Origin: Bdellovibrionia bacterium
Lineage (GTDB): Bacteria > Bdellovibrionota > UBA1018
Direction: 5' to 3'
Assembly: GCA_045805065.1 (NCBI GenBank)
Contig: JBJMMA010000259.1
Span: forward strand, 2,874-66,873
Length of the DNA: 64,000 nucleotides
Shown: positions 1 to 64,000 of the stretch, one piece after another
Numbering within the stretch: position 1 is the first letter of the stretch
How the letters are laid out: each line of letters starts with the position of its first letter
Made by a program: the position numbers and the translations under genes
Notes under the pieces: generated by a model
Seen by the model: the letters and a program-made list of their open reading frames with translations, nothing else
Databases searched by the model: none
Told to the model about the DNA's origin: nothing

Positions 1-824
1 GCCCACAAATCTATCTCTCCCGTACTTCTCCGAAGTATCTGATGAAGCTCTTCGAAACCGAAGTGCCTGAGATCCGTGAAGGCATCGTGGAAATCAAGCT
101 TTGCTCCCGCGAGCCAGGCGCACGCTCCAAGATCGCTGTCACCTCGAAGGACCGTGACGTGGATCCAGTCGGCGCATGCGTCGGCATGAAGGGCATTCGC
201 GTTCAGAACGTGATTCAAGAGCTCAAGGGCGAGAAGATCGACATCATTCCTTGGTCGGATAACCCAATGCTGTTTGTTCGCAGCGCATTGGCTCCAGCTG
301 AGATCTCTTCTATTCGCGTCGATGAACGTGATAAGAAGATGGAAATTATGGTCGAAGACGACCAGCTCTCACTGGCCATCGGCCGTAAGGGTCAAAACGT
401 TCGTCTGGCAGCACAGCTGACGGGTTGGAGACTCGATATCATTTCGAAGTCCAAGCTCCAAAAGCGTACTGCAGAAGCTATCTTCAACTTGCAGCACATT
501 GAAGGCGTCAACGAGACGCTCGCACAAGCCATCTACCAAGCTGGCTTCTTCAATGTCCGCCAGGTTGCGGATGCACAACTTGAAAATCTCCAGAAGATTC
601 CTGGCTACGAAAGCGCTGAAGCCGCTCAGAAGCTCAAGGAACTGGCCGCAGGTGTGGTTGAAAAGGCTGGAGATGTTCTCGCAGGTCCAAGCGCAAATGA
701 CGATAGCAAAGGCAGCTTCACCGCTGCTCCATCGTCAAACGACGCTAAGGCTCAAGCCGAGCAACGCTTGCGTGAGATGATGAAACAAGACACGGGTGGC
801 ACTTCCGGCGCTGACAAAAGCTGA
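1..824 (+). CDS. nusA: Transcription termination/antitermination factor NusA, C-terminal part (5' end lies outside the window)
   Basis: Frame is open from the window start. KH-domain-like 'GMKGIRVQNVIQEL' and 'IGRKGQNVRLAAQLTGW' segments, plus an acidic C-terminal tail. Sits immediately upstream of infB as in the conserved nusA-infB operon. Confidence 0.85.
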   Translation, partial: PQIYLSRTSPKYLMKLFETEVPEIREGIVEIKLCSREPGARSKIAVTSKDRDVDPVGACVGMKGIRVQNVIQELKGEKIDIIPWSDNPMLFVRSALAPAEISSIRVDERDKKMEIMVEDDQLSLAIGRKGQNVRLAAQLTGWRLDIISKSKLQKRTAEAIFNLQHIEGVNETLAQAIYQAGFFNVRQVADAQLENLQKIPGYESAEAAQKLKELAAGVVEKAGDVLAGPSANDDSKGSFTAAPSSNDAKAQAEQRLREMMKQDTGGTSGADKS

Positions 825-894
825 GATTACGACCCGCTAATTTTTTGGAATTGCCAATTTTAATTTGCCAATTTTAGTTTGGAGAAAAGACTGA

Positions 895-3753
895 ATGTCA
901 GAACACGAAACCGTGAAGGTCTATGAGCTTGCGAAGGAGCTGGGAATCGATTCGATTTCTTTGCTCGATAAGCTCAAAGGTCTGAACATCAATGTAAAAA
1001 ACCATATGAGCGAGCTTCGAGGAGAAGAAGCAAGCTTGGCGCGGAACTCTCTGCGCCCTTCCTCGGGATCAGCAAAGTCCGCTGCTCCCAAGAAGACCGT
1101 GACTCGCGCTCGCAAGAAGACCGAGACAACGGCAGCTGCGGCTCCAACGCCTGCGGCTGAAGCACCTACTGCTCGCGCAGCCTCTCCGATCATTCGCCGC
1201 CGCACGAAAGCGGACGGTGCCGTGACGGAAACTGTGACGCAGACTCTTCGCAATGGCTCCACTGAGCAGACGGAAACGACCGCACCAGCCGGAGGTCATT
1301 CTGCCGCTCATGAAGAGAACATGGCAGCTGAGCATGCCCACGCCGGAGCCGAAGCTTCCGTTCAGGAATTCGAAGCGCAGAACGAAACGCATGCAGCTCA
1401 TGAAGAAGCCGCTCCTTCAGAGGAAATGAATGCTTCTGAAGAAGTAGCAGCAAGCGAGAGCGATTCTGCCGCTCAAGAGGCAAATGAAGCAGCACCTGCC
1501 GCTCACGCAGGTCCAGCGCCTACTGCAAACGCAGGCGCCAATGCACCAACTTCAGCAGGTCCAGCGACCGCAGCTCCGCAACAGCCTGCGACGCCTCCTG
1601 CTCGTCCTCCGATTGCTCCGTTCAACCGCCCAGTGGCGCCTCGTCGTAGCATCCTGAAGATCGTTGAAGCATCCGCTCCTCCTCCTCGTCCAGTGATCAA
1701 GCCAGCTCCTGCTGCATCACCGATCAAACCGGTGGCAAAGCCAGGCACCGGCCCTGTGGGTGGAGATAAGGACGGCTACCGCATCATCAAGGCGACGAAA
1801 GAAAGCCTCGACCAGATGGTTGAGGAAGAAGCCGCCAAGAAGCGTGGGGGTGGCGGTAAAGAAGCTGAAATTCGTCCTGAGGACGTCCGCTTTGCCGACT
1901 ACCGTAAGAAGGAAATGGTCTTTCTTCCTAAGAAGAAGAGACTTCCTATCGGTAAAGAGATCAAGAAGACCCAGATCACCGAGAAGAGCGCTCAAAAGCG
2001 CGTGATCACGATGCAAGAAGCGATTTCCGTTCAGGATCTCGCCGCTCAGCTCAGCGTCAAGGCAGTCGATGTCATCCGTAAGCTCATGGGAATGGGCCAG
2101 ATGGCAACGATCAACCAGTCGATCGACTTCGACACGGCAACTCTCGTTGCAAACGAATACGGCTACGAAGTCCGTAACGTTGCTTACAACGAAGAAGCCC
2201 TCATCGGAGTTGGCGAAGATGCGGCTGAAGAACTTCAGCCACGTCCACCAGTCGTGACCATCATGGGTCACGTCGACCACGGCAAGACGACCCTTCTCGA
2301 TGCAATTCGTGAAGCGGATGTCGCAGGTGGCGAAGCTGGCGGGATCACGCAGCACATCGGCGCTTATACCGTTGAAAAGAACGGCAAGCTCATCACCTTC
2401 ATCGATACGCCAGGCCACGAAGCGTTCTCCGTCATGCGCGCACGTGGTGCGAACGTCACGGATATCGTGATTCTCGTCGTGTCTGCGGATGACGGCGTGA
2501 TGCCACAAACCCGTGAAGCCCTCTCACATGCGCAAGCTGCGAAGGTGCCAATCATTGTGGCCGTGAACAAGATCGACAAGCCAGGCGCAAACCCTGATAA
2601 GATCAAACAAGGCTTAGCTGAGCTCAATCTCTTGGCTGAAGACTGGGGCGGCGAAACGATGTTCGTCCAAGTTTCGGCTCTTAAGAAGTTGAACATCGAC
2701 AAGCTTCTGGATGCGATTCTTCTCCAGGCTGAAGTTCTGGACCTCAAGGCCAACCCAGCGCCACAAGCCTCGGGAACCGTCCTTGAAGCGCGCCTTGAAA
2801 AAGGCCGTGGTCCAGTGGTCAGCGTCCTGGTCAACCGCGGAACTCTCCGCGTCGGTGATCCGATTGTTTCGGGCACTTACGCTGGTAAGGTCAAGGCACT
2901 CACCGACGACAAGGGTCGCACCGTAAAGACGGCAACCCCTGGCATCGCAGTCGAGATCCTGGGCTTTGAAGGCCTGCCAAACGCAGGTGAGAAGTTCAGC
3001 GCAGCTCCGACCGATGCAGACGCACGCGAGATTGCTCAGAACCGTATCGACAAGAACCGCGCAAGAGCTAACGTGCCTACCGCTAAGGCAAGCTTGGAAG
3101 ACCTCTTTGCCAAGATCCAGACCGGAAACGTGAAGGAGCTTGAAGTGGTTCTTAAGGCTGACGTGTTCGGCTCCGTCGAAGCGATTCGCGAAAGCTTGAC
3201 GAAACTTTCGACCGAAAAGGTCAAAGTGAAAGTCATCTACGCAGCGCCAGGCGGCATCACGGAAAGCGACGTCCTTTTGGCCAGCGCTTCCGAGAACGCG
3301 ATCATCATCGGCTTCAACGTACGTCCTGAAACCAAGGCTCGCCAGCTTGCAGAAGCTGAGCATGTCGAAATCAAGTCGTACTCGATCATTTACGAGCTTC
3401 TCGATGACATCAGGAACGCGATGGTCGGTCTTCTCGATAAGAAGAAGGTCGAACGTTTCTTGGGTCGTGCGGAAGTCCGCCAGATCTTCTCCGTTCCAAA
3501 AATCGGCGTGATTGCCGGTACGGCGGTGGTCGATGGCAAGATGATCCGTGGATCCAATGTTCGCTTGTTGCGTGACAGCAAGATCGTCTACGAAGGCAAG
3601 ATGGGTTCACTCCGTCGCTTCAAAGACGACGCGAAGGAAGTTGCTACGGGATATGAATGCGGTATCGGCATTGAGAACTATAACGATCTCAAGCCGGGCG
3701 ATATCATCGAAGCATTCCAGATCGATCTGATCACTCCGGAGCTTGACTCCTAA
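895..3753 (+). CDS. infB: Translation initiation factor IF-2
   Basis: 952 aa. GTPase G1 motif '[12 protein letters not shown]' and 'DTPGHEAF'. Long Ala/Pro-rich N-terminal region typical of IF-2. Position after nusA. Confidence 0.95.
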
Positions 3754-4151
3754 TGCAAGAAACTCGACGTCAGCGGCTCCAAGCCGTGATCCTCGAAGAG
3801 TTAGCGATGGTGGTGCCACGCGAGGTGAAAGACCCTCGCGTGCCCTCCATCACCTTTACTAATGTCGAGGTCACTCCCGATGGCAGCCAGGCCACGGTGT
3901 ATGTTTCGATGCTTGGCGCATCGCAAGTGAACACCGATGATCCGGTTGCGGCCAAAGCGGCGGCGGAGAAGATGAAAGATTGCATTGATGGCCTTCAGTC
4001 GGCCGCAGGCTTTCTTCGTCGTCACCTCGCAAAGATTTTGACCGTTCGCCACATTCCGACGCTGATCTTCAAAGAAGACCGTGGATTCGAAAACACCATT
4101 CGCGTTCATGATCTTTTGAAGAAGATCTCCTCGGAAAACGAAAACAAGTAA
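3753..4151 (+). CDS. rbfA: Ribosome-binding factor A
   Basis: 132 aa. TAATG stop/start overlap with infB. N-terminal 'RRQRLQAVILEELA' is RbfA-like. Conserved infB-rbfA-truB order. Confidence 0.85.
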   Translation: MQETRRQRLQAVILEELAMVVPREVKDPRVPSITFTNVEVTPDGSQATVYVSMLGASQVNTDDPVAAKAAAEKMKDCIDGLQSAAGFLRRHLAKILTVRHIPTLIFKEDRGFENTIRVHDLLKKISSENENK

Positions 4152-4162
4152 GTCGGTTCGCC

Positions 4163-5173
4163 GTGTCTCAGAAGCCTCCAGCTGGCCCCAATGGCATGCT
4201 CTTGTTGAACAAGCCTGCAGGCGTCAGCTCCTTTGGCGTGATTGAGGCGCTTCAGCGTGAGCTTTTGGAAAAAAGCAAACGCGAGTCGCTCACAGGCCAA
4301 GGCATTAAAAAACGAGACTTGCCCAAAATGGGACACGGCGGAACGCTAGATCCATTCGCAACCGGGCTTTTGCTCGTTTGCGTGGGTCGTGGCGTGAAAC
4401 TCTCCCGTTATTTCCTGGGCTCCAATAAAACCTACGAAGGCACGATCCGTTTTGGTGAGACGACCATTCCAGGCGACCCCACGGATCCAATCAGCGAGCG
4501 CTCCGATCATCTCCCCTCTTCGCTTGAAGAGATTCGGGCCGCAGCTCACAAGTTCACGCTCCAGCCTTATTCTCAAACGCCCCCCATGCATTCAGCCAAG
4601 AAGAAGGATGGAAAGCCTCTCTATGAGCTTGCGCGCCAGGGAATTGAAATCGAGCGCGAGGCCAAGGTTTGCCAGATCTACTCGTTTGAGATTTTCAATT
4701 ATGAGAATCGCCGCGCTAACTTTCGTGTCGTTTGCAGCTCGGGCACTTATATCCGCACTCTTTCTCAAGACCTTGGAAAGCTTTTGGGAACAGTGGCGAT
4801 GCTGGATTCGCTTCATCGCTCAGGATCCGGGATTTTCAATGAGACTCGCTCTCAGACTTTGACCGAGATCCTGGAAGCCACACGCCAGGGAAAGAACTTC
4901 GATGAGCTTCCGTCCTGGGTTCATTTTGATCAGATGCTGGGTGGATATATTACGGCCGAAGCAACGCGCGACGAGGCACTGGCATTAACACAAGGAAAGC
5001 AGGCTGTGCTTTTCAATATCTTAAAGCGCGCCGAGGCTCCGCAAGATGAGCTGAGCAAGAAGGCCATCGATCCTGATCATATCGTCATCCGATGCGCTGG
5101 AAGCCTGGTTGCTGTCGCCAGCAAAGTAAATGATGTCTGGGGACTTGAGCGGGTCTTTACGGATTCTCACTAG
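4163..5173 (+). CDS. truB: tRNA pseudouridine(55) synthase TruB
   Basis: 'GHGGTLDPFATGLL' catalytic-Asp motif of TruB, with a PUA-like C-terminus. GTG start at 4163; an alternative ATG lies at 4196. Confidence 0.9.
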   Translation: MSQKPPAGPNGMLLLNKPAGVSSFGVIEALQRELLEKSKRESLTGQGIKKRDLPKMGHGGTLDPFATGLLLVCVGRGVKLSRYFLGSNKTYEGTIRFGETTIPGDPTDPISERSDHLPSSLEEIRAAAHKFTLQPYSQTPPMHSAKKKDGKPLYELARQGIEIEREAKVCQIYSFEIFNYENRRANFRVVCSSGTYIRTLSQDLGKLLGTVAMLDSLHRSGSGIFNETRSQTLTEILEATRQGKNFDELPSWVHFDQMLGGYITAEATRDEALALTQGKQAVLFNILKRAEAPQDELSKKAIDPDHIVIRCAGSLVAVASKVNDVWGLERVFTDSH

Positions 5174-5276
5174 ACTGTTCACTTGAGCCCAAATTTTTTG
5201 GAGACTCAAAAGCCAAAAAAGCAAAAGGCGCGAAAAGCTGAGCTTTCCACGCCTCACATGAAATCAATTCGTTTTT

Positions 5277-5666
5277 TTAGCGGCGAATATAAGTACCTTG
5301 GGAATCGGATAGACCGCCACGGCCCGTAACACGTATCGACGTTTCTCCGGTCTTCTCGATCTGCATTCCTGCAGCAGGACCTCCATCCATTTGAAGATCA
5401 ATATCAACCGTATCACCGGAGCAACTGATCTTGACAGAGCCACTCTCTCCGTTGGCACTTTGATGATGAGGCTGCCCGTCCGCTGCGACATAGGTAGTGC
5501 CATTATCCATAGAGTAAGAGACGACGCCGTTTTCCATTCGCGTATTCACAGAAATACTTACAGATGAGTTAGCATCAATCTGTTGAGCAAACTCCCCATT
5601 GATTTGTGGACAGGCTTGAGCAACGGAGCAACCAAGAGCAACAGCCATCACGAAATACTTCAACAT
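5277..5666 (-). CDS. Hypothetical small lipoprotein
   Basis: Signal peptide with lipobox 'AVALGC' when started at the internal Met (5666). The ORF extends to 5690. No recognisable domain. Confidence 0.45.
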   Translation of the reverse strand: MLKYFVMAVALGCSVAQACPQINGEFAQQIDANSSVSISVNTRMENGVVSYSMDNGTTYVAADGQPHHQSANGESGSVKISCSGDTVDIDLQMDGGPAAGMQIEKTGETSIRVTGRGGLSDSQGTYIRR

Positions 5667-5906
5667 TAAGAATTCCCTCAAATCATGCATTAGAGATACA
5701 TTTTGGCGCTACTGAGAGCCGGCCTGGCAAAGAGCAAAGGTTAAGCCATAGCCGCTGTTGTCCGCGCGTGATTAAACCCTCAAAACACTTAGTGCAGTTT
5801 TGCACCCGACTCAAAATCGTGTGTGATGGATTTATGCAGCTGTCAAAATGATGGTCATCAGAATCGCGCGAGTTTTTCAATATAAGCGAATCATTTTCGG
5901 CGCTTG

Positions 5907-7598
5907 TTAAGGATTTCGAATCGAACGCTCAAGAACTCGGAGTGGCTCGACCTGGAAGCCCTTTGGGGATTGCCACTTGAGCTTCACTTCATCGCCATAA
6001 ACGCCTGCGAGTCTGCGGTTCACTTCCCAGAGATCCATCTCAAGCGCCGGAATGCCGTCGATATCGGTGACAATCATTCCCTTTTTCAGGCCCGCTTTTT
6101 CAAGCTGCTGCGCAACGCTGCCGGACTTGATGGATTGAACCACCAGAGCGCGATCGCCTTTGATGTAAGTGTAGTTGAGCGTCAGGCCTGATTTGTTCTT
6201 ATACTCAGGCGCCGCAAGCTCTTCTGGAGAGTACCAAACGCGACCATGAGGCAGGTCGAAAACAATCGTCGCGGATGCCTCTCGAAGCGATTGCCTTGGA
6301 TCACGACAAAGCTTCTCAGCACCCGCAAGGGCCTTCACCCGCTCCGAGCAGACTGGCACAAGATCGCCCTTTCCGTTCTCGCGCACTTCCACCCACTGGT
6401 ATCCAGTCGGAACATGATAAGATTGGAGCGGCCAGAGATTGACCTCGTTTGGTTTCGATCCACGGAACTCGACGACATAGCGCCTCAGAAAATCGATTCC
6501 TAAAATCCCTGAGCAGCATGGAGCAACGAACTCCGGTTCATCAAAAAGCTCCGTATCAAAAAGAAGAAACCGGCTCACTGAAATCGGATAATCGCTGATG
6601 ATGGCCTTTTCAACTCTCGTGACTGCGCCAAGCCCCGTCTCACCTGCTTCAGCACCTGCGGCGATTTTCACGCGCTCTGGCTGAGCTTCTGGAATCTGGA
6701 GCCACTCAGGCGGCATGCCTTGGGACTTGAGCCAATCGGGCGAGAGAATGCTTCGAGGGGTCGCAGGATCAATGAGCATTTGCCCCAGAACACTGTTCTC
6801 ACTCACCCCGACATCCATCCGGACCGCAAACCAACCTTGCCAGCGGCGAGAAGGCGCGCGGGCAAGAGGCAGCCCTGTTGGGGTTGCGACGGCGGCAGGG
6901 GTTTCTTGAGCCATCCAAGTCTCTGAAGAGGTTGGCTTGCTCGAAGCTTTCGCCTTTTTCGCATGAGCCGATGCCGAGCAATATCCAGCCTGCTCAGCAT
7001 GTTTTCGGTCTTGCTTCCATTGATGCGGGATCACTTCGCTTGCCACACGGGCGCGCCACTCATGATCGAGCCTTGAAACCCATTCCTGAAAAACACGATC
7101 TGCCTTGGAGCGAGCTGAGCGCTCATTGACTGCGGCGACCTTGGAAAGAAGGAGCGAGAGCTTGAACTTTCCAGCGCTGAGCATCTCGTCCCAAAGCTTG
7201 GCTGCGGCTTGAGCTTCGGCACGACTCCCTTCAGCGGTTGCAAATACAGGATCCGGGGCCTTCTCTGAGCAGGGAAATTGAGCAAGCGTATCGTACCAAG
7301 GACCTGGGCCTTTGAGATAAATCGTTGAGTTGCCACTGATCGCTCCGCCTTGGACGCCGATCAGGCCCCCGGGAAGTTTTCTGCCGGCCCAATCCGGAAT
7401 GTTGATTTTGCGGCTCACGATCCAGCGACGAAGCTGGGGATTGGGCTGTGCGGGATCCAGCGATGCGATTTTCTCGATCGTCAGCGGCTCTGACGAAGTC
7501 TCAGTCGTGGTCTGAAGCGAGACCTCAAAGTTTTTAGGTAAAGCTGCGGCCTGTGCTGTCGTTGTCAGTGAAAAAATCGCGAGGACTAAACCCATCAT
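5907..7598 (-). CDS. Secreted protein with a degenerate retropepsin-like (clan AA) domain and a PDZ-like C-terminus
   Basis: N-terminal signal peptide 'MMGLVLAIFSLTTTAQA'. The 'GILGIDFLRRYVVEF' block resembles retropepsin-like aspartyl protease domains, but 'DPATP' stands where the catalytic DTGAS is expected. C-terminal 'GMIVTDIDGIPA...' is PDZ-like. The start codon overlaps the hflX stop (ATGA). Confidence 0.55.
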   Translation of the reverse strand: MMGLVLAIFSLTTTAQAAALPKNFEVSLQTTTETSSEPLTIEKIASLDPAQPNPQLRRWIVSRKINIPDWAGRKLPGGLIGVQGGAISGNSTIYLKGPGPWYDTLAQFPCSEKAPDPVFATAEGSRAEAQAAAKLWDEMLSAGKFKLSLLLSKVAAVNERSARSKADRVFQEWVSRLDHEWRARVASEVIPHQWKQDRKHAEQAGYCSASAHAKKAKASSKPTSSETWMAQETPAAVATPTGLPLARAPSRRWQGWFAVRMDVGVSENSVLGQMLIDPATPRSILSPDWLKSQGMPPEWLQIPEAQPERVKIAAGAEAGETGLGAVTRVEKAIISDYPISVSRFLLFDTELFDEPEFVAPCCSGILGIDFLRRYVVEFRGSKPNEVNLWPLQSYHVPTGYQWVEVRENGKGDLVPVCSERVKALAGAEKLCRDPRQSLREASATIVFDLPHGRVWYSPEELAAPEYKNKSGLTLNYTYIKGDRALVVQSIKSGSVAQQLEKAGLKKGMIVTDIDGIPALEMDLWEVNRRLAGVYGDEVKLKWQSPKGFQVEPLRVLERSIRNP

Positions 7599-8944
7599 AA
7601 GCGGTATTTCTCAAGTTTGAGTTTTTGAGCCCAACCCTTTTCGATTCTGAGTCGGTAGAACGTCCCCTTCTCCAGATGGCGGCTCACTTCAATGCTTCCA
7701 TGAGCGTGGAGCATGGCCTCCAGACGGCTCTCAGAATAAGGCACAACAAGCTCGATGACTTCGAGATTTTTTCTGAAATGCTCGAGGATCAAGTCCCGAA
7801 GCCTGATGACATCGTCACGATTGAGCGCCGAGACCATCACAGCGCCTGGGTACATGAGTTTTGCTCGGTTCTTTTCGCCAGGACCTTTGAGCTGGTCAGC
7901 TTTATTGAGAACCGTGATGCGTGGTTTTTCATCCACTTTAAGATCTTTTAAAATCTGCTCAGTCACTTCGACTTGCTCGCGCCCCTGGGCATGGCTTGCG
8001 TCCACGACGTGCAAGAGAAGATCAGCTTCCTCCAGCTCTTCCAAAGTGGATCGAAACGATGCAACAAGAGAAGGAGGAAGTTTATTGATAAATCCTACGG
8101 TATCAATCGCGACGATCGGCGGATGGCTGTTCGGATCAAGAGTCCTCACGCTTGCATCGAGAGTTGCAAAGAGTTTGTTCTCAGCCAAAACATTGCTTTG
8201 AGTGAGCGCATTGAGGAGCGTCGACTTTCCAGCGTTTGTGTAACCCACGAGTGCCACCTTCAGGACATCCTGTCGCCCAGCGCGCTGAACTTGGCGCTCT
8301 TTTTCGATATCCTTGAGGCGTTGCTGTAAAACAGAGATGCGCTTCTTGATGAGACGACGATCGACTTCGATCTGCTTTTCACCCATTCCGCGGGCTGCCG
8401 TGCCGCCGCCTCGTTGGCGCTCAAAGTGCGTCCAGAAATGTGTCAGACGAGGAAGAAGATATTGAAGTCGCGCCAGGGAAACTTGAGTTTTGGATTCCTT
8501 GGTTCGTGCGTGCTGCGAGAAGATTTCGATAATCACGCCGGGACGATCCAGAACAGGTTTTCCGATCACCTTCTCCAAGTTTCTCAACTGATTGGGAGAA
8601 AGTTCCATGTCAAAAATCACTGAATCAGCCTCATGACGCGTAACGGCTGCTTTGATTTCGTCGATTTTGCCTGCTCCGATATAAGTCGCAGGATTAATTT
8701 TTCGCACCGAGGCAACGACTTGATCGAGCGGAAGTGCTCCCAAGGTCAAGAGAAGCTGATCCAGCTCGTCGACAGATTCTGACTCTAAGCCTACTGAAAT
8801 GACGCGAAGCTGAGGTGAAGCGACTTGCTCGGGCGTGTGCCCTGAGCTTTTTTTGGCAGTTTTTGGGGCTGCGGACGCATTTTCGCTCCGGCTTACCGCT
8901 TTGCGTTTGGGGGATGGAAGCAGGGAGTCATCATTTTCCAGCAC
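7595..8944 (-). CDS. hflX: GTPase HflX
   Basis: 'VALVGYTNAGKSTLLNALT' G1 motif and an HflX N-domain 'DSVIFDMELSPNQLRNLEK'. The track ORF runs to 9172 but then overlaps the divergent aminotransferase gene. An in-frame GTG at 8944 is preceded by 'AAAGAGG' 5 nt upstream, so the start is called there. Confidence 0.8.
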   Translation of the reverse strand: MLENDDSLLPSPKRKAVSRSENASAAPKTAKKSSGHTPEQVASPQLRVISVGLESESVDELDQLLLTLGALPLDQVVASVRKINPATYIGAGKIDEIKAAVTRHEADSVIFDMELSPNQLRNLEKVIGKPVLDRPGVIIEIFSQHARTKESKTQVSLARLQYLLPRLTHFWTHFERQRGGGTAARGMGEKQIEVDRRLIKKRISVLQQRLKDIEKERQVQRAGRQDVLKVALVGYTNAGKSTLLNALTQSNVLAENKLFATLDASVRTLDPNSHPPIVAIDTVGFINKLPPSLVASFRSTLEELEEADLLLHVVDASHAQGREQVEVTEQILKDLKVDEKPRITVLNKADQLKGPGEKNRAKLMYPGAVMVSALNRDDVIRLRDLILEHFRKNLEVIELVVPYSESRLEAMLHAHGSIEVSRHLEKGTFYRLRIEKGWAQKLKLEKYRL

Positions 8945-8998
8945 GATGTCCTCTTTTTCCTGTTTTAAGCTCCTAAAATCAACAGTTAAGATGCAGCA

Positions 8999-9940
8999 AT
9001 GAGCGTTGAAAAAACTGCCCTGCCTAAAAACATCCTCGTGAACGTCAACGGAGAGTTCTATAGCGCCGATGATGCCAAAGTTTCGGTCTTTGATCGAAGC
9101 TATATCTATGGCGATAGCCTCTATGAGGTAGCCCGCACCTACGGCGGCTATTTCTTTGAGCTGGATGGCCACCTCAAAAGGCTCGGCAAATCAGCCGAGC
9201 TCTGCCACATGGTTTTAGGGCAAAGCCTGGAGACCTATCATAACGAGATTATGAGGACCCTGGCTGCATGGAAGAAAATGGCCGGCAACCAAAAGCGTGA
9301 AGCTTATTGCCGGATCATCGTCAGCCGGGGCGAAGGCCGAATCGGCTTTGGTCTTCCCTGCCTGACGTCTCCCACGCTCTTTACGATTATCGTTCAAGCG
9401 CTTGAGCCGCCTACGGCCGAGCAGTTTCAAAAGGGCTTTAACTTCCAGGTCTCCAAGCGCTTGAGAAATAACCCAAAGGCTTTGGATCCGGCCATGAAAT
9501 CCGGAAACTACCTCAATAGCCTTCTCGCTTACCTTGAGGCAGCTTCTGAGAACTATGACGATGCCCTGCTTTGCAATGCCGATGGACATGTGACTGAAGG
9601 CACAACCTTCAACATCTTCTACATCCGTCGTGGCATCATCGCGACGCCACCTCTGGATATCGGGATACTGGACGGGATCACCCGCCGCGAAGTCATTCAG
9701 ATGTGCCGTGACTCAGGCATTGAGGTCCGCGAAGTCCGATTCCCTAAAGAGCGCCTTTATGAAGCGGATGAAGTTTTCATGACAAGCTCCATTAAGGAAA
9801 TCTTTCCCGTGACCCGGATTGATGGGCGCAAGATCGGAAACGGAACGCCGGGAAAACTCACTCGCAAGCTGCACAATCAGTTCAACGAGCTGATCGCCGA
9901 ACGCACTCAGCGTGAGAACTCACGCAGGAGCACGACTTGA
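8999..9940 (+). CDS. Fold-type IV PLP aminotransferase (branched-chain or D-amino-acid aminotransferase family)
   Basis: N-terminal 'NGEFYSADDAKVSVFDRSYIYGDSLYE' is typical of class IV aminotransferases. 313 aa. Confidence 0.75.
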   Translation: MSVEKTALPKNILVNVNGEFYSADDAKVSVFDRSYIYGDSLYEVARTYGGYFFELDGHLKRLGKSAELCHMVLGQSLETYHNEIMRTLAAWKKMAGNQKREAYCRIIVSRGEGRIGFGLPCLTSPTLFTIIVQALEPPTAEQFQKGFNFQVSKRLRNNPKALDPAMKSGNYLNSLLAYLEAASENYDDALLCNADGHVTEGTTFNIFYIRRGIIATPPLDIGILDGITRREVIQMCRDSGIEVREVRFPKERLYEADEVFMTSSIKEIFPVTRIDGRKIGNGTPGKLTRKLHNQFNELIAERTQRENSRRSTT

Positions 9941-10797
9941 AAAGCAAACGTAAGCAGCCCCAAAAGTTTCCAAAGAGCCCGCCGTTGAACCAGATTGCAG
10001 CCACAGCGGTGCAAGCTGCTCATGCCGCAGGCGCGGTGCTGGCAAAGCATTACGGAAGAAAGCTCAAGATTCGCGAAAAACTGGGCGCGGGCCTGGTGAC
10101 CAATGCGGATCTTGAGGCCGAGGACGCGGCTCTGCGCATTCTCAAGCGGAAGTTTCCGGACTTCGGGACCCTGACAGAGGAATCCCCTCCTGAGATGCCG
10201 CGTGATCATGGAAGGTGGATCCTGGATCCTCTGGATGGAACGACGAACTTTGTTCACGGCTTTCCGATGTTCTGCGTCTCGCTTGCGGCCGAATGGTCAG
10301 GCCAGCTGGTCGTGGGCGTCGTTTATCATCCGATTTTCAAAGAGACCTATCTTGCCATTAAAGGCAAAGGCGCCAAAGTGAACGGCGTGAAGATGAAGGT
10401 CTCCACCACTTCAAAGATCTCGGACTCGCTTTTGACCACGGGCTTTACCTACCGAAGAAACGAGATCCTTCATCAGGAAATGGAAGCCTTTGAAAGGCTC
10501 AGCGGGATTGCGCGCGCGATCCGCCGCCCGGGAAGCGCGGCCTTGGACCTGGCTTACACCGCTCGCGGCGTTTTTGACGGTTTCTGGGAAAGAAAGCTCT
10601 CCCCGTGGGATATGGCCGCGGGAGCCCTTTTAGTCCAGGAAGCGGGTGGGATTGTCACTGATTTCAAGAGCAATCCGTTTCAGCCTGAGTTTCGCGAGAT
10701 TCTAGCCTCCACTCCGCATCTTCACTCTCAACTTCTTCAGGCGGTGGCGCCAGAATATTGTCAGCTCCCGCCCCCTGGCACTTCGATCTCAGACTAA
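9937..10797 (+). CDS. suhB: Inositol monophosphatase family protein (SuhB-like)
   Basis: 'WILDPLDGTTNFVHGFP' IMPase metal-binding motif. ATGA overlap with the upstream gene. Confidence 0.8.
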   Translation: MKSKRKQPQKFPKSPPLNQIAATAVQAAHAAGAVLAKHYGRKLKIREKLGAGLVTNADLEAEDAALRILKRKFPDFGTLTEESPPEMPRDHGRWILDPLDGTTNFVHGFPMFCVSLAAEWSGQLVVGVVYHPIFKETYLAIKGKGAKVNGVKMKVSTTSKISDSLLTTGFTYRRNEILHQEMEAFERLSGIARAIRRPGSAALDLAYTARGVFDGFWERKLSPWDMAAGALLVQEAGGIVTDFKSNPFQPEFREILASTPHLHSQLLQAVAPEYCQLPPPGTSISD

Positions 10798-10845
10798 CTT
10801 TGACAGGGGCCAAAACCCTCTTTAGACTTTTAAGGTGAGGTTACC

Positions 10846-11946
10846 ATGTCTTCATGGATCTACATCTTATCCAAGTTCACGCCTGAAGCCTTGTTATTTG
10901 AGGCTTTGCTGATTTGCGTTCTGGTCTCAAGCTACGCAGCCTTCTGGGTTTTGCGTAAGCGCAGATTTGGCGCCATTGAAGACGAAGTGCCTGCATCGGT
11001 CGTGAAGGTTTACCTGAACGAGCTGATTGGCGAAGCCGAAGACATGCGCACGCAACTCTTCGGCCTGCTCTCAGGCCACGCTCCGCGCCCACGTCACGCT
11101 CACGCTGATGCTCATATTTCTAGCCCATCCTTTGTTGTCTCGGGCGATGCTGCTGAAAAACTCACGGCATTGGAGCAGAAGATGGCCGAACAAGCCGCCG
11201 CCATGGAACGCATCATGAGCGAGAAAGCCAAGCTTGAAAAAGAGCTCAATGATGCTCGCGCAAATGGCGCGGCAGCAGGCGGTGCCAGTGCGGGTGGCGA
11301 AGACGTTCAAAAACTTCAGGAGAAATGCCAGAGCCTTGAAGCTCGCCTGGCCGAATACAGCGTCATCGAAGATGACCTGGCAAATTTGAAGCGCTTGCAG
11401 CAAGAGAACGCTCAGTTGAAGACTCAGCTGGCAAGCGGTGGCGCAGGCGCCACGGCCGCAGGTCCTGCCGTTCCAGCTACCCCTGCAGCGACTGCTGCTC
11501 CATCTACTCCGGCCGCAGCAGAACCCGAAGCCGCTCCAGCTCCTGCCGAAGCAGCACCTGCTCCTGCAGCAGAAGCAGCGCCAGCAACCCCTGCAGATCC
11601 AGAAGCCGCAGCTGCCGCAGCAGCCGTTGCTGCAGCCACCGCCGCTGACGCACCTAGCTCAACCGTCATGGACCAGGACGCAATCCAGGCCATGCTGGAC
11701 TCTGCCGGCACGGCTCCTTCTACTCCTGCCGCTGCTCCTGCACCAAGCGCCGCGTCCAACGAATTTGAAGGCCTGGTTGACGAAGTGGAAAAGAGCTTGC
11801 AACCGAATGCTCCTGCTCCCGCAGCGGCCGCAACTCCTGCAGCTCCGGCTCAAGCAGAAACCAAAGCTGAAAAAACCCCAGAGAAAGTTCCAGAGAAATC
11901 CGATGAAGACCTCATTGCTGAGTTCGAAAAAATGCTTAACAGCTAA
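10846..11946 (+). CDS. Membrane-anchored coiled-coil protein with an Ala/Pro-rich low-complexity tail
   Basis: N-terminal TM helix 'ALLFEALLICVLVSSYAAFWVL'. A coiled-coil central part precedes about 150 aa of A/P/E-rich repeats. The alternative-frame ORFs at 11424..11759(-) and 11438..(+) are frame artefacts of this repeat. Confidence 0.6.
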   Translation: MSSWIYILSKFTPEALLFEALLICVLVSSYAAFWVLRKRRFGAIEDEVPASVVKVYLNELIGEAEDMRTQLFGLLSGHAPRPRHAHADAHISSPSFVVSGDAAEKLTALEQKMAEQAAAMERIMSEKAKLEKELNDARANGAAAGGASAGGEDVQKLQEKCQSLEARLAEYSVIEDDLANLKRLQQENAQLKTQLASGGAGATAAGPAVPATPAATAAPSTPAAAEPEAAPAPAEAAPAPAAEAAPATPADPEAAAAAAAVAAATAADAPSSTVMDQDAIQAMLDSAGTAPSTPAAAPAPSAASNEFEGLVDEVEKSLQPNAPAPAAAATPAAPAQAETKAEKTPEKVPEKSDEDLIAEFEKMLNS

Positions 11947-12727
11947 GGCCGTTGCAGTCCTGCTCGCACTGTCCTCTTTTTCGTCGATTTCGACTTTTGC
12001 TGCCAACACTTACATCGCGCCTTCCCAGGCGACATTGGTTCAGGACATCAACACCAACCCCGATGTCGATTTCGAAGCGCTTCTTCAGCGCTGGACGAAT
12101 CAATACGGAAGCCTCGCCAGTCAGCCCCTGCTTTCCATTGCGAAAGACAAACGCAACTCCGATCGTCAGCGCTACATTGCAGTGATGGGTGCAGCAAAGC
12201 TTGGCGGACCCGCCGTTGCTGAAAAGCTTGTTCCCCTTCTCAAGGACAAAGTCTGGTTGATCCGTAGCGCCACTCTCAGAGCATTGGCAGCGCTCAAAGA
12301 TCCTGCAACTGCTCAGGCGGTTTTGCCTCTATTGAAAGACCCAGCTCTTGTGGTTCGCGTTGAAGCTGTCGAAACCGTAAAAGTCCTCAAGCCTGAAGGG
12401 GGCGCTCAAGCCCTGATCTCGGTTCTCCAAAGCCAGGACAACTATCGTTTTGGAAAAGCCCAATGGGTTCCACAACGCGCTCTTTCAGCGCTTGTGGTTC
12501 TTCATGACTTCTCGGTCGTGCCTTACCTTCGCCCGCTTCTGGACCATCAGAAGGATCCAGAGCTTCAACGCCAGACGATTTTTGCCCTTCAGATGCTGAC
12601 CGGAATCGACAAAGACTCCAAGCTTGCGCTCAACGCGCAGGTCGAGACCTGGAAGAAAATCCTGGCAGGCGACCGCACCCCGGTCGTCACCAGCTCAGCG
12701 CACAGCGAACCTAAGCCTATTCATTGA
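11903..12727 (+). CDS. Secreted HEAT-repeat (PBS-lyase-like) protein
   Basis: The ATG at 11903 gives the signal peptide 'MKTSLLSSKKCLTAKAVAVLLALSSFSSISTFA'. Repeated 'LLKDKVWLIRSATLRALAALKDP' and 'LLKDPALVVRVEAVETV' HEAT-like units follow. The 5' part of the listed 429-aa ORF is the wrong frame of the upstream A/P-rich repeat. Confidence 0.55.
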   Translation: MKTSLLSSKKCLTAKAVAVLLALSSFSSISTFAANTYIAPSQATLVQDINTNPDVDFEALLQRWTNQYGSLASQPLLSIAKDKRNSDRQRYIAVMGAAKLGGPAVAEKLVPLLKDKVWLIRSATLRALAALKDPATAQAVLPLLKDPALVVRVEAVETVKVLKPEGGAQALISVLQSQDNYRFGKAQWVPQRALSALVVLHDFSVVPYLRPLLDHQKDPELQRQTIFALQMLTGIDKDSKLALNAQVETWKKILAGDRTPVVTSSAHSEPKPIH

Positions 12728-12739
12728 GCGCGATAGCGC

Positions 12740-14026
12740 TCATGACTCAATGAATCTCCGGATTTGAAGCCAGCTATCTTCAGCGGCAAACGCATCGCCT
12801 TCATCGGTTCCACCGTTTTTAAATCCACTCTTCTCAACCGGATGAAGCATGTCATGAGCCGTGGCTGGGAAATATGGCAGCGGAATGCCGTGACCGGCAT
12901 TAGGGTACCTGAGATGGCGAACCTGATCTCCTTTGCCATGCGCCTGCATTCGCTCCACGACGCGATCGGAGAACCATGACGATGGCCAGGTCTGATCATC
13001 CTCGCCTGAAATCAGAAGCATTCTTCCATTGAATTTCTCGACCGCAATCGCTGCCTCCTGACACTGCTGCCCCATGAGTCGGATCGCTTTTTCAAAAAGC
13101 GGCGTGAGTGCGAGATAGCCCCCCTTTTTGCGAAGCGCTTCAAACTCCGCCTGAATCTCCTGAAGCGCAAGCATCGGGACATGGCAAAGTGGCGATCCTT
13201 GATAGATCCACGAAGGCGCTCCCTGCGCCCAAACGACATGGGATGGAACGCGGGCAACGACCTGGTGTATCTCACCGGGGTAAAGGCTTGCCAGGATCAG
13301 CGAAAGCTCACCTCCACGAGATCCTCCCATGACGGTGATCTTGGCGTGATCATTTCCCGCACGAGCCTTCAGCCAGCGCAGTGCCTTTTCAAAATACTCG
13401 ATTTCGATACCGGCAAGAAGCGGCGGCCGTCCGGGATACGCAAAATAAGCCAATGCCATGGACGGAATTCCACGAGACGCAAGAAGGGCTGCGGCACGTC
13501 TCGAAAAATCCATTCCTCCCCCTGACCCACCAAAGATCAGCGCCAGGGGATGATTCTTCAGATCGCTCCCTTTTTTGAAATAGAACTCGGCCGCGAGACC
13601 CGGGCCTGATGATGCCTCAAGCTTTTCAACGACAACGTCAGAGTCGATCAGAGTGCGAGTAAATTGTCGCTCCAGCAAAAGAGCTCCCTGCTCGTCTTCG
13701 ATCTCCAGGCGATACTCCAGCGGCGAGAGTCCGCGCTTTTGAAATACCAAGCCCTCACCCGCCTCACGCTGAGGACGCATGGACCAAAAGAGCCCCATCG
13801 GATGCGCGCGATCATAAGAGCCTGCTTCAGGTTGCGCACGCGAGAGCTTCATTCTTCCTTCTTCTGGAGAAATCTCAAAGCGAGCCTGGCTCTGCCAGGT
13901 CACCTGGGCATCGTCCTGTACAGCCAGCTTAAGCGTGACACGCGAGCCTGGAGTCAGTCCCTGCACCGTCAGGTTCACCAGAGAATCCATCAGCGACAAA
14001 TCCGGAAGTCCTGTAAGGGTGATCAT
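12740..14026 (-). CDS. Acyl-CoA thioesterase / BAAT-family (bile acid-CoA:amino acid N-acyltransferase-like) alpha/beta hydrolase
   Basis: 428 aa. 'GGSGGGMDFS' and nucleophile-elbow 'MGGSRGGELSL' are characteristic of the BAAT C-terminal domain. Confidence 0.65.
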   Translation of the reverse strand: MITLTGLPDLSLMDSLVNLTVQGLTPGSRVTLKLAVQDDAQVTWQSQARFEISPEEGRMKLSRAQPEAGSYDRAHPMGLFWSMRPQREAGEGLVFQKRGLSPLEYRLEIEDEQGALLLERQFTRTLIDSDVVVEKLEASSGPGLAAEFYFKKGSDLKNHPLALIFGGSGGGMDFSRRAAALLASRGIPSMALAYFAYPGRPPLLAGIEIEYFEKALRWLKARAGNDHAKITVMGGSRGGELSLILASLYPGEIHQVVARVPSHVVWAQGAPSWIYQGSPLCHVPMLALQEIQAEFEALRKKGGYLALTPLFEKAIRLMGQQCQEAAIAVEKFNGRMLLISGEDDQTWPSSWFSDRVVERMQAHGKGDQVRHLRYPNAGHGIPLPYFPATAHDMLHPVEKSGFKNGGTDEGDAFAAEDSWLQIRRFIES

Positions 14027-14042
14027 TTTCGTTAATCCAAAC

Positions 14043-14078
14043 TAAAAACCCCGAGAAGGCTCTCCTTCCCGGGGTTTC
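14043..14078 (-). terminator. Rho-independent terminator downstream of the DsbA-like gene
   Basis: Minus-strand hairpin 'AAACCCCGGG...CGGGGTTT' followed by a TTTTT run. Confidence 0.5.
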
Positions 14079-14109
14079 TTATACCATATGGTCTCGAATC
14101 GATCGGCTA

Positions 14110-15210
14110 TTACTTCTTAGCGGTCAACTCTTCGTCGATGATTTCGGAGAAGCTCTCAACAGGCAATGCGCCGTTGATCAGCTGGCCGTTGACGAAGAAC
14201 GTTGGCGTGGAGCGGACTCCCATCTTTTCGCCGTAAGCCATGTCGGCTGCCACTTGAGCGGAGTACTTCTTCGCCTTGTAGCATTCTTCGAACTTGGCCT
14301 GATCTGCGCCAGCTTCCTTGGCGAACTTAGCCAAGTTTGCATCGTCGAGCTTGTCTTGGTTCTTGAAGAGGATGTCATGATACTTCCAGAACTTGTCCAT
14401 GCCTTGCTCGTTCACGCAAAGAGAAGCTTCTGCGGATTGGCGAGCTTGAGGGTGCATGGTCGGAGGAAGCGGGAACTGACGGAAAGCGAGCTTGATCTTG
14501 TTTCCGTACTTCTTCTTGAGCTCATGAACGCGCTCAGCACCTTGTGCGCAGTATGGGCATTGGAAGTCGGAGAACTCAATGATCGTGACCTTTGCGTTTT
14601 CGCCGCCAAACCATGGACCATTGCCTGCTTCAACAGGAACCACCATCTTTGGCTTTTGGAAGTAAACTTCCACTGGGTTGTTCTTGGTTGCCTTGGCAAT
14701 GTAAGCCTGAAGAAGGTCTTGCTTCTTCATTTGCTGCAAGTAACCCATGATGCGTTCCTTGAGCTGAGGCGTGAGCTGGCTTTCTGGAACGTTCTTTTCC
14801 TTCACGAACTTCTTGTAATCGGAGTCGGAAACCTTCACGTCGCCGACGACTTTCTTGTTGATATAGTCGTCGAGGCTCATGTTGGCCTTCTTGGCTTCAT
14901 CACCGATCATCTTCTCGACGATCAAGCGATTGAGGCGCTCCATCTTGAGGTCGTATTCCTTCTTCTTCAAGTCGAAGAAGTCCATCTTGTCGTCGCCAAT
15001 GAGCTCTTCTTCGGTCACGTTCTGACCGTTGATCTTGGCAACCACGCCTGGAGCCGGAGCATTGTCCTTGGTGACAATATTTGGCTTGGTCTTGGCTTGC
15101 GATCCAGTGCAGCCGGTAACAACAACGGCCGTAGATGCAGCCACGAGAATCGTGACCAGCGAGAGAGTGTGTTTCTTGAAAATCGAATTCTGAATCTGCG
15201 AATTAAGCAA
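14110..15210 (-). CDS. DsbA-family thiol:disulfide oxidoreductase lipoprotein with an N-terminal chaperone-like domain
   Basis: Lipobox 'VVTGC'. Thioredoxin active site 'FSDFQCPYCAQ' in the C-terminal half. Confidence 0.7.
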   Translation of the reverse strand: MLNSQIQNSIFKKHTLSLVTILVAASTAVVVTGCTGSQAKTKPNIVTKDNAPAPGVVAKINGQNVTEEELIGDDKMDFFDLKKKEYDLKMERLNRLIVEKMIGDEAKKANMSLDDYINKKVVGDVKVSDSDYKKFVKEKNVPESQLTPQLKERIMGYLQQMKKQDLLQAYIAKATKNNPVEVYFQKPKMVVPVEAGNGPWFGGENAKVTIIEFSDFQCPYCAQGAERVHELKKKYGNKIKLAFRQFPLPPTMHPQARQSAEASLCVNEQGMDKFWKYHDILFKNQDKLDDANLAKFAKEAGADQAKFEECYKAKKYSAQVAADMAYGEKMGVRSTPTFFVNGQLINGALPVESFSEIIDEELTAKK

Positions 15211-15278
15211 CTTCGGCCTCCTTAGTTCGGCTCCAAATCAAGCTAAGACAACAGCGTGAAATATTTTAAAAACTGGCT

Positions 15279-15638
15279 TTATCGTAATTCCTGACCACAG
15301 CGTATGCAATGCAAAACTCGCTTGCTTGCCCGACGACGTCGGTAAACCAAAACGATTCCGAGAACAAATTGCACGACGCACCATGACCAAATCCAAGCTC
15401 GATGCGCCTGAATTTTATCTGAGTAAATCAAAAACAGAACAAAGCTGAGCCCGAACAGAATCTGCGTCACTACCGGGTAGGGATACGCAGGACGTGAAAC
15501 AAGCTCTCCTCCTTTGTCTTCACCATATTTGGCAAGACAAGAAGGACAAGGATCGCCTTCGGCATATCTACCGGTCAGTTTAGAACGTGCGGACAAGGTC
15601 ATGCACGCGTACCACGCCTTTCCAACATCCGTTCTCAT
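15279..15638 (-). CDS. Hypothetical zinc-ribbon membrane protein
   Basis: Two CxxC pairs (CPSC and CIRC) flank two hydrophobic helices. Overlaps the 3' end of the kpsF-like gene by 23-59 nt depending on start. Weak call. Confidence 0.3.
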   Translation of the reverse strand: MRTDVGKAWYACMTLSARSKLTGRYAEGDPCPSCLAKYGEDKGGELVSRPAYPYPVVTQILFGLSFVLFLIYSDKIQAHRAWIWSWCVVQFVLGIVLVYRRRRASKRVLHCIRCGQELR

Positions 15639-16599
15639 CCACGACTGGAATCACACTGATCTGCCTTGGACGATTCTCCATCAGTTCTAATGCCGTCTTC
15701 GCCATCATTTCTGGCGAAGCCGTCACAGGGGATCTTGTCATGACTTCCCCTGCTTTCATCATGAAAAATTTTTCACGGTGTTGAAGCGCGCGACGAATGT
15801 CTCCGTCCGTGATGATTCCCAAAAGCTTCTCACCTTGAACCACAAGGACCGCACCGAGGCGTTTTTGAGTGGATGCAACGACCACTTCATCCATCGAAGC
15901 CTGATCACTGACGCACGCGACCGCATCGCCTTGATGCATCACATCAGAGACTCGAAGATTGAGGCGATTCCCGAGTGAGCCTCCGGGATGATTCTGAGCA
16001 AAGGCTTGAGCGTCAAATCCTCGCCACTGCATCAGCGCCAGAGCCAGGGCATCCCCTAAGGCAAGAGCCAGGGTCGTGCTTGAAGTGGGCGCTAAGTTAT
16101 GAGGACAAGCCTCCTGCTCCACAAACCCGTCGAGCCAGACGTCGGATTGTTGAGCAAGCTTGGATTGGCGGTTTCCGCAAAGGGCAATCACTGGAACTTT
16201 TAGGCTCTTGAAAGAAGGGATCAGTCGAACCAGCTCCTCGGTATTTCCGGTATAGCTGAGCGCTAAAACCACATCTCCCACCTGAACCAGACCTAAATCT
16301 CCGTGCAATCCTTCGGTGGGGTGGAGGTAAACAGCCAGGCTTCCCGTGCTGCAGAAAGTAGCTGCGATTTTCTGGCCGATTTTGCCGGACTTTCCGACTC
16401 CCGCGATCACGATCTTGTTTCCGCGCGCAAGAGCCTGCTGCATGAGTTCCAGGGCTTTTTGAATTCCTTCTTCGGCTCCCTTTTGCTCAAGCCTTTTTGC
16501 ACAGGCCAGAAGCGCTTGTCCTTCGCATTCCAGGACGCGGCGGACCTCACCTGCCAGATCTTTTGGCAACTCTTTTGGCCAGTCTTTCGATGTGCTCAT
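15580..16599 (-). CDS. kdsD: Arabinose-5-phosphate isomerase (KpsF/GutQ/KdsD family; SIS plus CBS pair)
   Basis: The SIS domain 'IVIAGVGKSGKIGQKIAATF' is followed by two CBS motifs. Start taken at the internal ATG 16599 ('MSTSKDWPKE'). The ORF extends to 16680. Confidence 0.8.
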   Translation of the reverse strand: MSTSKDWPKELPKDLAGEVRRVLECEGQALLACAKRLEQKGAEEGIQKALELMQQALARGNKIVIAGVGKSGKIGQKIAATFCSTGSLAVYLHPTEGLHGDLGLVQVGDVVLALSYTGNTEELVRLIPSFKSLKVPVIALCGNRQSKLAQQSDVWLDGFVEQEACPHNLAPTSSTTLALALGDALALALMQWRGFDAQAFAQNHPGGSLGNRLNLRVSDVMHQGDAVACVSDQASMDEVVVASTQKRLGAVLVVQGEKLLGIITDGDIRRALQHREKFFMMKAGEVMTRSPVTASPEMMAKTALELMENRPRQISVIPVVDENGCWKGVVRVHDLVRTF

Positions 16600-16694
16600 A
16601 AAATGTTCATCGCATAAGTTAATGGAAACAAAAAGGTACTCCAGCAGGAATTGCACATTTTGACAGACTCCCTGACCCAAGCGACAATAGAAGC

Positions 16695-17261
16695 ATGAAG
16701 CAAGGTCAGGCTCTTCTGCGCGCTCTTTTATTGGTCGTTTTACCCTCCCTTGCCCTGCTCCCCCTGCTCTCAGGTTGCATGAGCGCTTACCGGAAAAGCG
16801 TCGGGGTGGACAATGTCGGACAAGTCTATAGCCGCCGCTATGTCACCGACCTGAATACCGCCTGGCAGGCCTGTCTTGAGGCCATGAAGTCCAACCCTCT
16901 CGACGTGAAAAACACCCAATCGGGCTATATTCAGACCAAATGGGTCGATAACACCGAGCAGAGAAACTTTGTCGACTCGTTTGGCGACGCAAACGCGACG
17001 CTCAAGGCCCAGTTTCGCTTCAAGGTGAATGTGGCCAGCACCTTCTATAATGGCGAGCCTGTTGTCAAAATCACCGTCACCAAGGATCAGATGGTCCAAT
17101 ATGACGTCCTGGAAGGCTGGCGCTATGTGGAGACGGACTCGATCGATGAGAACACCCTTCTTTACCGCATCGGCAGGCTCATCTATTTTCGCATGAAGAT
17201 CGCAAAGCTTGAGGAAGAGCGAATCAATCGCGAGACCAAGAACATGGATCTTTCGAAGTAA
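16695..17261 (+). CDS. Hypothetical lipoprotein
   Basis: Signal peptide with lipobox 'LLSGC'. No recognisable catalytic motif. Confidence 0.5.
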   Translation: MKQGQALLRALLLVVLPSLALLPLLSGCMSAYRKSVGVDNVGQVYSRRYVTDLNTAWQACLEAMKSNPLDVKNTQSGYIQTKWVDNTEQRNFVDSFGDANATLKAQFRFKVNVASTFYNGEPVVKITVTKDQMVQYDVLEGWRYVETDSIDENTLLYRIGRLIYFRMKIAKLEEERINRETKNMDLSK

Positions 17262-17373
17262 TGGCAAAGTAATGGCAAAGTAGGCATTCTTTGCCCAATG
17301 CCCTGTTTTTCCCGCGTTTCGCTTCAATTTCTCTTCATTACTTCTTCAATCTATATGCGATAATAATTGAAGT

Positions 17374-19131
17374 ATGAGTTCGATTTCTACCACGGACGGC
17401 GGATATCAGTACTACCAACGCAAGCTCAGCGATCTCGAGTCGGAGATGCGCGACGAGGCCAAGCGCTCTCGCGAACATTACGACGAGCGTGCCGACGCGC
17501 TTGAAAAGAAGTCGACGCAGAACGTGCGTGACTACGAAAAGAAATCTGATGAAGCCGTGAATGATGTTCGTGAGAACTCCTCTGCTCAGATGGACAAGGA
17601 GCGCGAGGCCGCACGTGCGGATGTCGAGCGCGCAAGAGCCGCAACCTACGACAAGTACGGTCGCTCGCAATCTGAGATCGCTTTCCACAAAAAGCGCGCT
17701 GACGACGCGATTCAACAGATGCAAGAGCAGATGGACTCACAAAAGCCGAAGTTTGATCGCGCGATCGAAAGCGCCTCGGCCAAGACCACTCTGGGCGCTG
17801 CTGAACGCCTGAGAAAAAACGCCGACCAGGAACACGAAAGCCGCACTCGCGAGACCACGGAGCTTCGGCAATCGATCGATAGCCTGCTTGAAAACGAAAG
17901 AGCCTACGGCAAGGAAAAAGGCCAGGGCTCGGTCGACGCTCGCCGTGAGATTGAGAACGAATCCCGCACTCGCGAGTTCGTCATGCGCAACCAGTACGAG
18001 AACGACCTTCAGCAGCAACAGCACAAGAGCGTTCAGACTGAGCACGACCTGATTCAATCGCATCAGCAGGACATGCACGATCGCGACACTCAATTCGCCA
18101 AAGACCTCCACCGCATGACTCAGCAGCATCAGGACGACATGCGCACCCTCTCTGAGAGCACCGAGCACGTCGTCAATCAGGTGCGTGACATGGCTCGCCA
18201 ACAGGCCGTTCACGCGCAAGAATCCATGGATCGCCAAGCTACCAGCATGCAGCGTGACAACCAGGAATCCCTCACCCGCCAGGCTGAGACTTTCCGACAC
18301 GAAAAACAGCTTCAGCGCGAGGAAGATCAGAGCACGATTCACCACCTGGAGAGCGAGATCAAAGGACACATCACCTCAGGTGATCCATCCTGGGTCGCCC
18401 CGGCAGCCGAAGCCAGAATGCGTGACAACTTCATGAAGGAGTTCACCAAGAAACAAGACGCCGAGATCACTCGCAACAAAGAGAAGACCGATAGCCTCCA
18501 CAAGGAATATTCAAAGCGCCTGGCCGATGTCGTCGAAGCATCAGATACGCGCATCATGACCGCAGAAGCCGATCACCGCTCCAGCGAGTATCTTCAACAG
18601 CAGACTTTGATGAACCATGTCGATGAAATCAAATCCACGCAGGAGCGAATGCTTCGTGACAAGGACTATCAAGCAAACCGCCAGATGGAGTCCCTGAATC
18701 ACAACTACAGCAATGACTTGGAGCGGCAGCGTCGCGAGTATGAAGGCGTCATCAACCAGCTGAAGTCCGACTACAGCCAAAAGATGACCGACGTGCGTCA
18801 ACAAGCCGACTTTAACGCAAAATTAGCGCAGCGCAACTTTGCGTCCCAGCAGTATGAAATCTCCAAGTCTTACGAGCGCAAGCTCGAGGAACAAAAGACT
18901 TCTTACGAAGATGCCCTCTCCAACCTCAAGGAACAGCTTGCAACGCATCAACATGAGGCCGAGCGCCGTACCCGCCAGCTATTAGATGACCAAGCCAAGG
19001 GCTATGAGCAAAAAATCGCTCAAATGGAGTACCAAACTAAGGAGCGAGAGCGTACTATCAGTGACAACTACCAGGACCAAATTGAAAAGTTGAAACGATC
19101 GAATGCTCTCCTCATCCAACGGAAATCTTAG
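17374..19131 (+). CDS. Highly charged, entirely polar coiled-coil/disordered protein (585 aa)
   Basis: A 1.76-kb ORF with a protein-like E/R/D/Q/K-rich composition and no hydrophobic segment. No signal peptide. Confidence 0.6.
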   Translation: MSSISTTDGGYQYYQRKLSDLESEMRDEAKRSREHYDERADALEKKSTQNVRDYEKKSDEAVNDVRENSSAQMDKEREAARADVERARAATYDKYGRSQSEIAFHKKRADDAIQQMQEQMDSQKPKFDRAIESASAKTTLGAAERLRKNADQEHESRTRETTELRQSIDSLLENERAYGKEKGQGSVDARREIENESRTREFVMRNQYENDLQQQQHKSVQTEHDLIQSHQQDMHDRDTQFAKDLHRMTQQHQDDMRTLSESTEHVVNQVRDMARQQAVHAQESMDRQATSMQRDNQESLTRQAETFRHEKQLQREEDQSTIHHLESEIKGHITSGDPSWVAPAAEARMRDNFMKEFTKKQDAEITRNKEKTDSLHKEYSKRLADVVEASDTRIMTAEADHRSSEYLQQQTLMNHVDEIKSTQERMLRDKDYQANRQMESLNHNYSNDLERQRREYEGVINQLKSDYSQKMTDVRQQADFNAKLAQRNFASQQYEISKSYERKLEEQKTSYEDALSNLKEQLATHQHEAERRTRQLLDDQAKGYEQKIAQMEYQTKERERTISDNYQDQIEKLKRSNALLIQRKS

Positions 19132-20587
19132 AAAAGTAAAAATCGTCTGTACCCTGGGCCCCTCCACTTCCACACTGGAGCAGATCAGCCAGCTGATCGA
19201 ATCCGGAATGGACGTAGCGCGCTTGAACTTCAGCCACGGCACTCACGAGTTTCACCGCGGCCTGATTCAAAACATTCGCGAAGCCTCTCGCCGCCACGGA
19301 AAGCCAGTGGCGATCATGCAAGATCTTCAAGGCCCGAAACTCCGCGCCGGCGTTCTTCCCAAAGCTGGAATCGAGCTCAAGGCGGGAGATGTCCTTCTTC
19401 TCCATCCAGAAGGATCAACGCCGAAGACTTCCACTCAAGGAAAGATCGCGCTTCCGATCTCCGCCGAGATCGCAGCACCGATTTCCGCTGACGTTCAGCC
19501 TGGCAGCCGCATCCTCTTTGACGATGGAAAGATCGCCACTCGCGTCTCCTCCGTCAATCCCCCTGAGATTATCGTTGAAGTCGAAGTCGGAGGACGCCTC
19601 ACGAGCAATAAGGGAATGAATCTTCCCGGCACCCCTCTTTCTTTGCCATGTTTAACGGACAAGGACTTGGCTGACCTCACCTTTGGCTTGGCCGAAGGCG
19701 TCGATGCAGTCGCCCTCTCCTTTGTTCGCACCGTTCAAGACGTCGAGATCTTGAAAGACAAGATCCGCAAGCAATCCAATGAACATCCGATTGTCGTTTC
19801 CAAGATCGAGCGCGAAGAGGCGATCGAATCCATGGAAGCCATCATGGAAGTTTCTGATGCCCTCATGGTCGCACGCGGTGACTTGGCCGTGGAAATCGGG
19901 GCTGAACGCGTTCCAACGGTTCAAAAGCAACTCATTCACGGCTGCAACGAGCTGGGCGTGCCGATCATCACGGCAACCCAGATGCTTGAGTCCATGATCT
20001 CCTCCCCGACTCCTACGCGCGCAGAAGCCAGCGACGTCGCAAACGCCGTTTTTGACGGAACCGACGCCGTCATGCTCTCCGCCGAAACCGCATCAGGCCA
20101 GTATCCATTTGAGACGGTTCGCACGATGGCCAGAATCATCATCGATGCAGAACGCTCACGCGATAACTTCTCACGCCATCGTGACAATATGGCATTACCA
20201 GGCTCCGTAGTGGACGCCATCGAGCACAGCGCAGCAGGCATTGCCAAGCAAGTGGGCGCGGTTGCGATCGCTTGCCTCACCCACTCCGGAATGGCCGCAC
20301 GCACTCTCGCTAAATATCGCCCAACGACCCCAATCGTTGCGATCATGGACAATGAACCGAACCTTCGTAAGCTTGCCTTTGTCTGGGGCGTACGTGGTGC
20401 GATCATTCCAAAGATTGTCTCAACCGACGATCTTTTTGCGATGGTCGAAAAAGTGCTTCAAACGAATGGCTGGGCTGAGGCCGAGGACCTGGTTGTGGTT
20501 ACCGCGGGCATTCCTACCCTTCGTCGCGGCACAACCAATATGGTGAAAGTGCATCGTATTGGCGCAAACGCTGACCGCGCCCGGTAA
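19103..20587 (+). CDS. pyk: Pyruvate kinase
   Basis: 'KIVCTLGPST' N-terminus, 'MVARGDLAVEIG' and 'TQMLESM' PK motifs. 494 aa. Confidence 0.9.
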   Translation: MLSSSNGNLRKVKIVCTLGPSTSTLEQISQLIESGMDVARLNFSHGTHEFHRGLIQNIREASRRHGKPVAIMQDLQGPKLRAGVLPKAGIELKAGDVLLLHPEGSTPKTSTQGKIALPISAEIAAPISADVQPGSRILFDDGKIATRVSSVNPPEIIVEVEVGGRLTSNKGMNLPGTPLSLPCLTDKDLADLTFGLAEGVDAVALSFVRTVQDVEILKDKIRKQSNEHPIVVSKIEREEAIESMEAIMEVSDALMVARGDLAVEIGAERVPTVQKQLIHGCNELGVPIITATQMLESMISSPTPTRAEASDVANAVFDGTDAVMLSAETASGQYPFETVRTMARIIIDAERSRDNFSRHRDNMALPGSVVDAIEHSAAGIAKQVGAVAIACLTHSGMAARTLAKYRPTTPIVAIMDNEPNLRKLAFVWGVRGAIIPKIVSTDDLFAMVEKVLQTNGWAEAEDLVVVTAGIPTLRRGTTNMVKVHRIGANADRAR

Positions 20588-20614
20588 GCCCTCTAGCCTC
20601 CGGCACCCGCACCA

Positions 20615-21838
20615 TTAATTTACAAGCGAAGGATACTGAGCGCGAATCCGCTGAATTCGGAGCTCCAGGCGTCGCGCTTCCTCGCGCACGTCCGCTCTTT
20701 GGTCATAGCTTCGCGAAGTCTTCAGTTGCTGCAGAAGAGTCTCGCAGTAGCTCAGCTCAAGCTGGATCATCTGAGCGAACTTTTCAATTCCGGTGGAATA
20801 ATAAGCCAGCTTGTTGCCCTTGCCCGCGATGCTTTCTTCCAGGGCACTGCGGTTCACCAGCTCGCCCGTTTGCAAATTGAAAATTCTGTAGTTTTCACGT
20901 GATGACTGCGTATGGAAAGGCTCGTAAGGAAGATTGTAGCGATTGCGATACCGGATGACAGCCGAGATCTCAGCTGCGAATGCATCCACCTCTCCGCCTT
21001 GTCTTTCCATATTCCAAAGGCTGTAGTCGTTTGCGTCCTTGAAAATCAGAAGTTCATTGAGATTTTCTGACTTCATCCGGCGCAATGAGCCCAGAACGTG
21101 CGTCAACTCGTGAATGATCGTTGCATACAAGTCGATCATCTCGGACTTGGGATTGAGGCTGACGACAACACTGAGCCGTACACCCGGATTCGGATCTGGA
21201 ATGAACATGCCTTCGGGATCCAAAGCTGGCCAGCCCGCGAGAACGGACCGAGGGCTCGCGCGATCCGTGATGATCATGGAAACACCGTTTTCAAACGCAT
21301 TGCGCGGATTAATAAAGGTCACAAGCTCGCGAAGACTGGATTTCCCGGTCTCGCTCAATACTGCCGTAATCAGAGCATTGGCTTGCTCATCATCGGCAAG
21401 AGCGTCTTCAATTCTGGCAAAAGACTCAGGATCGCTCACATCAAATCTCTCATGTGACTTGAAGATCGCAGGAGGATAGCCTGCTCTTCTGGCAAATACG
21501 ATCGAACTGCGCTGCTCAGGTTGCGCCTGAGTCTCGGATGGAACCACGGATGGCGTTACGGACGCCACTGCTGCTGGCTGAGCGGACTCTTGTCCTGACA
21601 GAACCATCTCCTGCACAGCAAGCGCTTGATTCAGGTTTCCCGCTTCTCGGGATGGCTCAACGTTCCGGGCGCGAAACAACGAAGAGAGCGCTCCTCGAAA
21701 CGAGGAGAAAAAGCCTCCGCTTTCCGAGGAATTCATCGCATACGCGGGAACCGATCCCATTTGGATCAAAAGAACCAGACCAGTTACCGACTTTGAACGG
21801 AGCCAAGATGTTTTCACTGCCACAAGAACAACCTCCAC
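20615..21838 (-). CDS. Secreted protein with an HExxH zinc-metallopeptidase-like motif
   Basis: Hydrophobic N-terminus. 'IIHELTHVLG' HExxH motif. No wider family recognised. Confidence 0.45.
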   Translation of the reverse strand: MEVVLVAVKTSWLRSKSVTGLVLLIQMGSVPAYAMNSSESGGFFSSFRGALSSLFRARNVEPSREAGNLNQALAVQEMVLSGQESAQPAAVASVTPSVVPSETQAQPEQRSSIVFARRAGYPPAIFKSHERFDVSDPESFARIEDALADDEQANALITAVLSETGKSSLRELVTFINPRNAFENGVSMIITDRASPRSVLAGWPALDPEGMFIPDPNPGVRLSVVVSLNPKSEMIDLYATIIHELTHVLGSLRRMKSENLNELLIFKDANDYSLWNMERQGGEVDAFAAEISAVIRYRNRYNLPYEPFHTQSSRENYRIFNLQTGELVNRSALEESIAGKGNKLAYYSTGIEKFAQMIQLELSYCETLLQQLKTSRSYDQRADVREEARRLELRIQRIRAQYPSLVN

Positions 21839-21957
21839 AGGCCCTTACCCGGCGACTTTTATATAATGTCTGACTTCTTTTGTCTACTATTAGATAGTAA
21901 TTTTTACAATTGCGCGTGATATTCATGAGTTAGCCCCCCGCCCTGAGGCCGTGCACG

Positions 21958-21973
21958 ACTCCGCCGGCGGAGT
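21958..21973. promoter_or_regulatory. Perfect 16-bp palindrome ACTCCGCCGGCGGAGT, copy 1, 45 nt upstream of mutS
   Basis: Read directly from the sequence. Lies in a divergent intergenic region. Same core as copies at 33061..33074 and 53629..53644. Confidence 0.4.
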
Positions 21974-22018
21974 TTCTTTCTTGATGCACACTCACTCGGG
22001 TGCTAGTCCGGAAAGTCT

Positions 22019-24799
22019 ATGGCGCAGCAGATCGATCTCGAGAATCAGAGCCCTTCTCAGACCCCGTCCCAGACCCCATTAATGAAGCAGTACTGGGATC
22101 TGAAAAAGCAGGCGGGCGATGCCCTTCTTCTTTTCAGAATGGGTGATTTCTATGAACTGTTTGGAGACGACGCGGTTGAGGCCGCTCGCATTCTCGACAT
22201 CACGCTGACCTCGCGCGATAAGAACAAGGCGAACCCGATGCCCATGGCAGGAGTTCCCCACCACAGCGTGCAGGGCTACCTGCAGAGACTTTTGAAAGCT
22301 GGCAAAAAAGTCGCGATCGGCGAGCAGATTGAAGACCCGGCTACCGTCGTGGGCAAGGCGATTGTGAAGCGCGATATTGTTCGCACCTTTACGCCTGGAA
22401 TCCAGTTTGAATCGGAAGGATCGGAAGCCCACTATCTGGCAATCCTCGTTCCTACTTCTTTTGTCCGTGGCGATAAGAGCGACACCTGGAATCTGGCTTG
22501 CCTCGACGCCTCAACGGGTGAAGCGTTAGTCAGTGAGCCTATGAGCGCTCAAGCCGCGGCCACTGAATTGGGACTGTTACCGGTTCGCCATCTCTTGACG
22601 ATCAGCGATCAGTCGCTTCCGGAGCTCTTGAGTCACGCCGTATCGGCCCTGACCGCAAACCAGGTTTTGATCGAAGAGATTCCAGCCAACTATCTTTCGC
22701 TCATTCAGGCGCGCGAGATCCTCAAAAAGAACTATGGCCTGGACCAGCTGGGCGCCTTCATCTCAACAGACGAGGGAATCATCGCTTTAGGAATCCTGGT
22801 CATCTACGCCGCACGCTCGCAAAAACAAGAGCGCTTGCAGCACTTGAGACTTCCTTCTCCTTTGCGCAAACCCAAGACTTTGGTGCTGGGACCGCGCGTC
22901 CCGCAACACTTGGATTTGGTGCCGGCTCAAGAAGGAACCCCTCACCTTTATGGTCTCATCAATCACACACGCTCAGCTCTGGGCGCGCGCCAACTCAAAC
23001 GCTGGCTCCTCTCTCCTTTAAAGGACTCCAAGGAGATCGCTGCCAGGCAGGACGCGGTTCGCGAGATCCTGAGAAGCGATAGCCGCGAGCGCCTCTCGCA
23101 AGAGCTTGCGGATGTTTACGATCTTGAGCGCATCTTGGGTCGCGTGAATACGGGACTTGCCAACCCACGCGACACTTTGCAGCTCGGACGCTCCATCCGC
23201 GCGCTTTCTCAGATGTCTGGCTATTTGAGCTCTTACAAAGCGCCGCTTCTGAAGAACATGGCCGAAAGCTTTGCCCAGGCCTCAAGCGCTCTTCAAGACT
23301 TGGGCAAGAGAATCGTCGACAATCAGCGCGAAGAAGCTCCACTGACCGCGCGCGATGGTGAAATCTTCAGCCGCGGCACCTCTCCGGATCTCGATCATCT
23401 GATTGATCTTACGGAGAACGGTCAGCGCTGGCTCGTGGATCTTGAAACGCGCGAGCGTGAAGCCACGGGCATCACTTCCCTTAAAGTGCGCTACAACCGC
23501 GTCTTTGGATACTATCTTGAAGTGACTTCAGCGCACCTCAAAAACGTTCCTGCGCATTACCAGCGCAAGCAGACGATGGTGGGTGCTGAGCGTTTCTTTA
23601 CGGAAGAGCTGAAAAAGTTTGAAGAAGAGATTCTCACTGCCTCGTCTCGCCAAAAATCCCTGGAGCAGCAGCTCTTCGAAGATCTCTTGAAGTCGATTCA
23701 GGAACAAACTTCAGCGATCATGGAAGCCGCCCGCGTTTTGGGTGAGCTCGATGCGCTGGTCTCGCTCTCGCGCCTGGCCGATGAAGCAGGATGGTCTTTC
23801 CCTGAAATTGATGACTCCCTTGAGATGACCATCATGAACGGCCGTCACCCGCTCGTGGATCGAAACAGCGGCGGTGGATTTGTTCCAAATGATCTGAAAC
23901 TCTCGGATCAAACGCGCCTGACTCTGATGATCACTGGCCCGAACATGGGCGGTAAATCGACCGTCATGCGCCAGGTGGCGCTCATCGTGATTTTGGGACA
24001 AATGGGTGCGCCCGTTCCTGCCAGTGAAGCTCGCTGGGGTTCGGTCTCCTCCTTATATACCCGTATCGGCGCACACGACGCGATCGCCCGCGGCCAATCG
24101 ACTTTCATGGTCGAGATGAGCGAGCTTGCGCATATTCTTCATTACGCGGATTCGCGCTCCCTGATCATTCTCGATGAAATCGGCCGCGGCACGAGCACCT
24201 ATGACGGAATGAGTGTGGCTTGGGCAACGCTGGAGTGGATCTGCCAGAAGATCAAGGCTCGCACTCTTTTTGCGACCCACTATCATGAGCTCACGCGTCT
24301 GACGACGCAGCTTCCACTTCTTGCCAATGCCCATATGGCAGTGGAGAGCGAGAAGACCGGCAAGAGTTCGAATCTTCGCTTCCTTTATAAGCTCAAAGAA
24401 GGTCCAACCAACGAGAGCTTCGGTGTTCACGTCGCGCAGATCGCAGGACTTCCACGCCCGGTGATTGATCGCGCCTGGAAAGTGCTCGATGAACTGGAGA
24501 ACGGAAACGCTCACCCGCAAGCTGCACAGCTTTCGCTTTTTGATTTAGCAGCTCAGGCTGAGCCTGAACAAGAACCTCAAATTGAAACTCAGCCTGAACC
24601 TAAAAAGGAAGAGGAACTCGAGCGACTTGCGATTCTCGAAGATTTAAAAAACCTCAACCTCAACGCAATGACCCCGCTTCAAGCACTCAACGAGCTGGCA
24701 AGACTTCAGGATAAGTATCGCGAATCTGACGAAGGGTTTTCTGCAGGGATCCGCCAACAGCAACCTCAGGATGCTGGATCGAAATCCATCGCAAACTAG
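22019..24799 (+). CDS. mutS: DNA mismatch repair protein MutS
   Basis: 926 aa. Walker A 'TGPNMGGKST'. 'STFMVEMSE' and 'DEIGRGTSTYDG' MutS motifs. Confidence 0.95.
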   Translation: MAQQIDLENQSPSQTPSQTPLMKQYWDLKKQAGDALLLFRMGDFYELFGDDAVEAARILDITLTSRDKNKANPMPMAGVPHHSVQGYLQRLLKAGKKVAIGEQIEDPATVVGKAIVKRDIVRTFTPGIQFESEGSEAHYLAILVPTSFVRGDKSDTWNLACLDASTGEALVSEPMSAQAAATELGLLPVRHLLTISDQSLPELLSHAVSALTANQVLIEEIPANYLSLIQAREILKKNYGLDQLGAFISTDEGIIALGILVIYAARSQKQERLQHLRLPSPLRKPKTLVLGPRVPQHLDLVPAQEGTPHLYGLINHTRSALGARQLKRWLLSPLKDSKEIAARQDAVREILRSDSRERLSQELADVYDLERILGRVNTGLANPRDTLQLGRSIRALSQMSGYLSSYKAPLLKNMAESFAQASSALQDLGKRIVDNQREEAPLTARDGEIFSRGTSPDLDHLIDLTENGQRWLVDLETREREATGITSLKVRYNRVFGYYLEVTSAHLKNVPAHYQRKQTMVGAERFFTEELKKFEEEILTASSRQKSLEQQLFEDLLKSIQEQTSAIMEAARVLGELDALVSLSRLADEAGWSFPEIDDSLEMTIMNGRHPLVDRNSGGGFVPNDLKLSDQTRLTLMITGPNMGGKSTVMRQVALIVILGQMGAPVPASEARWGSVSSLYTRIGAHDAIARGQSTFMVEMSELAHILHYADSRSLIILDEIGRGTSTYDGMSVAWATLEWICQKIKARTLFATHYHELTRLTTQLPLLANAHMAVESEKTGKSSNLRFLYKLKEGPTNESFGVHVAQIAGLPRPVIDRAWKVLDELENGNAHPQAAQLSLFDLAAQAEPEQEPQIETQPEPKKEEELERLAILEDLKNLNLNAMTPLQALNELARLQDKYRESDEGFSAGIRQQQPQDAGSKSIAN

Positions 24800-25808
24800 C
24801 GCCATCTGACTCTGAAGCGCTCAGTACAGAAGATGAGATCGCCAGCTTAGTCATCCATACATGCGCCGTGCGTGTGATTTTGTGACGAGTGACGATAAGC
24901 TTGCTCTCGACTTTGCCCACGCGAGCGAGTTTTGTTTTGGCAACGGGTGATTCCTCGGGAAAATCCCAAAGCCCCGCCCGCCACTCGCCGGGACGCCTGA
25001 GTGCCAGAAGCATGCGTCCTTTTGAGTCAAAGATGCAATGCACTTCCTCTTTCACCGCAAGCCACTCTTTAGGCTTTTTCTTCGGCGGATAGGCCTCTTC
25101 TTCGGAGTTCTGATGTGCGCGGCACATGGACGCGATCGGGCACAAAAGGCATTTCGGTTTTTTCGGCGTGCAGACCGTCGCACCGAGCTCCATCATGGCT
25201 TGATTGAGAACGCTTGGGCGCACTCCCTGCTCATGGGCGCGCTCGACAAAAACTTTTGAGAGTCGCCACAGACGATTCTTGTAAGCTGCATCTCCTCCCG
25301 CGCGTGAAACGCGACGTACGCGCGAGAGCACACGCTCAACGTTTCCATCCAGGATGGATTCGGGTTGATTGAGCGCGATCGAGAGAATTGCGCCTGCCGT
25401 ATAAGGACCTACTCCCGGAACATCAAGCCAGCCTTCGCGAGTACGAGGAAATCCACCTGCTGCCACGATCTGGCGAGCAGCTTTATGAATATTGCGCGCT
25501 CGCGAGTAATAACCCAAGCCTGCCCAATGCAGGAGCACGTCTTCCTCAGGCGCGGCTGCCAACGTCTCAACGGATGGAAAGCGCGAAACAAAGCGCTCAA
25601 AGTAAGGAATGACGGTAATGACCTGAGTTTGCTGCAGCATGATCTCTGAGATCCACACGCGGTAAAGCGTGGGTTCATCACGCCACGGTAAGACACGTTT
25701 TTGACGCTCAAACCATTCACCGAGCTGATTCAGCTCCTTTAATTGCTTTAGCTGCTTAAGCGGGCTTCTACCCTTTGCTCCTCTTGCCATTCCCGCTGTT
25801 TCTCCCAT
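24687..25808 (-). CDS. mutY: A/G-specific adenine DNA glycosylase MutY
   Basis: HhH-GPD 'VWISEIMLQQTQV' with a C-terminal NUDIX-like domain. The C-terminal residues read 'CTPKKPKCLLCPIASMC' and may correspond to the Fe-S cysteine cluster. Its 3' end overlaps the mutS 3' end by 113 nt. Confidence 0.8.
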   Translation of the reverse strand: MGETAGMARGAKGRSPLKQLKQLKELNQLGEWFERQKRVLPWRDEPTLYRVWISEIMLQQTQVITVIPYFERFVSRFPSVETLAAAPEEDVLLHWAGLGYYSRARNIHKAARQIVAAGGFPRTREGWLDVPGVGPYTAGAILSIALNQPESILDGNVERVLSRVRRVSRAGGDAAYKNRLWRLSKVFVERAHEQGVRPSVLNQAMMELGATVCTPKKPKCLLCPIASMCRAHQNSEEEAYPPKKKPKEWLAVKEEVHCIFDSKGRMLLALRRPGEWRAGLWDFPEESPVAKTKLARVGKVESKLIVTRHKITRTAHVWMTKLAISSSVLSASESDGASLRWISIQHPEVAVGGSLQKTLRQIRDTYPEVLPAR

Positions 25809-25821
25809 AAGCTGAAATTCG

Positions 25822-26679
25822 GTGGCAAGAACGATCTTTCACGGCATCTTTATAAACTTAGTGGGACTTACCTTGAGCTCGGCTCTTTTTGGGCCGCTTG
25901 CCGTCTCATCCGCATGGGCTGCAAAACCCAAGCATCCTTTTAAGGTCGTGATTGATCCGGGCCATGGTGGAAATGATCATGGCACCACTCAACTCATCGG
26001 AAACGCCGAAGTGATGGAAAAGCAGCTCACTCTGGCGCTTGCGCAAGAGACTGCGCGCATTCTTCGCGCCAAAGGCGTAGTGACGATTCTCACCCGCACC
26101 GAGGATAAAGACGTAGCCCTGGGGGCTCGCACCGCGCTTGCCAATCGCCTGAAGGCCGATGTCTTTCTCTCCATTCACATGAACTCCACTGACACTCCCA
26201 TGGTGGTCGGGGCCGAAGGGATTGAGACATTTATTCTGAACAACACCACAGACGCGACATCCAAGCGCCTGGCCCACCTTGAAAACTCCGTCCTCAGCCC
26301 TGAAGAGCGCGCTGCTGCCGAATCCCCAGAGCAACTGGATGTGGCGCTGATCCTGAGAGACTTGCGGCTGGATGCCAATCTTTCTGAGAGTAAACGCCTG
26401 GCCTGCATCGTTCAGGATCATCTGATCGGTACGGCCAAAGCAAAACCGCGCAATCGCGGCGTCAGACAGGCCCTCTTCCACGTTCTCTTAGGCGCTGAAA
26501 TGCCCAGCATCCTGGTTGAGGCGGGCTTTCTATCCAATCCTCGCGATCGTGAAACCATGCAGTCGCCGAAGAGCCGCCACGCTCTGGGAGTCGCTCTCGC
26601 ACGCGCGATCATGAGCTTCCGGGACACTCGTGGCACGGGTCAGGCTCAACTGACATTGAGCAGATGTAAAGTTCATTGA
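25822..26679 (+). CDS. N-acetylmuramoyl-L-alanine amidase (Amidase_3 family)
   Basis: Signal peptide. 'VVIDPGHGGNDHGT' and 'FLSIHMNS' Ami-type motifs. Confidence 0.85.
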   Translation: MARTIFHGIFINLVGLTLSSALFGPLAVSSAWAAKPKHPFKVVIDPGHGGNDHGTTQLIGNAEVMEKQLTLALAQETARILRAKGVVTILTRTEDKDVALGARTALANRLKADVFLSIHMNSTDTPMVVGAEGIETFILNNTTDATSKRLAHLENSVLSPEERAAAESPEQLDVALILRDLRLDANLSESKRLACIVQDHLIGTAKAKPRNRGVRQALFHVLLGAEMPSILVEAGFLSNPRDRETMQSPKSRHALGVALARAIMSFRDTRGTGQAQLTLSRCKVH

Positions 26680-26871
26680 CAGTTCTTGCCTGAGGGCAAG
26701 TAACCATCAATCCTATTCGTTTACTTTTAACTCCATTCTTTTCATATACTTACAAAATGACACACCGATGCGTCGACTTTGACGCACCTGGCATTCGACT
26801 TGCTCTAATCCCTCCCGAGAGAGCTGAAGTGACGAGGGTCACGTAGAGTAGAACCCCTCGCACGCAAAACG

Positions 26872-27540
26872 TTGTTAGTGGAGGTAGTTATGAAAACGAA
26901 AAAGTTGGCCATTGCCCTGGCCATGAGTACGATCTCGCTCCTGACAGGATGCGGATCCAGCGGCGGTAGTCCCGCACCGGTAGCAGGAAACATCATCGGT
27001 TACACCCAACAGTGCACGCCGACAGGCTGTGTGCAGGTTCCAATCTATGGCGGAACCGGTGGTTGCGTTCCTCTTTCATCACCGATTTACTTTGCAGGCT
27101 CAGGACAAATCTTAGGAAATGTCCTGGCAGCAGGCACGATTCCTAACTACGGAACGTATGGTAGCTTAGGAATCTCCACCTCACCGGTTTCCCAGGTGGG
27201 GGGCCAGGTCTATACAAGTCCTTCGGGATTGCAGATCAGCGTCGCCAGCTCCTACGCAGGAGCTCAGACGTCGGTATCGGGTAGCTTGCAACTCAGCCAG
27301 GCCGCCCAATACAACATCTCATTGGCAGCCCAAAGTGGGGCTTACCCGAGTTATAACAATGCATCCTATACACCCTGGGGCAACTCTTCGTACTACGGAG
27401 GCGGTTACACCAGCAGCAGCGCCTGTGTGAGCGGTATCGCTCTCCAGCTTGCTCCTTACACGAGCGTGAACGGTGTCTACGGATACGCCTATCTTTACCT
27501 GAACAATACTCAGCACGGATACATCCTCCAGCTGTACTGA
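26872..27540 (+). CDS. Gly/Ser/Tyr-rich low-complexity lipoprotein
   Basis: Lipobox 'LLTGC'. The mature part is G/S/Y/Q-rich and ends with a Tyr-rich C-terminus 'VYGYAYLYL'. Confidence 0.5.
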   Translation: MLVEVVMKTKKLAIALAMSTISLLTGCGSSGGSPAPVAGNIIGYTQQCTPTGCVQVPIYGGTGGCVPLSSPIYFAGSGQILGNVLAAGTIPNYGTYGSLGISTSPVSQVGGQVYTSPSGLQISVASSYAGAQTSVSGSLQLSQAAQYNISLAAQSGAYPSYNNASYTPWGNSSYYGGGYTSSSACVSGIALQLAPYTSVNGVYGYAYLYLNNTQHGYILQLY

Positions 27541-27705
27541 TCTGAGTTAAGTTCTGAAAAAACTATCTCCCTCTCCAAAGGGTCCGTCTTCTAGCGGTAG
27601 CGGTATCAAGCGGAAGTAGAAGCAGAAGCAGTATGAAGTTGCACGACGGAACCACAAGGCAGCCCAACCGGTAACACGGGGCAGATGTTGCCGACTTGGG
27701 CGAAA

Positions 27706-27744
27706 GGGGTAAGCGCTTCCTCAAAAAGGGAACGCTTACCCCTT
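27706..27744 (+). terminator. Hairpin (terminator-like) inside the 5' extension of the recombinase ORF
   Basis: Inverted repeat 'AGGGGTAAGCGCTTCC-tcaaaaag-GGAACGCTTACCCCT' followed by 'TTCCTT'. Confidence 0.35.
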
Positions 27745-27777
27745 CCTTATTACATAGCGCCAGTTAAAATAAGAGAA

Positions 27778-28710
27778 GTGAGCGCATCCCCGCAAACAAA
27801 CGTTCTGATCTACTGGATCAAATCCTTTCTTGAGGCCCGCCGCATCGATCGCGGGGCAAGCGATCGGACGATCGAGGCCTATAAGCGGGACCTGGAACAG
27901 TTTGCAAGCTCCCTCCCCGAAGGACTTGCGCCGGAAAAGATTTCCGCAAGCCATCTTCAGGATTACATCACAAAGCTTCATCATGATCAGCAGAAGCCCG
28001 CATCCATTGCTCGAAAGATCAGTGCTTTGAGACAGTTCTTCAAATTCTGCTGTCTTGAGCGGCGTCTGCTGGAAAACCCTGCTGAGAATCTCGAGTCTCC
28101 CAAGCAAGGTCAGAGACTTCCTAAAAATCTCTCGACCGATGAAGTCGGAAAACTTCTATCAGCCGCAGACACAGGGCTCACTTACTTGAACGAGACAAAC
28201 GCCGATGCCTTGCGCGCTCGCGATCGGGCGATTCTTTATCTGCTTTACGCAACGGGGCTTCGCATCTCAGAACTCACGAGCCTCACCCCTCACGATATTG
28301 ACCTTCAAATGGGTTATCTCCGGGTCAAGGGAAAGGGCGGCAAAGAACGCATCGCCCCTTTTGCCACGGTTGCCGGCGATCATCTGAGAAACTGGATGGA
28401 GAATCATCGCGCGACCCTAAAGCCCGCAACCGATCATGTTTTTATCAACCATCGCGGATTTGCCCTAACGCGCCAATCCGTCTGGAAAACTTTGAAAGAA
28501 CTGGCCCTTCAGGCTGGAGTCTCCACAACTCTTTCTCCTCACAAACTCAGGCATTCCTTTGCGACGCATCTTCTTCAGTCAGGAATGAATCTGCGCTCCC
28601 TTCAAATGCTGCTTGGTCACTCGGATCTTTCCACTACTCAGATCTATGCCCATGTGACGCCTGAACATCTTAAAAGCGCTCATAAGAAGTATCACCCTCG
28701 GGGCGAATAA
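27778..28710 (+). CDS. Tyrosine site-specific recombinase, XerC/XerD family
   Basis: C-terminal 'HKLRHSFATHLLQSGMNLRSLQMLLGHSDLSTTQIYAHV' with catalytic Tyr. N-terminal 'AYKRDL' SAM-like domain. Start placed at the in-frame GTG 27778 after the hairpin. The ORF is open from 27685. Confidence 0.75.
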   Translation: MSASPQTNVLIYWIKSFLEARRIDRGASDRTIEAYKRDLEQFASSLPEGLAPEKISASHLQDYITKLHHDQQKPASIARKISALRQFFKFCCLERRLLENPAENLESPKQGQRLPKNLSTDEVGKLLSAADTGLTYLNETNADALRARDRAILYLLYATGLRISELTSLTPHDIDLQMGYLRVKGKGGKERIAPFATVAGDHLRNWMENHRATLKPATDHVFINHRGFALTRQSVWKTLKELALQAGVSTTLSPHKLRHSFATHLLQSGMNLRSLQMLLGHSDLSTTQIYAHVTPEHLKSAHKKYHPRGE

Positions 28711-28770
28711 AGTCAGGACCCGTTTTAAATCCTGTGCTAGAACCATAACTCATAGACTCATTGAGGACTT

Positions 28771-29457
28771 ATGGGAGAATCACTCGCACAAAACATCCAG
28801 CTGCTTTCCGTACAATTCGTGCCTTTCGTGATGGCCGTTGTCTTTCACGAATATGCCCACGGATTTATTGCCAGCCGCTGGGGTGATAAGACGGCCAAAG
28901 AGAACGGCCGATTGACTCTTAATCCAGTCCCCCATATTGATCCACTGGGAACCCTGGTCTTTCCGATTCTCATGATGCTCTCGGGCACTCACTTCCTTTT
29001 TGGATGGGCCAAGCCCGTGCCGATTGATCCACGCCGCTTTCGCAAATTTCGCCCAGGTCTTTTCTGGGTTTCGTTCGCGGGCCCTGGAATGAATTTTCTT
29101 CTGGCATTGCTTTCGGCTGCAAGCTTTTGCGCCATCCAGCGCTGGATGCCTCAGGACTTCTTCTTTTTCGAGCCTTTGATCACGATGTGCTACGTCTCGA
29201 TCACGCTCAACTATGCGCTGGGATTCTTCAATCTGATCCCTGTGCCCCCACTGGATGGCAGCAAGGTCATTGAATCCGTTCTGCCGCTTCATCTGGCGCG
29301 CAAATACGAATCTTTGTCTCGATACGGAATGCTGATTTTGATGGCCCTGCTTTTTACGGGCGCCTTGAACGTGATCGGCACTCCCATTCGCATCGCTTCA
29401 CGTTTGACCTTGGGCCTGATGGCCCATGCTTTTCATCTTCCTGAGGTTGCTCTATGA
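28771..29457 (+). CDS. Peptidase M50 family (site-2 protease-like) membrane metalloprotease
   Basis: 'VFHEYAHGFIA' HExxH in a TM helix and 'FNLIPVPPLDGSKV' M50 motif. 228 aa. Confidence 0.65.
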   Translation: MGESLAQNIQLLSVQFVPFVMAVVFHEYAHGFIASRWGDKTAKENGRLTLNPVPHIDPLGTLVFPILMMLSGTHFLFGWAKPVPIDPRRFRKFRPGLFWVSFAGPGMNFLLALLSAASFCAIQRWMPQDFFFFEPLITMCYVSITLNYALGFFNLIPVPPLDGSKVIESVLPLHLARKYESLSRYGMLILMALLFTGALNVIGTPIRIASRLTLGLMAHAFHLPEVAL

Positions 29458-30452
29458 ATAAGCCTGTCATGCTCTCTGCGGTTCAGCCTTCCAAGAATCT
29501 CACGCTTGGAAATTATCTGGGCGCTTTGAAAAACTGGGTGAAGCTTCAAGACGAGAACGATTGCATCTTCTTTGCGGTCGACATGCACTCCATCACCGTT
29601 CGTCAGGACCCGAAAGAGCTTCGCCAATGGACGTATGAGGCGATCGCGACTTACATTGCCTGCGGAATCGATCCTGAGAAATCGCTTTTGTTCGTTCAAT
29701 CGCACGTTCCTGCTCACGCGGAGCTTGCCTGGGTTTTAACGACCTTCAGTTACATGGGCGAGCTCAACCGCATGACGCAGTTCAAAGATAAAAGCGCCAA
29801 ACAGGGTCAGAACATTCCTGCGGGCCTTTTCACCTATCCGGTTTTGATGGCGTCCGACATTCTTCTTTATCAAACCAAGAAAGTCCCGGTCGGCGAAGAC
29901 CAAAAACAGCACGTCGAGCTCACGCGCGATCTTGCGGGCCGGATGAACAATCTCTTTGGAGATGATCTGTTCACGATGCCTGAGCCCTATATTCCGCCTG
30001 TCGGCGCTCGCATCATGAGCTTGCAAGACCCGACGGCTAAAATGTCGAAGTCGGATCCTGATCCGAATTCTGCGATTTATCTGAGCGATTCGGATGATGT
30101 GATTCGCAAGAAATTGAAACGCGCCGTGACCGACTCAGGTACTGAGATCACTTTGGACGACGCAAAACCCGGCGTTAAAAATCTGATCATGATTCAGGCC
30201 GCGATCACCGGCAAAAAGCCCGAGGAAATCGTCGCTTCGTACGCTGGCAAAATGTATGGCCATCTCAAGGTTGAAACTGGCGACATCGTTGCTGCCGCCG
30301 TGGGCCCGATTCGCGATCGCGTTCGCGAGATCCTGGCCGACCCAGGCTATTTGGATGGCATTCTCAAGCGCGGCGCCGAGCGTGCCCGTGAGCGCGCAGA
30401 GCCTACACTGCGCAAGGTTTACGATCGGATTGGTTTTATTCCTGTTCGGTAA
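29454..30452 (+). CDS. trpS: Tryptophan--tRNA ligase
   Basis: 'KMSKSDP' class I signature. The N-terminal 'TLGNYLGA' corresponds to HIGH. 332 aa. Confidence 0.9.
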   Translation: MNKPVMLSAVQPSKNLTLGNYLGALKNWVKLQDENDCIFFAVDMHSITVRQDPKELRQWTYEAIATYIACGIDPEKSLLFVQSHVPAHAELAWVLTTFSYMGELNRMTQFKDKSAKQGQNIPAGLFTYPVLMASDILLYQTKKVPVGEDQKQHVELTRDLAGRMNNLFGDDLFTMPEPYIPPVGARIMSLQDPTAKMSKSDPDPNSAIYLSDSDDVIRKKLKRAVTDSGTEITLDDAKPGVKNLIMIQAAITGKKPEEIVASYAGKMYGHLKVETGDIVAAAVGPIRDRVREILADPGYLDGILKRGAERARERAEPTLRKVYDRIGFIPVR

Positions 30453-30625
30453 ACCGACCGCTTTATCCAGCTGAATTAGCCCATTTAGTCTATTTTCAAC
30501 TGTCTAAGTGTAATTTGCTTGCCCTAAGTAGAAACAATCAGCACCCTGTGTTTATTTGACACATCCTATTCCCGGATAGGCCTGTTAGACTGAGACTATT
30601 CATCAAAAGTCGAATTAGGCGGGGA

Positions 30626-32566
30626 TTGCAATCACAGGGGGCACGTATGAGATTTCATTCTTTTTTGATGGCTGTAGCACTTTTAGGCGCACAGACCGCG
30701 TTTGGGGACGTCTGCAGCAAAGTATCCGAGAACCAGGTCGCACAATTGACCTGTCCTGCGGGTCAAACTATTACGAACATTGGTTTTGCGAGTTACGGGA
30801 CCCCCTCCGGCGCATGCGGCAGCTATAGTGTCAGCAGTTGCAACTCCAGCACCTCCAAGAGCGTCGTGCAATCGGCGTGTGTAGGCAAAGCGTCTTGCCA
30901 AGTCAGTGCTTCGAATTCCTTGTTTGGCGATCCTTGCAGTGGCATCACGAAATCTCTTGCCATTCAAGCCGTATGTTCGGCTCCTTCAACCTCAAACGCC
31001 TGCACGAGTGTGGCCGAAAGTCAGTCCGCGGCACTCACTTGTCCATCAGGAAAGGTCATTTCAAGCATTACCTTTGCGAGTTACGGGACCCCAACTGGCT
31101 CGTGCGGCAGCTTTGCAGTGAGCAGCTGTAACGCAAGCACCTCGAAGAGCGTTGTGCAATCGGCATGTGTAGGCAAAGCATCCTGCCAACTCAGCGCTTC
31201 AAATTCCTTGTTTGGCGACCCTTGCAGTGGCGTAGGCAAAAGGCTTTCTGTCCAGGCAGTTTGTTCTTCAGTGGTTCCAAAACCAAGCCCTAGTCCAAGT
31301 CCGACTGTGACTCCAAAGCCTACTCCGACGCCTACTCCATCGCCTACGCCGACTGCGACTCCGCTTCCAGCCGTGGGCTCAAATGTCGTCGTACCTAGCG
31401 CGATCGCTATCCCAGCCTCGACGCTTGCCTTGCCAAGTGGCATCGCCAACGGATCATCTGCTTCAAGCCCAACCGTTGTCAGTCTGCAATGCGGACAAGT
31501 TTATCGGGGAACGCTTGATCTCAGCTACAAATCCTACATCTCCGTGAAAGTCGCAGGTACCTGTGGCAAGCCGACCATCATTCCTGCATCCAATTCACAA
31601 GTCGGGATTAATGCTGTTGGCGCAAACACCATCAAGATCAGCGGCATCAAAATCCAGGGCGCATCTCAAGGGATCAACGTGAACAATGCGAAAACCATCA
31701 GCATTGATAACGTGGATATCTTGAACAGCTCCAACGCCGGGATTTTTTGCAGCGGTGTGAATGGCATGACTGTTTCGAACAGCAGTATCAGTAACAGCGG
31801 CGTCACGGGTGTCGACAGCCTGGGCGCGGTCAGCAACGCGACGATCACTAACACGACGGTTTATAATACCAGCAAAGGTAGCGGCGGCGCAGGTGGCGTC
31901 GGCATCTACTTCTATAACGGTACTAACAACCGGATCGATCACGTATCTGTCAGCAACTCTGCTTATCACGGAATTGTCTCTCTTGAGACAACCAATTCCT
32001 ATGTGACGAACAGCATAGCTCAAAATAGCTGCACAGGTCCTGATAAGGATTGTGGCGCAATCTACACGGCACAGAAAGCCACGCCACATGCCGGTCTTAA
32101 TCTGATCATCGACAACAACAAAGTGGTCACCAGTGGAGGCAGCGGCATCTACCTCGATGACTATGCCAATGGCGTGACCGTCTCATACAACGACGTCTCC
32201 GGATGTTCAGACGGGATGATATTGCACAATGGATACAACAACAATATCCATCACAATAAGATCGCCAACAGCGCGGTTGCTCACGTCACCATGGGCCAGG
32301 ACACTGGAACCATGCACGACAACGTGTTCACGTATAACGCGATGAACTCCACTCATGGCGAATACGGTTACCGACTTGAAACCGGAACCAACCTGAGCAC
32401 CTTTGCCCGGTATGACAACAACACCTACCAGAGCACCAATGTGAGCCACTTTGGCCGCCTCTGGCAGGGTGGCTCGAGCCCTGGCATCGACGCCAGCTAC
32501 AGCGCCTGGAAATCAACCTACATGCCAGGTCAGGATGCTCACTCAACGATGAACGGTGCCCAATAA
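30626..32566 (+). CDS. Secreted protein with two tandem SUEL-type (galactoside/rhamnose-binding) lectin domains, a Pro/Thr/Ser linker and a right-handed parallel beta-helix domain
   Basis: Signal peptide. A ~115-aa repeat occurs twice with 'ASYGTP.G.CGS..VSSCN.S.SKSVVQSACVGKASCQ.SASNSLFGDPCSG', matching the SUEL/Gal_Lectin cysteine pattern. Linker 'PKPSPSPSPTVTPKPTPTPTPSPTPTATP'. C-terminal 'NSS/NSG/NTT' repeat rungs are typical of pectin-lyase-fold beta-helices. Confidence 0.75.
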   Translation: MQSQGARMRFHSFLMAVALLGAQTAFGDVCSKVSENQVAQLTCPAGQTITNIGFASYGTPSGACGSYSVSSCNSSTSKSVVQSACVGKASCQVSASNSLFGDPCSGITKSLAIQAVCSAPSTSNACTSVAESQSAALTCPSGKVISSITFASYGTPTGSCGSFAVSSCNASTSKSVVQSACVGKASCQLSASNSLFGDPCSGVGKRLSVQAVCSSVVPKPSPSPSPTVTPKPTPTPTPSPTPTATPLPAVGSNVVVPSAIAIPASTLALPSGIANGSSASSPTVVSLQCGQVYRGTLDLSYKSYISVKVAGTCGKPTIIPASNSQVGINAVGANTIKISGIKIQGASQGINVNNAKTISIDNVDILNSSNAGIFCSGVNGMTVSNSSISNSGVTGVDSLGAVSNATITNTTVYNTSKGSGGAGGVGIYFYNGTNNRIDHVSVSNSAYHGIVSLETTNSYVTNSIAQNSCTGPDKDCGAIYTAQKATPHAGLNLIIDNNKVVTSGGSGIYLDDYANGVTVSYNDVSGCSDGMILHNGYNNNIHHNKIANSAVAHVTMGQDTGTMHDNVFTYNAMNSTHGEYGYRLETGTNLSTFARYDNNTYQSTNVSHFGRLWQGGSSPGIDASYSAWKSTYMPGQDAHSTMNGAQ

Positions 32567-32607
32567 CTTAGGCTCCTGATCTAGACATCGACACTAAGGA
32601 GAGGCGC

Positions 32608-32655
32608 TTGAAGTGATTGAAACCACTTTGAGCGCCTCACTCTTTTTGAGCTTGT
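32608..32655 (+). terminator. Hairpin terminator after the lectin/beta-helix gene
   Basis: Imperfect inverted repeat 'GAGGCGCTTGAAGTG...CACTTTGAGCGCCTC' followed by 'ACTCTTTTT'. Confidence 0.4.
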
Positions 32656-32701
32656 GAGTTCTCAGAGTGAGAATGGTTCAACAAGTTTTTTAATCAAGAA
32701 G

Positions 32702-32968
32702 TCAGCCGCGTTTTCGGACCAGCTTTTCGTAGGGCGGCAAGTTAATTTGCTCTTTAAGGGCTTCCTGATAGGCTTCTTCCAAGTGCCACGAGGTCTTTTC
32801 ATAGGAGAAAAGGAGCTCACAAAGACCGGCAGTATCCTCCGCATCAGGAGAAGCCTCGTCGAGCTCCTTTTTAAGCACGTCGATCATGTGATCGACAGCT
32901 TGGATAATCATGACCAAGTCATTTCCTCTAATCATCGGCATTGAAGTTCCTTTCTTCACCCGTCCCAA
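32702..32968 (-). CDS. Hypothetical small charged protein
   Basis: An 88-aa ORF with a helical, charged composition. No homology recognised. Confidence 0.3.
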   Translation of the reverse strand: MGRVKKGTSMPMIRGNDLVMIIQAVDHMIDVLKKELDEASPDAEDTAGLCELLFSYEKTSWHLEEAYQEALKEQINLPPYEKLVRKRG

Positions 32969-33060
32969 TAGTCATTAGGATGGACGGAAGAATCAGTTTA
33001 GTCATCCATAAACCAGAGTAACTGGGCTCACCCAACACTCAAAGCCGGTAAGGCGCGTCG

Positions 33061-33074
33061 CTCCGCCGGCGGAG
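33061..33074. promoter_or_regulatory. Palindrome core CTCCGCCGGCGGAG, copy 2, about 105 nt upstream of the AlkD-like gene
   Basis: Seen directly. Lies in a divergent intergenic region. Confidence 0.4.
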
Positions 33075-33179
33075 TCAACTCAGGCTCCTTTGCCGGACTC
33101 ATAATCGTCAGCAGGCTTTTCTCAAGCTCGGAGAACAAACGATGCTGCCCTTTTTCGCGCATTAGAATAAAGACTGATT

Positions 33180-33872
33180 ATGCCCACCTCCAAACTCCTC
33201 AGCGAGCTCCGCCGTGAGCTCAAAAAAGCTGCGGTCCCCGCGAAGGCGCCTGAGATGCAGGCCTATATGAAATCCAAGATGCCTTATCACGGCGTACAGA
33301 CGCCGATGAGGCGGCTGATCTGCAAGCAGCTTTTCAAAAACGTTGAATTCAAAAACGCCCGGGAATGGGAGACGGAAGTTCGAGCAATCTGGGAAGGCGC
33401 TCGCTTTCGTGAAGAACGATACTGCGCGCTCCAGCTTTGCAGCCACAAAAGCGCCGACGAATTTCAAACCCCCAAAGCTTTGAAACTTTACGAGGATCTC
33501 ATCGTGGATGGCGCCTGGTGGGATTATGTGGATACGCTGGCAGCCGACCGAGTCGGAAATCTTCTGGAGCGCTACCCTGCTGACATCAAACCACTGATGC
33601 TCCAATGGAGCCGCTCGGCCGACATGTGGAAAAGGCGCACTTCGATTATTTGTCAGCTTGGCTTTGGTTTAAAAACTGATCTTAAGCTGCTTTATGCGTG
33701 CATTGAGCCCTCGTTGGGATCAAAAGAATTCTTCCTCCAAAAAGCGATCGGCTGGGCAATAAGACAATATGCCTGGAAGGACCCAAAAGAGGTCAAACGC
33801 TACGTGGCCCAAAACGAAGATCGACTTGCACCTCTCAGCCGTCGTGAGGCTCTGAAAAATCTGAATCGCTAG
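33180..33872 (+). CDS. DNA alkylation repair protein (AlkC/AlkD-like HEAT-repeat glycosylase family)
   Basis: 'MQAYMKSKMPYHGVQTPMRRLI' and 'DGAWWDYVDTLAADRVGNLL' match the DNA_alkylation family pattern. 230 aa. Confidence 0.65.
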   Translation: MPTSKLLSELRRELKKAAVPAKAPEMQAYMKSKMPYHGVQTPMRRLICKQLFKNVEFKNAREWETEVRAIWEGARFREERYCALQLCSHKSADEFQTPKALKLYEDLIVDGAWWDYVDTLAADRVGNLLERYPADIKPLMLQWSRSADMWKRRTSIICQLGFGLKTDLKLLYACIEPSLGSKEFFLQKAIGWAIRQYAWKDPKEVKRYVAQNEDRLAPLSRREALKNLNR

Positions 33873-34077
33873 CCGAGCACTGAGGCTCTCAGAACCCATA
33901 TCGCATTGCAGCGAACGAGCTATTGAGTGTGAATTTATTCAGTTTTACGACGATTTTAAGATGAAAATGAGGCTGATTTTCCAAAATGGCCCCAGAGTCA
34001 AAACACTAAATTTATTTTGAAATTCTGAACCGGAACCCTTGCCTATATTGCCCACTTGGTTATGATCCGAGGCTCAT

Positions 34078-35070
34078 ATGGCATCTCGGCTTCCGATTAC
34101 AGTACGCCTAGAGAGCTTCGAAGGCCCTCTGGATCTTTTGCTTTATCTGATCCAAAGCCACGAGCTCGATATTTCGAAGATCTCGATTTCGAGGATCACG
34201 GACCAGTATCTCGCCTACGTGCGATTGATGCAGGAACTGAACTTCGATACCGCCAGTGAGTTTTTGGTCATGGCTGCAACTCTTCTTCACTGGAAGAGCA
34301 AAGCCGTGCTCCCGCAAGAGGACAAGCAGGACCAGGCCGGCGCGAATGCGGAAGACGGCCTCCTCAGCCAGGAAGACCTGATCCGACAATTGCTCGAGCA
34401 TCAACGCTTCAAGCAAGCTGGCCAGGACCTGGCGCAGCTCCCATTGCTGGGCGAAGATATTTTCACTCGTCCTACCCGCCGCCCTCCAGTTGAGAAAGTC
34501 TGGAAGGAAATGAACCTGACTGACCTCACCCTGGCTTATCAGGACATGCTGGTCCGTCAGCGCAAGCGTACGACGATTCTTCGCAAGGAAACCGTTTCTC
34601 TTGCGAGCAAGATTGTTGAGTTTCGCGATAAGCTCAAGGTTGGAAAGCTTTCTGAGTTCCGTGAGCTTCTTTCCGCTGCACCTTCCAAGCCTGAGATTGT
34701 TGCGGCCTTCCTGGCAACGCTCGAGCTTTCCCGCCTGAAAAAGATGCGCGTCCATCAAGAGATGACCTACGCGCCGATCTGGCTGGAGCTTCTTGAGTCG
34801 CTCAAGAACTTTGACGAGAATATGGCCGATGGATTTAGCAATCCAAACCCGCAGCCTAAAGAAGAAGGCGCGACAGAAATCAATCCAGAACAAGCTGAGG
34901 CGCTTCTCGCATCGGCTGAACTTTCAAAAGCTCAGCCGGGTAACCCTCAAGCACGTCCTGAAGACGATCGTCGTGCCGCCATGGACCTCTCCGGTGAAGT
35001 GGAATTTAACCCGCTGGCAGAGTTGGACGCTCAAATGGGCGGAAACTCCGATCTCGTGCGTAGAAACTGA
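34078..35070 (+). CDS. scpA: Segregation and condensation protein A
   Basis: 'FEGPLDLLLYLIQSHELDISKISISRITDQYL' is an ScpA N-terminus. Followed by scpB. Confidence 0.85.
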   Translation: MASRLPITVRLESFEGPLDLLLYLIQSHELDISKISISRITDQYLAYVRLMQELNFDTASEFLVMAATLLHWKSKAVLPQEDKQDQAGANAEDGLLSQEDLIRQLLEHQRFKQAGQDLAQLPLLGEDIFTRPTRRPPVEKVWKEMNLTDLTLAYQDMLVRQRKRTTILRKETVSLASKIVEFRDKLKVGKLSEFRELLSAAPSKPEIVAAFLATLELSRLKKMRVHQEMTYAPIWLELLESLKNFDENMADGFSNPNPQPKEEGATEINPEQAEALLASAELSKAQPGNPQARPEDDRRAAMDLSGEVEFNPLAELDAQMGGNSDLVRRN

Positions 35071-35084
35071 GCAGGAACGATTTT

Positions 35085-36692
35085 ATGACCGAAAAAGAAA
35101 ACAACCATCTCGACTCGGAACAAAACTCTCAAGACATGAGCGCTCCAGAAGATGCGCCCCAACATTCTGAAAAGAAGCAGAACGACGACGGCGTCTCTTA
35201 CGTCTCTTTGATTTCTGACCCCTATGGCTTCACCAACAATGAAGTTTCGGAAGCTCAAGACAGCTCCGAGCCATTGAACCTCGATGAGCCCCAAGATGAG
35301 TTCGAAGATGATTTTGAAGACGACGAAGACACCGGCATGAATATGTCCGAGTCTGCATCCGAAGACGATGAAACCGAAGTTTCCGCCATCAGCATGGCCG
35401 ATCTTCGTGCCCAGGCCCAAGCAGAAACAGCAGCTCAGTCTGAGTCTGATTCCGCCATTGAATCGTTTGAAGTCGACACGGAAGAGTTCGTTGCCGCTGA
35501 AGACAACGGCGCTCTCGATCGCCTCGCCGGCGCAATCACTGAGCAAACTGAAAAAGACCGCATCGAAGCTGAAGAGCTTGTCGCAAAAGCCGCAGAAGCT
35601 TTGGCTGATTGGACTCCAGATGCAGACGCAAAAGCTGCCATGGAATCCGCCAATCAACTCGCGTCTCAAATTGCTGAAGACCAAGCCCTTCAAGCAGAGC
35701 TTGCCAAGGAAGCTGAAGAAGCCGAACAAATCGACCCAGCTCTGGCTGCTGCTCTCCCCCAACGTGGCGAAGACGGAAGCCTGGATCTGAACGAACTTCA
35801 ATCCGCCATCGAAGCCATCCTCTTCATGGTCGATAAGCCAATTTCCATGGCTCGTATCCACGAGATGCTCGGCCCGGATTTTGAGCTCAATCTCTTCCAA
35901 GAAGCGATGTCAGCTCTCATGGATCGCTATCAATCCACCGCTCATGGCGTGGAAATCGTCCAAGTCGCCAACGGCTATCAGTTCCGCACCAAGGCGGGCC
36001 GCGCAGCACTTGTGAAGAAGCTTGCCAAAGTTCAAACGCAACGCCTCTCCAGCGGCGCGATGGAATCGCTTGCGATCATCGCTTATCGTCAGCCTGTTCT
36101 GAAGGACGATATCGACAAGATCCGCGGCGTGGACTCCTCTTACTTCATTCGTCAGCTTCTGGATAAGAAGCTCATTCACATCTCGGGTCGTTCGGAACTC
36201 GTGGGTCGCCCACTCCTCTATTCAACCACGGATGAATTCCTCTCGCTCTTTAACCTCAAAGATCTTTCGGCAATGCCATCGCTCCGCGAGATTGAGCAGA
36301 TGATTCCTGCGTCTCAGTCCCAAAACCCAGAGGATGAAGATCCTCGCGTGAAGGAAATGCGCAAGCTCGTTGGCCAGATGAAGTCTGATACCAGCGTCTC
36401 GCTCATTTACGACGCTCGCGAAGACGAGAAGATTCTCAAGGACATCAAGGAGCGCGTTGGCTCGATCGCAACGACGACACCTTATCTTGAGCAGCAGAAG
36501 GAAATCGAAAAGCAGACTGCAGAAGCTGCTAAGCATGGCATGACCCTCGAAGAATGGGGTGCCGCTCAAGCTGCTGCCGCTGCCGCGAAGGAAGCTGAAA
36601 AGGCCGCTGCAAAAGCTGGATCTGAAGAAGCTCCTGAAATGCTTCCAGAAGCAGCTCCTTCCGAGACCCCAGCTGAAGTTCCTCACCACTAA
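35085..36692 (+). CDS. scpB: Segregation and condensation protein B with long acidic N- and C-terminal extensions
   Basis: ScpB core 'LQSAIEAILFMVDKPIS ... ESLAIIAYRQPVLKDDIDKIRGVDSSYFIRQLLDKKLI' begins near residue 237. The preceding ~236 aa are D/E/S-rich low complexity. Confidence 0.8.
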   Translation: MTEKENNHLDSEQNSQDMSAPEDAPQHSEKKQNDDGVSYVSLISDPYGFTNNEVSEAQDSSEPLNLDEPQDEFEDDFEDDEDTGMNMSESASEDDETEVSAISMADLRAQAQAETAAQSESDSAIESFEVDTEEFVAAEDNGALDRLAGAITEQTEKDRIEAEELVAKAAEALADWTPDADAKAAMESANQLASQIAEDQALQAELAKEAEEAEQIDPALAAALPQRGEDGSLDLNELQSAIEAILFMVDKPISMARIHEMLGPDFELNLFQEAMSALMDRYQSTAHGVEIVQVANGYQFRTKAGRAALVKKLAKVQTQRLSSGAMESLAIIAYRQPVLKDDIDKIRGVDSSYFIRQLLDKKLIHISGRSELVGRPLLYSTTDEFLSLFNLKDLSAMPSLREIEQMIPASQSQNPEDEDPRVKEMRKLVGQMKSDTSVSLIYDAREDEKILKDIKERVGSIATTTPYLEQQKEIEKQTAEAAKHGMTLEEWGAAQAAAAAAKEAEKAAAKAGSEEAPEMLPEAAPSETPAEVPHH

Positions 36693-36811
36693 GCGGGAAC
36701 TTAAAACCGCGGCTGCCTGGGCTTTAGGGATTGCGTTTTACGCCATCCTCAGGCATTAATGCGGCATATCATTTTACCGGAACGGCGGGAGCTGTCCCAA
36801 AGGAGCCCTAC

Positions 36812-37876
36812 ATGGCACAAGAACGCGTACAGAAGATCTTAGCTCAAGCAGGCATTGCCTCTCGCCGTAAGGCTGAGGAAATGATTCAACTCGGCGAAGT
36901 CACGATTAACGGAAAGCTCGCAAAACTCGGCGATAAAGCCGATCTGGCCACCGACTCAATTAAAGTTCGTGGAAAGCTTCTTCACACCAAGGAAGCCCCT
37001 GTTTACATCGCTCTCTACAAGCCCAGGGGCGCGATCTCCGCGATGTCGGATCCTGATGGCCGCCCTTCCCTCACGGAAGTTCTCCAAGGCAAGGTCAAGC
37101 AGCGCGTTTATCCGATTGGTCGTCTGGACTTCTCGAGCGAAGGCCTGATTCTGATGACCAATGACGGTGCCTTTGCTGAAAAACTTCAAAAGATGGAAGG
37201 TGTGCCTCGCGTTTACCACATCAAGGTTCGCGGCCGTCCTGATCCATCCATGATTGCACGCCTCGAAAAAGGCGCGCGTCTGGGCAATCGCCTGATCAAG
37301 CCTCACTCCATTCGCCTGGCTGAAGAGCTTGCCAACAAAGTTCGCATTGAAATCGTCCTTACCGAAGCAGGTGCTGTGGACGTGAAGACTCTCTTTGAGC
37401 AAAAAGGTTTCCTGGTAGAGAGCATTCGTCGGACTGCGATCGGACAAATCACTCTTCGCGGACTGAAGCCCGCTGAGTTCCGCTACCTCAAGCCTTCACA
37501 AGTGGAAGCGCTCCTCACCAATCCTGAGCTTGGCCTCAAGAATATTCCTGATGATGGACGCCCTCAGCCTGAAGGACAAGGCTTCCATTATCGCCGCCCA
37601 GAAGGTGAGCGAAGCGCCACGCTCGCAGGTAGACGCGAAGCTGCCACCGGTGCACAACGTGAGACAGGCGATAAGCCCGCACTTCCACGTCCAAGAGCTG
37701 CCGTTTCTGGCGCGTCCAAGGCACCAAAGCCAAGAAGCGCATCAGCTGGAGCTAGCAGTGGCGGTCCAAAGCCCTTTGTAAAGCCAAGAGCGGCTGGTTC
37801 AAAGCCAAGCTTTGGAGGACGCGGCGCACCAAAAAGCGGCATCCGTGTCGCACGAAAAAAGAGCACTCGCGGCTAA
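36812..37876 (+). CDS. rluB: 23S rRNA pseudouridine synthase RluB (RsuA family) with a basic C-terminal tail
   Basis: S4 domain 'RVQKILAQAGIASRRKAEEMI' and catalytic 'RLDFSSEGLILMTNDG'. ATG 36812 is preceded by 'AAAGGAG'. The ORF extends to 36731. Confidence 0.85.
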   Translation: MAQERVQKILAQAGIASRRKAEEMIQLGEVTINGKLAKLGDKADLATDSIKVRGKLLHTKEAPVYIALYKPRGAISAMSDPDGRPSLTEVLQGKVKQRVYPIGRLDFSSEGLILMTNDGAFAEKLQKMEGVPRVYHIKVRGRPDPSMIARLEKGARLGNRLIKPHSIRLAEELANKVRIEIVLTEAGAVDVKTLFEQKGFLVESIRRTAIGQITLRGLKPAEFRYLKPSQVEALLTNPELGLKNIPDDGRPQPEGQGFHYRRPEGERSATLAGRREAATGAQRETGDKPALPRPRAAVSGASKAPKPRSASAGASSGGPKPFVKPRAAGSKPSFGGRGAPKSGIRVARKKSTRG

Positions 37877-37901
37877 TTTCTGATAAACATCCCCCCGCAA
37901 C

Positions 37902-39539
37902 ATGATGGGGTGGAAGAAACTATCGATTAGCAAAAAGCTCACGTTCATCGTGGGTCTCATGGCCTTTCTGATTGCCGGCGAATTGCTTGCGCTTGCATTC
38001 TCCATGAACGTGCTATCAGCAGTCCGCGCGTTTGTTGAGGGCGAAGGCGATTGGTCCAAGGCGCAGAAAAACGCGATCTTCGATCTGCAGCACTACGCCC
38101 TCACGCACAGCGAATCCGATTACCAGGAGTTCCTCAGCGAGTTCACGGTGTCCGAGGGCGATCAGATGGCCCGCACGGAGCTGATGAAGCCCCTCCCGAA
38201 CATGGACATCGTCCGAAAGGGATTGATTCAGGGCCATGTGCATCCGGATGACATCGACTCAGTCGTCAAGCTGATCCGACACTTCTATTGGGTAAGCTAC
38301 TTGGATCAAGCCATTCAATACTGGCACCGGGGCGATGATCTGATGGCTGCGCTCAAGGATGCAGGAGCGCAGTACCGCGACACGCTCTCCAAGCATCCTC
38401 CGGAAAAAAAGAAGCTGGAGGAAATCGCGGCCCATATTCGCACCATCAATCGTGAGCTTACGGTCCTGGAAGAAAACTTTTCCACCGCCTTGGGTGAAGG
38501 TTCGCGCTGGCTTGAGCACATTGTCCTGTCGCTGCTCTTTGCCGCCGTTCTGTCGATTGAATCCATTGGCCTGACTCTCACCTATCTCACCAGCCGTCGC
38601 ATCACGCGGGGATTGGCAAAGCTCAATGAGGCTGCCCAACGGATCGGTCAGGGAGATTTTGATCATAAGCTGAAGATCACTTCTCACGACGAGATCGGAA
38701 GGCTCAAGGAATCCATCAATCAGATGGGCACGCTCCTGTCCGGCACCTATCAAACGCTCGAGAGACGCGTTCAGGAGCGAACGCTTGAGCTCTCCAAGCT
38801 TGCGGAAGAGAACTCGCAGCTTTACGAAAAAACCAAGGACGCACTCGAATCGCGCGATGAATTTCTCTCCATTGCATCACACGAGCTCAAAACCCCGCTC
38901 AGCGGCATGTATCTTCAGCTTCAGCTGATGCGAAAGCTTCTTCCTCAGGTGCCTCCTTCGGAGACAACCGATAAGTACAAACGCCTTCTTGAAGGCTCCA
39001 TCAAACAGACGGAGATGCTGAACGGTCTCGTCGAGGAGCTTCTGGATCTCACCCGCATCCGCGCCGGCAAGCTCGAACTGCGGAAGCAAGAGTGCGACCT
39101 CAAACCCATTCTGGACAAATCCCTCACCCAGCTTTCTTTGGACATCACCCGAAGCAAGAGCCCGTTGAGCGTCGATGCGGATTCCAAAGTGGTTGGAAAT
39201 TTTGACCCTCTGAGAATGAGTCAGCTCATGACCAATCTCATTTCCAATGCCGTGAAATACGGCGCAGGCAAGCCGATTGAGGTTTCGCTCCGCTCGCTCA
39301 AGAGCATGGCCGAGTTTCAGGTCAAAGACCAAGGCCTTGGGATTCCTGAGGAAAAGCAGAAAGCGATTTTCGAGCGCTTTGAGCGCGCCGATCTGACGAA
39401 GGAAATCTCAGGACTTGGCCTGGGGCTCTACATCACCAAACAACTGATCGAAGCTCATGGCGGCAAAATCCAGGTTGAAAGCCAGGTGGGCCAGGGCTCG
39501 GTGTTTAAGGTCCTTCTTCCGCTCGACGCTGTGCAGTAA
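37902..39539 (+). CDS. Membrane sensor histidine kinase
   Basis: N-terminal TM helix, a HAMP-like segment, H-box 'SIASHELKTPLSG' and G-boxes 'GLGLGLYITKQLIEAHGG'. Confidence 0.8.
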   Translation: MMGWKKLSISKKLTFIVGLMAFLIAGELLALAFSMNVLSAVRAFVEGEGDWSKAQKNAIFDLQHYALTHSESDYQEFLSEFTVSEGDQMARTELMKPLPNMDIVRKGLIQGHVHPDDIDSVVKLIRHFYWVSYLDQAIQYWHRGDDLMAALKDAGAQYRDTLSKHPPEKKKLEEIAAHIRTINRELTVLEENFSTALGEGSRWLEHIVLSLLFAAVLSIESIGLTLTYLTSRRITRGLAKLNEAAQRIGQGDFDHKLKITSHDEIGRLKESINQMGTLLSGTYQTLERRVQERTLELSKLAEENSQLYEKTKDALESRDEFLSIASHELKTPLSGMYLQLQLMRKLLPQVPPSETTDKYKRLLEGSIKQTEMLNGLVEELLDLTRIRAGKLELRKQECDLKPILDKSLTQLSLDITRSKSPLSVDADSKVVGNFDPLRMSQLMTNLISNAVKYGAGKPIEVSLRSLKSMAEFQVKDQGLGIPEEKQKAIFERFERADLTKEISGLGLGLYITKQLIEAHGGKIQVESQVGQGSVFKVLLPLDAVQ

Positions 39540-39666
39540 TGCATTAATCTCAAGAATGCTGTTTTTCGAATTGACTAAAGGCAGCCTAAAGGACTAAGTT
39601 CTCGGAGCTTCCTCACTGGCAAAAGCCGTTTTAAAGACAGCTTTGAAAATGAGCAAGCAGTTATGT

Positions 39667-39743
<77 letters not shown>

Positions 39744-39761
39744 TTAAAGCAAAAGTAAAAA

Positions 39762-39796
39762 GGGCCTGACTCAATGTCAGGCCCTTTTTCGTTTTT
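39762..39796 (+). terminator. Rho-independent terminator after tRNA-fMet
   Basis: Perfect hairpin 'GGGCCTGAC-tcaat-GTCAGGCCC' followed by 'TTTTTCGTTTTT'. Confidence 0.65.
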
Positions 39797-39940
39797 AGAA
39801 GCACGAACGCTGCAACCGTTTTTCAGCAGCCATGCTTCCAGGGTTCGTTTCTTCACTCCGACCCAGCTATCTTTACAAGGACGCCTGTCCTACTTACCTA
39901 TTCATTTGCATGTCACGCACCTTGCAGCAACGACGAGTAG

Positions 39941-41290
39941 ATGAAACCGCACGTAGTAGTCGTGGGAGGAGGCTTTGCAGGGCTCTCTGCAGTGCGCAGG
40001 CTGGCAGGCGCTCCGGTTCGAATTACGCTGATAGACAAGCACAACTATCACCTGTTCCGCCCGCTGACTTATCAAATTGCAACCGGCCTTCTTTCTGAAG
40101 ACGAAGTCGCCGCACCCTTGCGTTCCGTATTTAGCCGGCAATCCAATGCCGAAGTGCTTATGGCCGAGGTGACGGCGATCGACACAAAAAGCAAATCGGT
40201 GCGTCTTGATTTCGGCGAGCTTCACTACGACTTCCTTATTCTCGCGACTGGAATTCAATACAACTACTTTGGTCACGAGCAATGGAAAGAGTTGGCACCA
40301 GGGCTCGACTCTGTTGCCGATGCAGACAAGATCCGAGGAAAGATTCTGTCTGCCTTCGAAGCCGCAGAGAGAATTGCAACAACGAGCGAGAGCAAACCAG
40401 ATGCTATCGAACAATGGTTAACCTTCATCATCGTGGGCGGCGGAACTGCCGGCGTTGAGATGGCTGGAACCATCGCGGAATTGGCGCGGTTCGCGCTGGC
40501 TCGCGACTTTCGGCACATTGATCTGCATAAAGCTCGAATCCTGCTCTTTGAAGCGGGGCCACGTATTCTCCCTACTTTCCCCGAAGCCCTCTCCAATAAG
40601 GCTCATCGACATCTGGAGCGCTTGGGCGTTACCGTCCAAACGAGTAGCAGAGTGGAGCAGGTGCAACCTCAAGGGATTACAGTCAACGATAAACAGATCC
40701 TCAGCCACACCGTGCTGTGGTGTGCGGGCGTATTGGCTTCGCCTGCCGCAGACTGGCTAGGTGCCGAAAAAGGCCGATCAGGAAGAGTCAAAGTTAATCC
40801 GGACCTCTCGGTCCCCGGCCATCCGGACGTTTTTGTCATTGGAGACACGGCGGAGGTGATCGCCGAATCGCGCAATCTCTTCGGCATTAAAGCTGAGAAA
40901 CCTGGTCCAATGCCTGGCGTGGCTCAGCCGGCGATTCAGGAAGGCAAGTACGTAGCCAACGTGATTCGCAGCCGCGTCGCTCAACGTCCTGCACCAGGCC
41001 CGTTCTGGTATTGGAATAAGGGAAATTTAGCGGTCGTTGGCCGAGGTTTCGCGATTGCTGATCTGGGCTTCCTCAAATCTGCGGGGTTCGCTGCTTGGTT
41101 GCTTTGGTCAGGAGTACACATTTATTTTCTTATCGGCTTTGGGAAACGCATCTTGGTTTTTTCACGCTGGGCGATTTCGTTTCTCACGCGTCGTCGAGCA
41201 GTAAGAATCTATCCTTTGGGTCAATCTGAAGCCGAGAGGCTCAATACCTCTGAGCCTCCCGTTCCCAAGGAACACCGCAGAGCCGCATAG
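39941..41290 (+). CDS. ndh: Type II NADH dehydrogenase (NDH-2) / FAD-dependent pyridine nucleotide-disulfide oxidoreductase
   Basis: 'VVVVGGGFAGLSA' and 'IIVGGGTAGVEMAG' dinucleotide-binding motifs, with a C-terminal membrane-anchoring helix. Confidence 0.75.
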   Translation: MKPHVVVVGGGFAGLSAVRRLAGAPVRITLIDKHNYHLFRPLTYQIATGLLSEDEVAAPLRSVFSRQSNAEVLMAEVTAIDTKSKSVRLDFGELHYDFLILATGIQYNYFGHEQWKELAPGLDSVADADKIRGKILSAFEAAERIATTSESKPDAIEQWLTFIIVGGGTAGVEMAGTIAELARFALARDFRHIDLHKARILLFEAGPRILPTFPEALSNKAHRHLERLGVTVQTSSRVEQVQPQGITVNDKQILSHTVLWCAGVLASPAADWLGAEKGRSGRVKVNPDLSVPGHPDVFVIGDTAEVIAESRNLFGIKAEKPGPMPGVAQPAIQEGKYVANVIRSRVAQRPAPGPFWYWNKGNLAVVGRGFAIADLGFLKSAGFAAWLLWSGVHIYFLIGFGKRILVFSRWAISFLTRRRAVRIYPLGQSEAERLNTSEPPVPKEHRRAA

Positions 41291-41318
41291 ACTTGTCCCT
41301 ACCTAGGCCTAGCTAGGA

Positions 41319-42092
41319 CTACGCCGTTTTTTTCATCTCTCCGCGCCGAGGCAGGTGGTTCACCCATTCCGCAAAACGAGTTCGACCAATTCGCGCATCA
41401 CTGCCTGGGACCAGAGATTGATCATTCAATACATCGCCCCAAAAGGGGGAGAGAGGATCGACAACTACCTTGCGGGTGTCTCCAATCGCGCTCAAGTACC
41501 TCTGAACAAACTCTGCGAGCCCCGCTCGATCGGGTCCGCCGATTTCAACCGTGCGATTCAGTGGTGCTCCTAATGTGAAGTCCGACAGAATGGCAGCGAC
41601 ATCATCAGAAAAGATCGGCTGAAAAGCTGCCGGTGACACGCGAATATCCTCGCCTGCACTCCCGGGCTCAGCAAAACTTTCCAAAAATTCGAAAAATTGC
41701 GTTGAGCGAACAATCGAGTAAGGAGTCTTTGCCGATTTGATGAGCGCCTCTTGCGCTAACTTTGCTCGATAATAGCCGTTATTCCGCGATCGTTCGATGC
41801 CGACAATCGAAAGAGCGACATGATGCTTCACATCGGCAATCGCCTCCGCCGCGAGGAGATTACGTCCCGAAGTCGTGAAAAACTCCATAGCGGCTTTGTC
41901 TTCAAATGAAGGCGAATTCGAGACGTCGATGACGATCTGAGCGCCGGAGAGTGCCTGTGCCAGTCCCTCTCCAGTGATCGTATTGACGCCGGAAAGAGGA
42001 GACGCAGCCAATACTTCGTGCCCTTTTTTCCTGAGCCGATTGACAAGATTTGATCCAATCCGTCCACTGCCACCGATGACTACTATCTTCAA
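41319..42092 (-). CDS. NAD(P)-binding SDR / NmrA-like oxidoreductase
   Basis: 'MKIVVIGGSGRIGSNLVNRL' Rossmann N-terminus. TTG start with strong SD 'AAGGAG' 8 nt upstream. Confidence 0.65.
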   Translation of the reverse strand: MKIVVIGGSGRIGSNLVNRLRKKGHEVLAASPLSGVNTITGEGLAQALSGAQIVIDVSNSPSFEDKAAMEFFTTSGRNLLAAEAIADVKHHVALSIVGIERSRNNGYYRAKLAQEALIKSAKTPYSIVRSTQFFEFLESFAEPGSAGEDIRVSPAAFQPIFSDDVAAILSDFTLGAPLNRTVEIGGPDRAGLAEFVQRYLSAIGDTRKVVVDPLSPFWGDVLNDQSLVPGSDARIGRTRFAEWVNHLPRRGEMKKTA

Positions 42093-42113
42093 TTGCTTGA
42101 CTCCTTTCAGTTT

Positions 42114-42140
42114 GGCTCATAACCCAAAGGTCGTAGGTTC
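42114..42140 (+). repeat. 27-nt internal fragment of tRNA-fMet (anticodon stem/loop to T-stem)
   Basis: 'GGCTCATAACCCAAAGGTCGTAGGTTC' is identical to 39696..39722 of the tRNA. It lies between the MEDS kinase stop and the SDR gene start. Confidence 0.5.
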
Positions 42141-42147
42141 TTCGGGT

Positions 42148-43458
42148 TCATGCCGCCCGTTGAGCCATCACTAGCGGAAGCTCCAGGAAGTATCGAATGT
42201 CCAAAGTCGGCATGCGCTCTGCTCGGAGTTTTCCTCCGTGCTGAGAAATGATCCCGGTCGCAAGGGTCCACCACAGCTCCCATCGATCTCGATTCACGTC
42301 CCATGGCGCCTTGCCCTTGAAGTGAATGTCGATCAACACATAAGGCCCTTCCACAACCGAGATGAAAATCGGGCTTTCCGCGTCAGCGGAAGCCATACCT
42401 GACCTCAACAAAACTTCAAATGCCCTGCTCAAGGATTTCTCGTCCCAATGGCCTATGATCCCTCGAGGACAGCTCAAAACAAACCGTCCTTTCTCAGATG
42501 CGCTCAAGCTCCGCACCAGATTATCCAGCAAATCATGCAGATCCAGATCCATGAGCTTGAACGGCATCGGATTGTCGGAAAGAATTTTGTTCAAGTCGAG
42601 CAAATCTTGAATGAGGACATCCGCCTTCTGAACCGCGAAAACGCTCCGATTCGTCAACTCATGTACCTGCTCATTGCCAGGGAACTTCCGAGTCAATAGC
42701 TGAGCACTCAAGAGAGCGGCCCCGAGCGGATTTCGGATATCATGAGTCAGTGATGAGACGAATTGCCTGCGAAGCCTTCGCTCCCGGGTCAGCGATTCGA
42801 TATATTGCTGTGATTCCTTGATCCGATTCTCAAGCGCCACATTGATCCGGTTGATCTCGGCTTTGGCTTGCTTAAGCTGAGGGACCTCAATCATCTCCCA
42901 CCGCCCTCTCCTGACAGCAATCGCGAACTCGTGCGTGCCCGTCACATCCAGGACCTTGTCCGCTCCACAGGACTTGGTCGCGTAACTGCACATGACGACC
43001 AAAGGACGGTTGACAATCAAGCGGTTGAGCTCCCTTTCGCACTGGCAGATGTAACTCCAATCATTCTCTGCCTGCCAGATGACATTGTCGTTCAACCGCA
43101 TGCCGACATAGCCCCGCTCTAACGCCTGCTTGAGCTTGGCATCCAGCGACTTCATGATCTCCTGGCCGTCGCATCTCCCACTCTTCGCGGGCGGGCTCAG
43201 ACTCTGAACGAACTCGATATTGCGTGCTTTCAAGTGCTCATCCAGGTTCGGCATAACTGACTTCAGGCTGCCTAAGGCCAGTTCCTCCGTTACGGGTCCA
43301 CCGATCACCCAAAGACAATACTCGCCGCTCTCCAAGCCGACTTTAAAATAGGGTACGAGCACCCCAAGCAGGTCAGCGCTCGTCTCGTAAAACTGACAGA
43401 AATGCGTGCCCCAAGAGATATCACCGACGGCCGCTATTCCGCTCTTCCTTAGATTCAT
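42148..43458 (-). CDS. Cytoplasmic sensor histidine kinase with an N-terminal MEDS-like (DcmR-type) sensory domain
   Basis: N-terminal 'WGTHFCQFYETSADLL' resembles the MEDS domain signature. H-box 'LTHDIRNPLGA' plus an HATPase_c domain. No TM segment. Confidence 0.65.
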   Translation of the reverse strand: MNLRKSGIAAVGDISWGTHFCQFYETSADLLGVLVPYFKVGLESGEYCLWVIGGPVTEELALGSLKSVMPNLDEHLKARNIEFVQSLSPPAKSGRCDGQEIMKSLDAKLKQALERGYVGMRLNDNVIWQAENDWSYICQCERELNRLIVNRPLVVMCSYATKSCGADKVLDVTGTHEFAIAVRRGRWEMIEVPQLKQAKAEINRINVALENRIKESQQYIESLTRERRLRRQFVSSLTHDIRNPLGAALLSAQLLTRKFPGNEQVHELTNRSVFAVQKADVLIQDLLDLNKILSDNPMPFKLMDLDLHDLLDNLVRSLSASEKGRFVLSCPRGIIGHWDEKSLSRAFEVLLRSGMASADAESPIFISVVEGPYVLIDIHFKGKAPWDVNRDRWELWWTLATGIISQHGGKLRAERMPTLDIRYFLELPLVMAQRAA

Positions 43459-43549
43459 TGCAGTTTTCGCCCTTCATCAATCGAAAATTGCATCTGCAAT
43501 GCCACGATCGCAAATGAAGGATACCAACAGACAAGAGCGTCACTTGCTC

Positions 43550-44563
43550 CTACGCCGCGTGGGCGCCAACTGCATCTTCCCGCGCAAAAACGTCTTTCAG
43601 CATCTGACAGGTGAATTCGATCGCCGCCCGCACCGCCGGCGTGTCCGCGATCGCGTTGAGCAGCATGAAGTCGTGAATCGTGCCGGCCATGCGTAACGCC
43701 GTGACCTCCACGTCCGCGTTCATCAGTTTGTGTGCATAAGCTTCGCCCTCATCGCGAAGCACGTCGTTCTCATCCGTGATTAGAAGCGTCTTCGGCAAAT
43801 CCCTCAATAGCTCTGAAGAGGCCCGCATGGGCGATGCGAGCGGATTTTGGCGGGCCGTCTCGTCCGGCAGATAGGCATTCCAGAACCATTTCATCGCTTC
43901 GCGGGTCAGCCAGGGGCCGTCGGCGAACTCCCGGTAGGAAGGAGTATCGAAGTCCGAGTCGGTGACGGGGTACAACAGACACTGGAAAAGAATTCGAGGC
44001 CCGCCCCGCTCTTTCGCCATCATCGCCAACGTCGCCGCCATGTTTCCGCCTGCGCTTTCACCGACGACCGCAAGCCGGGACGGGTCGATCGCAAGCTTCG
44101 TGCTTTGTTCGGAAATGTACCTCATGACCGCATAGGCCTCTTCGATCTGCGTCGGAAACCGCGCCTCGGGCGCGGGAGTGTAGTTCACGAAAACCACCAC
44201 GGATTCGGATCCGACCGCGATCTCTCGGATCAGGCGGTCGTGCGTTTCCTGGTTCCCCAGGACCCACCCACCGCCATGGGTATAAAGGACGACTGGCAGC
44301 GCATCTTTCCGTCTGTCAGGCCGTTCGTCAGGCTGCCCCTCTGGCCTGACAATCCGGACCGAGACTTTGCCAGATGGTCCCACCGGAAGTACCTCGTCCC
44401 GAGCATCGACAGGCAGCTTTCGCACCTTGGCTTCGGCCTGAGCACGATTGAGCACTTCGCGCGCCTGTTCATAGGTCAGTTGATAAATCGGTGGCCCTCC
44501 CAGAGCCTCCAAACCTTGAATGAATTTTCGGGTGTTCGATTCGAGCATCTTCCACTCCTTCAT
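43550..44563 (-). CDS. Alpha/beta hydrolase (HSL/arylesterase-like esterase)
   Basis: Oxyanion 'HGGGW' and nucleophile 'GESAGG' motifs. Confidence 0.75.
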   Translation of the reverse strand: MKEWKMLESNTRKFIQGLEALGGPPIYQLTYEQAREVLNRAQAEAKVRKLPVDARDEVLPVGPSGKVSVRIVRPEGQPDERPDRRKDALPVVLYTHGGGWVLGNQETHDRLIREIAVGSESVVVFVNYTPAPEARFPTQIEEAYAVMRYISEQSTKLAIDPSRLAVVGESAGGNMAATLAMMAKERGGPRILFQCLLYPVTDSDFDTPSYREFADGPWLTREAMKWFWNAYLPDETARQNPLASPMRASSELLRDLPKTLLITDENDVLRDEGEAYAHKLMNADVEVTALRMAGTIHDFMLLNAIADTPAVRAAIEFTCQMLKDVFAREDAVGAHAA

Positions 44564-44746
44564 GTGGCCGCCTTTCTGTTTCAGAAGCTCGGAAGGAGTT
44601 TGTTCACCTTATGTGCCATGCGAAATGAAATAGATCGACTGAACCGAGGATTGCCGAGCACCTGAATGTATTCGCCCCACCGGAAAAGGCATCTTACCTG
44701 CAGAAATAGACGTGGCCGTAACATGGCCTTGACGTCCGGAGGACGA

Positions 44747-45646
44747 ATGCAAGCACCTGACCTTCGAAAAGTCCTGACTGATGCTGACACTCAGGGGATC
44801 GCCATTGCCCACTTCAACGTGTCAGATCTTGTGTTTCTCAAGGCGGTGTTCTCGTCCGCGCAAGAGCTGAACGTACCGATTCTGGTCGGAGTCTCCGATG
44901 GGGAACGCAAATTCATCGGCGTGCGCCAGATTTCGGCCCTCGTGCAAAGCCTGAGGGACGAATTCAGCTTCCCCATTTTTCTGAATGCGGATCACACGCA
45001 CTCGCTATCCGGCGTCATTGACGCCGCGAACGCGGGCTTCGATCTGATCGTGTTTGATGCCTCGGCCCTGTCATTGGAAGAAAACATCAAACGTACTCGC
45101 GAAGCGGTCGAGGCCGCCAAGTCGATCAACCCAGCCATTTTGATCGAGGGAGAACTCGGCAATATCGGGACTGGATCGTCCATTCACGACAACGTCCCGG
45201 AATCTTCCAAAAATCTGACGGATGCCACCGATGCCAAAAGATTCGTCGAGGCTACCGGAATCGACCTCCTCTCCCCAGCAGTAGGCACCATGCATGGGAT
45301 GCTGCAATCCATGCTCAAAGGACAACAGAAAAAGCATTTGAACATAAGCAGGATCGAGGAAATAAAACGCGCGACTCGGATCCCCCTCACCCTCCATGGA
45401 GGCTCCGGAACTGATGACGAGGATTTTCGGAAGGCCATTTCCGCCGGAATCACCGTCGTGCACATCAACACCGAGCTCCGGGTGGCGTGGAGGCGCGGCC
45501 TCGAGCAAGGGCTGACGGATCAGCCTCAGGAGATCGTGCCCTACAAAGTTCTCCAACCGGCGTTGGATTCCGTGAAGCAGGTCGCGCGCGCTCGCATGGA
45601 GCTTTTCAGCGGAACCGGAAACTCAGTGAGCCGAGCCGTGGCATAG
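44747..45646 (+). CDS. Class II fructose/tagatose-bisphosphate aldolase
   Basis: 'LNADHTHS', 'AVGTMHG' and 'LTLHGGSG' class II aldolase motifs. Start placed at the internal ATG ('MQAPDLRKVL'). The ORF is open from 44666. Confidence 0.8.
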   Translation: MQAPDLRKVLTDADTQGIAIAHFNVSDLVFLKAVFSSAQELNVPILVGVSDGERKFIGVRQISALVQSLRDEFSFPIFLNADHTHSLSGVIDAANAGFDLIVFDASALSLEENIKRTREAVEAAKSINPAILIEGELGNIGTGSSIHDNVPESSKNLTDATDAKRFVEATGIDLLSPAVGTMHGMLQSMLKGQQKKHLNISRIEEIKRATRIPLTLHGGSGTDDEDFRKAISAGITVVHINTELRVAWRRGLEQGLTDQPQEIVPYKVLQPALDSVKQVARARMELFSGTGNSVSRAVA

Positions 45647-45689
45647 TCAGTTCCAACGGAATAGCTCTTGCTCTCATGCTTGCATTGAA

Positions 45690-46169
45690 ATGAGCACCAT
45701 CCAGGCGAGCGTCACTATCCAGCGACCAGTGGAACACGTCTTTCGTTTCTATCAGGACTTCAGAAATCTCCCCCGATTTCTCGGAGACGTGATGTCCATC
45801 AAGCCCACAGGACCGGGAACCGCGAAGTGGACAATTCAAGGCCCGCTGGGAATGCGTGTGCATTGGACGACTCGCGTGACTGAGTTGCGTCCCAATGAGC
45901 TGATCCGGTACCAAACCCTCGGCATTCCCGGGCTCAGCACGGTTTGGGAGATCCGTTTCTCATCAGGAGCGCATCCGGAGGAGACGAAGGTTCGGGAGGT
46001 GATGAAAACACCTTTTGGACGACTGACGCGCGGGGTCCTGACGTTGATCGGAAAGCCTCCCGCCAAAGAGATCGCTTCGAATCTGCACCGCTTGAAAGAG
46101 CTGCTGGAACAAGGAAACGTTACCGACCTTAGCCATTCCGTTCGGGGGAAATTCGATCGTCATGCCTAA
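45690..46169 (+). CDS. SRPBCC (polyketide-cyclase/START-like) family protein
   Basis: 159 aa. N-terminal 'VTIQRPVEHVFRFYQDFRNLPRF' is typical of the polyketide_cyc2/SRPBCC fold. Confidence 0.55.
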   Translation: MSTIQASVTIQRPVEHVFRFYQDFRNLPRFLGDVMSIKPTGPGTAKWTIQGPLGMRVHWTTRVTELRPNELIRYQTLGIPGLSTVWEIRFSSGAHPEETKVREVMKTPFGRLTRGVLTLIGKPPAKEIASNLHRLKELLEQGNVTDLSHSVRGKFDRHA

Positions 46170-46290
46170 ACAGAATGGCAAAACGCGATTGCTCCTTTAC
46201 GGAGCTTACGGGTACACGGGTCGTCTGGCTTCCGAGCTGGCAGCGTCCCGCAAAATCGATCTAGTGCTCGCCGGAGGCAAGCCAAGCCAC
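46162..46290 (+). pseudogene. 5' fragment of a saccharopine-dehydrogenase-like NAD(P)-binding gene, truncated
   Basis: 'TRLLLYGAYGYTGRLASELAASRKIDLVLAGG' is an SDH-like N-terminus. After about 42 aa the sequence loses protein-like character. Lies about 320 nt before the att-like repeat. Confidence 0.4.
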
Positions 46291-46616
46291 GTAAGACCCG
46301 CAAATCTAGCGCCGCGCGCCTTCCAGGATCGAGGAAGCTACACTACGCCTTATCAGAGCATAGGCTGTGCGCCGCTGGTTCAAGACCGCGTTGCCTAGCG
46401 ACACCAGGGCCTGTCCAATCGGGTTTCCGCGGACCGCTGAAGTGAATAGCTCGGCGATCAACCGATCGGAGCTGTCCTTCCTAGTGGATGGATTCTTCGG
46501 GTCATCGTGCATCTGGATACCTCTCCTGGAGAGGCTCATTCCCTTTTTGAAAATATATCCGGTAGGGACAGAGCGTTTATCGATGAACTCTGCTACCTCG
46601 AAGTTAAGTAAAAAAT

Positions 46617-46700
46617 CCAAAGGGAAAAATCCAGCCCCCGCTACCATTCAAGCAAAAGATAAAAGGGACAGTCCACTGGACTGTCCCTTTTTGTTTTTAA
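46617..46700 (+). repeat. Diverged direct repeat of the tRNA-fMet 3' end plus terminator (attR-like junction)
   Basis: 'AAATCCAGCCCCCGCTACCATTCAAGCAAAAGATAAAAGGG' aligns with 39723..39761 with 3 mismatches. A different perfect hairpin 'GGGACAGTCC-actg-GACTGTCCC' and 'TTTTTGTTTTTAAAGCACG' follow, paralleling 39762..39804. Confidence 0.6.
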
Positions 46701-46756
46701 AGCACGTATGTCTTAACTAAGTAAAACTGAGCTTCTTAGCTAACGAGTGGCGAGGA

Positions 46757-48130
46757 TTAATTCATTGGCGGAGGATTCGACAAGAACTCAGTCATTGTCG
46801 CACCTTGATCCTTGTTCGGCACGATTAAGGTGGCCGTACGCCAGTTCGGCGTCGCCAGGAGATAACGACCGTTACCTAAGCCCGGCGCATAACCCAGACT
46901 CCACCCCGTGGTAGGGGTAGGATAATAATCAGCCCCTGTGTCGATCACGTACTTGGCGACGCTGCGATCATCTGGCTTGGACGAATCAGCAACGACAAGC
47001 CTCGTATCCACAGCCACGAAAACCGCTCTTACGTCCGCAGGATTTGGAATCCCTTTGCCCCCGCTCGAGGAGGAGCTGCCGTAGCCGTGCTCGAAGTAAG
47101 GATAGGCAGGGCGAAAGGAAACGCCACCGTCGGATTCTACTTTTCGGTCAGGCGTGCCCGCGCTGGCGAATGGGTACTTCCACAGGCCAGTGTCCGGAGC
47201 CGTGACTTGGTTCCATTGCGACCACTTGCGCGTCGAATTGGAGAGAATGTAAACTCTAAGATTTTTGATTTCTACACGCGTGTTGGTCGCGGCGTTTCCT
47301 TGAGCCTCGTACAGCGTGTACCATGCGAGCAATCCGCTACACCAGGTAGGACGCTCCCCCGTCCACCAAGATGGGATTGAGCTTCCGGCTGGTGAGTACT
47401 GCGTGATCACAGGATTGTACTGCCAGTCGAACGAAGGATTGATCACCAGCGCCTCGCTTGGAGACGACATGTCTTTCACCACTTGGTCGATTGTCAGCCC
47501 AGTTGAGGAAGTCGACGAAGGCGTTGGACTTGGCTTTACAGTCGGTGTCGGACTTGGACTTGGCTTCGGAGTCACAGTTGGACTCGGGCTCGGAATTGGC
47601 GCGGCTCCACTTGCAAAGCTCCATTTCTGATTGGCACCGGCGCCGCAATCATAGAGAATCACCGGCGTTCCATTTGCGGAATTATTTGCGGCGACATCCA
47701 TGCAGCGTCCACTCGATGCACTCACAAGCCTTCCGTTCGAGAGTGACCATTTTTGAGTTACTGAATTGTTGCAGGTCTTGGAGACGATGGGATTCAAGTT
47801 GGCGCCAGTGCCCTTGATGTCCAGGCAAAGATTGCCAGCACCAGCAAAGCTCTTCAGCTGTCCTGAGGAGTTCAGAACGAAAGACTGATTGCTTCCGCCG
47901 TTACAACTCCAGATCTCAAGCGCCGCGCCAGAAGCAGTGCTGTTAGCAGTGACATCTAAGCATATATTGGTTCCAAGGCTGCTCTTCACTGCCCCTGATG
48001 CTACGGTCGTGACTGCCGCAGCTTTGGCTGGATGGGCGGAGGCGATCAATGCAAGAGCAAGTCCTCCCGACCAGGGCGCAACTCGCTTTAAAAATGCTCT
48101 ACTCTTAATCGCTCTACAGGTTTTCATTTC
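46757..48130 (-). CDS. Secreted ricin-B (beta-trefoil) lectin domain protein with a Pro/Thr/Ser linker and an unknown C-terminal domain
   Basis: Signal peptide from the internal Met 48130. QxW repeats 'NQSFVL', 'TQKWSL', 'NQKWSF' lie around 'CLD' motifs. Linker 'PSPSPTVTPKPSPSPTPTVKPSPTPSS'. The ORF extends to 48178. Confidence 0.7.
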   Translation of the reverse strand, partial: EMKTCRAIKSRAFLKRVAPWSGGLALALIASAHPAKAAAVTTVASGAVKSSLGTNICLDVTANSTASGAALEIWSCNGGSNQSFVLNSSGQLKSFAGAGNLCLDIKGTGANLNPIVSKTCNNSVTQKWSLSNGRLVSASSGRCMDVAANNSANGTPVILYDCGAGANQKWSFASGAAPIPSPSPTVTPKPSPSPTPTVKPSPTPSSTSSTGLTIDQVVKDMSSPSEALVINPSFDWQYNPVITQYSPAGSSIPSWWTGERPTWCSGLLAWYTLYEAQGNAATNTRVEIKNLRVYILSNSTRKWSQWNQVTAPDTGLWKYPFASAGTPDRKVESDGGVSFRPAYPYFEHGYGSSSSSGGKGIPNPADVRAVFVAVDTRLVVADSSKPDDRSVAKYVIDTGADYYPTPTTGWSLGYAPGLGNGRYLLATPNWRTATLIVPNKDQGATMTEFLSNPPPMN

Positions 48131-48440
48131 ATTCCCCCGACAGGAACTGTCTATTCCGTTCCTTATTATCGCACCCAAGCTACAGTAATATCAGCTGTGT
48201 CTCTATCGACCAGTCTCGAAGACGCATAAATTCGCTGAACTTTCGCGAATTAAAGTCAATCTGTATACGCACATAGGCAATGAAATGTTTTGCATCAAAT
48301 CGAGCACCCTCTCCTTGCTCAATAGACGTTGTATAACCGATATCGGACCCCAATCTGACGAGGCCTCGGTGCCTTGCTGGGCCGCTCGCCCCCTTTTCAT
48401 CGCATGATTACCCCCTTGCATCGTGTGGTAGAATAGACGC

Positions 48441-49082
48441 ATGCATACGCAACTTGATCTGCAAGATTTCAAAACGTCTCATCCAGTAACAACTCTTTTC
48501 AGACGCACGCTCATTACCGGAGCAAGTGTCAGCGCCGATTTTTGCGCACCTAGCCCTGGCAAGCGGCTAGGCTGGAAATACGGCGGAAAAGACAGCGTTG
48601 TGACATTGGCTCGGGGAGGTACGCCGGGCCGTGAAACCATTCGACGATTGACTCACGATGACATCGCGGATCGGACAATCGTGATTGCCATCGATTTCTT
48701 CTTCTGGGATTCGACCTCCCATTTGCTCGATGCAAGCCTCACCGCTCTTCAAGACCTCATTGAGTTGTGCAGAAAGCCGGGAGTTCCGCTAATCTTGGGC
48801 GACATTCCGCATCTTCTTCCAGGAATGCAGCCGGGTCGTGCCAAACTAAACGCTGCGATCCACGCAGCAGCCAAGGCATCCAGTCATTGCTCTGTCATGG
48901 AACTCGATGAGCTTCACCGACAAGTGCTTTGTGAGGGAATCGAATTCGGAGGGCGCCGGTATCGACTGACTGATCTTGCGCCCGATGGTTTGCACTTAGC
49001 TGAGGTGGCAGGAAATTATGTAGCTGAACGGCTTTTGGCTACAGTAACCAGGGATTTCACAAAGCTTGCACAACTGGGATAA
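48441..49082 (+). CDS. SGNH/GDSL-like hydrolase
   Basis: Block V-like 'PDGLHLAEVAGNYVAERL' (DxxH) and an N-terminal 'ITGASVSADF' variant of block I. Confidence 0.45.
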   Translation: MHTQLDLQDFKTSHPVTTLFRRTLITGASVSADFCAPSPGKRLGWKYGGKDSVVTLARGGTPGRETIRRLTHDDIADRTIVIAIDFFFWDSTSHLLDASLTALQDLIELCRKPGVPLILGDIPHLLPGMQPGRAKLNAAIHAAAKASSHCSVMELDELHRQVLCEGIEFGGRRYRLTDLAPDGLHLAEVAGNYVAERLLATVTRDFTKLAQLG

Positions 49083-49102
49083 AAGATTCAGGGGTTTTTG
49101 TT

Positions 49103-51004
49103 CTATTGGGTTGAGCCACCTTGTAAAAAGAGCGACTGAAGGCGATTCATCAGCTGAGGGTTATCGATGCCACCGGGCCGGCTCACGCAGCTCTTTATCT
49201 TGTCACGATTGGAAATCTCAGCTTTGATCAAATCACAAGTCTTTTGCCTTTCTCTTGTACTGAGGGGCAACGATAAGCTCATTAATGCCTCTATCCTGAC
49301 CTCGGGCTCATCTTTCGTTTTCTCCACTAAGCATTCAAATTGCGTCTCCCCTAATTCAGGACCGGCAGTTTGGATCTGACTTGAGATCTTTGAAACAGAG
49401 CACGGCCCTTCTAACAGGTTTATCGCTTTTTCCTGAGGATCGTTTTCGACTGCGTCTTTTCTAAGGCGACTCAACATTAGCCAGGTGTTCTTGCGTAGCA
49501 CTGGCCTGCACACCGCTGGGTCTGGTTCTCTCATACATCGCTTGAAGGAAATGCCAGCCACCCATTCCAGCTTAGATTTTTGGATCTCACTCAACGGCCT
49601 TTTGAGATCCTTAATCTCATCCTGTCGATATCGAATCAATGTTTCAATGTTCGATTTGTATCCATAGTCTTTGGGTCGAGTTAATTCGCCGAACCAAGAT
49701 ACCAAGTCTTCATTGCTCCGTGCGTGGCGTATCTTTTTGATCTCAGCATTTAAATTCTCAATTTGCGTATTTATTTCCGTCGGAGTCAGGGCATGAATGG
49801 CGGCGATGACTTCACTCTTTGACTTTTCCAACGCTTCGTCCATCAATTTTTCAACACGTTTTACATTTTCATCATTACAACCTACGAAAGATTCGATTGT
49901 CCTCAGATATCGACTCTGGGAATCCAGCTCTGAACGAGCGTACTCAAATACTGCAAAATGGGTCGCCTTAGTTGCAAGGCTTAACACGTCGGGCGCTTGA
50001 GAAACGAAAGCATTGCAGGGCGAGACAATCTCGTTTCGCTCTGGAGGTCCCAGACAATAGTCGGCCAAGGTCAGATCGAAAGAGCTTTGAGGCAGAATGA
50101 GATATTGCTTAGCTCGCTCCGAGTTGTAAACCGACGACTTCATGACATCGAATAAAGCCAGTGTTCCCTCTTGGTAATGCTTTCTCGCGTTCGAATGCGC
50201 ATCGAGAAAAGACATCCCTTTTTCTAATTCCTTATTGAGATACAGAAGGTAGGAATTTGAATGATTGAGTTGAAGACACTCGGGACGATTATCGCAATTT
50301 TTCTGCTCAATTGCAGACGGAACACCTTTGTAGGCTTCAGGATCGGAAGGCTTTTCATAGTGAATCGAGACTAAACCAACCTGACTTCCAGAGGTTGAGC
50401 TGAACACCTGCACACCTGGAATGTCGGATACTGCGCGTATGGCATTTCCGCCAAAGCACGACAGCGTATTCAAATTAACACGGCCGTTGGGATTCTTCGT
50501 TTTATACTCGAGCAAAGACTTCCGAAGATCGCCTAGTCCAAAAAATTCCACATTTTCAGTAGAAGGAACGAATGCATAAGCAAATCGTACCGGTCCGTTC
50601 ACTTCTTCATTGTCTGTTAACTGGCTCGATAATTCGTCCTGTCGCAGGTAGCTTCTTGGAAAACGACCAGGATCTCCCTCAAGGGGCGATGATTTATCCG
50701 CTTGGTAAACTGTCCCATGAGAATAAATGTGAATGTCCAGTCGATCCACGCCGACTTGATCCGCGATCAACTTCCGCAGTTTCTCCGCGTTATCTCCAGG
50801 CGAGGCCCTGAACTGGATGACCTCATAGCCTTTCTTATAATAGCTCATGGAAGTGAGGTACGCAGAGTGGGCAAAATTCGATTTTAAGTTTCGGTCGTCG
50901 CCCCCATCGACGACAATGGCGACTTTTCGCCCCGCCGTCGCATATTGCGGAAAGCTTACTGTCAAAGCTGTTAAAGCGAGAACAAAAGACCGTAAGCGGT
51001 TCAT
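49103..51004 (-). CDS. Secreted protein with an N-terminal caspase-like (clan CD cysteine peptidase) domain and a large helical C-terminal region
   Basis: Signal peptide. 'KVAIVVDGGDD', a His-Gly dyad 'HIYSHGT' and a candidate catalytic Cys 'LNTLSCFGGNA', in the order seen in caspase/legumain/clostripain-type folds. Confidence 0.5.
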   Translation of the reverse strand: MNRLRSFVLALTALTVSFPQYATAGRKVAIVVDGGDDRNLKSNFAHSAYLTSMSYYKKGYEVIQFRASPGDNAEKLRKLIADQVGVDRLDIHIYSHGTVYQADKSSPLEGDPGRFPRSYLRQDELSSQLTDNEEVNGPVRFAYAFVPSTENVEFFGLGDLRKSLLEYKTKNPNGRVNLNTLSCFGGNAIRAVSDIPGVQVFSSTSGSQVGLVSIHYEKPSDPEAYKGVPSAIEQKNCDNRPECLQLNHSNSYLLYLNKELEKGMSFLDAHSNARKHYQEGTLALFDVMKSSVYNSERAKQYLILPQSSFDLTLADYCLGPPERNEIVSPCNAFVSQAPDVLSLATKATHFAVFEYARSELDSQSRYLRTIESFVGCNDENVKRVEKLMDEALEKSKSEVIAAIHALTPTEINTQIENLNAEIKKIRHARSNEDLVSWFGELTRPKDYGYKSNIETLIRYRQDEIKDLKRPLSEIQKSKLEWVAGISFKRCMREPDPAVCRPVLRKNTWLMLSRLRKDAVENDPQEKAINLLEGPCSVSKISSQIQTAGPELGETQFECLVEKTKDEPEVRIEALMSLSLPLSTRERQKTCDLIKAEISNRDKIKSCVSRPGGIDNPQLMNRLQSLFLQGGSTQ

Positions 51005-51225
51005 GAAGCTACCCTCTGCACGACAAGCGCAGACCCCTCGATTGCTTATCGGAAAAATCGGCAGCTCCCTTAATAGCCTTTAAAATCATGTATCTGCGAG
51101 CGGTGATCTATTGACACGACTGAGCTAGCGACATTTTTTCTACGCTGCCTTCCGCAGATCTCCATCCGGCCCCTGGAGACGCGGCCACAGGTGGAGCAGA
51201 TTCTTTGAGTGGTCGAACCGGCGAC

Positions 51226-51747
51226 TCAACCTGCTGGTCGCAACAATTCTCCCTCGGCCTTTGTATAAATTAACTTTCGCGTGTCAAAATGATTCGCCTC
51301 AAGCCGACGCAGGACTTTGGACAATACCGCTTTTGGCATCCTGGGCTTACGACTCAAAATCCAGAGGTATTTCCGACTCGGCTCGCTGACTACCGAATAC
51401 GAGTAATCAGAAGCAAGATCGATGATCCAATAATCTCCGCGCCCAATTTCCAGCCAGCGCAAAAAACCAGGAACAAAACTTACCTTCAACTTGGCGTGGG
51501 TTCGCAAGTCTGCAACCTCGGCCACTCCCTCCACCGTCTTAAGTCATCGTGTATTCAGCCGTGGCATCGGTGCAGTCTTTCTGAAAAGAATTCGGAAATC
51601 GAGCGATCTCGTACCACTTGCCCAAGTAGCGCGAGAGATCGACCGAAGGAACTGTTTCCAGCTCCGGGGCATCATCGGGTTTTGCACACTACAGGCAACT
51701 GTGATATCGGAATAAAGCGCGCCTGACAGCCCAAAAGCAAGCGCCAT
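51226..51747 (-). pseudogene. blc: Bacterial lipocalin (Blc-like outer-membrane lipoprotein) gene with a -1 frameshift just after the lipobox
   Basis: Frame A (51544..51747) gives the signal peptide and lipobox 'ITVACS'. Frame B gives 'PELETVPSVDLSRYLGKWYEIARF...AKLKVSFVPGF...YLWILSRKP', the lipocalin SCR1/SCR2/SCR3 motifs, continuous to 51226. The frames switch near 51687. A stop (TAG) in frame B lies inside the lipobox codons. Confidence 0.55.
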
Positions 51748-51784
51748 TCAAAGAGGTTCTCCTATTGCACCGCGAATTAAAACC

Positions 51785-53041
51785 ATGGCGCCATCCGTAA
51801 AGCAGGACGAAAAACTCCACTCTCACATAGAAGATCTCCGCGGGACAAGCCGACTTGCCATTGAAGCAACTCAAGGCGTTTGTGATCTTATTGAAGCCAT
51901 GCATGAGACGGTCGCTAAGGGGCCCTACTTGTTAGGAAATCCACTTCAACGCCCAACGCGTACGATCAATCAAATGGTTTACGGAAGCATCCGTTGCGTA
52001 ACAAACCTTGTAGGAGCAAGTATCGATGGTGTCCTCGGAAGACTCACACGGCTTATCGGTCCGGGTCATAGAGTCTCCCGCTCCTCTCAGGAAGATGCCG
52101 TACTTGCAGTGCTCAATGGAGTCCTGGGCGACTATCTGCAGGAGACCGGTAATCCTCTAGCCATCCCGATGCAGCTACGGCACACCGGCGCTCCTCTTGT
52201 GCTCGAGCCAAAGGCGTTGCATGCGGCATTACCGAAGGCAGGCCCCAAACTCCTCCTTTTGGTCCATGGCTCGTGCCTGAGTGACCGACAATGGTCTCGA
52301 CAAGGGCATGATCACGGGGCGGAGCTCGCGCGCGACTTGGGATACACGCCGATATATCTGCACTACAACACCGGCCTCCACATTTCGACTAACGGTCGCA
52401 CGCTCGCCACACTCCTTGATCAGCTTGTCACAGCGTGGCCTGTGCCCCTGGAAGAAATCGCCATTTTATCCCACAGCATGGGAGGGCTCGTGGCTCGTAG
52501 CGCTTGTCACATTGCAGAGGAGCAAAACTATCTCTGGCGAAGGAAGTTACGCGTGGCGATCTTTCTTGGGACACCTCACCAGGGAGCACCGCTTGAGCGT
52601 GTGGGCAACTGGATCGACCATCTCTTAGTCATCAACCGTTACAGTGCCCCTTTCGCGCGGCTTGGTAAAATCCGCAGCGCCGGCGTAACTGACATGCGCC
52701 ATGGCAACGTGTTGGACGAACACTGGCAAGGCCGCGACCGCTTTGCTCATGGCCGCGACACCCGTACACCTTTGCCACTACCAACGAATATTTCCTGCTA
52801 CACGATCGCCGCAACAAAGGGCCCCAAAGGAACGGGAAAGCTACGAAGCGACGGCATTGTCCCCGTGAACAGCGCACTTGGCATGCATAAGTTGGCAAAG
52901 CATAGCCTTGTCTTCCCAGAAACACACCAATGGATCGCCTACGGAACAAGCCATCTCGATCTGCTCAACCGCCACGAAGTCTATACAACGGTCCGGAAAT
53001 GGCTCGAAGCACCCAAGCCAGCAAGCCTACCCAGTGGATGA
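51785..53041 (+). CDS. Alpha/beta hydrolase, lipase-like (PGAP1/EstA-like)
   Basis: 'LLLLVHGS' and nucleophile elbow 'ILSHSMGGLVAR'. Confidence 0.55.
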   Translation: MAPSVKQDEKLHSHIEDLRGTSRLAIEATQGVCDLIEAMHETVAKGPYLLGNPLQRPTRTINQMVYGSIRCVTNLVGASIDGVLGRLTRLIGPGHRVSRSSQEDAVLAVLNGVLGDYLQETGNPLAIPMQLRHTGAPLVLEPKALHAALPKAGPKLLLLVHGSCLSDRQWSRQGHDHGAELARDLGYTPIYLHYNTGLHISTNGRTLATLLDQLVTAWPVPLEEIAILSHSMGGLVARSACHIAEEQNYLWRRKLRVAIFLGTPHQGAPLERVGNWIDHLLVINRYSAPFARLGKIRSAGVTDMRHGNVLDEHWQGRDRFAHGRDTRTPLPLPTNISCYTIAATKGPKGTGKLRSDGIVPVNSALGMHKLAKHSLVFPETHQWIAYGTSHLDLLNRHEVYTTVRKWLEAPKPASLPSG

Positions 53042-53452
53042 GAGTAATCCTTCAGCCTTCTGCAGCTGACTTTCAGCAACTTTCGGCTGGTTCTTGTTCA
53101 AAGCCTGCTCCGCGTTTCCGAGCTGCTTGTCCGCACTGGAGAACGGCGAGGCGCCTGCCTTGCCCCCCGTCATTCCTTCGACCTGCCCTACTCCGGAGCC
53201 GGACTTCAGGGCTTTCAGGTTCTCACGAGCGCTGCTGATATCGGTTTTCGCGGTCGCGTAGTCTTTTTTGCCAATATTGCTCCGAGCCGATTTGATGTTG
53301 TTGAGCGCGTTCTTGGCTGCTGAGCTCATGTCCTGACTACCGGCCTGCCCTTTTGCGCCAGGGACCTCCGGCAACTGGGGCTGCGCATTTGCCGCAGTTC
53401 CGCCGAGCACAAGCATGAATGCGGCTAGAAGCACGTGTAATTGAAACTTCAT
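53027..53452 (-). CDS. Small secreted Lys/Ala/Ser-rich protein
   Basis: Signal peptide 'MKFQLHVLLAAFMLVLGGTAANA'. The mature part is a low-complexity helical repeat. Confidence 0.45.
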   Translation of the reverse strand: MKFQLHVLLAAFMLVLGGTAANAQPQLPEVPGAKGQAGSQDMSSAAKNALNNIKSARSNIGKKDYATAKTDISSARENLKALKSGSGVGQVEGMTGGKAGASPFSSADKQLGNAEQALNKNQPKVAESQLQKAEGLLSSTG

Positions 53453-53574
53453 ATGACATCACTCCCTCTTCTCGGGTGAGTTGCAAGATCTGGCGCCACC
53501 ACAATGGCGCGCGACCAAAACCTCAGATCACTGCTCAGGCCTTGAACCGGCTTGCAGCACGCTTGAAAGGCGGC

Positions 53575-53612
53575 TTTTTTGTCTTAAGCACGTGCTTCTT
53601 AGCTAAGTACTT
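53575..53612. repeat. Junction motif 'TTTTTTGTCTTAAGCACGTGCTTCTTAGCTAAGTA', related to the sequence following the att-like repeats
   Basis: Aligns at about 30 of 38 nt with 46679..46716. 'GCTTCTTAGCTAA' also occurs at 46721. 'TTACAAGGAC' at 53658 also occurs at 39880. Contains the palindrome AAGCACGTGCTT. Confidence 0.35.
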
Positions 53613-53628
53613 CTGCGCTTTCTAGTGA

Positions 53629-53644
53629 ACTCCGCCGGCGGAGT
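53629..53644. promoter_or_regulatory. Perfect 16-bp palindrome ACTCCGCCGGCGGAGT, copy 3, between the divergent small secreted protein gene and the class 3 lipase gene
   Basis: Seen directly. Identical to the copy at 21958..21973. Confidence 0.4.
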
Positions 53645-53858
53645 GACGACTTTTACAAGGACAAAAGCGAATACTCTGACGTTCGATCTTGTCACCACAA
53701 TCTGAAACCTCCACCAGGGTGTGTTCTGTCCCGGTAAGCTATAAAATCAAACACATCTGAAGCATTTCACTGCGTCTTGCGGGACCCATCTATTTTGTGC
53801 AGTATAAAGAGATAAACTATAAACATCAGGATTTATTGTCACGCCACCGCGGGATAGG

Positions 53859-55061
53859 TTGAACGTCATGAATGGGCGCGCTTTAATGGATTGGTCCAAA
53901 GTTTTAGTTTTTTCATCGCTACTTTTGTCAAACAACGCTCTGTCTGGAGAATGCTTTCGCCAAGTGCCAACCTTCGGTTTTAGCAATTTCAATGATCTTG
54001 CCAATAGCATCGGCGATGCAAAAAGTGAGTTGACCTCCTTTCTACCGGACAAAAAGCTGAGCCGTGATCAGATCGACAGGTTGGCCGCCGAAGCTTCTGA
54101 CGTTGTATACAACCTGTTCAAAACTGCGGGTGACAACCCCGCCAATTCATCACGTATTTTTCCAAACGACGCGATCGTGCCAGTGGATCATTTTACTTCA
54201 GCAGCTGCGCTTGTGGGTGCTCCCATGGGTTATCGAATCGCCGCGAGCTGGAACGATAATGCTCAAAACGAAGCCAAGCGAGGCGTTTTTACCGCGCTTT
54301 ATGAGCCCAATACTTATGGTCAGCCAGTGATATTCGCCTTTAAAGGAACAGTGACACGTGACGATTGGAAAGAAGACCTCTTCCATCAAGGCGGAACTCA
54401 GCTGCAATCGGTTTTTCGAATGCTGAGCCCACGCAATTCGGCCGGCGCGACCGTCTACAAAAGTCTGCTAAAACGCCTGGAGAGTGGGCAAGACGTTTTG
54501 ATCACTGGACATAGTCTGGGCGGTGGCCTTGCTCAAGCCACTGCTTACTTGTTGCAAAAAGATCTCGACGACTATCGCCGTCACGAAATCGCCCAAGGAA
54601 GAGAGCCAAAACCGGGTAATCTTCATCTTGTGACTTTTAACGCACTCGGTGGTCAGCGGACGCTGAAGGTATTTGCTAAGGCCTTCCCTAAAGATCGAGA
54701 GATCACCCCGATCCTCTATAAGGGTACCCGCCTCGAATCCAGTCCAATCGACTCTCAAATCGACGACGCGGCAGTGCTCTCTCTTCAGCCGCGTAACTAT
54801 GCTTATCCAGGCGATCCAGTATCTCCACTTTTCGATCACATTGGTCCAAAATTGATCGTCTCGAAAAAGGAGCCAAAGCGAAAAGTAACGGGCATTGCCG
54901 AAGCATCCGCCCACATGTATACCGCGCTCGGTCGGTTAAGACTTGCAGGAGGGTTTGCGCCAAGCGTTCTGAACTCAATTCACGACAAAGTCTCAGAAGC
55001 CGTCTACGACCATAGCATCAAGCTCATTCGCACGGCGATCGACTCTGATTTCAGACCTTAA
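53859..55061 (+). CDS. Secreted class 3 lipase family protein
   Basis: Signal peptide. 'LITGHSLGGGLAQA' matches the Lipase_3 nucleophile motif GHSLGG. Confidence 0.75.
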   Translation: MNVMNGRALMDWSKVLVFSSLLLSNNALSGECFRQVPTFGFSNFNDLANSIGDAKSELTSFLPDKKLSRDQIDRLAAEASDVVYNLFKTAGDNPANSSRIFPNDAIVPVDHFTSAAALVGAPMGYRIAASWNDNAQNEAKRGVFTALYEPNTYGQPVIFAFKGTVTRDDWKEDLFHQGGTQLQSVFRMLSPRNSAGATVYKSLLKRLESGQDVLITGHSLGGGLAQATAYLLQKDLDDYRRHEIAQGREPKPGNLHLVTFNALGGQRTLKVFAKAFPKDREITPILYKGTRLESSPIDSQIDDAAVLSLQPRNYAYPGDPVSPLFDHIGPKLIVSKKEPKRKVTGIAEASAHMYTALGRLRLAGGFAPSVLNSIHDKVSEAVYDHSIKLIRTAIDSDFRP

Positions 55062-55090
55062 CTAAAGGATAGAGACCATCGACACTTTGT

Positions 55091-55480
55091 CTAGAAAACC
55101 ATTTGATCGGCACAGGCCTTCTTTGCGTAAGCAACCAGATCCTGCATCTGAAATGGCTTTTGAAAAAAGAAATCGGCGTTTAAACGGCGGGAGATCTCTT
55201 GAATCTCTGCCGCTCCAGATATCACGCAGATTTTAGGCACCCGAAGGCTCAACTGTGCGGCTAAAGACTTCAGGCCATCCACGAAGTCCTGTGCTGACAT
55301 GGCTTCCGTGTATAAGTCTAAAAGCACCAGGTCCGCCCAAATGCCAGGATTCTCGGATGCACTCTTCAGCGCAATGCCACCCTCTGCAAAGGCGCTCACC
55401 TCGAAACTTTCAAATGCGAGAAGGCTTGTTAGGCAATCTCGAATCACATCGTTGTCTTCCACAATCCAGATCTTATTCAT
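55091..55480 (-). CDS. Stand-alone receiver-domain response regulator
   Basis: 'KIWIVEDNDVIRD', 'LVLLDL' and 'ICVISGA' receiver features. The ATG at 55480 overlaps the kinase stop (ATGAATAA). The ORF extends to 55549. Confidence 0.7.
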   Translation of the reverse strand: MNKIWIVEDNDVIRDCLTSLLAFESFEVSAFAEGGIALKSASENPGIWADLVLLDLYTEAMSAQDFVDGLKSLAAQLSLRVPKICVISGAAEIQEISRRLNADFFFQKPFQMQDLVAYAKKACADQMVF

Positions 55481-58112
55481 GTGAAAACTCACCTTGAATT
55501 GGAGAGCGAGGCATTCGCACGCTGAAAACCGAGCCCTTGCCAAGAGCACTATTCACTGAAATCACTCCCCCATGTGCCCGGACAATCTCACGGCTGATAT
55601 AAAGCCCGAGCCCAAGTCCGGAGATCTTCTCGTAGGACACATTTCGCTCAAATCTTTCAAAGATTCGCTCCTGATCTTCAGGGTCAATTCCAATGCCTTG
55701 ATCCTCAAAATGCACTGAAACTTCCTTTTCGTCTGCCTCGACCCTGAAACGAATAGGCTTGCCTGAGCCATACTTCACCGCATTGATCAATAGATTGGTA
55801 AAGACCTGTTCCATCTGGATAGGATCCCATTGAACGGCAGGATCAGAATCCGAAGAAAGATTTAAAGTCTCATACGGGCCTTTTAAGTAGTGCTTGTTTT
55901 TTTCGATGATGGATTGAAGCAGACTCATCACACCCAACGAGCTTCTTTCGAGCGTCAATCTGCCCTGGTCGATTTTAGAGAGATCGAACATGCCATTGAT
56001 GAGCTTTGTCAGATGATCGATCTGTCGACTCATCGACTGTAGAGAGGCCTTGGCCGAGGCTTCAGTGATCTTCATTTGCGCCAATTGAATTTGCAGTGCC
56101 AGCGCCGTGAGTGGCGTTCTGAGCTCATGAGATGCATCGGCAATGAACTGGTCTCTGAGCGTACGTGCTTTTTGAAACCTGAGGCTCGCTTCTTCAGCCA
56201 GTCGCAAAGCGTTTTGCAAATGAGCGTTTTTCTCAGTGATCTCTTCTGTCAGCTGAACAAGACTGCCCTGCTGTGTCTTAAGTTCTCGCTGGAGAAGCTC
56301 TCGTGAGCGTTTCACTTCCATCCAGTTATGGATGCGCGCAATGAGCTCTTCTGGAGAAAAAGGTTTCAACTGAAAGTCCTGCGCTCCCCGCTGCAAGAGC
56401 TCGCTTCGAAGCTGATCATCTGCTTTTGCGGTCAACACGATCACAGGGATATCAGCCAGCTCAGCGTGTCCGCGTACGGACTTGAGCAGGTCCTCACCAC
56501 TCACCTCTGGCATCATGAGATCGGTCAGGATCACGTCTGGTCTGCATGAAAGAGCTGCTTGAAGCGCTTGGCGACCATCAAATGCCGTTTCAATGTTCCA
56601 ATGCGGACTTAGAATGCGGCGAAGAAAACCACTCATCTCGACGTTATCTTCAACCACAAGAAGCGTTCCAGCTTTAGAATGCGAGGTGGTTCCTGGAAAC
56701 GCTTCTTGATCTAAGTCAGCCAAATCATCCAAATACGGGTTGAACTCTTGAGGACCAGAAGCCTCCTCAACCGCTACGCCGGTAGGCGCACGTAAAGGCA
56801 GCACCACTCTGAATTCTGCTCCGCCCTCGGGCGAATCACCGACCGTAATCGCTCCTCGATGAAGCTCAATACAATCTTTTGCGATGGCGAGACCCAGCCC
56901 GGTACCTCCGTGCTTTCGGTTTGAGCTTTCCTCTAGCTGAAAGAACCGTTCAAAGATCTGAGTCCGCAGATGCAGTGGAACCCCGGGACCGCTATCGCTG
57001 ATTTTCAATATCAACTCAGGCGTGGCTCCCTGCTCTTTATCTTGAGTCAGTTGAGCCAGCTGGGCGGACACACGGATTGTCCCCCCGCGCGGCGTAAACT
57101 TGAAAGCGTTGGACAGGAGATTTGTCAGGAAGCGGTCGAACTGGGCTGGATCCACCTCGCCTGTCAATGAATCCGGAAGCGCGAGCTCAAATCGATAGCC
57201 GCGTTCTTGCGCCAAGTGCTCAAAGCGAGAAGCAGATGACCTGATCAGTGCTGAAAGCTCTATCCGCTGATAATGCAACGATGCGGTCCCGTTATCTCCC
57301 TTGGCCGCGTCTAAAAGATCATTCACGTGACGGAGCAGGACCTGGACATTTCGTTCGATGGTTTTAAGCTCGATTCGAGAGCTTTCGGACACACCTTGAA
57401 ATGAAAGAAGTCTGCGCGCAGGACCCAAAATCAAAGCCAAAGGTGTTCTAAGCTCATGACTGACATTCGCAAAAAAACGCGTCCGGATCTGGAGCAGCTT
57501 GGAGATCTCGTCCTTGGCTTGTTCAATCTCGATGAGCTGCTGAAAGCTCTGTCGTCTCAGGCGCTCATAAATTCCGCTAAATAGAATTGAGATGACCCCG
57601 ACTGCAGCAAGAACGAAAAGATTTACAAAAAATATGTGGGGTTGATCGATTCTGAAGCCGGCGTGAGCCAGCATCATCACAACATAGATCACAAACACCG
57701 CTGATACTTTCACGGCCATTTGTGCGACTGACCATGGGAAGAAATCTGCCAGAACTAACAGCACGATCAATCCGGTGTAATAATTGCTGGTATAGCCTCC
57801 CAGGACAATGCACTCCAGACTCAAACTGACTGCACCAATGCAGAATAGTATGAAAACTGTGAGATACGGTGTTCCGAGGGGTCTTTGCGTTCGAATCATC
57901 ACCCAGCGAGCGACAAGATAAATGGCGGCAGTCGCGAATCGAATGAGAGCAAGCTCAGAGAGTTTCTCAGGATAGACAATAAAGTCCAACGTGAGAAAAA
58001 AGGGATACATGATGATCCCGACAAGAAGTGCCGTCAAAGTAGCGGAATGGGCGATCTTGTTCTTTTGCTCAAGATAGGATCTTTCGATCAACGGAGTCCA
58101 GACTACGGCCAT
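55473..58112 (-). CDS. Hybrid sensor histidine kinase: multi-TM sensor, kinase core 1, receiver, kinase core 2
   Basis: About 6 N-terminal TM helices. H-box 'VSHELRTPLALILG' with 'GGTGLGLAIAKDCIELHRG'. Receiver 'LLVVEDNVEMSGF...DVILTDLMMPEVSG'. A second H-box 'ASHELRTPLTALAL' with 'GLGLGLYISREIVRAHGG'. Confidence 0.8.
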   Translation of the reverse strand: MAVVWTPLIERSYLEQKNKIAHSATLTALLVGIIMYPFFLTLDFIVYPEKLSELALIRFATAAIYLVARWVMIRTQRPLGTPYLTVFILFCIGAVSLSLECIVLGGYTSNYYTGLIVLLVLADFFPWSVAQMAVKVSAVFVIYVVMMLAHAGFRIDQPHIFFVNLFVLAAVGVISILFSGIYERLRRQSFQQLIEIEQAKDEISKLLQIRTRFFANVSHELRTPLALILGPARRLLSFQGVSESSRIELKTIERNVQVLLRHVNDLLDAAKGDNGTASLHYQRIELSALIRSSASRFEHLAQERGYRFELALPDSLTGEVDPAQFDRFLTNLLSNAFKFTPRGGTIRVSAQLAQLTQDKEQGATPELILKISDSGPGVPLHLRTQIFERFFQLEESSNRKHGGTGLGLAIAKDCIELHRGAITVGDSPEGGAEFRVVLPLRAPTGVAVEEASGPQEFNPYLDDLADLDQEAFPGTTSHSKAGTLLVVEDNVEMSGFLRRILSPHWNIETAFDGRQALQAALSCRPDVILTDLMMPEVSGEDLLKSVRGHAELADIPVIVLTAKADDQLRSELLQRGAQDFQLKPFSPEELIARIHNWMEVKRSRELLQRELKTQQGSLVQLTEEITEKNAHLQNALRLAEEASLRFQKARTLRDQFIADASHELRTPLTALALQIQLAQMKITEASAKASLQSMSRQIDHLTKLINGMFDLSKIDQGRLTLERSSLGVMSLLQSIIEKNKHYLKGPYETLNLSSDSDPAVQWDPIQMEQVFTNLLINAVKYGSGKPIRFRVEADEKEVSVHFEDQGIGIDPEDQERIFERFERNVSYEKISGLGLGLYISREIVRAHGGVISVNSALGKGSVFSVRMPRSPIQGEFSHE

Positions 58113-58445
58113 GCCGCGCTATGTATATGCCCTTCTCCCCCTCTTGTCAGCGAATTTCGTTACATTTCAGGGCTCTCAGTGGGCAATCCCCTGATGCGAC
58201 TTGTGTCCTTCCGCGAACATCTAGAACTCGATCAAAAGAACCCTAAGCACTTGCACAATAAGACGGATCTTCCGAGACTCCAGTAAATTCATTGATAACT
58301 ATGCCCAAGCGCCGACTTGAGCTGAGGGATTGATTCGAAGGGCCGCGAAGATGGCACATTTCTCAAAATGCGCCATCTTCGCGACAGACTGCCTGAATTG
58401 ACTTTCTTGAATTGCAGCCATATGGAAAAGTCCAAAACCTAAACT

Positions 58446-59252
58446 ATGCGCTCAAGTGAAACCAGGCCTTCTGCCAGAACTTTAACAAAGCCTTCAAAGG
58501 AATTCGTCGATCTGCTGGAAGACGAGTTCGCACGAAGAAGCAAGCGCAACCCATCGTACTCACTTCGCGCCTTCGCAAAATCCTTGGGGGTGCATCATTA
58601 TACGCTTTCAAGAATACTCAAGGAGCGACGGCCGCTGACTCTGAAGATGATTCAGAAGCTGGTATCCAAGCTCAAGATGGAACCTGAAACGGTCCAGCAA
58701 TTTCTCACTCAGTCCCGTGAGCGAAAAAGAAAACTTCCTCATTTTGAACCGCTCGAGCTTGATAAATATCAAGTCATTCACGATTGGTATCATACCGCGA
58801 TTTTTGAGCTCGTCACGGTCAAGGGATTTCAACCTACACCCGAGTGGATATCGGAGCGTCTCAACATCTCCCAACCCATTGCTGCAAGTGCTATCGACCG
58901 ATTGTTCAGGGTAGGGCTTTTGACCCAGGATAAAAACGGGAAATGGATTCAAACCTCCGCGAACATCACGACGACGCAAAATGATTTTACGACCCAAGCG
59001 CTGCGTGCTCGGCAAAAGCAAGTCCTCGAGCTCGGCATCCGCGCAGTCGATGAAATTTCTTACGAGATGCGCGTTCAGGGCGCCACAACCATAGCGATGA
59101 ACAGCAAACGCCTGCCCGAAGTTCGCAAAAGAGTGCATCAATTTCGAAAGCAACTCTGCTCGATTCTGCAAAAAGACAAAGAGCGCGATGTCGTCTATGA
59201 GCTTGTGACCTCATTTTATCCCATGACGGCTGTCAAAGGATCCAAGAAATGA
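58446..59252 (+). CDS. HTH DNA-binding protein resembling the TIGR02147 paralogous family
   Basis: N-terminal HTH 'SYSLRAFAKSLGVHHYTLSRILKERRPLTLKMIQKLVSKL'. 268 aa. Family assignment is from memory of the family description, not a search. Confidence 0.5.
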   Translation: MRSSETRPSARTLTKPSKEFVDLLEDEFARRSKRNPSYSLRAFAKSLGVHHYTLSRILKERRPLTLKMIQKLVSKLKMEPETVQQFLTQSRERKRKLPHFEPLELDKYQVIHDWYHTAIFELVTVKGFQPTPEWISERLNISQPIAASAIDRLFRVGLLTQDKNGKWIQTSANITTTQNDFTTQALRARQKQVLELGIRAVDEISYEMRVQGATTIAMNSKRLPEVRKRVHQFRKQLCSILQKDKERDVVYELVTSFYPMTAVKGSKK

Positions 59253-60328
59253 AAAATCTCTTCATCTTAACGGCCTTTATTTTGAATTTATTTTTCACTC
59301 CACGCTTGTCGATTGCCGGAGCGGATACTCATGGCGGCGGCTCGATTGTCTGCCGTGATCGCAACGGGATGATCAAGACGGATCCACTTTCTGTTGAGCT
59401 ATTAGATCTGTGGGAAGCGGAAGCGGTTTTCAAGTATCATGTTGTAAGGACAAATGAGCCTTGGGAAGTGCAAGCCAAAGAAGCAATCGAGAAACTGCGG
59501 CTATGGGACTTCGATTTGGTTTCCGAAGCCGTGCCTTATCTTGGAATTCCGCTGTGGAATGATGCGGATATTCAGCACGAACGCGAGGCCATTAACAGAC
59601 ATGTTCCGTATCGAGATTTGGTTATCGTCGACATTCAAGACCCGCGAGCTGGAGGGATGGGGATAGGCATCGCTTCTCCGAACGACACGAGAGCTGGTTT
59701 CACGAAGAAAGGCTGCGCGCTCGAAGGCGCCGCGACTTTCAACGATGCTAAAAACTATCTGATCGTCGACACGGAGATCGTCTCCAAAATGGCTCCAACC
59801 GATTACGCAGCCTTGAGAGTTCATGAGGCGGTGTACCGCGCTCTTCGAACTTTGAAGGGAGTGACGGATTCTTTGTTGGCCCGGGCGATTACCGGAATGC
59901 TTTTTACCACTGAGCCTTTACTGAACGGATCCGCAAATGCGATTCCACCCGAAGCTAAAGTTTGTAGTTCGAGAAATGGCGACTATGTATTTTCGCTCTT
60001 TCCGAAAGAAGAAAAGCTCTTTCTACAATTCAAGGTGATGCGTGGCTTGCCGGTGATCGATTCGTCCTACTCCGAAATTCCTGCGACGTCCGACCGGTTC
60101 GCCGCAACTGACAGTTCAAATCGGATCAGAGCTGCAATGGAAGAGATGCTTCTAGGGAACAATCCTACTTTCTTCATCGGTCCGCATAACGGCGAATGGC
60201 GAGATGACTGCTTAAGCGTGTCCAAGCGAGCTGCATCAAATGAGCGCCATCCCTGGAATGCGAGCGACGATCGCGTTTGTTTTGGCAAAGTGGAAACTTC
60301 GCTTTCGTCAGCTATTTATTGCTATTAA
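59249..60328 (+). CDS. Hypothetical secreted protein
   Basis: Signal peptide 'MKNLFILTAFILNLFFTPRLSIAGA'. ATGA overlap with the upstream regulator gene. No motif recognised. Confidence 0.5.
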   Translation: MKNLFILTAFILNLFFTPRLSIAGADTHGGGSIVCRDRNGMIKTDPLSVELLDLWEAEAVFKYHVVRTNEPWEVQAKEAIEKLRLWDFDLVSEAVPYLGIPLWNDADIQHEREAINRHVPYRDLVIVDIQDPRAGGMGIGIASPNDTRAGFTKKGCALEGAATFNDAKNYLIVDTEIVSKMAPTDYAALRVHEAVYRALRTLKGVTDSLLARAITGMLFTTEPLLNGSANAIPPEAKVCSSRNGDYVFSLFPKEEKLFLQFKVMRGLPVIDSSYSEIPATSDRFAATDSSNRIRAAMEEMLLGNNPTFFIGPHNGEWRDDCLSVSKRAASNERHPWNASDDRVCFGKVETSLSSAIYCY

Positions 60329-60561
60329 GATCTGCAGATTTAAGCCGGCACAACTCTTCAGTTGTGCCGGTTTTTTCGCAAATTTGCCTCGTATTTTTCA
60401 ATAGATAGCGTGTATCTAGGCTTTCGCGCTCTCTTTGAAATGTACATAATTAGTCAGCCAATGAAACAATTGAGTCACATCACGCAAATAGTACGTACGA
60501 CGGGTTGACTCACATTCTTCGATACAACTCCACTCCGTCATAAAGCGTTTGGGTTGTTTCT

Positions 60562-62637
60562 ATGAAGACATTAAAACTCGATTGGAGCGAGCTTTCATCC
60601 GATTCACGAGGCTTTGGCCTGGTTGAAATCATGATTGCTGCAGGCATCGGAAGCGTTGTGATGCTCTCGATGTCATCGATGATGACATCGATGAATCAGT
60701 CACTTCGCGGCACAAGAACTCTTTCTTCGCGCGATCAATTATACACCCGATTCGGTCGCGAAGCGGCCAACCCCACCTCGCTGGGACAAAGTCTCACCTT
60801 CGTCGGTACGACGGCATTCCCGGCAAATGGTCCGGGAAGCATGATGGATAAATGCGTGAATGGCGGCACGCCAAATGGTTGTGTCGCACGCAATTCCACC
60901 ACTTATGCTCCCATCAGCTATGGCTTCACCCTGACTGATGCATTAGGAAATCCTGTTGCAGGCCCAGACACCGCGAACGCGGCCGTCTATGACACGATGG
61001 GCGCAGCCTGCGGAAGCGCATCAACAACATCACCGTCGATCAACTGCCCAGTGATTGCTTACACTTCCTTTGTACCAGTCTGTCCTGGCGCTACGCCCGC
61101 CGCCAGTGTGCAATGTGATCGCGCTACGAGCATCATCGTCACTTACACTCTGGAACAGCGAAGCGGCATCTCGATTCCAGCCGGCACAACCTTTGCGGTT
61201 TTTAAACCCATGGCGGGAACGGTCACAACAGCGATCCCCTTTCCTGCCACAGGAACAACAGGCGTTGGAAATTTTCTCGCCAAATGGGTGTCTAACACGC
61301 AACTGAGCTCAAGTCAGGTTTACGAGGACCCCATCAATCAATACATCGGCCTGGGTACTACCACGCCTTTGTCCAAGCTGACGATTCAAGACACGAGAAC
61401 TGATACTGCAGCAAGCGCTCAGGGCGTATCCTTGATCTCCAGCCAGCAGGTGAATCCCTCGACAACCAGTAACACGCAATTTTCCGCAGGTCTTTTCATG
61501 TCGAAAGGCGTCTCCAATGTGAATCTTATGAGAGGGATCTCCTCGCTTGCAGGAATTGCGAACTGGTCGGCGCCTACTGCTACTACGCACTCCATTTACG
61601 GCACGGAGGGAGTGGCTCTAAATACATCGACGGGCGTGGCCGACTCGGCTTTTGGAGTGGCGGGAACAATCCGAAATCAAGCGGGTGGATCGATTAACTT
61701 TGCAAAAGGGGTCGGCGGATATGTGTACAACGATTCCACAGGGACGATCACAAATGCCTATGCAGGGCATTTCCAAATCAACCCTCCTCAGTCACCTCCT
61801 CTCACCGGCAATCCAATTGTCAATGCTTACGGTGTCTATATTGATCGGATCGATAATGCGACTAACAAGTGGGCGCTTTATTCTAACGACAGCAGTGCAC
61901 CTAGTTATATCGCTGGAACTTTAACGATTGGTCCGACGGGCGCATATAACGGCGCTGCGAGCCGTTTATACGTTGGAGCGGATGGCACCACGGGCCGATC
62001 CATAAATGCAGCAGGTACCATTAACGCTTCGGGCGCAGATTTCGCGGAGTGGGTCGATTGGAAGAAAGGACCTAAGCCCGAAATGGGTTCAGTCGTTTTA
62101 TATAAGGGAATTTACGTCGTTGTTTCATCAGAAAAAACAGCGGCGTTTGTTGGTAACGACAAAAAGGATTTGAGTAGATCCATCCTGGTCGCCTTCGCAG
62201 GCCAACTCCCCGTATTGATCCGAGGCCCAATTCACGTCGGTGATTTGGTGATTGGAAATGGAGATGGAACAGCCAAAGCAGTTGCTAGAAAAGACGTCAC
62301 GATCGACATGGCTCAAAAAACCGTAGGCACGGCGTGGGAGACGTCAAATGACCCTGCCGTAAAAAGAGTAAACGTCGCCGTAGGACTTGGCTTAAACGGT
62401 GGTGGCGTACGGGATATAGCTTCGCTTTCAGCTGATGTTCAAAAAGGCAAAGCCGAGAATGAAAAGCTGAAGCAAGAAAACGTCGCTTTGGCCAAAGAGC
62501 TCGGCGATCTTAAATCGCGTTTAGATCAAATCGAGAACTCACTCAAGGCCCGCGCAGATTCATCCTATTGGAAAGTTGCCCGAAGTGAAATTTTCAAATT
62601 CACTCAGACGCTAGCTCTATGCTCAGGAGGGACTTAA
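60562..62637 (+). CDS. Large (691 aa) protein with a type IV prepilin-like N-terminal cleavage/methylation segment, a Thr/Ser/Gly-rich beta-rich body and a C-terminal coiled coil
   Basis: '...SDSRG|[18 protein letters not shown]' fits the prepilin G/F-x-x-x-E(+5) pattern followed by a hydrophobic helix. C-terminal heptad-like '[30 protein letters not shown]'. Confidence 0.6.
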
Positions 62638-62638
62638 T

Positions 62639-64000
62639 ATGGAAAAGCTTTTTTCGAAAAGCTCTTTCATAGGTGAATCCCGCGGGTTGGCCATTTTAAC
62701 CTGCGCACTTACCCTCTTTCATTCTTCTCACGCAGCGTTCGCATTTTCAGAAAATGCGCAGACCTTTACGTATCAGGGCCAATTGCTCGACAGCCTGGGC
62801 AGTCCCCTTCTCGATCACACTGTTTCGATTGTTCTTTCGATCTACAATCCGGCCAAGACCTGTCTTCTCTATCAAGAGAGCCAGACCGTCGACACTTATG
62901 CGACCGATGGCATGTATTCGGTTCAAGTCGGACAATCCACAACTTCGGGAGGAAAACGCACTGCGAACGATCCGGGTTTGAGAATGGCAGCCATCTTCAG
63001 AAACGATGGCTCACAAGTCCGCTCCGCGGGCGCAACCTGTTCAGGCGGCTACATCGCATCACCCGGTGATGCGCGTCTCATGCAGGTGCAAATCACGCCA
63101 AGCTCCACCGGTGTTGCAGTCACTCTTTCGCCTGATGAAACCATTGATTCAGTTCCACAAGCCTGGTCCGCTGAAACCTTTCAGGGCATTACGCTTGGAA
63201 ATTTTATTCAGCTCTCAGGTTCTGATGCAGTTATTCCCTCGGGCAATGGCTTGAAAGTGAATGGAGCTGAAGTCATCGACTCAAACGGAAATTGGGTGGG
63301 ATCAAACTCAGGTCTCGTGGGCCCTACCGGTGCTACCGGAGTTGCTGGTGCAACGGGAGCGGTCGGACCTACAGGTGCTTCTGGTGCAACGGGAGCCACT
63401 GGCGCAGTTGGCCCAACTGGCATAACTGGACCTGCTGGCGCGGCTGGCGCTACCGGTCCAACTGGACCAGCAGGTTCCGTTGGTGCGACGGGTGCGACGG
63501 GCGTTACTGGCGCGACGGGCGCAACAGGAACGAATGGCACGAACGGTACCAATGGAGCTACCGGCGCGACGGGTGCCACCGGCGCAACAGGAGCTACAGG
63601 CACCAATGGCACTAACGGTACCAATGGTGCAACAGGTGCCACTGGAGCCACCGGAGTTACGGGAGCAACTGGCACTAACGGTTCAAATGGAGCTACCGGT
63701 GTCACTGGCGCAACCGGTGCATCAGGAACGAATGGTACCAACGGCTCAAATGGCGCTACCGGTGCGACAGGTGCGACTGGAACCACCGGGGCTACGGGAG
63801 CAACAGGCGCTACTGGAACGAACGGTACAAATGGAATCAACGGCGCTACTGGAGCAACCGGTATCACTGGCGCGACGGGTGCTACCGGCGCAACAGGAGC
63901 CACAGGCACCAATGGTGTAACTGGAGCCACCGGCACTACTGGCGCGACAGGTCCTACCGGAGTTACTGGTGCGACTGGTCCTACAGGAACGAATGGTACT
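62639..64000 (+). CDS. Secreted collagen-like (Gly-X-Y triple-helix repeat) protein, 3' end beyond the window
   Basis: ATG 62639 is preceded by 'AGGAGGG' 7 nt upstream and lies 1 nt after the upstream stop. Signal peptide '[35 protein letters not shown]'. A ~190-aa N-terminal domain follows. From about 63320 there are more than 225 residues of uninterrupted G-X-Y (GPT/GAT/GTN...). Not in the ORF track because no stop occurs before the window end. Confidence 0.75.

Follow-up and report, generated by a model that had tools for sequence, protein, structure and literature searches.

A predicted all-helical protein family with a hendecad seam, encoded in overlap with pyk in uncultured Bdellovibrionota

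In the 64,000-nucleotide stretch of Bdellovibrionia DNA that was analysed as a whole (the window), the 585-aa open reading frame at 17374..19131 of the plus strand, here labelled gene X, encodes a highly charged, predicted all-helical protein, the hydrophobic residues of which sit on a strict 11/3 (hendecad) a-d-h seam. The explanation that we tentatively prefer, giving it a little less than an even chance, is a segmented, nearly untwisted two-stranded coiled-coil rod that acts as a structural or scaffold protein. The product would then be a cytoplasmic, almost fully α-helical rod consisting of a short conserved head, three long amphipathic helices and two short conserved linkers. Each helix would expose one narrow hydrophobic seam, formed by positions a, d and h of the 11/3 repeat and running almost parallel to the helix axis, and two such strands would pair into a nearly untwisted coiled coil. 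Gene X is a real gene under purifying selection and, as judged from sequence comparisons, its family is a new protein family; translation of the downstream pyruvate kinase gene, pyk, is probably coupled to it. From the features described below we infer the oligomeric state, a role as filament or scaffold, and the coupling of translation.

Gene X and its homologues

Gene X runs from an ATG to a TAG and corresponds, by exact-sequence look-up, to NCBI entry MFL5815875.1, annotated as 'hypothetical protein' of a Bdellovibrionia MAG. Relative to a 93%-identical homologue its dN/dS is 0.059 (144 synonymous and 47 non-synonymous differences), and an exhaustive search retrieved 231 clusters of homologues, which share conserved length, start and stop. 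The initial annotation had described a long, clean and likely expressed ORF, to be regarded as spurious if close relatives lacked homologues and evidence of expression was missing; dN/dS and the homologue clusters point to a genuine gene of the expressed type. For a spurious or non-functional ORF that owes its length to biased composition nothing speaks beyond the missing annotation, and in view of the selection, the conserved clusters and the conserved synteny this reading can be considered refuted, with a negligible residual probability.

All family loci that carry an organism label belong to uncultured Bdellovibrionota MAGs. The initial annotation had proposed a search for homologues restricted to predatory bacteria; the lineage agrees with this, whereas 'predatory' is an assumption for relatives that are all uncultured MAGs. 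A profile search against 5.8 billion database sequences brought no further relative that is named or cultured, and none was found in Pfam, NCBIfam, PADLOC or the PDB; the query itself had no Pfam or NCBIfam match at E<=1, and 16 family members compared with Pfam at E<=10 produced stray matches only.

The length of the family members is quantised, with forms of either 585 or 681-682 aa that appear interspersed in a rough tree. The two forms differ by one module of ~92-96 residues resembling the first helix of the protein: alignment mapping places the entry of ~95-96 additional residues after aa 99, and hhalign matches the extra module to helix 1 at offset 92 (z 4.5). Helix 1 hence appears to be the module that is duplicated in the 681-aa form. 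Residues ~154-585 are essentially devoid of indels down to ~22% identity, and ~110 diverged sequences agree in their exact length, in register and in the linkers and termini.

The composition is dominated by E (11.3%), Q (10.8%), R (9.7%), S (8.4%), D (8.4%), A (8.2%) and K (7.2%). Charged residues make up 37% of the protein (99 basic, 115 acidic; net charge -16); the motif RTRE occurs twice (157-160 and 198-201). The GRAVY value is -1.47, and the Kyte-Doolittle mean over 19 residues peaks at -0.05, so that, as the initial annotation had stated, the protein has no signal peptide, TM segment or other hydrophobic segment. Its description of the protein as entirely polar goes too far, because A/L/I/V/M/F/W/Y make up 29% of the residues and are placed with strict periodicity; L/I/V/M/F/W account for just 17%, and many a/d/h positions are polar. 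The low content of Pro (0.5%) and Gly (1.9%) speaks for helix and against disorder. The idea of a nucleoid protein was rejected on account of the net charge and of the lack of a DNA-binding domain in Pfam and NCBIfam searches.

Helix architecture and hendecad register

AlphaFold2 monomer predictions comprise a shallow and a deeper model (pTM 0.18-0.22). Three very long helices of ~82, 227 and 241 residues are predicted at residues 10-91, 101-327 and 344-584 with a pLDDT of ~80-90, and conserved motifs mark the places where they break; the shallow and deeper models give 3-4 helices. The N-terminal head (aa 1-14; 17374..17415, plus strand, as are all features below) carries the motif MSS[IV]S..DGGYxYY in alignments A1 and A2. 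Its residues 1-9 are predicted to be non-helical, with pLDDT below 50 at residues 1-9 or 1-11 depending on the model, and its mean top-residue frequency of 0.60 exceeds that of the helix bodies (0.32-0.44) if the C-terminal third of helix 3 is left aside. Helix 1 (aa 10-91, 17401..17646) comprises ~7.5 hendecads in a/d/h register with a period of 3.68. It is followed by linker 1 (aa 92-100, 17647..17673), a predicted helix break with a near-invariant YDKYGR motif, in which Y92, G96 and R97 are invariant in alignment A1.

Helix 2 (aa 101-327, 17674..18354) keeps 227 residues in one hendecad register, with a period of 3.66-3.67 in 101-110 sequences. The conserved KEKGQG motif in its interior (aa 179-184, 17908-17925) forms a break in the shallow model and is helical in the deeper one; the register offset of 3 is identical on either side of it. 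Linker 3 (aa 328-343, 18355..18402; pLDDT <50) contains the motif TS.D...[IV]SPAAE, which runs on to E346, and S335, D337, P343, A344, A345 and E346 show hardly any or no variation in alignment A1. According to the prediction and the register table, helix 3 (aa 344-584, 18403..19125) spans 241 residues. These hold ~22 hendecads in a row without a change of register, position h being rich in Tyr; the median best period of the helix is 3.67 (IQR 3.67-3.67, n=110 sequences). The most conserved part of the protein lies at its end (aa 546-585, 19009..19131, ..KERERTISDNYQDQIEKLKRSNALLIQRKS), with a top-residue frequency of 0.64.

The periodicity greatly exceeds chance. Spectral power at period 3.65 is 6.2, compared with a maximum of 2.5 in 200 shuffles, and the normalised power of gene X is 30.3, whereas the remaining 44 long ORFs in the window have 4.5 +/- 1.5 (max 8.9). 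In all helices of the 110 sequences the best period falls at 3.66-3.68, and the heptad signal is at noise level (power 0.4-0.9) in all aligned members. This main feature, a hendecad rather than a heptad periodicity, had escaped the first reading of the sequence. A repeat of the Scy CC51 type was rejected, as the autocorrelation peaks at multiples of 11 with nothing at lag 51. Internal sequence repeats were not detected either: self-BLAST gives nothing off the diagonal, and the self-matches obtained with hhalign were dismissed as phase artefacts with offsets of whole 11/3 turns, the match between helix 1 and the insert of the long form being the exception.

Positions a, d and h are the sole hydrophobic ones among the 11; both the hydrophobic moment and the hydrophobic fraction of the helices range from 0.25 to 0.31. 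A widening of the seam, as in a three-helix bundle, was sought and not found. Opposite charges are enriched in i,i+4 pairs (z 3.9); a single α-helix (ER/K SAH) domain was nonetheless rejected, given the conserved a/d/h seam. The 11/3 periodicity and the narrow core stripe are those of a two-stranded hendecad coiled coil. With regard to hairpin versus parallel pairing, a mirror correlation of core 'holes', APC-corrected mutual information over 110 sequences and the charges flanking the seam favoured neither; the mutual information is dominated by the differences between the short and the long class, and its i+j peak is as predicted by pair-count geometry. Basic residues flank the seam of the last helix on either side, with acidic residues further out, which is not ideal for in-register parallel homodimers.

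Two arrangements of the rod are conceivable: a parallel homodimer ~80 nm long, or a hairpin formed by helices 2 and 3, which are almost equal in length, and in which helix 1 would pair in trans or, in the 681-aa form, with its duplicate. In either case the product may serve as a structural or scaffold element of set length, in the manner of the bacterial coiled-coil-rich proteins, and the conserved head, linkers and tail may provide contact sites for end-to-end assembly or partner docking. Among the three roles suggested initially, the coiled-coil or cytoskeletal one fits best. The proposals of a phase-separating protein and of disordered character throughout, on the other hand, are at odds with the confidently predicted long helices, the indel-free conservation of length and register and the conserved a/d/h seam.

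Overlap with pyk and gene neighbourhood

Gene X lies between a lipoprotein gene (188 aa, 16695-17261) and pyk (494 aa, 19103..20587; Pfam PK and PK_C), and its stop overlaps the start of pyk, as had been noted initially; the overlap measures 29 nt (19103..19131), and the pyk ATG is formed from codons xAT|Gxx (N576-A577). Where pyk follows gene X, the stop nearly always lies 29 nt into pyk; the deviating loci are L011 (26 nt) and L020 (35 nt). An in-frame pyk start downstream of the gene X stop was not found. The PK barrel domain begins at residue 10 of pyk, which thus combines a 9-residue leader with the ordinary PK and PK_C architecture, and a purine-rich SD-like tract precedes the pyk ATG in all lineages. 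The conserved position of the stop inside pyk suggests translational coupling. A programmed frameshift that would fuse gene X to PK (pyk is in the +1 frame) was set aside, in view of an overlap lacking a slippery motif conserved across lineages, the separate pyk ATG and the SD-like tract.

Codon identity relative to L005 is 0.89-0.95 in the region of aa 546-585, versus 0.43-0.77 elsewhere; synonymous sites are more conserved here because the translation-initiation region of pyk lies in this segment. Synthesis of the rod would accordingly be tied to that of pyruvate kinase, the pyk start codon and ribosome-binding region being located inside the last 29-50 nt of gene X. In a consensus scan no terminator-like site was found between gene X and pyk; by the same type of scan only, a terminator-like hairpin with a T-run is located 3' of the lipoprotein gene (17283..17312), suggesting that gene X and pyk form a transcription unit separate from it. 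The two genes have the appearance of a constitutive operon in a housekeeping region. Their adjacency, present in 20 of 21 loci, is the only invariant one, the other neighbours being rearranged; no conserved cytoskeleton-related neighbour was found, and the only fixed partner is a metabolic enzyme, both of which count against the preferred explanation.

Alternative explanations and comparison with known systems

The main rival of the rod, which we consider unlikely but not negligible, is a surface coat resembling phasins, perilipins or apolipoproteins. In the cytosol the 11/3 helices would have a loose fold or none. On a hydrophobic or neutral-lipid surface, such as a storage granule, a lipid droplet or a membrane that has packing defects, they would lie flat as '3-11 helices', turning a/d/h towards it, and their length would set avidity. 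An 11-mer periodicity is a hallmark of the helices of apolipoproteins, α-synuclein and perilipins, and the giant helix of Plin4 is free of indels and weakly hydrophobic (PMC5889406). Gene X displays the same 11-residue amphipathic periodicity, and its hydrophobic moment is close to those of Plin4 (0.257) and α-synuclein (0.30; Table 1, PMC5889406), which, together with the weakness of the seam, counts against the rod. The charge distribution along the seam of the last helix is moreover partly class-A-like. Pfam Phasin (PF05597) matches two long-form members, P0015 (22.8 bits, E 1e-4) and P0013 (16 bits), although both scores are under the gathering cut-off of 28.8 bits and the other 14 of the 16 members and the query have none. 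The hydrophobic face, however, occupies only 3 of 11 positions, and the hydrophobic fraction is under that of every lipid-binding helix in the published table (0.32-0.72; Table 1, PMC5889406). Targeting of Plin4 requires net positive charge (PMC5889406), whereas the gene X product is at -16. It also lacks tandem 11/22/33-mer sequence repeats (self-BLAST, hhalign), the conservation of its non-helical linkers and termini suggests a definite architecture, its helices are predicted with confidence without any surface, and PHA or lipid-storage genes are found neither among the neighbours nor within the 64-kb window.

A dedicated partner or regulator of pyruvate kinase is improbable, though less so than the more elaborate proposal given below. 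The rod would tether, space or sequester PK, and the overlap would fix the ratio of both proteins made from one mRNA. The sole invariant adjacency, the 29-nt overlap in nearly all lineages and the raised synonymous conservation across the junction are in line with this idea; an overlap, however, is a sign of co-expression and not of physical interaction, and the architecture of PK is ordinary apart from its short leader. The partner idea is compatible with the scaffold explanation. Still less probable is a stress protectant of the LEA or hydrophilin type, which would be disordered in the hydrated state and, when dried or frozen, would fold into amphipathic helices that shield membranes and proteins. 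The strongly negative GRAVY value and the share of charged residues would suit such a protein. Hydrophilins are reportedly defined by more than 6% Gly, against 1.9% here. The defining trait of group 3 LEA proteins is an 11-mer repeat, and they become more helical when dried (PMC6975979); a repeated 11-mer sequence motif is absent from the gene X product, and no LEA Pfam match was obtained at E<=10 in 16 members. Conservation of exact length, register, linkers and termini in ~110 sequences is also unlike low-complexity protectants, and the constitutive-looking operon with pyk in a housekeeping region likewise speaks against this reading.

Returning to the rod, a more far-reaching version, for which we see only a slim chance, is that Bdellovibrionota possess a hitherto unrecognised cytoskeletal or 'ruler' element. 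This two-stranded hendecad rod would lack a supercoil, come in two exact sizes, one 25-turn module apart, assemble end to end via its conserved head and tail, and be obligatorily coupled in translation to pyruvate kinase because it positions or scaffolds the enzyme, or glycolytic flux, at a particular place in the cell. If the rod reading is true, the family would represent a new lineage-specific group of bacterial rod or scaffold proteins, all organism-labelled carriers of which are uncultured. A pure hendecad, unbroken over 227 and 241 residues, is a repeat type rare in nature, and long, straight two-stranded coiled coils with almost no supercoil are of interest for structural biology and protein design. 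With its two exact length classes the family provides a natural experiment on the importance of rod length, and the deeply conserved overlap would be a clean case of a structural gene coupled translationally to a central metabolic enzyme. In annotation, ~230 clusters labelled 'hypothetical protein' could gain a structural description.

As a cytoplasmic, near-wholly helical rod of coiled-coil-type segments and short linkers, the gene X product can be likened to Streptomyces FilP and Scy, Caulobacter crescentin and Bdellovibrio Ccrp. Ccrp has reportedly been described in Bdellovibrio, and the likeness to it (Bd2697) is one of description. The long coiled-coil-type helices broken by short linkers that distinguish IF-like rods and coiled-coil-rich proteins are present in the AlphaFold2 models, and the conserved rod ends and a fast change of sequence with the architecture kept are common to all of them. 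Scy has a non-heptad repeat of 51 residues in 14 turns (PMC3718342). In contrast to the heptad (7/2) or CC51 periodicity of this group, gene X is purely 11/3; it shows no sequence relationship to the described families (Pfam Filament, DivIVA) in Pfam and NCBIfam searches, its length is quantised at 585/681 aa, and the gene is fixed beside pyk.

The peripheral stalks of rotary ATPases are heterodimers or homodimers of ~100 residues that are attached to globular or membrane domains and encoded in ATPase operons. They are two-stranded, right-handed coiled coils. Their hendecad repeat is accompanied by 'almost parallel helices' in a two-helix rod (PMC3293630). Gene X shares the hendecad repeat and the narrow hydrophobic seam with the A/V-type E-G and F-type b dimer stalks, but is 5-6x longer and has no globular domain, no ATPase neighbours and no sequence similarity to them. 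With perilipin 4, apolipoprotein A-I, α-synuclein and phasins it has in common an 11-residue periodicity over hundreds of residues without indels and a low hydrophobicity, and differs from them by the missing tandem repeats, the narrower face, the negative charge and the conserved linkers and ends. Finally, lamins differ from cytoplasmic intermediate filaments by 42 extra residues in coil 1B. The proteins are unrelated, the repeat type is another, and the length forms of gene X are interspersed on the rough tree; the likeness is that rods of two discrete lengths exist, the longer having one additional in-phase block of coiled coil towards the N-terminal part, and in gene X this block measures 92-96 residues or ~25-26 turns.

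Composition and family of gene X

Gene X (17374..19131, forward strand) is an ATG-to-TAG ORF encoding 585 aa, with the coordinates and length given in the initial annotation. Its product consists mostly of E, Q, R, S, D, A and K (GRAVY -1.47), carries a net charge of -16 and is devoid of Cys; since A/L/I/V/M/F/W/Y make up 29% of the residues, the description of the protein as entirely polar has to be abandoned. The absence of a signal peptide and of a membrane segment, also proposed initially, follows from the low overall hydrophobicity, the highest Kyte-Doolittle mean over any 19-residue stretch being -0.05. Pro (0.5%) and Gly (1.9%) are both very rare, which points to helix and not to disorder. 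Of the initial pair of structural suggestions, a coiled coil is the best-supported direction and disorder is not supported; among the suggested roles, a cytoskeletal one goes along with the coiled coil, and phase-separating and nucleoid functions are unsupported.

The sequence is identical to NCBI MFL5815875.1, 'MAG: hypothetical protein [Bdellovibrionia bacterium]', and 'hypothetical protein' is also the label of all named relatives. A word-indexed search retrieved 18 relatives, and exhaustive scanning of 1.84 billion representatives with HMMER yielded 231 clusters at E<=1e-3 (195 of them at E<=1e-10). Comparison with a 93%-identical metagenome relative (locus L021) gave dN 0.034 and dS 0.58 (dN/dS = 0.059). 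As judged from its sequence, X is a real gene of a real family, and the reading as a spurious ORF, raised initially, is excluded. When one genome per GTDB species was scanned, 16 loci were recovered, every one from a MAG with the label Bacteriovoracaceae, Oligoflexia, Bdellovibrionales or Bdellovibrionia; cultured isolates gave zero matches in this pattern-based scan, which diverged copies could escape. X matches no family in Pfam, NCBIfam or PADLOC, has no meaningful PHROG match and is without a match in the PDB by sequence or by profile. One protein cluster of the family (P0018) is found at three loci (L002-L004; GCA_013582305.1, GCA_013562115.1 and GCA_013565615.1) in assemblies which, as judged from how the accessions are numbered, have >500,000 contigs. 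Such assemblies resemble those of eukaryotic genome projects, suggesting that Bdellovibrionota were contaminants or associates in the samples.

Hendecad periodicity, predicted helices and length classes

The spectrum of the hydrophobic positions of X is dominated by one peak, at 3.65 residues (power 6.2; shuffles: mean 1.3, maximum 2.5), which is common to all tested family members. The periodicity score is 30.3 for X, as compared with 4.5 +/- 1.5 (maximum 8.9) for the other ORFs among the 45 long ones of the window, and autocorrelation peaks occur at 22, 66, 33, 77, 44, 55, 11, 99 and 88, with a secondary series at 11n+7. Inside each predicted helix the period of the family profile is 3.67-3.68, i.e. 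11/3, the hendecad repeat (11 residues in 3 turns). The best period of 110 aligned sequences has a median of 3.66-3.68, its IQRs being very tight; power at the heptad period (0.4-0.9) is no more than noise. When the register is assigned, positions a, d and h are hydrophobic in 54-81% of members, versus 7-35% at the remaining eight; the h position is Tyr-rich in the last helix. The resulting seam covers ~65 degrees of the helix surface and widens in no segment. Opposite-charge pairs are enriched at i,i+3 (z 3.2) and i,i+4 (z 3.9).

AlphaFold2 with 16 sequences predicted helices at 10-94, 100-183, 187-329 and 343-584 (pLDDT 75, pTM 0.18); with 110 sequences, helices were predicted at 10-91, 101-327 and 344-584 (pLDDT 78.6, reaching ~90 at best inside the long helices; pTM 0.22). 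The fusion of the second and third helices in the larger model is consistent with their common hendecad register. The predicted architecture comprises a conserved, non-helical N-terminal head (MSS[IV]S..DGGYxYY), helix 1 (82 aa), a linker with a near-invariant YDKYGR, helix 2 (227 aa, with a conserved KEKGQG motif within), a second linker (TS.D...[IV]SPAAE), helix 3 (241 aa, about 22 hendecads in succession) and a very conserved C-terminal tail (..KERERTISDNYQDQIEKLKRSNALLIQ[RK]KS).

The 134 full-length members fall into two sharp length classes, the modes being 585 residues (16 sequences) and 681/682 residues (38 sequences). Among 34 short-form sequences, residues ~154-585 are practically indel-free, down to an identity of ~22%, and the whole difference between the two forms, ~95-96 residues, lies at a single site after residue 99. 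The extra segment is itself hendecad (period 3.68) and finds its best match in helix 1, shifted by 92 residues (25 turns; score 0.24 versus about 0 for the next best; z 4.5); it looks like a tandem duplicate of that helix. A rough NJ tree mixes the short and long forms and requires 13 or more changes from a root state that is long. Trees are unreliable at ~27% identity; tentatively, exactly one module may have been gained or lost repeatedly.

Overlap with pyk and genomic neighbourhood

As noticed initially, X lies between a lipoprotein gene and pyk, its stop overlapping the pyk start region; the lipoprotein has 188 aa, and the overlap takes up the final 29 nt of X (19103-19131). The succession of X and pyk is the sole invariant adjacency, present at 20 of 21 loci; the two exceptions are L004, where the contig stops 55 nt beyond X, and L019, where neither a pyk match nor its motif was found. 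The overlap measures 29 nt at nearly all loci (26 nt at L011, 35 nt at L020). The pyk ATG spans the codon pair xAT|Gxx ([N/H/Y][A/E]), nine residues before the C-terminus of X, and no alternative pyk start was found 3' of the X stop. Since the PK barrel domain begins at pyk residue 10, the overlap codes merely for a short PK leader. In all lineages the pyk ATG has a purine-rich, SD-like tract ahead of it, and codon identity at conserved residues, relative to the 73%-identical L005 homologue, is 0.89-0.95 in the last ~40 codons of X (19009-19131) versus 0.43-0.77 elsewhere. The embedded pyk initiation region accounts for part of the C-terminal conservation of X. Given that the overlap is conserved and synonymous sites are constrained, we infer that X and pyk are probably translationally coupled. 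The constrained stretch extends ~90 nt 5' of the pyk ATG, longer than an RBS requires, and the last ~40 codons may contain RNA structure or an internal pyk regulatory element. L019 (MEQJ01000076.1, 3007-5061), the sole locus with sequence 3' of X but no pyk, has a differing C-terminus (..MLHKKGNRA), which may picture the tail once the overlap constraint is lifted.

By consensus scan, a terminator-like hairpin lies 3' of the lipoprotein gene (17283-17302) and none lies between X and pyk; directly before the hairpin, an exact 11-nt tandem duplication (TAATGGCAAAG x2; 17259-17280) starts at the lipoprotein stop codon. A lipobox is present in the lipoprotein, together with an NlpB/BamC-like match below threshold. 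The best sigma-70-like promoter match of the region (TTGACA-17-GACAAT, 10/12; 16660-16695) ends only 7 nt before the ATG of the lipoprotein gene, so that the mRNA would have no leader or almost none, unless the true start codon is another one. A lipoprotein/KpsF-like/DsbA-like block and mutS are often near X-pyk, yet rearranged or inverted. Over the same genome pairs, X is 25-34% and pyk 65-78% identical, X evolving much faster.

The window is a housekeeping region (infB, hflX, mutS, a mutY-like gene, xerC/D-like, scpB, a class-I tRNA synthetase, sensor kinases); PHA or lipid-storage genes were not found within its 64 kb. A 407-aa ORF without Pfam match (20615-21838, reverse strand) separates pyk from mutS only here and in the closest relatives (L021, L022); it looks recently inserted, because mutS directly follows pyk in more distant genomes. 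A small ORF of 119 aa (15279-15638, reverse strand), predicted to contain two hydrophobic stretches and carrying motifs of the CxxC type, overlaps the KpsF-like gene at the 3' end of the latter and is probably a real, unannotated gene, since it is kept beside that gene in many distant loci (36-44% identity). The ScpB homologue (35085-36692, forward strand) is unusually long (535 aa), its domain occupying only residues 241-399, which leaves about 240 residues on its N-terminal and about 135 on its C-terminal side unassigned. Two lectin-domain proteins (SUEL-lectin plus right-handed beta-helix, 30626-32566, forward strand; ricin-B lectin, 46757-48178, reverse strand) and two lipase/PGAP1-like hydrolases (51785-53041, 53859-55061) could be secreted prey- or surface-targeting factors.

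A candidate hendecad rod and its alternatives

Our preferred though tentative reading, held at a little short of even confidence, is that X forms a segmented hendecad coiled-coil rod serving as a structural or scaffold element. A hydrophobic stripe of period 11/3 runs nearly parallel to the helix axis, and two such helices, once paired, make a two-stranded coiled coil with hardly any twist and a slight right-handedness, as documented by the 'almost parallel helices' in the hendecad segment of the rotary-ATPase peripheral stalk (PMC3293630). A narrow seam, intrahelical salt bridges, absent indels, discrete lengths, conserved ends and linkers, and fast drift under a retained architecture are expected of a rod in which register and length matter. 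An in-register parallel homodimer would measure about 80 nm (82+227+241 residues at ~0.148 nm each). Alternatively, the two near-equal long helices might fold into an antiparallel hairpin of about 34-36 nm with the conserved SPAAE loop as its turn, while helix 1 would pair in trans in the short form or in cis with its duplicate in the long form.

The main rival, which we consider unlikely, is an amphipathic helix that coats surfaces in the manner of phasins, perilipins or apolipoproteins. The indel-free 11-mer periodicity and low hydrophobicity are reminiscent of Plin4 (PMC5889406), and the hydrophobic moment of X (0.25-0.31) is within the Plin4/synuclein range; however, its hydrophobic fraction (0.25-0.31) is below that of all tabulated lipid binders (0.32-0.72; PMC5889406), its non-polar face comprises only 3/11 positions, its net charge is negative, tandem sequence repeats are lacking, and defined linkers and ends indicate a fixed architecture. 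Weak Phasin matches in two long-form members are sub-threshold, and X itself has none. That X is a dedicated partner of PK is improbable, though compatible with the scaffold idea. An LEA-like protectant is less probable still: X lacks the 11-mer motif and any LEA match, contains little Gly, keeps a conserved architecture and is part of a housekeeping operon. A pure SAH domain is excluded by the hydrophobic seam.

As regards known systems, intermediate-filament rods and bacterial coiled-coil-rich proteins, of which FilP (PMC6599971) and Scy are examples, share the behaviour expected of a register- and length-dependent rod. By analogy, X may resemble such CCRP/IF-like rods in function, and its modelled structure resembles two-stranded hendecad coiled coils; sequence relationship to these rods is absent, and the periodicity is neither heptad nor CC51, the 51-residue/14-turn non-heptad repeat of Scy (PMC3718342). 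LEA and apolipoprotein matches are likewise absent. X belongs to none of the named families whose membership could be tested, and is best described as a new family within the long coiled-coil rod proteins. These are a familiar class in general, and the lineage carrying X is uncultured; the family itself is clean, previously undescribed and structurally unusual, with a testable architecture, and is set apart by its unbroken hendecad stretches of 227 and 241 residues, two exact length classes and a deeply conserved overlap with pyk.

Follow-up and report, generated by a model that had tools for sequence, protein, structure and literature searches.

A short palindrome associated with an HNH nuclease gene family in Bdellovibrionota

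We analysed a 64-kb stretch of DNA, hereafter the window, in which a palindrome, P, recurs between genes. P is probably the cognate DNA site of a Bdellovibrionota family of HNH nucleases, with the copies in the window being orphan sites that the family left behind or gave rise to.

Three copies of the palindrome in the window

The 14-mer core of P, CTCCGCCGGCGGAG, has exactly three exact copies in the window (21959-21972, 33061-33074 and 53630-53643), and is the only 14-mer to occur there three times or more. The full 16-mer, ACTCCGCCGGCGGAGT, is a perfect palindrome and is matched at 16 of 16 positions by copy 1 (21958..21973) and copy 3 (53629..53644). Copy 2 (33060..33075) reads GCTCCGCCGGCGGAGT, a match of 15/16. 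The exact 14-mer did not occur in any of 100 dinucleotide-preserving shuffles of the window, and the repeat is real and non-random, as the original prediction held. Allowing up to three mismatches revealed no further copies in the window, and nothing convincing was found at four or five, so that the window holds exact or 15/16 copies only and no graded series of degenerate sites. The copies are singletons, 11-20 kb apart, and alignment of their flanks found these to be unrelated, with no similarity past the 16 bp. All three lie outside long ORFs, which has a probability of about 8e-4 under random placement because only 9.3% of the window is such DNA. Each is flanked by ORFs that point apart (n = 3). 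The predicted location in non-ORF DNA between divergent ORFs was thus confirmed, with a correction at copy 2: instead of plain promoter DNA, the next 90 nt on its right side consist of what is left of the 3' end of an HNH ORF.

Copy 1, an orphan, lies between a 407-aa ORF (20615..21838, minus strand), which has no Pfam or NCBIfam match, and mutS (22019..24799, plus strand; Pfam MutS_I-V). A -35-like hexamer, TTGATG, follows it after 7 nt and the mutS ATG after 45 nt. The 407-aa ORF is part of a variable island bounded by pyruvate kinase and mutS; it has a 394-aa orthologue in the closest relative, L331, and other genes take its place in L001, L124 and L128. The orthologous site in L331 is AGTCCGTCGGCGGCGT, with three mismatches (13/16), and the spacer around it is 77% identical to the window on the left and 93% on the right. 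The site drifts like the neighbouring spacer and shows no constraint. P is absent upstream of mutS in L001, L124 and L128 (MutS identity 74-87%), and the flanks of copy 1 contain no detectable HNH remnant. On our preferred explanation copy 1 would be an orphan of some age, in decay in the sister lineage. Copy 3, too, is an orphan, in a spacer of about 400-510 bp between a 141-aa ORF (minus strand) and a class 3 lipase gene, Lipase_3 (plus strand); the length annotated for the lipase, 365 aa, puts its probable start near 53964. In the sole relative found for this locus, L333 (70% lipase identity), the upstream genes differ and P is absent.

Alignment places copy 2 at the junction of a truncated family gene, on the stump of an HNH gene. 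The HNH remnant (33076..33165, plus strand), QLRLLCRTHNRQQAFLKLGEQTMLPFFAH*, was recognised by blastn and DNA alignment to L327:10931-11017. It comprises the last 29 codons of the gene, abuts copy 2 directly and is followed by an AlkD-like DNA_alkylation gene (33180..33872, plus strand; Pfam PF08713, E 3e-62). The HMM of the family matches the window at 33052-33162(+) with E 5e-7 (HMM positions 284-311), the sole significant match in the six-frame translation of the window. At the same locus of the relative L327, 81-90% identical in DNA, the HNH gene is intact, with an exact P 317 bp upstream and another inside, and the alkD-like gene begins 9 nt past its stop codon. In place of the HNH gene's upstream region and N-terminal part, present in L327, the window has the left neighbour of copy 2, a Tsi2-like 88-aa ORF (32702..32968, minus strand; Pfam T6SS_Tsi2-like, E 1.2e-7), and window positions 32575-33078 have no counterpart in L327:9546-10930. 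The junction coincides exactly with the right-hand edge of P, and the DNA to its left is unrelated. To its right, the sequence differs from that found after the internal P in L327, with about 230 bp missing.

An HNH nuclease family carrying the palindrome

P is linked to a Bdellovibrionota protein family of about 310-370 aa, with a helical N-domain, a disordered linker (pLDDT below 50 at residues 210-225 of the AF2 model) and a C-terminal HNH nuclease domain. The sequences are best explained as stand-alone nuclease genes specific to Bdellovibrionota, several per genome in some. In members of the P type one P precedes the gene and a second lies in the DNA coding for the linker, where it is read as TPPAE; there are two copies per gene in L151, L245, L248, L250, L251, L253, L326 and L327. 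The upstream copy is missing from some otherwise intact copies of the element (L252, L257 and L315) and is therefore not essential. A scan for the 16-mer over 185,579 species genomes returned at least 117 stretches, mostly from high-GC taxa. Among the matches listed, seven stretches (eight sites) belong to MAGs labelled Oligoflexia or Bacteriovoracaceae, with 44-57% GC, and four of the 117 stretches hold the HNH family (L137, L151, L223 and L245). Each of these four has P, or P with two mismatches, in the linker, and in L151 and L245 an exact P also precedes the gene.

TPPAE occurs in 52 of the top 120 family proteins, inside otherwise unrelated linkers, and in 40 of the 52 the next residue is S, L, C or F, for which the codon can start with T. 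In 12 distinct genes, spanning about five lineages only 45-65% identical in protein, its codons are always ACT/ACG CCG CCG (CCT once) GCG GAG; the background codon frequencies are 0.31 for CCG, 0.30 for GCG, 0.41 for GAG and 0.25 for ACT. The codons are fixed to an extent far exceeding the needs of the protein, which shows conservation at the level of the DNA. Other lineages carry a different sequence that is again common to the upstream and internal copies, such as ACTCCGGCGCCGGAGT in L262, AGTCCGCTAGCGGACT in L306 and AGTTCCACTGGTGGAACT in L338, with further shared sites in L304 (22 nt) and L312. Shared 13-mers or longer were found in 18/63 same-locus comparisons versus 10/369 cross-locus controls, indicating that the upstream and internal copies co-vary between lineages. 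The shared site is non-palindromic in some lineages and its orientation varies, which would fit a monomeric asymmetric binder, or recombination or RNA pairing.

A match to the HNH domain was obtained in Pfam with E 1e-7 to 1e-8, together with a weak one to DUF222 (E about 0.004; 17 bits against a cut-off of 24.4), and a ParB/Srx CTPase N-domain was not detected there. A few members have a precomputed match to PF02720. Foldseek matched the N-domain to Noc with a probability of 0.95 but an E of about 0.7, and there was no match to ParB, KorB or Noc at the sequence level. The leader upstream of the family genes holds a strongly conserved motif. The neighbours of these genes represent 127 different Pfam families, none found in more than 2/90, and no recombinase or partition ATPase partner was found among them. 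The window MutS matches, at 100% identity, MFL5815878.1 ('MAG: Bdellovibrionia bacterium'), which shares its organism name, and one accession block of about 3,900, with four family members containing TPPAE (MFL5812016.1, MFL5813307.1, MFL5813561.1 and MFL5815596.1). By accession numbering only, the source MAG probably has genes for four or more such nucleases.

One lineage has an HNH cassette of about 1.7 kb with sharp ends and imperfect inverted termini in five contexts. A 10-bp direct repeat is present at both ends in L257 and absent in L251, and the cassette contains no known transposase. A homing endonuclease target was rejected as an identity for P, which is intact beside and inside the gene and does not occur in the inferred empty site of L257. 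Besides the HNH linkers, P was found in frame inside an ABC-F gene. Copies inside genes had been named beforehand as an outcome that would speak against a promoter element, and part of the copies are indeed placed in this way. Perfect orphans (16/16) without element remnants in their flanks are copies 1 and 3, L144, L172 and L326:9256, and these are not predicted by simple decay of the element. In L326, P lies 18 nt upstream of a NUDIX gene and the HNH gene adjoins mutL.

Possible roles of the palindrome

P is most likely a protein-recognition palindrome; the fold predicted for the associated protein resembles the helical DNA-binding fold of ParB, KorB and Noc, which bind 13-16-bp palindromes as dimers. 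A dimer of the family protein would bind P, and occupation of the two sites on its own gene may autoregulate a potentially toxic nuclease, in the manner of KorB at OB operators or I-TevI at its own promoter. In addition, the HNH domain might nick or cleave the DNA at P or close by, in which case the edges of P would become rearrangement breakpoints.

The original prediction saw in P either an operator or a REP-like element. Recognition by a protein survives from this, as does the dispersal, which is loosely REP-like, whereas an operator of repair promoters and a REP/RAYT element do not. We consider it very unlikely that P serves as operator for a conventional dimeric transcription factor with a regulon including the DNA-repair genes mutS and alkD; this reading, the leading one of the original prediction, is already largely refuted. 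The divergent intergenic position of all three window copies, two of them beside repair genes, would suit such an operator, as would the distance of copy 1 from the -35-like hexamer and the NUDIX and mutL neighbours in L326. However, the predicted conservation in orthologous promoters did not materialise at mutS, where three relatives lack P and the L331 site has diverged at the neutral spacer rate; copy 2 stands on a pseudogene stump and the alkD locus of L327 has an HNH gene instead; P lies inside ORFs elsewhere; and the sites form no gradient of degeneracy. The association with the two repair genes is coincidental, because the neighbours of the family nucleases are heterogeneous, unrelated housekeeping genes. 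An autonomous REP- or MITE-like small mobile repeat independent of the nuclease gene, or chance recurrence, is barely credible: dispersed intergenic copies with unrelated flanks are what it would give, but the lack of exact matches in the shuffles, of similarity past 16 bp and of a RAYT or other transposase speaks against it, and it is contradicted by the association of the same sequence with the HNH gene across genomes and its co-variation with that gene. REP/RAYT was rejected on the HNH nature of the associated gene and the lack of a Y1 transposase, conserved flanks and paired arrangement, and a MITE or IS identity for P itself on the lack of a conserved body.

P could instead be primarily a break or recombination site, cut by the HNH nuclease or a host recombinase, with its copies being rearrangement junctions or footprints and the two copies of the element being recombination partners, not operators, that would invert or delete the promoter and N-terminal segment. 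The copy 2 junction at the very edge of P, the perfect orphans lacking remnants, the location of copies 1 and 2 in islands that differ among relatives and the footprint-like copy in the ABC-F ORF are all consistent with this, and the upstream copy of non-palindromic lineages mostly has the opposite orientation to the internal copy, with similarity over about 30 nt. We nevertheless regard it as rather unlikely, since N- and C-terminal parts on opposite strands were seen in 0/80 loci and a simple deletion between the two copies in 0/80, some lineages have direct copies, the 230 bp missing after copy 2 do not fit and no recombinase travels with the gene. To our knowledge, HNH nucleases are not recombinases. 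Action of P as RNA, through a hairpin or terminator or through pairing of the upstream copy, in a 5' leader or small RNA, with the internal copy to limit nuclease expression, is decidedly improbable. Type I toxin-antitoxin pairs share short repeats in such a manner. Two perfect palindromes on the same RNA are complementary to each other, the inverted copies of the non-palindromic lineages would pair too, the leader motif is strongly conserved and copy 1 scores as terminator-like. Yet the hairpin, at -4 to -5 kcal/mol, is weak and no better than in shuffles, no Rfam family was found at any P site, the direct-repeat lineages L286, L293, L304 and L338 would not pair and the orphan copies would have no role. 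Moreover, the upstream copy is probably outside the mRNA, because it precedes the TTGAC-like -35 hexamers, identified by eye at five loci, by 20-135 nt. An intrinsic terminator was rejected, as a T-rich tract follows copy 1 only, where no plus-strand gene ends, and the stem is weak.

Starting from our preferred explanation, that P is the cognate site of the nuclease family, a tentative and on balance doubtful extension is that these genes form an undescribed class of selfish chromosomal elements, whose sole protein would be a ParB-fold/HNH nuclease recognising a co-evolving short sequence kept upstream of and inside its own gene. If true, the nuclease would act in trans on scattered orphan copies of P, nicking or breaking the DNA, and such breaks would create or maintain hypervariable islands beside housekeeping genes, mutS and scpA among them. 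The cassette of one lineage at least would move in the fashion of an insertion sequence, with inverted ends and a target duplication of 10 bp but no known transposase.

Comparison with known systems

HIP1, the highly iterated palindrome of cyanobacteria, is like P a lineage-specific, GC-rich perfect palindrome tolerated between genes and in frame within them. Unlike the 16-bp P, it is 8 bp long, has thousands of copies and is not tied to one gene family. REP systems consist of a Y1 (HUH) RAYT gene flanked by imperfect palindromes of 20-40 bp with a conserved head, often in inverted pairs. P resembles these REPtrons and REPINs as a short GC-rich palindrome dispersed between genes and beside the gene of its presumed recognising protein. 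In contrast, the enzyme here is HNH and not Y1/HUH, the copies are few, P is also kept inside the gene, and it has neither a GTAG head nor paired or inverted doublets.

In mycobacteria, the REP13E12 or DUF222-HNH repeat family (Gordon et al. 1999, as cited in PMC10589994) is similar in consisting of multi-copy chromosomal genes with a helical N-domain and HNH ('HNH endonuclease signature motif containing protein'). It differs in belonging to another phylum and in that the DUF222 match of our family is below cut-off. We found no description of a cognate repeated site in the literature on REP13E12. The homing endonuclease I-TevI is reportedly an autorepressor that acts at an operator resembling its own homing site. 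As there, a selfish nuclease would here bind its cognate site at its own promoter, and the recognition sequence thereby accompanies the gene. I-TevI is, however, an intron-encoded GIY-YIG enzyme and not a free-standing chromosomal HNH gene, and in our family a second site lies within the ORF and the sites are intact in genomes that bear the element. KorB/ParB/Noc-type HTH proteins, with their OB, parS and NBS sites, differ from the family in that it has no detected ParB CTPase domain and no partition ATPase partner, is fused to an HNH nuclease and has one site inside its own coding sequence. Like their sites, P is perfectly palindromic over 16 bp, occurs at several places and lies at variable distances from promoters.

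Copies of the palindrome in the window and its relatives

The 14-mer CTCCGCCGGCGGAG is found exactly at 21959, 33061 and 53630 of the window and is the only 14-mer with three occurrences. Its 16-base form ACTCCGCCGGCGGAGT, a perfect palindrome that we term P, is exact at 21958 and 53629 (copies 1 and 3, 21958..21973 and 53629..53644), while copy 2 (33060..33075) differs and starts with G. In 100 dinucleotide-preserving shuffles of the window there was no exact match to the 14-mer, against the three observed, and the original prediction of a palindrome repeated above chance was borne out. We found no degenerate relatives of P in the window with 3 mismatches or fewer, and none that was convincing with 4-5; flank alignment revealed no similarity among the three sites past the 16 bp of P. 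A further suggestion, that P might be a small REP-like element, did not hold. For P itself, REP/RAYT, MITE, terminator and chance origins were excluded by the unrelated flanks, the terminator and hairpin tests and the shuffles. All three copies lie within the 9.3% of the window outside long ORFs, and ORF and Pfam analysis confirmed the expected placement between divergently oriented genes in each case: a 407 aa ORF (-) and MutS (+) for copy 1, a Tsi2-like 88 aa ORF (-) and a DNA_alkylation/AlkD-like gene (+) for copy 2, and a 141 aa ORF (-) and Lipase_3 (+) for copy 3.

At 53560-53582 on the plus strand, ~55 nt upstream of copy 3, the window also has CGCTTGAAAGGCG GCTTTTTTGT, a hairpin resembling a terminator and accompanied by a T run. 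It sits in a long spacer where no plus strand ORF ends, and could mark a small unannotated transcript. Near the window end, at 63518-63996, the 12-13-mers GGCGCAACAGGA and CAGGAACGAATGG are present in three copies each, probably as a repetitive coding region.

The window MutS is 100% identical to MFL5815878.1 ('MAG: Bdellovibrionia bacterium'). In relatives with 74-87% MutS identity (DNA stretches L001-L003 and L124-L128) the gene order around mutS is kept, and P was absent throughout the 14-23 kb searched in each. The genes from pyruvate kinase to mutS are different in every relative, marking an island at ~20600-21960. In L124 and L128 scpA directly follows the tRNA-synthetase gene with nothing between; in the window a lectin/beta-helix gene, the Tsi2-like ORF, P, an HNH stump and alkD lie between these two genes (~30600-33170). 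Copies 1 and 2 occupy islands that are variable among relatives.

A relative in JGI 3300037423 (stretches L327 and L331) is 81-90% identical to the window in DNA. Between its beta-helix gene and alkD, L327 carries an intact gene (protein P0134) with exact P both upstream and inside. This gene belongs to a family of Bdellovibrionota proteins of ~310-370 aa, built from a helical N-domain of possibly ParB/KorB/Noc-like fold, a disordered linker and an HNH nuclease domain. Homology of the window to L327 breaks off at L327:9545 and restarts at L327:10931, which corresponds to window 33079, 4 nt past copy 2. The 90 nt that follow copy 2 (33076-33165, plus strand), directly upstream of the alkD-like gene, encode QLRLLCRTHNRQQAFLKLGEQTMLPFFAH and a stop, which alignment to L327 identified as the last 29 codons of the HNH protein, and this pseudogene stump is the only significant match of the family HMM to the window in six frames (E 5e-7). 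Copy 2 thus marks the point at which a family gene has been truncated. The Pfam/ORF analysis and the six-frame HMM search found no intact family gene in the window. A stump such as that at 33076-33165 would escape gene-caller annotation.

At copy 1 the gene order of L331 is that of the window, and the orthologous site, AGTCCGTCGGCGGCGT, matches P at 13 of 16 positions. Spacer identity between the two is 77% on the left side and 93% on the mutS-promoter side. By sequence comparison, the copy 1 site predates the split of the window and L331 and is under no detectable constraint. A tblastn hint of an HNH remnant beside copy 1 (E 0.011) was set aside, as the family HMM did not support it. We detected no homology to DNA of the family's elements in the flanks of copies 1 and 3, the one apparent score being a low-identity gapped alignment. 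For copy 3, the search for an orthologue reached only one relative, which is distant and has its genes in another order.

The HNH nuclease family and its paired sites

At E<=1e-10 the family counts 536 homologues, named 'HNH endonuclease [Bdellovibrionia bacterium]' or, in JGI, 'McrA'. Genomes carry several members each, and many of the genes sit on 1-3 kb contigs. A phage origin was rejected, the family being absent from 2.9 million viral contigs. Pfam identifies the HNH domain, with a weak DUF222 match in the helical N-domain, and no catalytic or zinc-binding residue of the HNH domain varies across the family alignment. In the AlphaFold2 model (pLDDT 88.5) a disordered linker joins the helical N-domain to the HNH domain; linker residues 210-225, where pLDDT falls below 50, coincide exactly with the position of TPPAE, a motif contained in the family consensus linker. 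ParB/KorB/Noc-type proteins act as dimers on 13-16-bp palindromes, and the likeness of the modelled N-domain to this palindrome-binding fold is suggestive rather than conclusive. Several family members are frameshifted pseudogenes. Four family proteins between MFL5812016.1 and MFL5815596.1 share the organism name of the window MutS, and 4/4 contain TPPAE; judging from the accession numbering, the source MAG probably has genes for four or more of these nucleases. Against the PDB, the family profile (positions 97-296) weakly matched 6me0_C, a group II intron maturase, over its DNA-binding/En (HNH) region (E 8e-4), and Rfam detected no group II intron RNA.

A 14-mer scan of viral contigs was full of chance matches, and the 16-mer was therefore chosen for the genome scan. 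Most of the 117 stretches among the matches listed come from high-GC taxa, as expected by chance. At least seven (8 sites) are from MAGs labelled Oligoflexia or Bacteriovoracaceae with 44-57% GC, three of the contigs from one MAG, and none overlaps the window. By ORF and Pfam analysis, four of these loci (L137, L151, L223 and L245), and no others of the 117 listed, carry the HNH family. L151 has P within the gene and also 43 bp ahead of its start, L245 has an exact P ~300 bp upstream and an internal copy with 2 mismatches, and the internal site is exact in L223 and has 2 mismatches in L137.

A further scan, built on a 48-sequence alignment, gave 80 metagenomic loci. In these and other loci, members with P at both positions have one copy ~240-320 bp upstream of the gene and the second at ~+690, in linker-coding DNA, where it is read as TPPAE. 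The codons are always ACT/ACG CCG CCG (CCT once) GCG GAG in 12 distinct genes, which span ~5 lineages at only 45-65% protein identity; background use elsewhere in the same genes is 0.31 for CCG, 0.30 for GCG, 0.41 for GAG and 0.25 for ACT. TPPAE is present in 52 of the 120 best family proteins, whose linkers are otherwise unrelated, and is followed by S, L, C or F in 40 of the 52, as would be expected if the 16th base of P, a T, is conserved. Other lineages have a different sequence, again common to the upstream and internal copies: ACTCCGGCGCCGGAGT in L262, AGTCCGCTAGCGGACT in L306, AGTTCCACTGGTGGAACT in L338, a 22-mer in L304 and non-palindromic 15-17-mers in L312 and L317. Shared sequences of at least 13 bases were found in 18/63 loci, compared with 10/369 cross-locus controls. 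The upstream P stands 20-135 nt upstream of TTGAC-like hexamers, read by eye at five loci, and lies within an indel-variable segment that is missing from some element copies.

Several other features were observed in these stretches. An ABC-F ATPase ORF in L172 contains an exact P (1435-1450), in frame as TPPAES, within the linker that joins its second ABC domain to the C-terminal domain. In L326 a NUDIX gene, followed by an HNH gene and mutL, lies between an exact P (9256-9271, 18 nt upstream of the ATG) and a 2-mismatch P (9717-9732, just past the stop). L160:3784, L189:1417, L214:2545 and L234:7538, from Acidobacteriaceae and one Bacteroidales MAG, share P in a conserved ~50-nt context, TGGAGTAGTAAAGCTCCTTT-P-TTGTGAAGCG, which has no Rfam match and probably represents conserved coding sequence with no relation to the HNH family. 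A Dehalococcoidia MAG stretch has two exact 16-mers 2.2 kb apart (L149:4403 and 6599), with no HNH-family gene nearby. Three lineages with only ~45% protein identity, the L248-L257 group, L326 (~9960) and L338 (~2945), share a conserved leader motif, CGTTTTAGAGGCCCGAAtTTCcCGTGtTA, ~40 nt upstream of the HNH start. The motif does not occur in 464 kb of flanking DNA and may be bound by a protein or form a regulatory RNA element. Upstream of another family gene, L292:1000-1180 is a long tandem array of the 9-nt unit AAGGAGACA/GAGGAGACA.

Genomic neighbours and mobility

The neighbours of 90 family genes fall into 127 Pfam families, none present in more than 2 loci. With no recurring neighbour, the family gene stands alone, and its adjacency to repair genes in the window is coincidental. 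In one lineage a ~1.7 kb HNH unit of 84-95% identity occurs in at least five contexts (L248:606, L251:4423-6153, L257:1550-3149, L255:4545 and L315:4543), with sharp ends and imperfect inverted termini, GGGAMTYCGGNAGAA... on the left and ...AAATGCCGGGGAC(CC) on the right. The L257 copy is flanked on either side by a 10-bp direct repeat, TATTGTTCCG, that resembles a target-site duplication; its inferred empty site lacks P, so P was not the insertion target there. Other family members are stable single loci, including P0226 (34 contigs), a candidate for many insertion contexts that proved to be one stable locus across many samples. No inverted configuration indicative of an invertible segment was seen in the 80 loci.

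A putative cognate site

The evidence best supports P as the putative cognate DNA site of this HNH nuclease family with a possible ParB fold; the window copies, with no intact family gene, would then be orphans. KorB/ParB operators and the I-TevI autorepressor suggest a mechanism by analogy: the family protein would bind P as a dimer, and through the pair of P copies on its gene a potentially toxic nuclease would be autoregulated. It is possible that the nuclease also nicks or cuts at P, which we treat as a separate rival. Cutting would account for the copy 2 breakpoint lying right against P, and for the occurrence of perfect orphans, including the in-frame TPPAES copy in the ABC-F ORF, without element remnants in their flanks; plain decay of elements predicts neither.

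An action of P at the RNA level is disfavoured: the hairpin is weak, the T tract is missing from most copies, the upstream copy precedes the putative promoters, the repeats are direct in some lineages, and Rfam matches neither the sites nor the elements. That P is an operator of DNA-repair genes, as its position beside two such genes had suggested, is essentially refuted: P is missing near mutS in the relatives of 74-87% identity, the L331 site retains 13/16 positions, copy 1 shows no detectable constraint and the neighbours of family genes are heterogeneous. The cognate-site reading accounts for a perfect palindrome without a repair regulon.

We found nothing in the literature that describes the family, the co-varying site it carries or any palindrome in Bdellovibrio, and the HNH family is apparently both large and undescribed. 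We rate the overall finding as a selfish nuclease gene with its own putative recognition sequence. Its signature is rare, a DNA motif conserved within the coding segment of a disordered linker and duplicated upstream, with the copies co-varying across lineages. The window feature is a set of orphan sites, yet it leads to a testable and apparently undescribed element family, and the finding offers a marker for annotating Bdellovibrionota cassettes, their pseudogenes and the surrounding variable islands. If the nuclease acts on orphan sites beside mutS, this could bear on the genome plasticity of predatory bacteria. The nearest named relatives of the family are the DUF222-HNH/REP13E12 repeats of mycobacteria, which are uncharacterised.

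Follow-up and report, generated by a model that had tools for sequence, protein, structure and literature searches.

A 64,000-nucleotide stretch of DNA (hereafter the window) from the MAG of an uncultured, Bdellovibrio-like member of the Bdellovibrionia encodes two proteins in which a lectin, a Pro/Thr/Ser-rich linker, and a further domain follow one another. This raises the question of what the two proteins act on and whether they were assembled from exchanged modules, as a first-pass annotation of the same DNA had supposed. A binding module, a flexible Pro/Thr/Ser linker, and a glycan-active domain together form a classic, textbook plan. From the domains, their architecture, the cassettes of paralogues, the gene contexts, and fold similarity, we infer catalysis, substrate, and use against prey; with a probability of about 0.6, both proteins are secreted, lectin-targeted exopolysaccharide depolymerases.

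Gene Structure and Domain Architecture

Protein 1 is encoded on the forward strand by an open reading frame at positions 30626..32566. According to an exact look-up at NCBI, its likely real start is the ATG at 30647, which gives a gene at 30647..32566 and a product of 639 amino acids (MFL5815885.1). The predicted signal peptide (MRFHSFLMAVALLGAQTAFG, 30647..30706, cleavage before DV), as read from the sequence, starts with a basic N-region, continues with a hydrophobic core, and ends in A-F-G. It is followed by two SUEL lectin domains (30707..30976 and 30995..31264), a Pro/Thr/Ser linker (31265..31369, with PSPSPTVTPKP at 31289..31321), and a right-handed parallel beta-helix domain of 398 residues plus the stop codon (31370..32566), which is a probable polysaccharide depolymerase.

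Protein 2 is encoded on the reverse strand by an open reading frame at 46757..48178. The same look-up places its start at the ATG at 48127, giving a gene at 48127..46757 and a product of 456 amino acids (MFL5815899.1); the start in the coordinates assigned earlier, 46757..48130, is 3 nt off. A predicted signal peptide, read directly from the sequence (MKTCRAIKSRAFLKRVAPWSGGLALALIASAHPAKA, 48020..48127), precedes a Ricin-B/CBM13-type beta-trefoil lectin (47621..47998), a Pro/Thr/Ser linker (47504..47602, with PSPSPTVTPKP at 47593..47561), and a C-terminal domain of 248 residues plus stop (46757..47503), which is composed mainly of beta strands and is probably glycan-active.

Pfam, PDB matches, and reading of the sequences bore out what had been proposed at first pass, namely the folds of both lectins, a beta-helix, secretion, and a modular build. 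The neighbours of the protein 1 gene are trpS, a Tsi2-like open reading frame, and alkD, and no glycan-related neighbour was found for either gene in the window. The two are best read as separately encoded, Sec-secreted modular proteins.

The Lectin Modules

The two N-terminal stretches of protein 1 are recognized as SUEL_Lectin (Pfam PF02140; E 6.7e-41; 139 bits, cutoff 31.4), and each has 90 residues and eight Cys, agreeing in Cys count with a family whose domains span about 95 residues and have eight Cys in four disulphides. They match the L-rhamnose-binding lectin 5h4s with an E of 3e-37; domain 1 aligns with this lectin and with the lectin domain of a plant beta-galactosidase (5iaz). The presence of two SUEL domains had been anticipated correctly, but they are not near-identical, with a protein identity of 72% (65/90 residues) and a DNA identity of about 69-73%. 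The family had been called uncommon in bacteria, but in environmental bacteria it is not rare: a search gave 523 hits, and in many of these SUEL is joined to a bacterial glycoside hydrolase or metalloprotease from Myxococcota or Bdellovibrionota.

In the latrophilin RBL, the roles of the sugar-site residues are known, and the E42 and K120 mutants lose binding (PMC2430599). In alignments, both SUEL domains of protein 1 keep the equivalents of RBL Glu42, Tyr63, Gly117, and Lys120. Their sugar-site motifs, SEN, SYG, and CSGITK in domain 1 and AES, SYG, and CSGVGK in domain 2, align to CEG, YGR, and C(R/P)G(V/T)YK of solved lectins. The pair is assigned by sequence to the Gal/Rha type with intact sugar-site residues, and binding of L-rhamnose or D-galactosides is predicted.

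Among the best PDB matches of domain 2 is the SUEL domain of Flavobacterium RemA (8gl6_D, E 2.8e-16). RemA, a SUEL-bearing gliding adhesin, is the model for a different and rather unlikely explanation, namely that both proteins are non-catalytic adhesins or agglutinins whose C-terminal domains bind or scaffold, and that the proteins serve only to attach the cell or secreted aggregates to glycan surfaces. This explanation is opposed by the lack of a cell anchor: neither sequence contains a lipobox, a sorting signal, a T9SS C-terminal domain, or a transmembrane segment. If protein 1 is instead a depolymerase, its tandem SUELs would tether the beta-helix, as a lyase or hydrolase, to its substrate.

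With regard to protein 2, the lectin is detected by Pfam (PF00652, E 9.4e-25; 87.7 bits, cutoff 29; also PF14200), and its three Q-x-W/F motifs begin at positions 81, 125, and 167 in the numbering of the 456-residue product. It matches the CBM13 of a Streptomyces xylanase (1knl), an alpha-galactosidase, and an arabinofuranosidase with E values of 1e-18 to 2.5e-21. This ricin-B/CBM13 lectin may tether the 248-residue domain in the same way.

The Linkers

In all six frames of the window, the only Pro/Thr/Ser-rich stretches are these two linkers. They had been described as similar even at the nucleotide level on the basis of two 20-mers, which are indeed present at 31301-31320 (+) and 47581-47562 (-), with 2 mismatches over their 20 nt; at up to 3 mismatches, 2 matches occur in the window, compared with 0.02 expected from shuffles. 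However, the nucleotide similarity is entirely due to a shared peptide, PSPSPTVTPKP, which is the longest run common to both linkers (11 residues of five types). In the DNA encoding it, 27 of 33 nt are identical, the 6 mismatches all fall at third positions and are synonymous, and none of the six Pro codons is the same in both linkers; identical codons number 5 of 11, the chance level expected from the linkers' own codon usage (4.4 +/- 1.6). The DNA-level similarity is therefore no evidence of exchange.

The peptide match itself exceeds composition; the DNA adds nothing to it. The match has a P of 5e-5 in full shuffles and 1.5e-3 with Pro positions fixed, is equalled in length and in number of residue types by only one linker pair among the 1640 real pairs taken from related proteins, and includes TVTPKP, which occurs in no other of 222 related proteins. 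These figures tell against a view that we nevertheless place at even odds, according to which the likeness is a by-product of low-complexity sequence and of a compositional habit of the lineage and is silent on a shared origin of the genes. Such a by-product would fit synonymous sites that match no more than codon usage predicts, a best unconstrained DNA alignment of the linkers that does not share the register of the peptide match, an orthologue whose linker has strongly diverged between flanking domains of 82-90% identity, and similar SPSPTV(T/S) runs in other Bdellovibrionia linkers (P0080, P0187, and L001).

Module Shuffling within the Genome

Domain shuffling, which had been argued from the linker DNA, finds its support elsewhere, in the cassettes of paralogues and of an orthologue. 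Two paralogues were assigned to the same MAG by locus-tag prefix and accession numbering: P0010 has the prefix ACJ763, as do the window genes, and P0080 belongs to the same accession block as the window proteins. P0010 carries the signal peptide and SUEL-SUEL cassette of protein 1 (76.6% identity over 239 aa; 83% between the first and 79% between the second SUEL domains) on an unrelated C-terminal domain, for which the PDB gave no meaningful match. P0080 joins one SUEL and a ricin module 71% identical to that of protein 2 to yet another C-terminal domain. In the syntenic orthologue L001, a single SUEL is found, which is only 73% identical, compared with 90% for the beta-helix.

Since the same MAG places both the SUEL-SUEL cassette and the ricin module on other C-terminal domains, the exchange of lectin cassettes among paralogues of one genome is well supported. 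Proteins 1 and 2 themselves have no homologous globular domain in common; the family of secreted proteins that had been postulated therefore holds as a common architecture only, and the two are best regarded, by their sequences, as products of a common design.

The Beta-Helix Domain

In the C-terminal region of protein 1, Pfam detects Beta_helix (E 1.6e-16) and NosD-type repeats, and the AF2 model has a pLDDT of 94.7. The repeat model above threshold and the fold together place the domain in the right-handed parallel beta-helix (pectate-lyase-like/CASH) superfamily. In a PDB sequence search with the single sequence as query, no match covered this region. The profile gave as its best match 9rx2, an unnamed "parallel beta-helix repeat protein" (E 1e-4), on which a literature search yielded nothing relevant, followed more weakly by GH87 (0.011) and GH110 (0.03). 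No significant similarity that would assign the domain to a CAZy family was found among PL6, PL9, GH28, GH87, GH110, and phage K1-type lyases, and their catalytic residues could not be mapped onto it.

No catalytic residues were assignable in either the beta-helix or the 248-residue domain, as would be expected if the proteins were adhesins. On the other hand, the beta-helix family has an invariant polar array (YHG, DCGAIYT, YLDD, and HN) on successive turns, as in active-site grooves, and the strongest fold matches of the domain are enzymes, both of which speak for a catalytic role.

Several more specific identities were rejected. The NosD match is explained by generic beta-helix (CASH) repeats: the score with NCBIfam TIGR04247 is 27 bits, where the cutoff is 300, and the gene does not lie in a nos operon, with no nosZ, nosF, or nosY among the neighbours. 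DPHD is the catalytic motif of mannuronan C5-epimerases, and its absence from protein 1 does not agree with an enzyme of the AlgG/AlgE type. A phage tailspike depolymerase was likewise rejected, with no tblastn match in 50,697 phage genomes and no PHROG match, and the gene lies among chromosomal housekeeping genes, not phage genes.

The 248-Residue Domain

That the ricin protein ends in an unknown domain was correct: its last 248 residues match nothing in Pfam, NCBIfam, PHROG, or PDB sequences, and no PDB fold match was found. The family to which the domain belongs comprises at least 1197 sequence clusters and has neither annotation nor a solved fold. Its fusion partners comprise ricin (at either end of the relatives), CBM6, CBM35, CBM4_9, CBM60, malectin, GDSL, GH16, and GH3. 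An orthologue that combines ricin with the 248-residue domain is encoded by Bdellovibrio sp. HCB288, a cultivable strain (WP_413581864). In some proteins, the 248-residue domain is fused to the bona fide catalytic GH16, GH3, or GDSL, in the manner of a CBM; this agrees equally with a binding module and with a second catalytic domain, and in the former case it would favour adhesins.

For both effector domains, a phage origin was rejected, as neither tblastn against GenBank phages nor PHROGs gave a match. The ties of the 248-residue domain to phages consist of fold-level BFVD matches and one IMG/VR provirus locus: Foldseek aligns the domain with segments of three tail proteins from metagenomic phages (E 1.8e-12), and provirus L084 has it at the C-terminal end of a protein whose gene lies between those for the baseplate and the tail fibre. 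The domain sits at the tip of this baseplate-region protein, a position often taken by pure receptor-binding domains, which again suits an adhesin.

Four kinds of context point to cell-surface polysaccharide, namely the EPS clusters, the fusions to CBMs, the fusions to lectins in predators, and the phage baseplate position, and they give good grounds for considering the family as a candidate new CAZy family or CBM. A more far-reaching reading, which we consider possible but somewhat doubtful, is that it founds a new family of EPS- or capsule-cleaving catalytic domains, with a beta-rich fold absent from the PDB, that is common to EPS producers (in XrtB/PEP-CTERM and Wzx/Wzy clusters), predators (as lectin fusions), and phages (on baseplate proteins). 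The genome's combinatorial kit of SUEL-SUEL, SUEL-ricin, and ricin cassettes would then retarget several such depolymerases to prey matrices.

Links to Exopolysaccharide Biosynthesis

The gene contexts of homologues connect both effector domains with EPS. The beta-helix homologues P0217 and P0214 are flanked by Wzx/Wzy/Wzc, GT2/GT4, and polysaccharide-deacetylase genes, and linkage to deacetylase, GT4, and Acetyltransf_6 recurs at about 40 of 70 genome loci, all of the Burkholderiales type; in this set of loci, it is absent from those of Bdellovibrio and Myxococcota. A Massilia homologue of the 248-residue domain is encoded in an EPS locus of the XrtB/PEP-CTERM kind, where EpsD, EpsL, and WcaJ score above their cutoffs; P0133 adjoins Wzx, a GT, and a UDP-sugar dehydrogenase, and P0132 adjoins GT4 genes; P0140 lies outside any EPS cluster. 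The stand-alone homologues in EPS biosynthesis clusters have about 270 residues and occupy a typical place for polymer-processing enzymes, which is not what would be expected of adhesins.

The occurrence of homologues of both effector domains inside EPS biosynthesis clusters could also mean that the two proteins process the organism's own EPS (in a biofilm, cyst, or surface layer), as the Oxalobacteraceae homologues presumably do, with no role in attack. With 64 kb of the genome visible, an EPS cluster could lie elsewhere. We consider this explanation quite improbable, given that the window, the syntenic contig L001, and the other Bdellovibrio/Myxococcota loci have no linked glycosyltransferase, Wzx/Wzy, or export gene. 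It is further opposed by the distribution of the lectins: SUEL was found joined to the beta-helix only in Bdellovibrio and Myxococcota, including the Polyangiaceae protein L008, and in none of the Burkholderiales EPS-cluster copies, and the Janthinobacterium copy has a different, Cys-containing module.

Proposed Function and Implications

In the proposed mechanism of lectin-targeted depolymerases, the stand-alone relatives of the effector domains in Oxalobacteraceae EPS clusters presumably trim or release polymer. Bdellovibrionia and Myxococcota encode these domains in stand-alone genes for secreted proteins, which have acquired lectin modules, and the lectin-bearing versions may bind and cut the exopolysaccharide, capsule, or biofilm matrix of other bacteria. 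This suggests that Bdellovibrio-like and myxobacterial predators took EPS-processing enzymes of the kind used by EPS producers and added lectins to them. Predatory behaviour of the MAG is assumed from its taxonomy. The exopolysaccharide link makes the recognition of prey glycans, and with it a role against prey, plausible. A literature search on Bdellovibrio lectins, ricin, and depolymerases found nothing relevant.

If correct, this would describe a route by which predators pass through the capsule and biofilm matrix of prey, and the enzymes would be of interest to anti-biofilm work. In addition, the lectin-linker-effector design has drawn attention to a large uncharacterised family, that of the 248-residue domain, and the paralogues provide a clean within-genome case of lectin cassettes moved between proteins.

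Comparison with Known Systems

The SUEL domains of protein 1 have the FASYG, GDPC, and K-x-L motifs of known SUEL/rhamnose-binding lectins (SUL-I 5h4s, CSL3 2zx0, RBL 2jx9, 5iaz, and RemA 8gl6), and their subtype, FASYGTPxGxCG, is nearest to the plant BGAL and RemA domains. Unlike the known lectins, they serve as putative N-terminal targeting modules of a secreted bacterial beta-helix protein, their first Cys has shifted away from the site that immediately precedes the sugar-site Glu, and Thr replaces the structural Arg of the YGR motif.

The beta-helix resembles the Klebsiella phage K1 lyase (7w1c), phage K64-1 S2-4 (9k4a), Vibrio cholerae RbmB (9ozd), PL6 alginate lyases, GH87 alpha-1,3-glucanase, and the AlgE4/AlgG epimerases at a sequence identity of only 12-17%. 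In contrast to those depolymerases and lyases, protein 1 lacks a domain for phage particle binding or trimerisation and could not be assigned to a CAZy family, and it has lectin-type N-terminal modules, which are not seen among these depolymerases, lyases, and epimerases.

Protein 2 follows the plan of Streptomyces xylanase 10A, the alpha-galactosidase, and the arabinofuranosidase (1knl, 3a21, and 3wmy), which are secreted and combine a three-Q-x-W beta-trefoil, a flexible linker, and a glycan-active domain; it differs from these enzymes in that the partner domain is no known glycoside hydrolase.

Gene Models and Overall Reading

The two proteins considered here, protein 1 (30647..32566, forward strand; signal peptide, two SUEL domains, Pro/Thr/Ser linker, and beta-helix) and protein 2 (48127..46757, reverse strand; signal peptide, ricin-B/CBM13 domain, linker, and a 248-aa C-terminal domain), are best read as secreted, lectin-targeted enzymes acting on exopolysaccharide (EPS) or capsule. 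Both are already in GenBank under generic names only. The open reading frame 30626..32566(+) is present, and the NCBI start of protein 1 is the ATG at 30647 (MFL5815885.1, 639 aa, exact look-up), with the name "right-handed parallel beta-helix repeat-containing protein". The frame of protein 2 spans 48178..46757(-), and its NCBI start is the ATG at 48127 (MFL5815899.1, 456 aa, "RICIN domain-containing protein"); the first-pass annotation had found this frame as 46757..48130, with the upper end 3 nt away from the NCBI start. The MutS, TrpS, AlkD-like, and SRPBCC proteins of the window were also placed by exact look-ups (MFL5815878 to MFL5815897). Both proteins appear to open with typical Sec signal peptides, comprised of a basic N-region, a hydrophobic core, and a small-x-small end.

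Beta-Helix Domain and Its Gene Context

The beta-helix subfamily obtained by word-indexed search is small, with 35 proteins, and the AlphaFold2 model built from their alignment is confident (pLDDT 94.7). Its fold matches include GH87 alpha-1,3-glucanase (33.7), AlgE4 epimerase (33.4), PL6 lyases, GH110 galactosidases, phage tailspikes, and RbmB, a biofilm lyase of Vibrio (28.8), at identities of only 12–17%. No CAZy family could be assigned by sequence; in PDB, the profile matched only 9rx2, an unnamed "parallel beta-helix repeat protein" (E 1e-4), and GH87 and GH110 entries (E 0.01–0.03). In the family alignment, YHG, DCGAIYT, YLDD, and HN form an invariant polar array on successive turns, which would fit an active-site groove. 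Two specific identities were rejected: NosD (TIGR04247, 27 bits vs. a cutoff of 300, no nos context) and an epimerase (the DPHD motif is lacking).

A scan of one genome per species revealed 70 beta-helix loci, of which the majority belong to Oxalobacteraceae and Burkholderiaceae (Massilia, Janthinobacterium, and Herminiimonas) and a few to Myxococcota and Bdellovibrio. The homologue of Janthinobacterium and that of a related metagenome contig are surrounded by genes for Wzc/Wzz, Wzx flippase, Wzy, GT2/GT4, and polysaccharide deacetylase. When the neighbours were used as tblastn probes, some 40 of the 70 loci, exclusively Burkholderiales-type ones, showed linkage to deacetylase, GT4, and Acetyltransf_6, which was absent from the Bdellovibrio and Myxococcota loci of this set. 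The Oxalobacteraceae EPS clusters also contain a second, longer beta-helix paralogue (664–718 aa) preceding the beta-helix gene, such as 5144..7138 in locus L075 and 5717..7873 in locus L076; the two adjoin each other and are equally similar to the Bdellovibrio proteins, and the EPS cluster therefore carries a tandem pair of such enzymes.

It is only in Bdellovibrio and Myxococcota (e.g., Polyangiaceae, L008) that SUEL is attached to this beta-helix. The neighbours of protein 1, both in the window and in L001, a metagenome contig with a syntenic orthologue, are housekeeping genes (mutS, mutY, xerC/D-like, M50 protease, trpS, alkD, and scpAB). In one main rival, both proteins process the EPS of the organism itself, as their homologues in EPS clusters presumably do. 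The lectin-free versions in the clusters of Oxalobacteraceae producers are presumably polymer-processing enzymes; Bdellovibrionia and Myxococcota have stand-alone versions to which SUEL or ricin modules were added. Use of the lectin-targeted enzymes against prey matrices, which we infer, agrees with the taxonomy and with the lack of EPS genes close by.

Directly downstream of protein 1, an 88-aa ORF (32702..32968, reverse strand) scores 32.4 bits (cutoff 27; E 1.2e-7) against the Pfam T6SS_Tsi2-like immunity family, and its exact sequence is absent from the protein collection searched. The equivalent slot of L001 is occupied by a gene for a 338-aa HNH endonuclease (11553..12569); the position between protein 1 and alkD is therefore a variable site for toxin/immunity-type genes.

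C-Terminal Domain of Protein 2

With regard to the 248-aa domain, searches of Pfam (up to E 10), NCBIfam, PHROGs, and PDB sequences, by single sequence or by profile, gave no match. The domain is strongly conserved: most of its 73 close homologues (45–83% identity), such as those in Massilia and Noviherbaspirillum, carry a signal peptide and stand alone at a length of about 270 aa. When 1.84 billion cluster representatives were searched with a HMMER profile, 1197 clusters scored at E ≤1e-3 and 202 at ≤1e-30. Partners in the multidomain members (n = 55) include ricin-B, CBM6, CBM35, CBM4_9, CBM60, malectin, WSC, GDSL esterase, GH16, GH3, and T9SS sorting domains; in the members checked, GH16, GH3, and GDSL are separate from the domain itself.

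The Massilia homologue P0139 is located inside an XrtB/PEP-CTERM EPS locus, in which EpsD, EpsL, and WcaJ exceed their NCBIfam cutoffs and are accompanied by genes for Wzz, Poly_export, GT4, and Wzx. Homologue P0133 has Wzx and a glycosyltransferase on one flank and a UDP-sugar dehydrogenase with an epimerase on the opposite flank, P0132 adjoins GT4 and ricin-galactose-oxidase genes, and P0140 adjoins a 650-aa ricin protein outside any EPS cluster. Foldseek against predicted viral structures gave three significant matches, each covering part of a tail protein from a metagenomic phage (E 1.8e-12, 1.7e-8, and 1e-5; TM about 0.65 for the two best). In an IMG/VR provirus (L084), the gene for a 512-aa protein, whose C-terminal half is a sequence homologue at 30% identity, is flanked by genes for a baseplate protein (phrog_1369) and a tail-fibre protein (phrog_327).

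These surroundings all concern cell-surface polysaccharide, a polymer that the domain may either cut or only bind. Binding alone would suit the other main rival, that both proteins are purely adhesive; for protein 1, the putative groove of the beta-helix points to an enzyme. It is this domain that is worth pursuing: its family is large, lacks annotation and a solved fold, and has a context that consistently points to surface polysaccharide.

Two neighbours of protein 2, ACJ763_20195 and ACJ763_20200 (48441..49082, forward strand, 213 aa, and 49103..51004, reverse strand, 633 aa), lack Pfam matches, and each is a singleton in the protein collection. They are followed at a greater distance by a PGAP1-like alpha/beta hydrolase (51785..53041) and a class 3 lipase (53859..55061), and the surroundings may represent a small neighbourhood of secreted hydrolases.

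Module Shuffling

Domain shuffling within one family had been proposed for the two proteins. They have no homologous globular domain in common, which argues against a single family, while the shuffling itself is well supported by comparison with related proteins. The paralogous lectin protein P0010 (MFL5814061.1), encoded outside the window, carries locus tag ACJ763_10835 and hence, sharing the prefix of the window genes, belongs to the same MAG. It has the signal peptide, both SUELs, and the linker start in common with protein 1 (76.6% identity over 239 aa), followed by an unrelated 340-aa domain without a Pfam or PDB match. A second such paralogue, P0080 (MFL5813920.1, inside the same accession block), is comprised of one SUEL, a ricin module 71% identical to that of protein 2, and, beyond a linker, a C-terminal domain that is related to the P0010 one. 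The related regions (residues about 245–582 of P0010 and about 300–607 of P0080) are about 33% identical. The P0080 domain also lacks a Pfam match, and the two constitute a second uncharacterised effector domain on the same lectin cassettes. In the relatives of the C-terminal domain of protein 2, ricin is found on either side.

In L001, the gene order is trpS, protein 1 orthologue, HNH gene, and alkD. The orthologue has a beta-helix 90% identical to that in the window and one SUEL only. Its gene call by JGI (P0001, 362 aa, GTG start, 10001..11089) is truncated; the open frame 9440..11089 encodes 549 aa and, from the ATG at 9440, adds a signal peptide, the SUEL, and a Pro/Ser linker. Database entries for the beta-helix family can therefore hide a lectin module. 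Between the paralogues protein 1 and P0010, the SUEL domains correspond by position (83% for the first domains and 79% for the second), whereas the single SUEL of the orthologue is only 73% identical to the first domain of protein 1. Protein 1 thus has a lectin cassette nearer to that of its own-genome paralogue than to that of its orthologue, a pattern that would be expected from cassette replacement or gene conversion. In the genome of the window, lectin cassettes have been recombined among at least four proteins.

In distant relatives, including several from Bdellovibrio, the second SUEL is replaced by a Cys-containing module of about 55 aa without Pfam annotation (W-x-x-C-A-x-E...C-x-F-S-G...V-R-Y-G-A-N-G...C-x-N...F-G-x-D-P...G-x-x-K-x-C-E), which is probably another small carbohydrate-binding module. 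It occurs in locus L005 (about 5680..5850) and in related proteins P0003 (residues 122–176), P0004 (two copies), and P0006; in Janthinobacterium and a Myxococcales MAG, it precedes the beta-helix (L009 with two copies, L012 with one).

Interdomain Linkers

The first-pass annotation regarded the two linkers as similar even at the nucleotide level. The 20-mers it quoted, at 31301-31320(+) and 47581-47562(-), are alike except at two positions; such a pair would be expected 0.02 times by chance in the window. Their resemblance is caused by the shared peptide PSPSPTVTPKP, over which 27 of 33 nt are identical. All six differences are synonymous third positions, the six Pro codons all differ, and 5 of 11 codons are identical, against an expectation of 4.4 ± 1.6 given the codon usage of the linkers themselves; the DNA therefore holds no signal beyond the peptide, and nucleotide and codon comparison over these 33 nt gave no sign of recent DNA exchange.

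For the linker alone, the main rival is a compositional habit of the lineage. The peptide match exceeds composition: the longest common run is 11 residues (P 5e-5 when all positions are shuffled and 1.5e-3 when Pro is held in place), just one of 1640 real linker pairs from related proteins equals it in length and number of residue types, and TVTPKP occurs in 0 of 222 related proteins. The nearest other linkers are all from Bdellovibrionia, namely P0080 (PSPSPSPTVT), P0187 (PTPTVSPSP, twice), and the L001 orthologue (SPSPSPSPTVSP). We read the resemblance as a probable lineage-specific linker "dialect", which does not prove linker exchange between the two genes.

Lectin Domains and Comparison with Known Systems

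The lectin folds and the beta-helix proposed earlier were confirmed, SUEL and ricin-B by both Pfam and PDB sequence searches and the beta-helix by Pfam. Protein 1 contains two SUEL_Lectin domains (E 6.7e-41, 139 bits vs. a cutoff of 31.4) and Beta_helix (E 1.6e-16) with NosD-type repeats, and protein 2 contains Ricin_B_lectin (E 9.4e-25) and RicinB_lectin_2, with three Q-x-W/F motifs. The SUEL domains, each of 90 aa with eight Cys, had been called near-identical; at 72% protein and about 70% DNA identity, the pair reflects an old duplication.

PDB sequences matched by the SUEL region included an L-rhamnose-binding lectin from sea urchin (5h4s, E 3e-37), fish CSL3, latrophilin RBL domains, and a plant beta-galactosidase in its lectin domain (5iaz). 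In latrophilin RBL, NMR showed that the sugar is held by Glu42, Tyr63, Gly117, and Lys120, and binding is abolished even by E42D or K120R (PMC2430599). In HMMER alignments, both SUELs keep the equivalents of these sites (SEN/AES, SYG, and CSGITK/CSGVGK), and the modules thus look competent for Rha/Gal-type ligands. Queried by itself, the second SUEL domain also matched the SUEL domain of the Flavobacterium gliding adhesin RemA (8gl6_D, E 2.8e-16). The ricin domain of protein 2 is similar to the CBM13 of Streptomyces xylanase, alpha-galactosidase, and arabinofuranosidase (PDB sequences, E 1e-18 to 1e-21). The architecture of both proteins is the ordinary plan of a binding module, a linker, and an enzyme.

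Follow-up and report, generated by a model that had tools for sequence, protein, structure and literature searches.

How did 27 nucleotides from the interior of an initiator tRNA gene come to lie between the gene for a sensor-kinase-like protein and that for an NAD(P)-binding protein of a Bdellovibrionia bacterium, and do they have a function at this site? The window, which is the complete stretch of 64,000 nucleotides analyzed here, contains this 27-mer, GGCTCATAACCCAAAGGTCGTAGGTTC, at positions 42114-42140 of the plus strand, with 27/27 same-strand identity to nucleotides 31 to 57 of a tRNA-Met(CAT). It is located in a region between 39.7 and 46.7 kb, designated “island” in the following, with a block 1 and a block 2 on the two sides of the 27-mer and these features:

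39667-39743, plus strand: intact initiator tRNA-Met(CAT), found by ARAGORN and Rfam (RF00005, 61 bits), the sole tRNA in the window.
39744-39812, plus strand: downstream unit D1, with TTAAAGCAAAAGTAAAAAGG preceding a terminator hairpin (39757-39790), which is followed by a T-run and AGAAGCAC (inverted repeat, alignments, nhmmer).
39941-41290, plus strand: block 1, type-II NADH dehydrogenase (NDH-2)-like flavoprotein (Pfam Pyr_redox_2 and NDH2_C; GC3 0.55).
41319-42092, minus strand: block 1, NmrA/atypical-SDR-like NAD(P)-binding protein, “SDR” below (Pfam NAD_binding_10 and NmrA; GC3 0.52).
42114-42140, plus strand: the 27-mer, an exact copy of tRNA nucleotides 31-57, interpreted as the beginning of an att-type tRNA 3' fragment that was cut in the T-loop.
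42141-42170, plus strand: sequence after the 27-mer, TCATGCCGCCCGTTGAGCCA, with a weak likeness to the tRNA 3' end TCCTGCC-CCCGCT-A-CCA; the last MEDS kinase codons overlap with it.
42131-43505, minus strand: MEDS-HisKA sensor-kinase-like module (open reading frame 42148-43458, stop codon 42148-42150; Pfam, homolog P0122, blastn, alignment).
43550-44563, minus strand: block 2, Abhydrolase_3 or hormone-sensitive-lipase-type esterase (Pfam; NCBIfam LipP1-like; GC3 0.70).
44666-45646, plus strand: block 2, class II fructose-bisphosphate aldolase family protein (Pfam, NCBIfam).
45690-46169, plus strand: block 2, SRPBCC or polyketide-cyclase-like protein (Pfam).
46306-46647, minus strand: 113-aa open reading frame with no family match and with its ATG inside the distal tRNA fragment.
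46627-46708, plus strand: distal tRNA-derived fragment AAATCCAGCCCCCGCTACCA, followed by downstream unit D0, which includes a separate terminator hairpin (blastn-short, alignments, nhmmer E=4e-26).

The sequence of the tRNA-Met(CAT) at 39667-39743 displays the features of an initiator tRNA: the anticodon stem is closed by three G-C pairs, the first pair is a C1xU72 mismatch, and an A11-U24 pair is present. This tRNA is 100% identical in the relatives L081 to L083 and represents the integration target as well as the sequence from which both fragments were derived. A search of the window for GGCTCATAACCCAAAGGTCGTAGGTTC with up to 3 mismatches yielded exactly 2 copies, at 39697-39723 and at 42114-42140, both exact and both on the plus strand, with a spacing of 2417 nt; the earlier note had described the segment as identical to a part of the tRNA 2.4 kb upstream and in the same orientation, and this was confirmed. 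The 27-mer contains the end of the 5' strand of the anticodon stem, the anticodon loop, the 3' strand, the variable loop, the 5' strand of the T-stem, and the TTC of the T-loop. The match stretches to 31 nt from position 42110 when one mismatch is accepted. ARAGORN and Rfam called only 39667-39743 as a tRNA, and the 27-mer was without a cloverleaf call.

At its present site, the 27-mer fills half of a 55-nt spacer, with the stop codon of the MEDS-HisKA gene on one side and the start codon of the SDR gene on the other. The latter is a TTG at 42090-42092 with an AAGGAG motif 8 nt upstream at 42101-42106, so that the gene context given previously, including the kinase stop at 42148 and the Shine-Dalgarno sequence, could be verified, with the location in a 5' UTR of the SDR gene being putative. 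Local alignment of the adjacent sequence at 42141-42170 with the tRNA 3' end resulted in p values of about 0.03 to 0.04 in comparison to shuffles, with 2 to 3% of the window segments scoring equally, and in p=0.09 in a broader test. This is suggestive only, and a decayed tRNA 3' end may be present here. On the left side of the 27-mer, the likeness to the tRNA was not significant (p=0.9).

The 27-mer had been regarded as an “orphan,” which does not hold: the remaining half of the tRNA plus a terminator was found at 46627-46708, starting at the next tRNA base. When the tRNA region was compared with the whole window by k-mer and blastn-short comparison, 39724-39764 agreed with 46627-46667 in 37 of 41 positions, and similarity past 46667 continued to about position 46708 via a terminator hairpin of different stem sequence. 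[quoted passage not shown] Position 39723 of the tRNA is the last base of the 27-mer and position 39724 the first base of the distal fragment; the two pieces adjoin each other in the tRNA and follow the same order in the window. Jointly, they represent the tRNA from nucleotide 31 to the CCA plus the terminator, split at TTC/AAATCC in the T-loop and placed 4,486 bp apart (42141-46626). The tRNA remainder and its terminator being 4.5 kb away at 46627, the block encoding the kinase, the esterase, the aldolase, and the SRPBCC protein (42141-46626) is situated inside what looks like one split attachment site.

Both fragments (42114-42140 and 46627-46708) are on the plus strand, downstream of the intact tRNA and in the same orientation, but the distal fragment reaches the tRNA 3' end while the 27-mer extends only to the TTC of the T-loop. 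An nhmmer profile of the tRNA-derived unit identified three sites only in the window. A downstream unit of the D1 type also trails the distal fragment and the pseudo-tRNAs of contig L086, which are described below. The likeness between the 5' part of the tRNA and the sequence upstream of 46627 was not significant (p=0.09). With respect to the T-stem, the 27-mer carries A51, and the distal fragment carries A63 (CCAGC), a variant that pairs with T51 as in L232. Since A63 is the partner of T51 and not of A51, the 27-mer and the distal fragment did not originate from one functional tRNA allele. The tRNA-fMet of L232 (1710-1786) has the T-stem GTTGG/CCAGC and that of the window GTAGG/CCTGC, which is a compensatory change of one pair.

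The ATG of the 113-aa open reading frame at 46306-46647 is the reverse complement of ACCAT at the 3' end of the distal tRNA fragment. This reading frame may be spurious, or its start may have been made by the att sequence. Its product was compared with that of the 94-aa open reading frame of L086 and found to be unrelated.

The boundaries of the fragments can be evaluated by comparison with viral contigs. Islander counted anticodon-centered attP sites as well as those in the T-stem region, recognized tandem arrays, and used a regenerated tDNA plus a displaced fragment as marks of the island ends (PMC4383910), and the sublocations of crossovers in tDNA were analyzed before (Williams 2002, PMC100330). 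A scan of IMG/VR for the exact 27-mer yielded 27 contigs. Eight of these harbor the 27-mer inside a partial copy of tRNA-fMet that was not called by ARAGORN, started 0 to 2 nt from the left boundary found in the window, and ran to the CCA, and a PF00589 tyrosine integrase adjoins each of these eight copies. A second scan, with the tRNA 3' end, resulted in 102 contigs, which were sorted by the start of the tRNA identity into three groups: full-length tRNAs, at least 26 partial copies starting at nucleotides 21 to 34 in the anticodon arm, and 14 starting at nucleotides 53 to 58, at or just before AAATCC. The neighbors of 10 members of this T-loop class were tested and comprised 7 large serine recombinases with open reading frames running through the fragment, 1 tyrosine integrase, 1 rve transposase, and 1 unassigned case. 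Six of the 7 large serine recombinases contained Resolvase, Recombinase, and Zn_ribbon domains; that of L330 was without a Resolvase hit.

On the basis of these classes of partial copies, the left end of the 27-mer is assigned to the anticodon class of boundaries, and its right end together with the start of the distal fragment to the T-loop class. The two ends of one fragment may be taken as marks of two recombinase classes that used the same tRNA gene, with the anticodon loop being the site of tyrosine integrases and the T-loop that of large serine recombinases. The agreement with the viral copies concerns the identical 27-mer and left boundary in the eight contigs and the T-loop class, which begins with AAATCC as does the distal fragment of the window. 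In contrast to the 27-mer, the viral partial copies all run to the CCA and have kept a recombinase gene, and the acceptor ends of these copies, which read GCAACCA in the eight contigs, indicate other host lineages. In L270, L293, L306, L326, L338, and L342, all from IMG/VR, the C-terminal coding sequence of the serine recombinase crosses the partial tRNA-fMet 3' end from AAATCC, which means that integration would change the tail of these recombinases.

The gene just upstream of the tRNA encodes a histidine kinase with orthologs in metagenome contigs, at 91% amino acid identity in L232, 86% in L081/L082, and 84% in L083, and a tRNA-fMet is present at the same place in all of them. Similarity to the window is lost at 39743-39751, the tRNA 3' end. 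Downstream of the tRNA, L232 contains genes for a redoxin-acetyltransferase fusion and a MazG-like protein; L081/L082 an acetyltransferase run, which ends near an 85-aa remnant of a serine recombinase; and L083 a sigma-54 activator plus other genes. At the protein level, synteny with the window did not resume within the 2 to 10 kb of the relatives' contigs past the tRNA; these contigs end short of the distal side of the island, and an empty site was not seen among them. With synteny ending at the tRNA and each lineage having other genes beyond it, the tRNA 3' flank is a hot spot of turnover. The 85-aa PF07508 remnant is located at 12736-12993 in L081 and at 9541-9798 in L082, about 6 kb downstream of the tRNA-fMet on the far side of the acetyltransferase-rich variable block.

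The right end of the 27-mer is, in addition, linked to the kinase gene. The closest homolog of the MEDS-HisKA protein, P0122 (88% amino acid identity), is encoded by four contigs from four samples, L086 to L089. Nucleotide similarity between the window and L086 comprises 43505-42131 only, starting 47 nt before the start codon and ending inside the 27-mer, and amounts to 92.6%, which is higher than the 87% nucleotide identity to the window in the core kinase region of L232, the closest relative found. At the right end of the 27-mer, 7 to 10 nt belong to the kinase flank in four independent assemblies (L086 to L089). Directly 3' of the kinase stop, the sequence is GGTTCTTAGGTTC-TTCTCGCT-TCA in L086 versus GGTCGTAGGTTC-TTCGGGT-TCA in the window, and this alignment indicates that the joint between the T-arm half and the kinase (TAGGTTC-TTC) is common to both lineages.

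In L086, three pseudo-tRNA-fMet copies are present within 2.3 kb on the minus strand (9790-9920, 11340-11461, and 11985-12072), and the same is true for L087 to L089. Each of the L086 copies is followed by a terminator unit of the kind found in the window, with single genes between them (the 94-aa open reading frame and the MEDS kinase) on one strand, and none was called as a tRNA. All 3 copies contain an identical 18-nt insert, AGTACACGCGGCACGCGT, between TTC and AAATCC, which is the split point of the copy in the window; the insert is absent from the window and from IMG/VR. One of the L086 copies lacks the 23-nt core of the 27-mer, and another one carries an extra 27-nt hairpin after the D-arm.

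Concerning the content of the island, no gene for an integrase, recombinase, transposase, or phage protein was found between 39.7 and 46.7 kb using Pfam, PHROGs, and NCBIfam, and tblastn of 12 tyrosine and serine recombinases against the window revealed nothing in this region, in which the intergenic gaps (39744-46700) are at most 197 bp. A ricin-lectin gene follows the island at 46757-48178. The sole recombinase of the window is encoded in the conserved core at 27685-28710 (+), roughly 6 kb upstream of scpA/scpB; it has the domains Phage_integrase and Phage_int_SAM_1 and is a tyrosine recombinase of the Xer type. A step in GC3 is present at the 27-mer, with 0.55 (NDH-2) and 0.52 (SDR) on the left and 0.65, 0.70, 0.67, 0.64, and 0.62 for the five genes on the right.

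The MEDS-HisKA protein does not contain HATPase_c. Its homologs P0122 (88%) and P0124 to P0126 (55%) are also composed of 436 aa with MEDS and HisKA only, so that the architecture without an ATPase is conserved and not the product of a truncation. The gene for a distant homolog of this kinase, P0009, is located in an unrelated genomic context, and the MEDS kinase was not found in IMG/VR. Homologs of the SDR, with up to 79% identity (P0242), occur in many phyla and in unrelated contexts, P0243 among them, and a scan of genome contigs with the SDR as query gave homologs of up to 64% identity, again from many phyla, none of them with the 27-mer. In L018, an NDH-2 homolog (60% identity) is encoded 7 kb from an SDR.

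Taken together, these data are best explained, with a probability of roughly 70%, by the assumption that the 27-mer is a scar of site-specific recombination at the initiator tRNA, namely, the first 27 nt of a displaced att-type tRNA 3' copy that was split or truncated by a later event. Points against this explanation are the lack of a recombinase gene or remnant in the island, the sequences of the two block junctions, and the T-stem alleles. The earlier note had proposed a second insertion or deletion junction at about 42.1 kb, putatively an older one. The junction as such is supported by the att-type boundaries, the end of the L086 homology inside the 27-mer, the step in GC3, and the variable 3' flank of the tRNA. 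Its division of the region into sub-blocks of 39.8 to 42.1 kb and 42.1 to 46.6 kb could be kept in part: a joint exists at the 27-mer, but a second break of homology follows at 43505, and the unit shared with L086 is the 1.4-kb kinase module and not the whole 4.5-kb block.

The order of events may be reconstructed as follows. Most likely, an anticodon-class integration at the initiator tRNA would have created the displaced tRNA 3' copy, and an event of the T-loop class, or a rearrangement, would then have split or truncated this copy, leaving the kinase-led block inside. The block with the NDH-2 and SDR genes is positioned between the live tRNA and the 27-mer. At least two integration events are assumed, presumably by recombinases that were lost since then. 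The putative loss of the recombinase genes indicates that the structure is probably fixed, and the truncated middle repeat likewise argues against present mobility. The junctions of 42141-46626 are GGTTC/TTCGGG on the left and GGGAA/AAATCC on the right, with no duplicated crossover core; they were examined as clean products of a tyrosine or a serine recombinase with a shared overlap or dinucleotide, and neither fits. The T-stem alleles did not lead to an order of events either: with A51 in the 27-mer, T51/A63 in L232, and A63 in the distal fragment, one nucleotide is left without an explanation in every simple order.

Alternatively, only the 1.4-kb MEDS-kinase module (about 42114-43505) may have been inserted, with a tRNA-derived end coming from an L086-like array, into a preexisting pair of adjacent esterase and SDR genes. 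This possibility is clearly less probable than the scar of a split tRNA copy but needs to be considered. Homology to L086 is confined to 42131-43505 and breaks on both sides, and deletion of 42114-43505 would result in an esterase-SDR spacer of 65 bp. Moreover, genes for esterase homologs are situated directly upstream of those for SDR homologs, on the same strand and 79 to 278 bp apart, in L052 (Marmoricola, Actinomycetota; 3928-5685), L067 (Hyphomicrobiales, Alphaproteobacteria; 5065-7045), and L074 (Chitinophagaceae, Bacteroidota; 8981-10729). The gene pair of these three other phyla spans the proposed joint, which counts against the split-copy reading and suggests that the two blocks may share a history; the Abhydrolase_3 esterase and the NmrA/SDR protein may be a conserved functional pair. 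On the other hand, the SDR-adjoining esterases are only 45 to 53% identical to that of the window, and the GC3 value of the latter, 0.70, groups its gene with the kinase gene and the genes further to the right and not with the SDR gene (0.52). The other end of the module, in the spacer between kinase and esterase, is without a tRNA-like sequence (p=0.8), and the exact continuation of the tRNA at 46627 would have to be a coincidence.

The pseudo-tRNA arrays of L086 lead to a further interpretation, by analogy to integrons. Pseudo-tRNA-fMet units composed of a partial cloverleaf and a terminator might be active attC-like sites in this Bdellovibrionia clade that shuffle single-gene cassettes by means of a recombinase encoded elsewhere, and the 27-mer and the TTC/AAATCC split would then be a footprint of this activity instead of the ordinary decay of a prophage or island. 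The lead comes from the perfectly conserved T-loop hairpin and the single-gene spacers in the L086 units; the MEDS kinase gene and the 94-aa open reading frame would be the cassettes. Similar to integron attC arrays, L086, and L086 only, exhibits single genes in one orientation between structured repeats of about 130 nt with a perfectly conserved short hairpin. Different from attC arrays, the repeats are visibly derived from tRNA-fMet and appear to lack attC R/L boxes, and the window itself contains genes in mixed orientations and no such hairpin. An IntI-type integrase was found neither in the window nor in the parts of the L086 contig examined. An activity of this kind is unlikely, albeit it would represent a new mechanism of cassette exchange if true. 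The pattern for finding further instances of the unit is TTCAGTACACGCGGCACGCGTAAATCC.

A function of the 27-mer in its present position would be another option. In the leader of the SDR gene, it could act as a co-opted cis-acting RNA element, either as one half of a hairpin influencing the stability of the mRNA or the accessibility of the Shine-Dalgarno sequence, or by an antisense match to tRNA-fMet. The minus-strand RNA from 42175 to 42080 is predicted to fold at -27 kcal/mol (z=-2.75, with 2 of 200 shuffles as good) into a 9-bp stem between AACCCGAAG in the kinase flank and CUUUGGGUU inside the 27-mer, and the outer helix touches GGAG. However, the partner of the hairpin is missing in L086, the homologs of the SDR, including the 69%-identical one in L231, have no such leader, no Rfam family matches, and neither a promoter in the 55-nt spacer nor a terminator nearby was predicted. 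Descent alone explains the perfect identity to a conserved tRNA segment. A regulatory role is therefore very improbable, and the 27-mer is, with high probability, a recombination scar without a function of its own.

An artifact of the assembly, in which the contig of this metagenome-assembled genome (MAG) was mis-threaded via the short repeat shared with the tRNA gene, may also be considered, since the source is a single MAG contig and a second assembly of the same strain was not found. Nevertheless, the 27-mer is flanked by non-tRNA sequences on both sides, which a single misjoin cannot make, and its right end of 7 to 10 nt is native to the kinase flank in L086 to L089. The final k-mers of common assemblers are also longer than a repeat of 27 nt, and this explanation can hardly be upheld. 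A chance match or convergence with no descent from the tRNA gene is ruled out for practical purposes, because 100 dinucleotide shuffles yielded 0 matches to the 27-mer, setting the chance expectation to zero, and the 27-mer shares its orientation with the tRNA and is collinear with the second fragment.

The interpretation of the 27-mer as a scar of recombination at the tRNA can be compared with known systems. As with the displaced tDNA fragments of Islander-type islands (PMC4383910, PMC100330), the 27-mer is a direct repeat in the same orientation downstream of the intact gene with an anticodon-centered left boundary, the distal fragment reaches the CCA end, and synteny with relatives breaks at the tRNA. 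Different from these, the 27-mer is internal and without the tRNA 3' end, and neither interval contains an integrase gene, so that the Islander filters would reject them; the blocks are, moreover, very small (2.4 and 4.5 kb), and their cargo is only metabolic and regulatory. The order in the window is that of a tandem array, tRNA, block 1, 27-mer, block 2, and distal fragment, with each block delimited by its own att repeat. Tandem islands at ssrA in Dehalococcoides are mobilized by a CcrB-like serine recombinase and include “cis-mobilizable” members without an integrase (PMC3146451). Similarities are the islets in series downstream of one small-RNA gene, the lack of an integration module in some of them, and the strain-variable region. 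In the window, however, the target is a tRNA-fMet instead of a tmRNA, no serine recombinase is present, and one repeat is truncated at the T-loop and does not start there.

Displaced tRNA fragments, tandem islets, and members without an integrase are well known. Slightly unusual are the internal fragment, its ends of two different crossover classes, and tiny islets with a housekeeping-like cargo. The locus may serve as a worked example of how an internal tRNA fragment marks a nested or tandem joint in a small islet without an integrase, which would be missed by island finders that look for a fragment plus an integrase. For the poorly sampled Bdellovibrionia lineage, it points to the 3' flank of the initiator tRNA as a site of accessory gene turnover, here with genes for a respiratory NADH dehydrogenase, a reductase, a kinase-like sensor, an esterase, and an aldolase.

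Outside of the island, a DUF4423 (HTH) protein is encoded in the window at 58446-59252 (+), 12 kb past the island, and another one in L083 at 6020-6826 (-), where its gene belongs to the variable stretch that follows the tRNA; a DNA comparison of the two genes detected no similarity. Among the matches listed for a scan of metagenome contigs with CCGCTACCATTNAAGCA were chance matches, mostly to a repeated lipoprotein signal-peptide region. In L034, a Verrucomicrobiae MAG, a tRNA-Met (12578-12654) is present 1.8 kb downstream of the gene for an SDR homolog, and a partial copy of this tRNA follows 4.8 kb further at 17445-17495. The pair encloses a gene for an nSTAND1 NTPase and resembles an ordinary small island.
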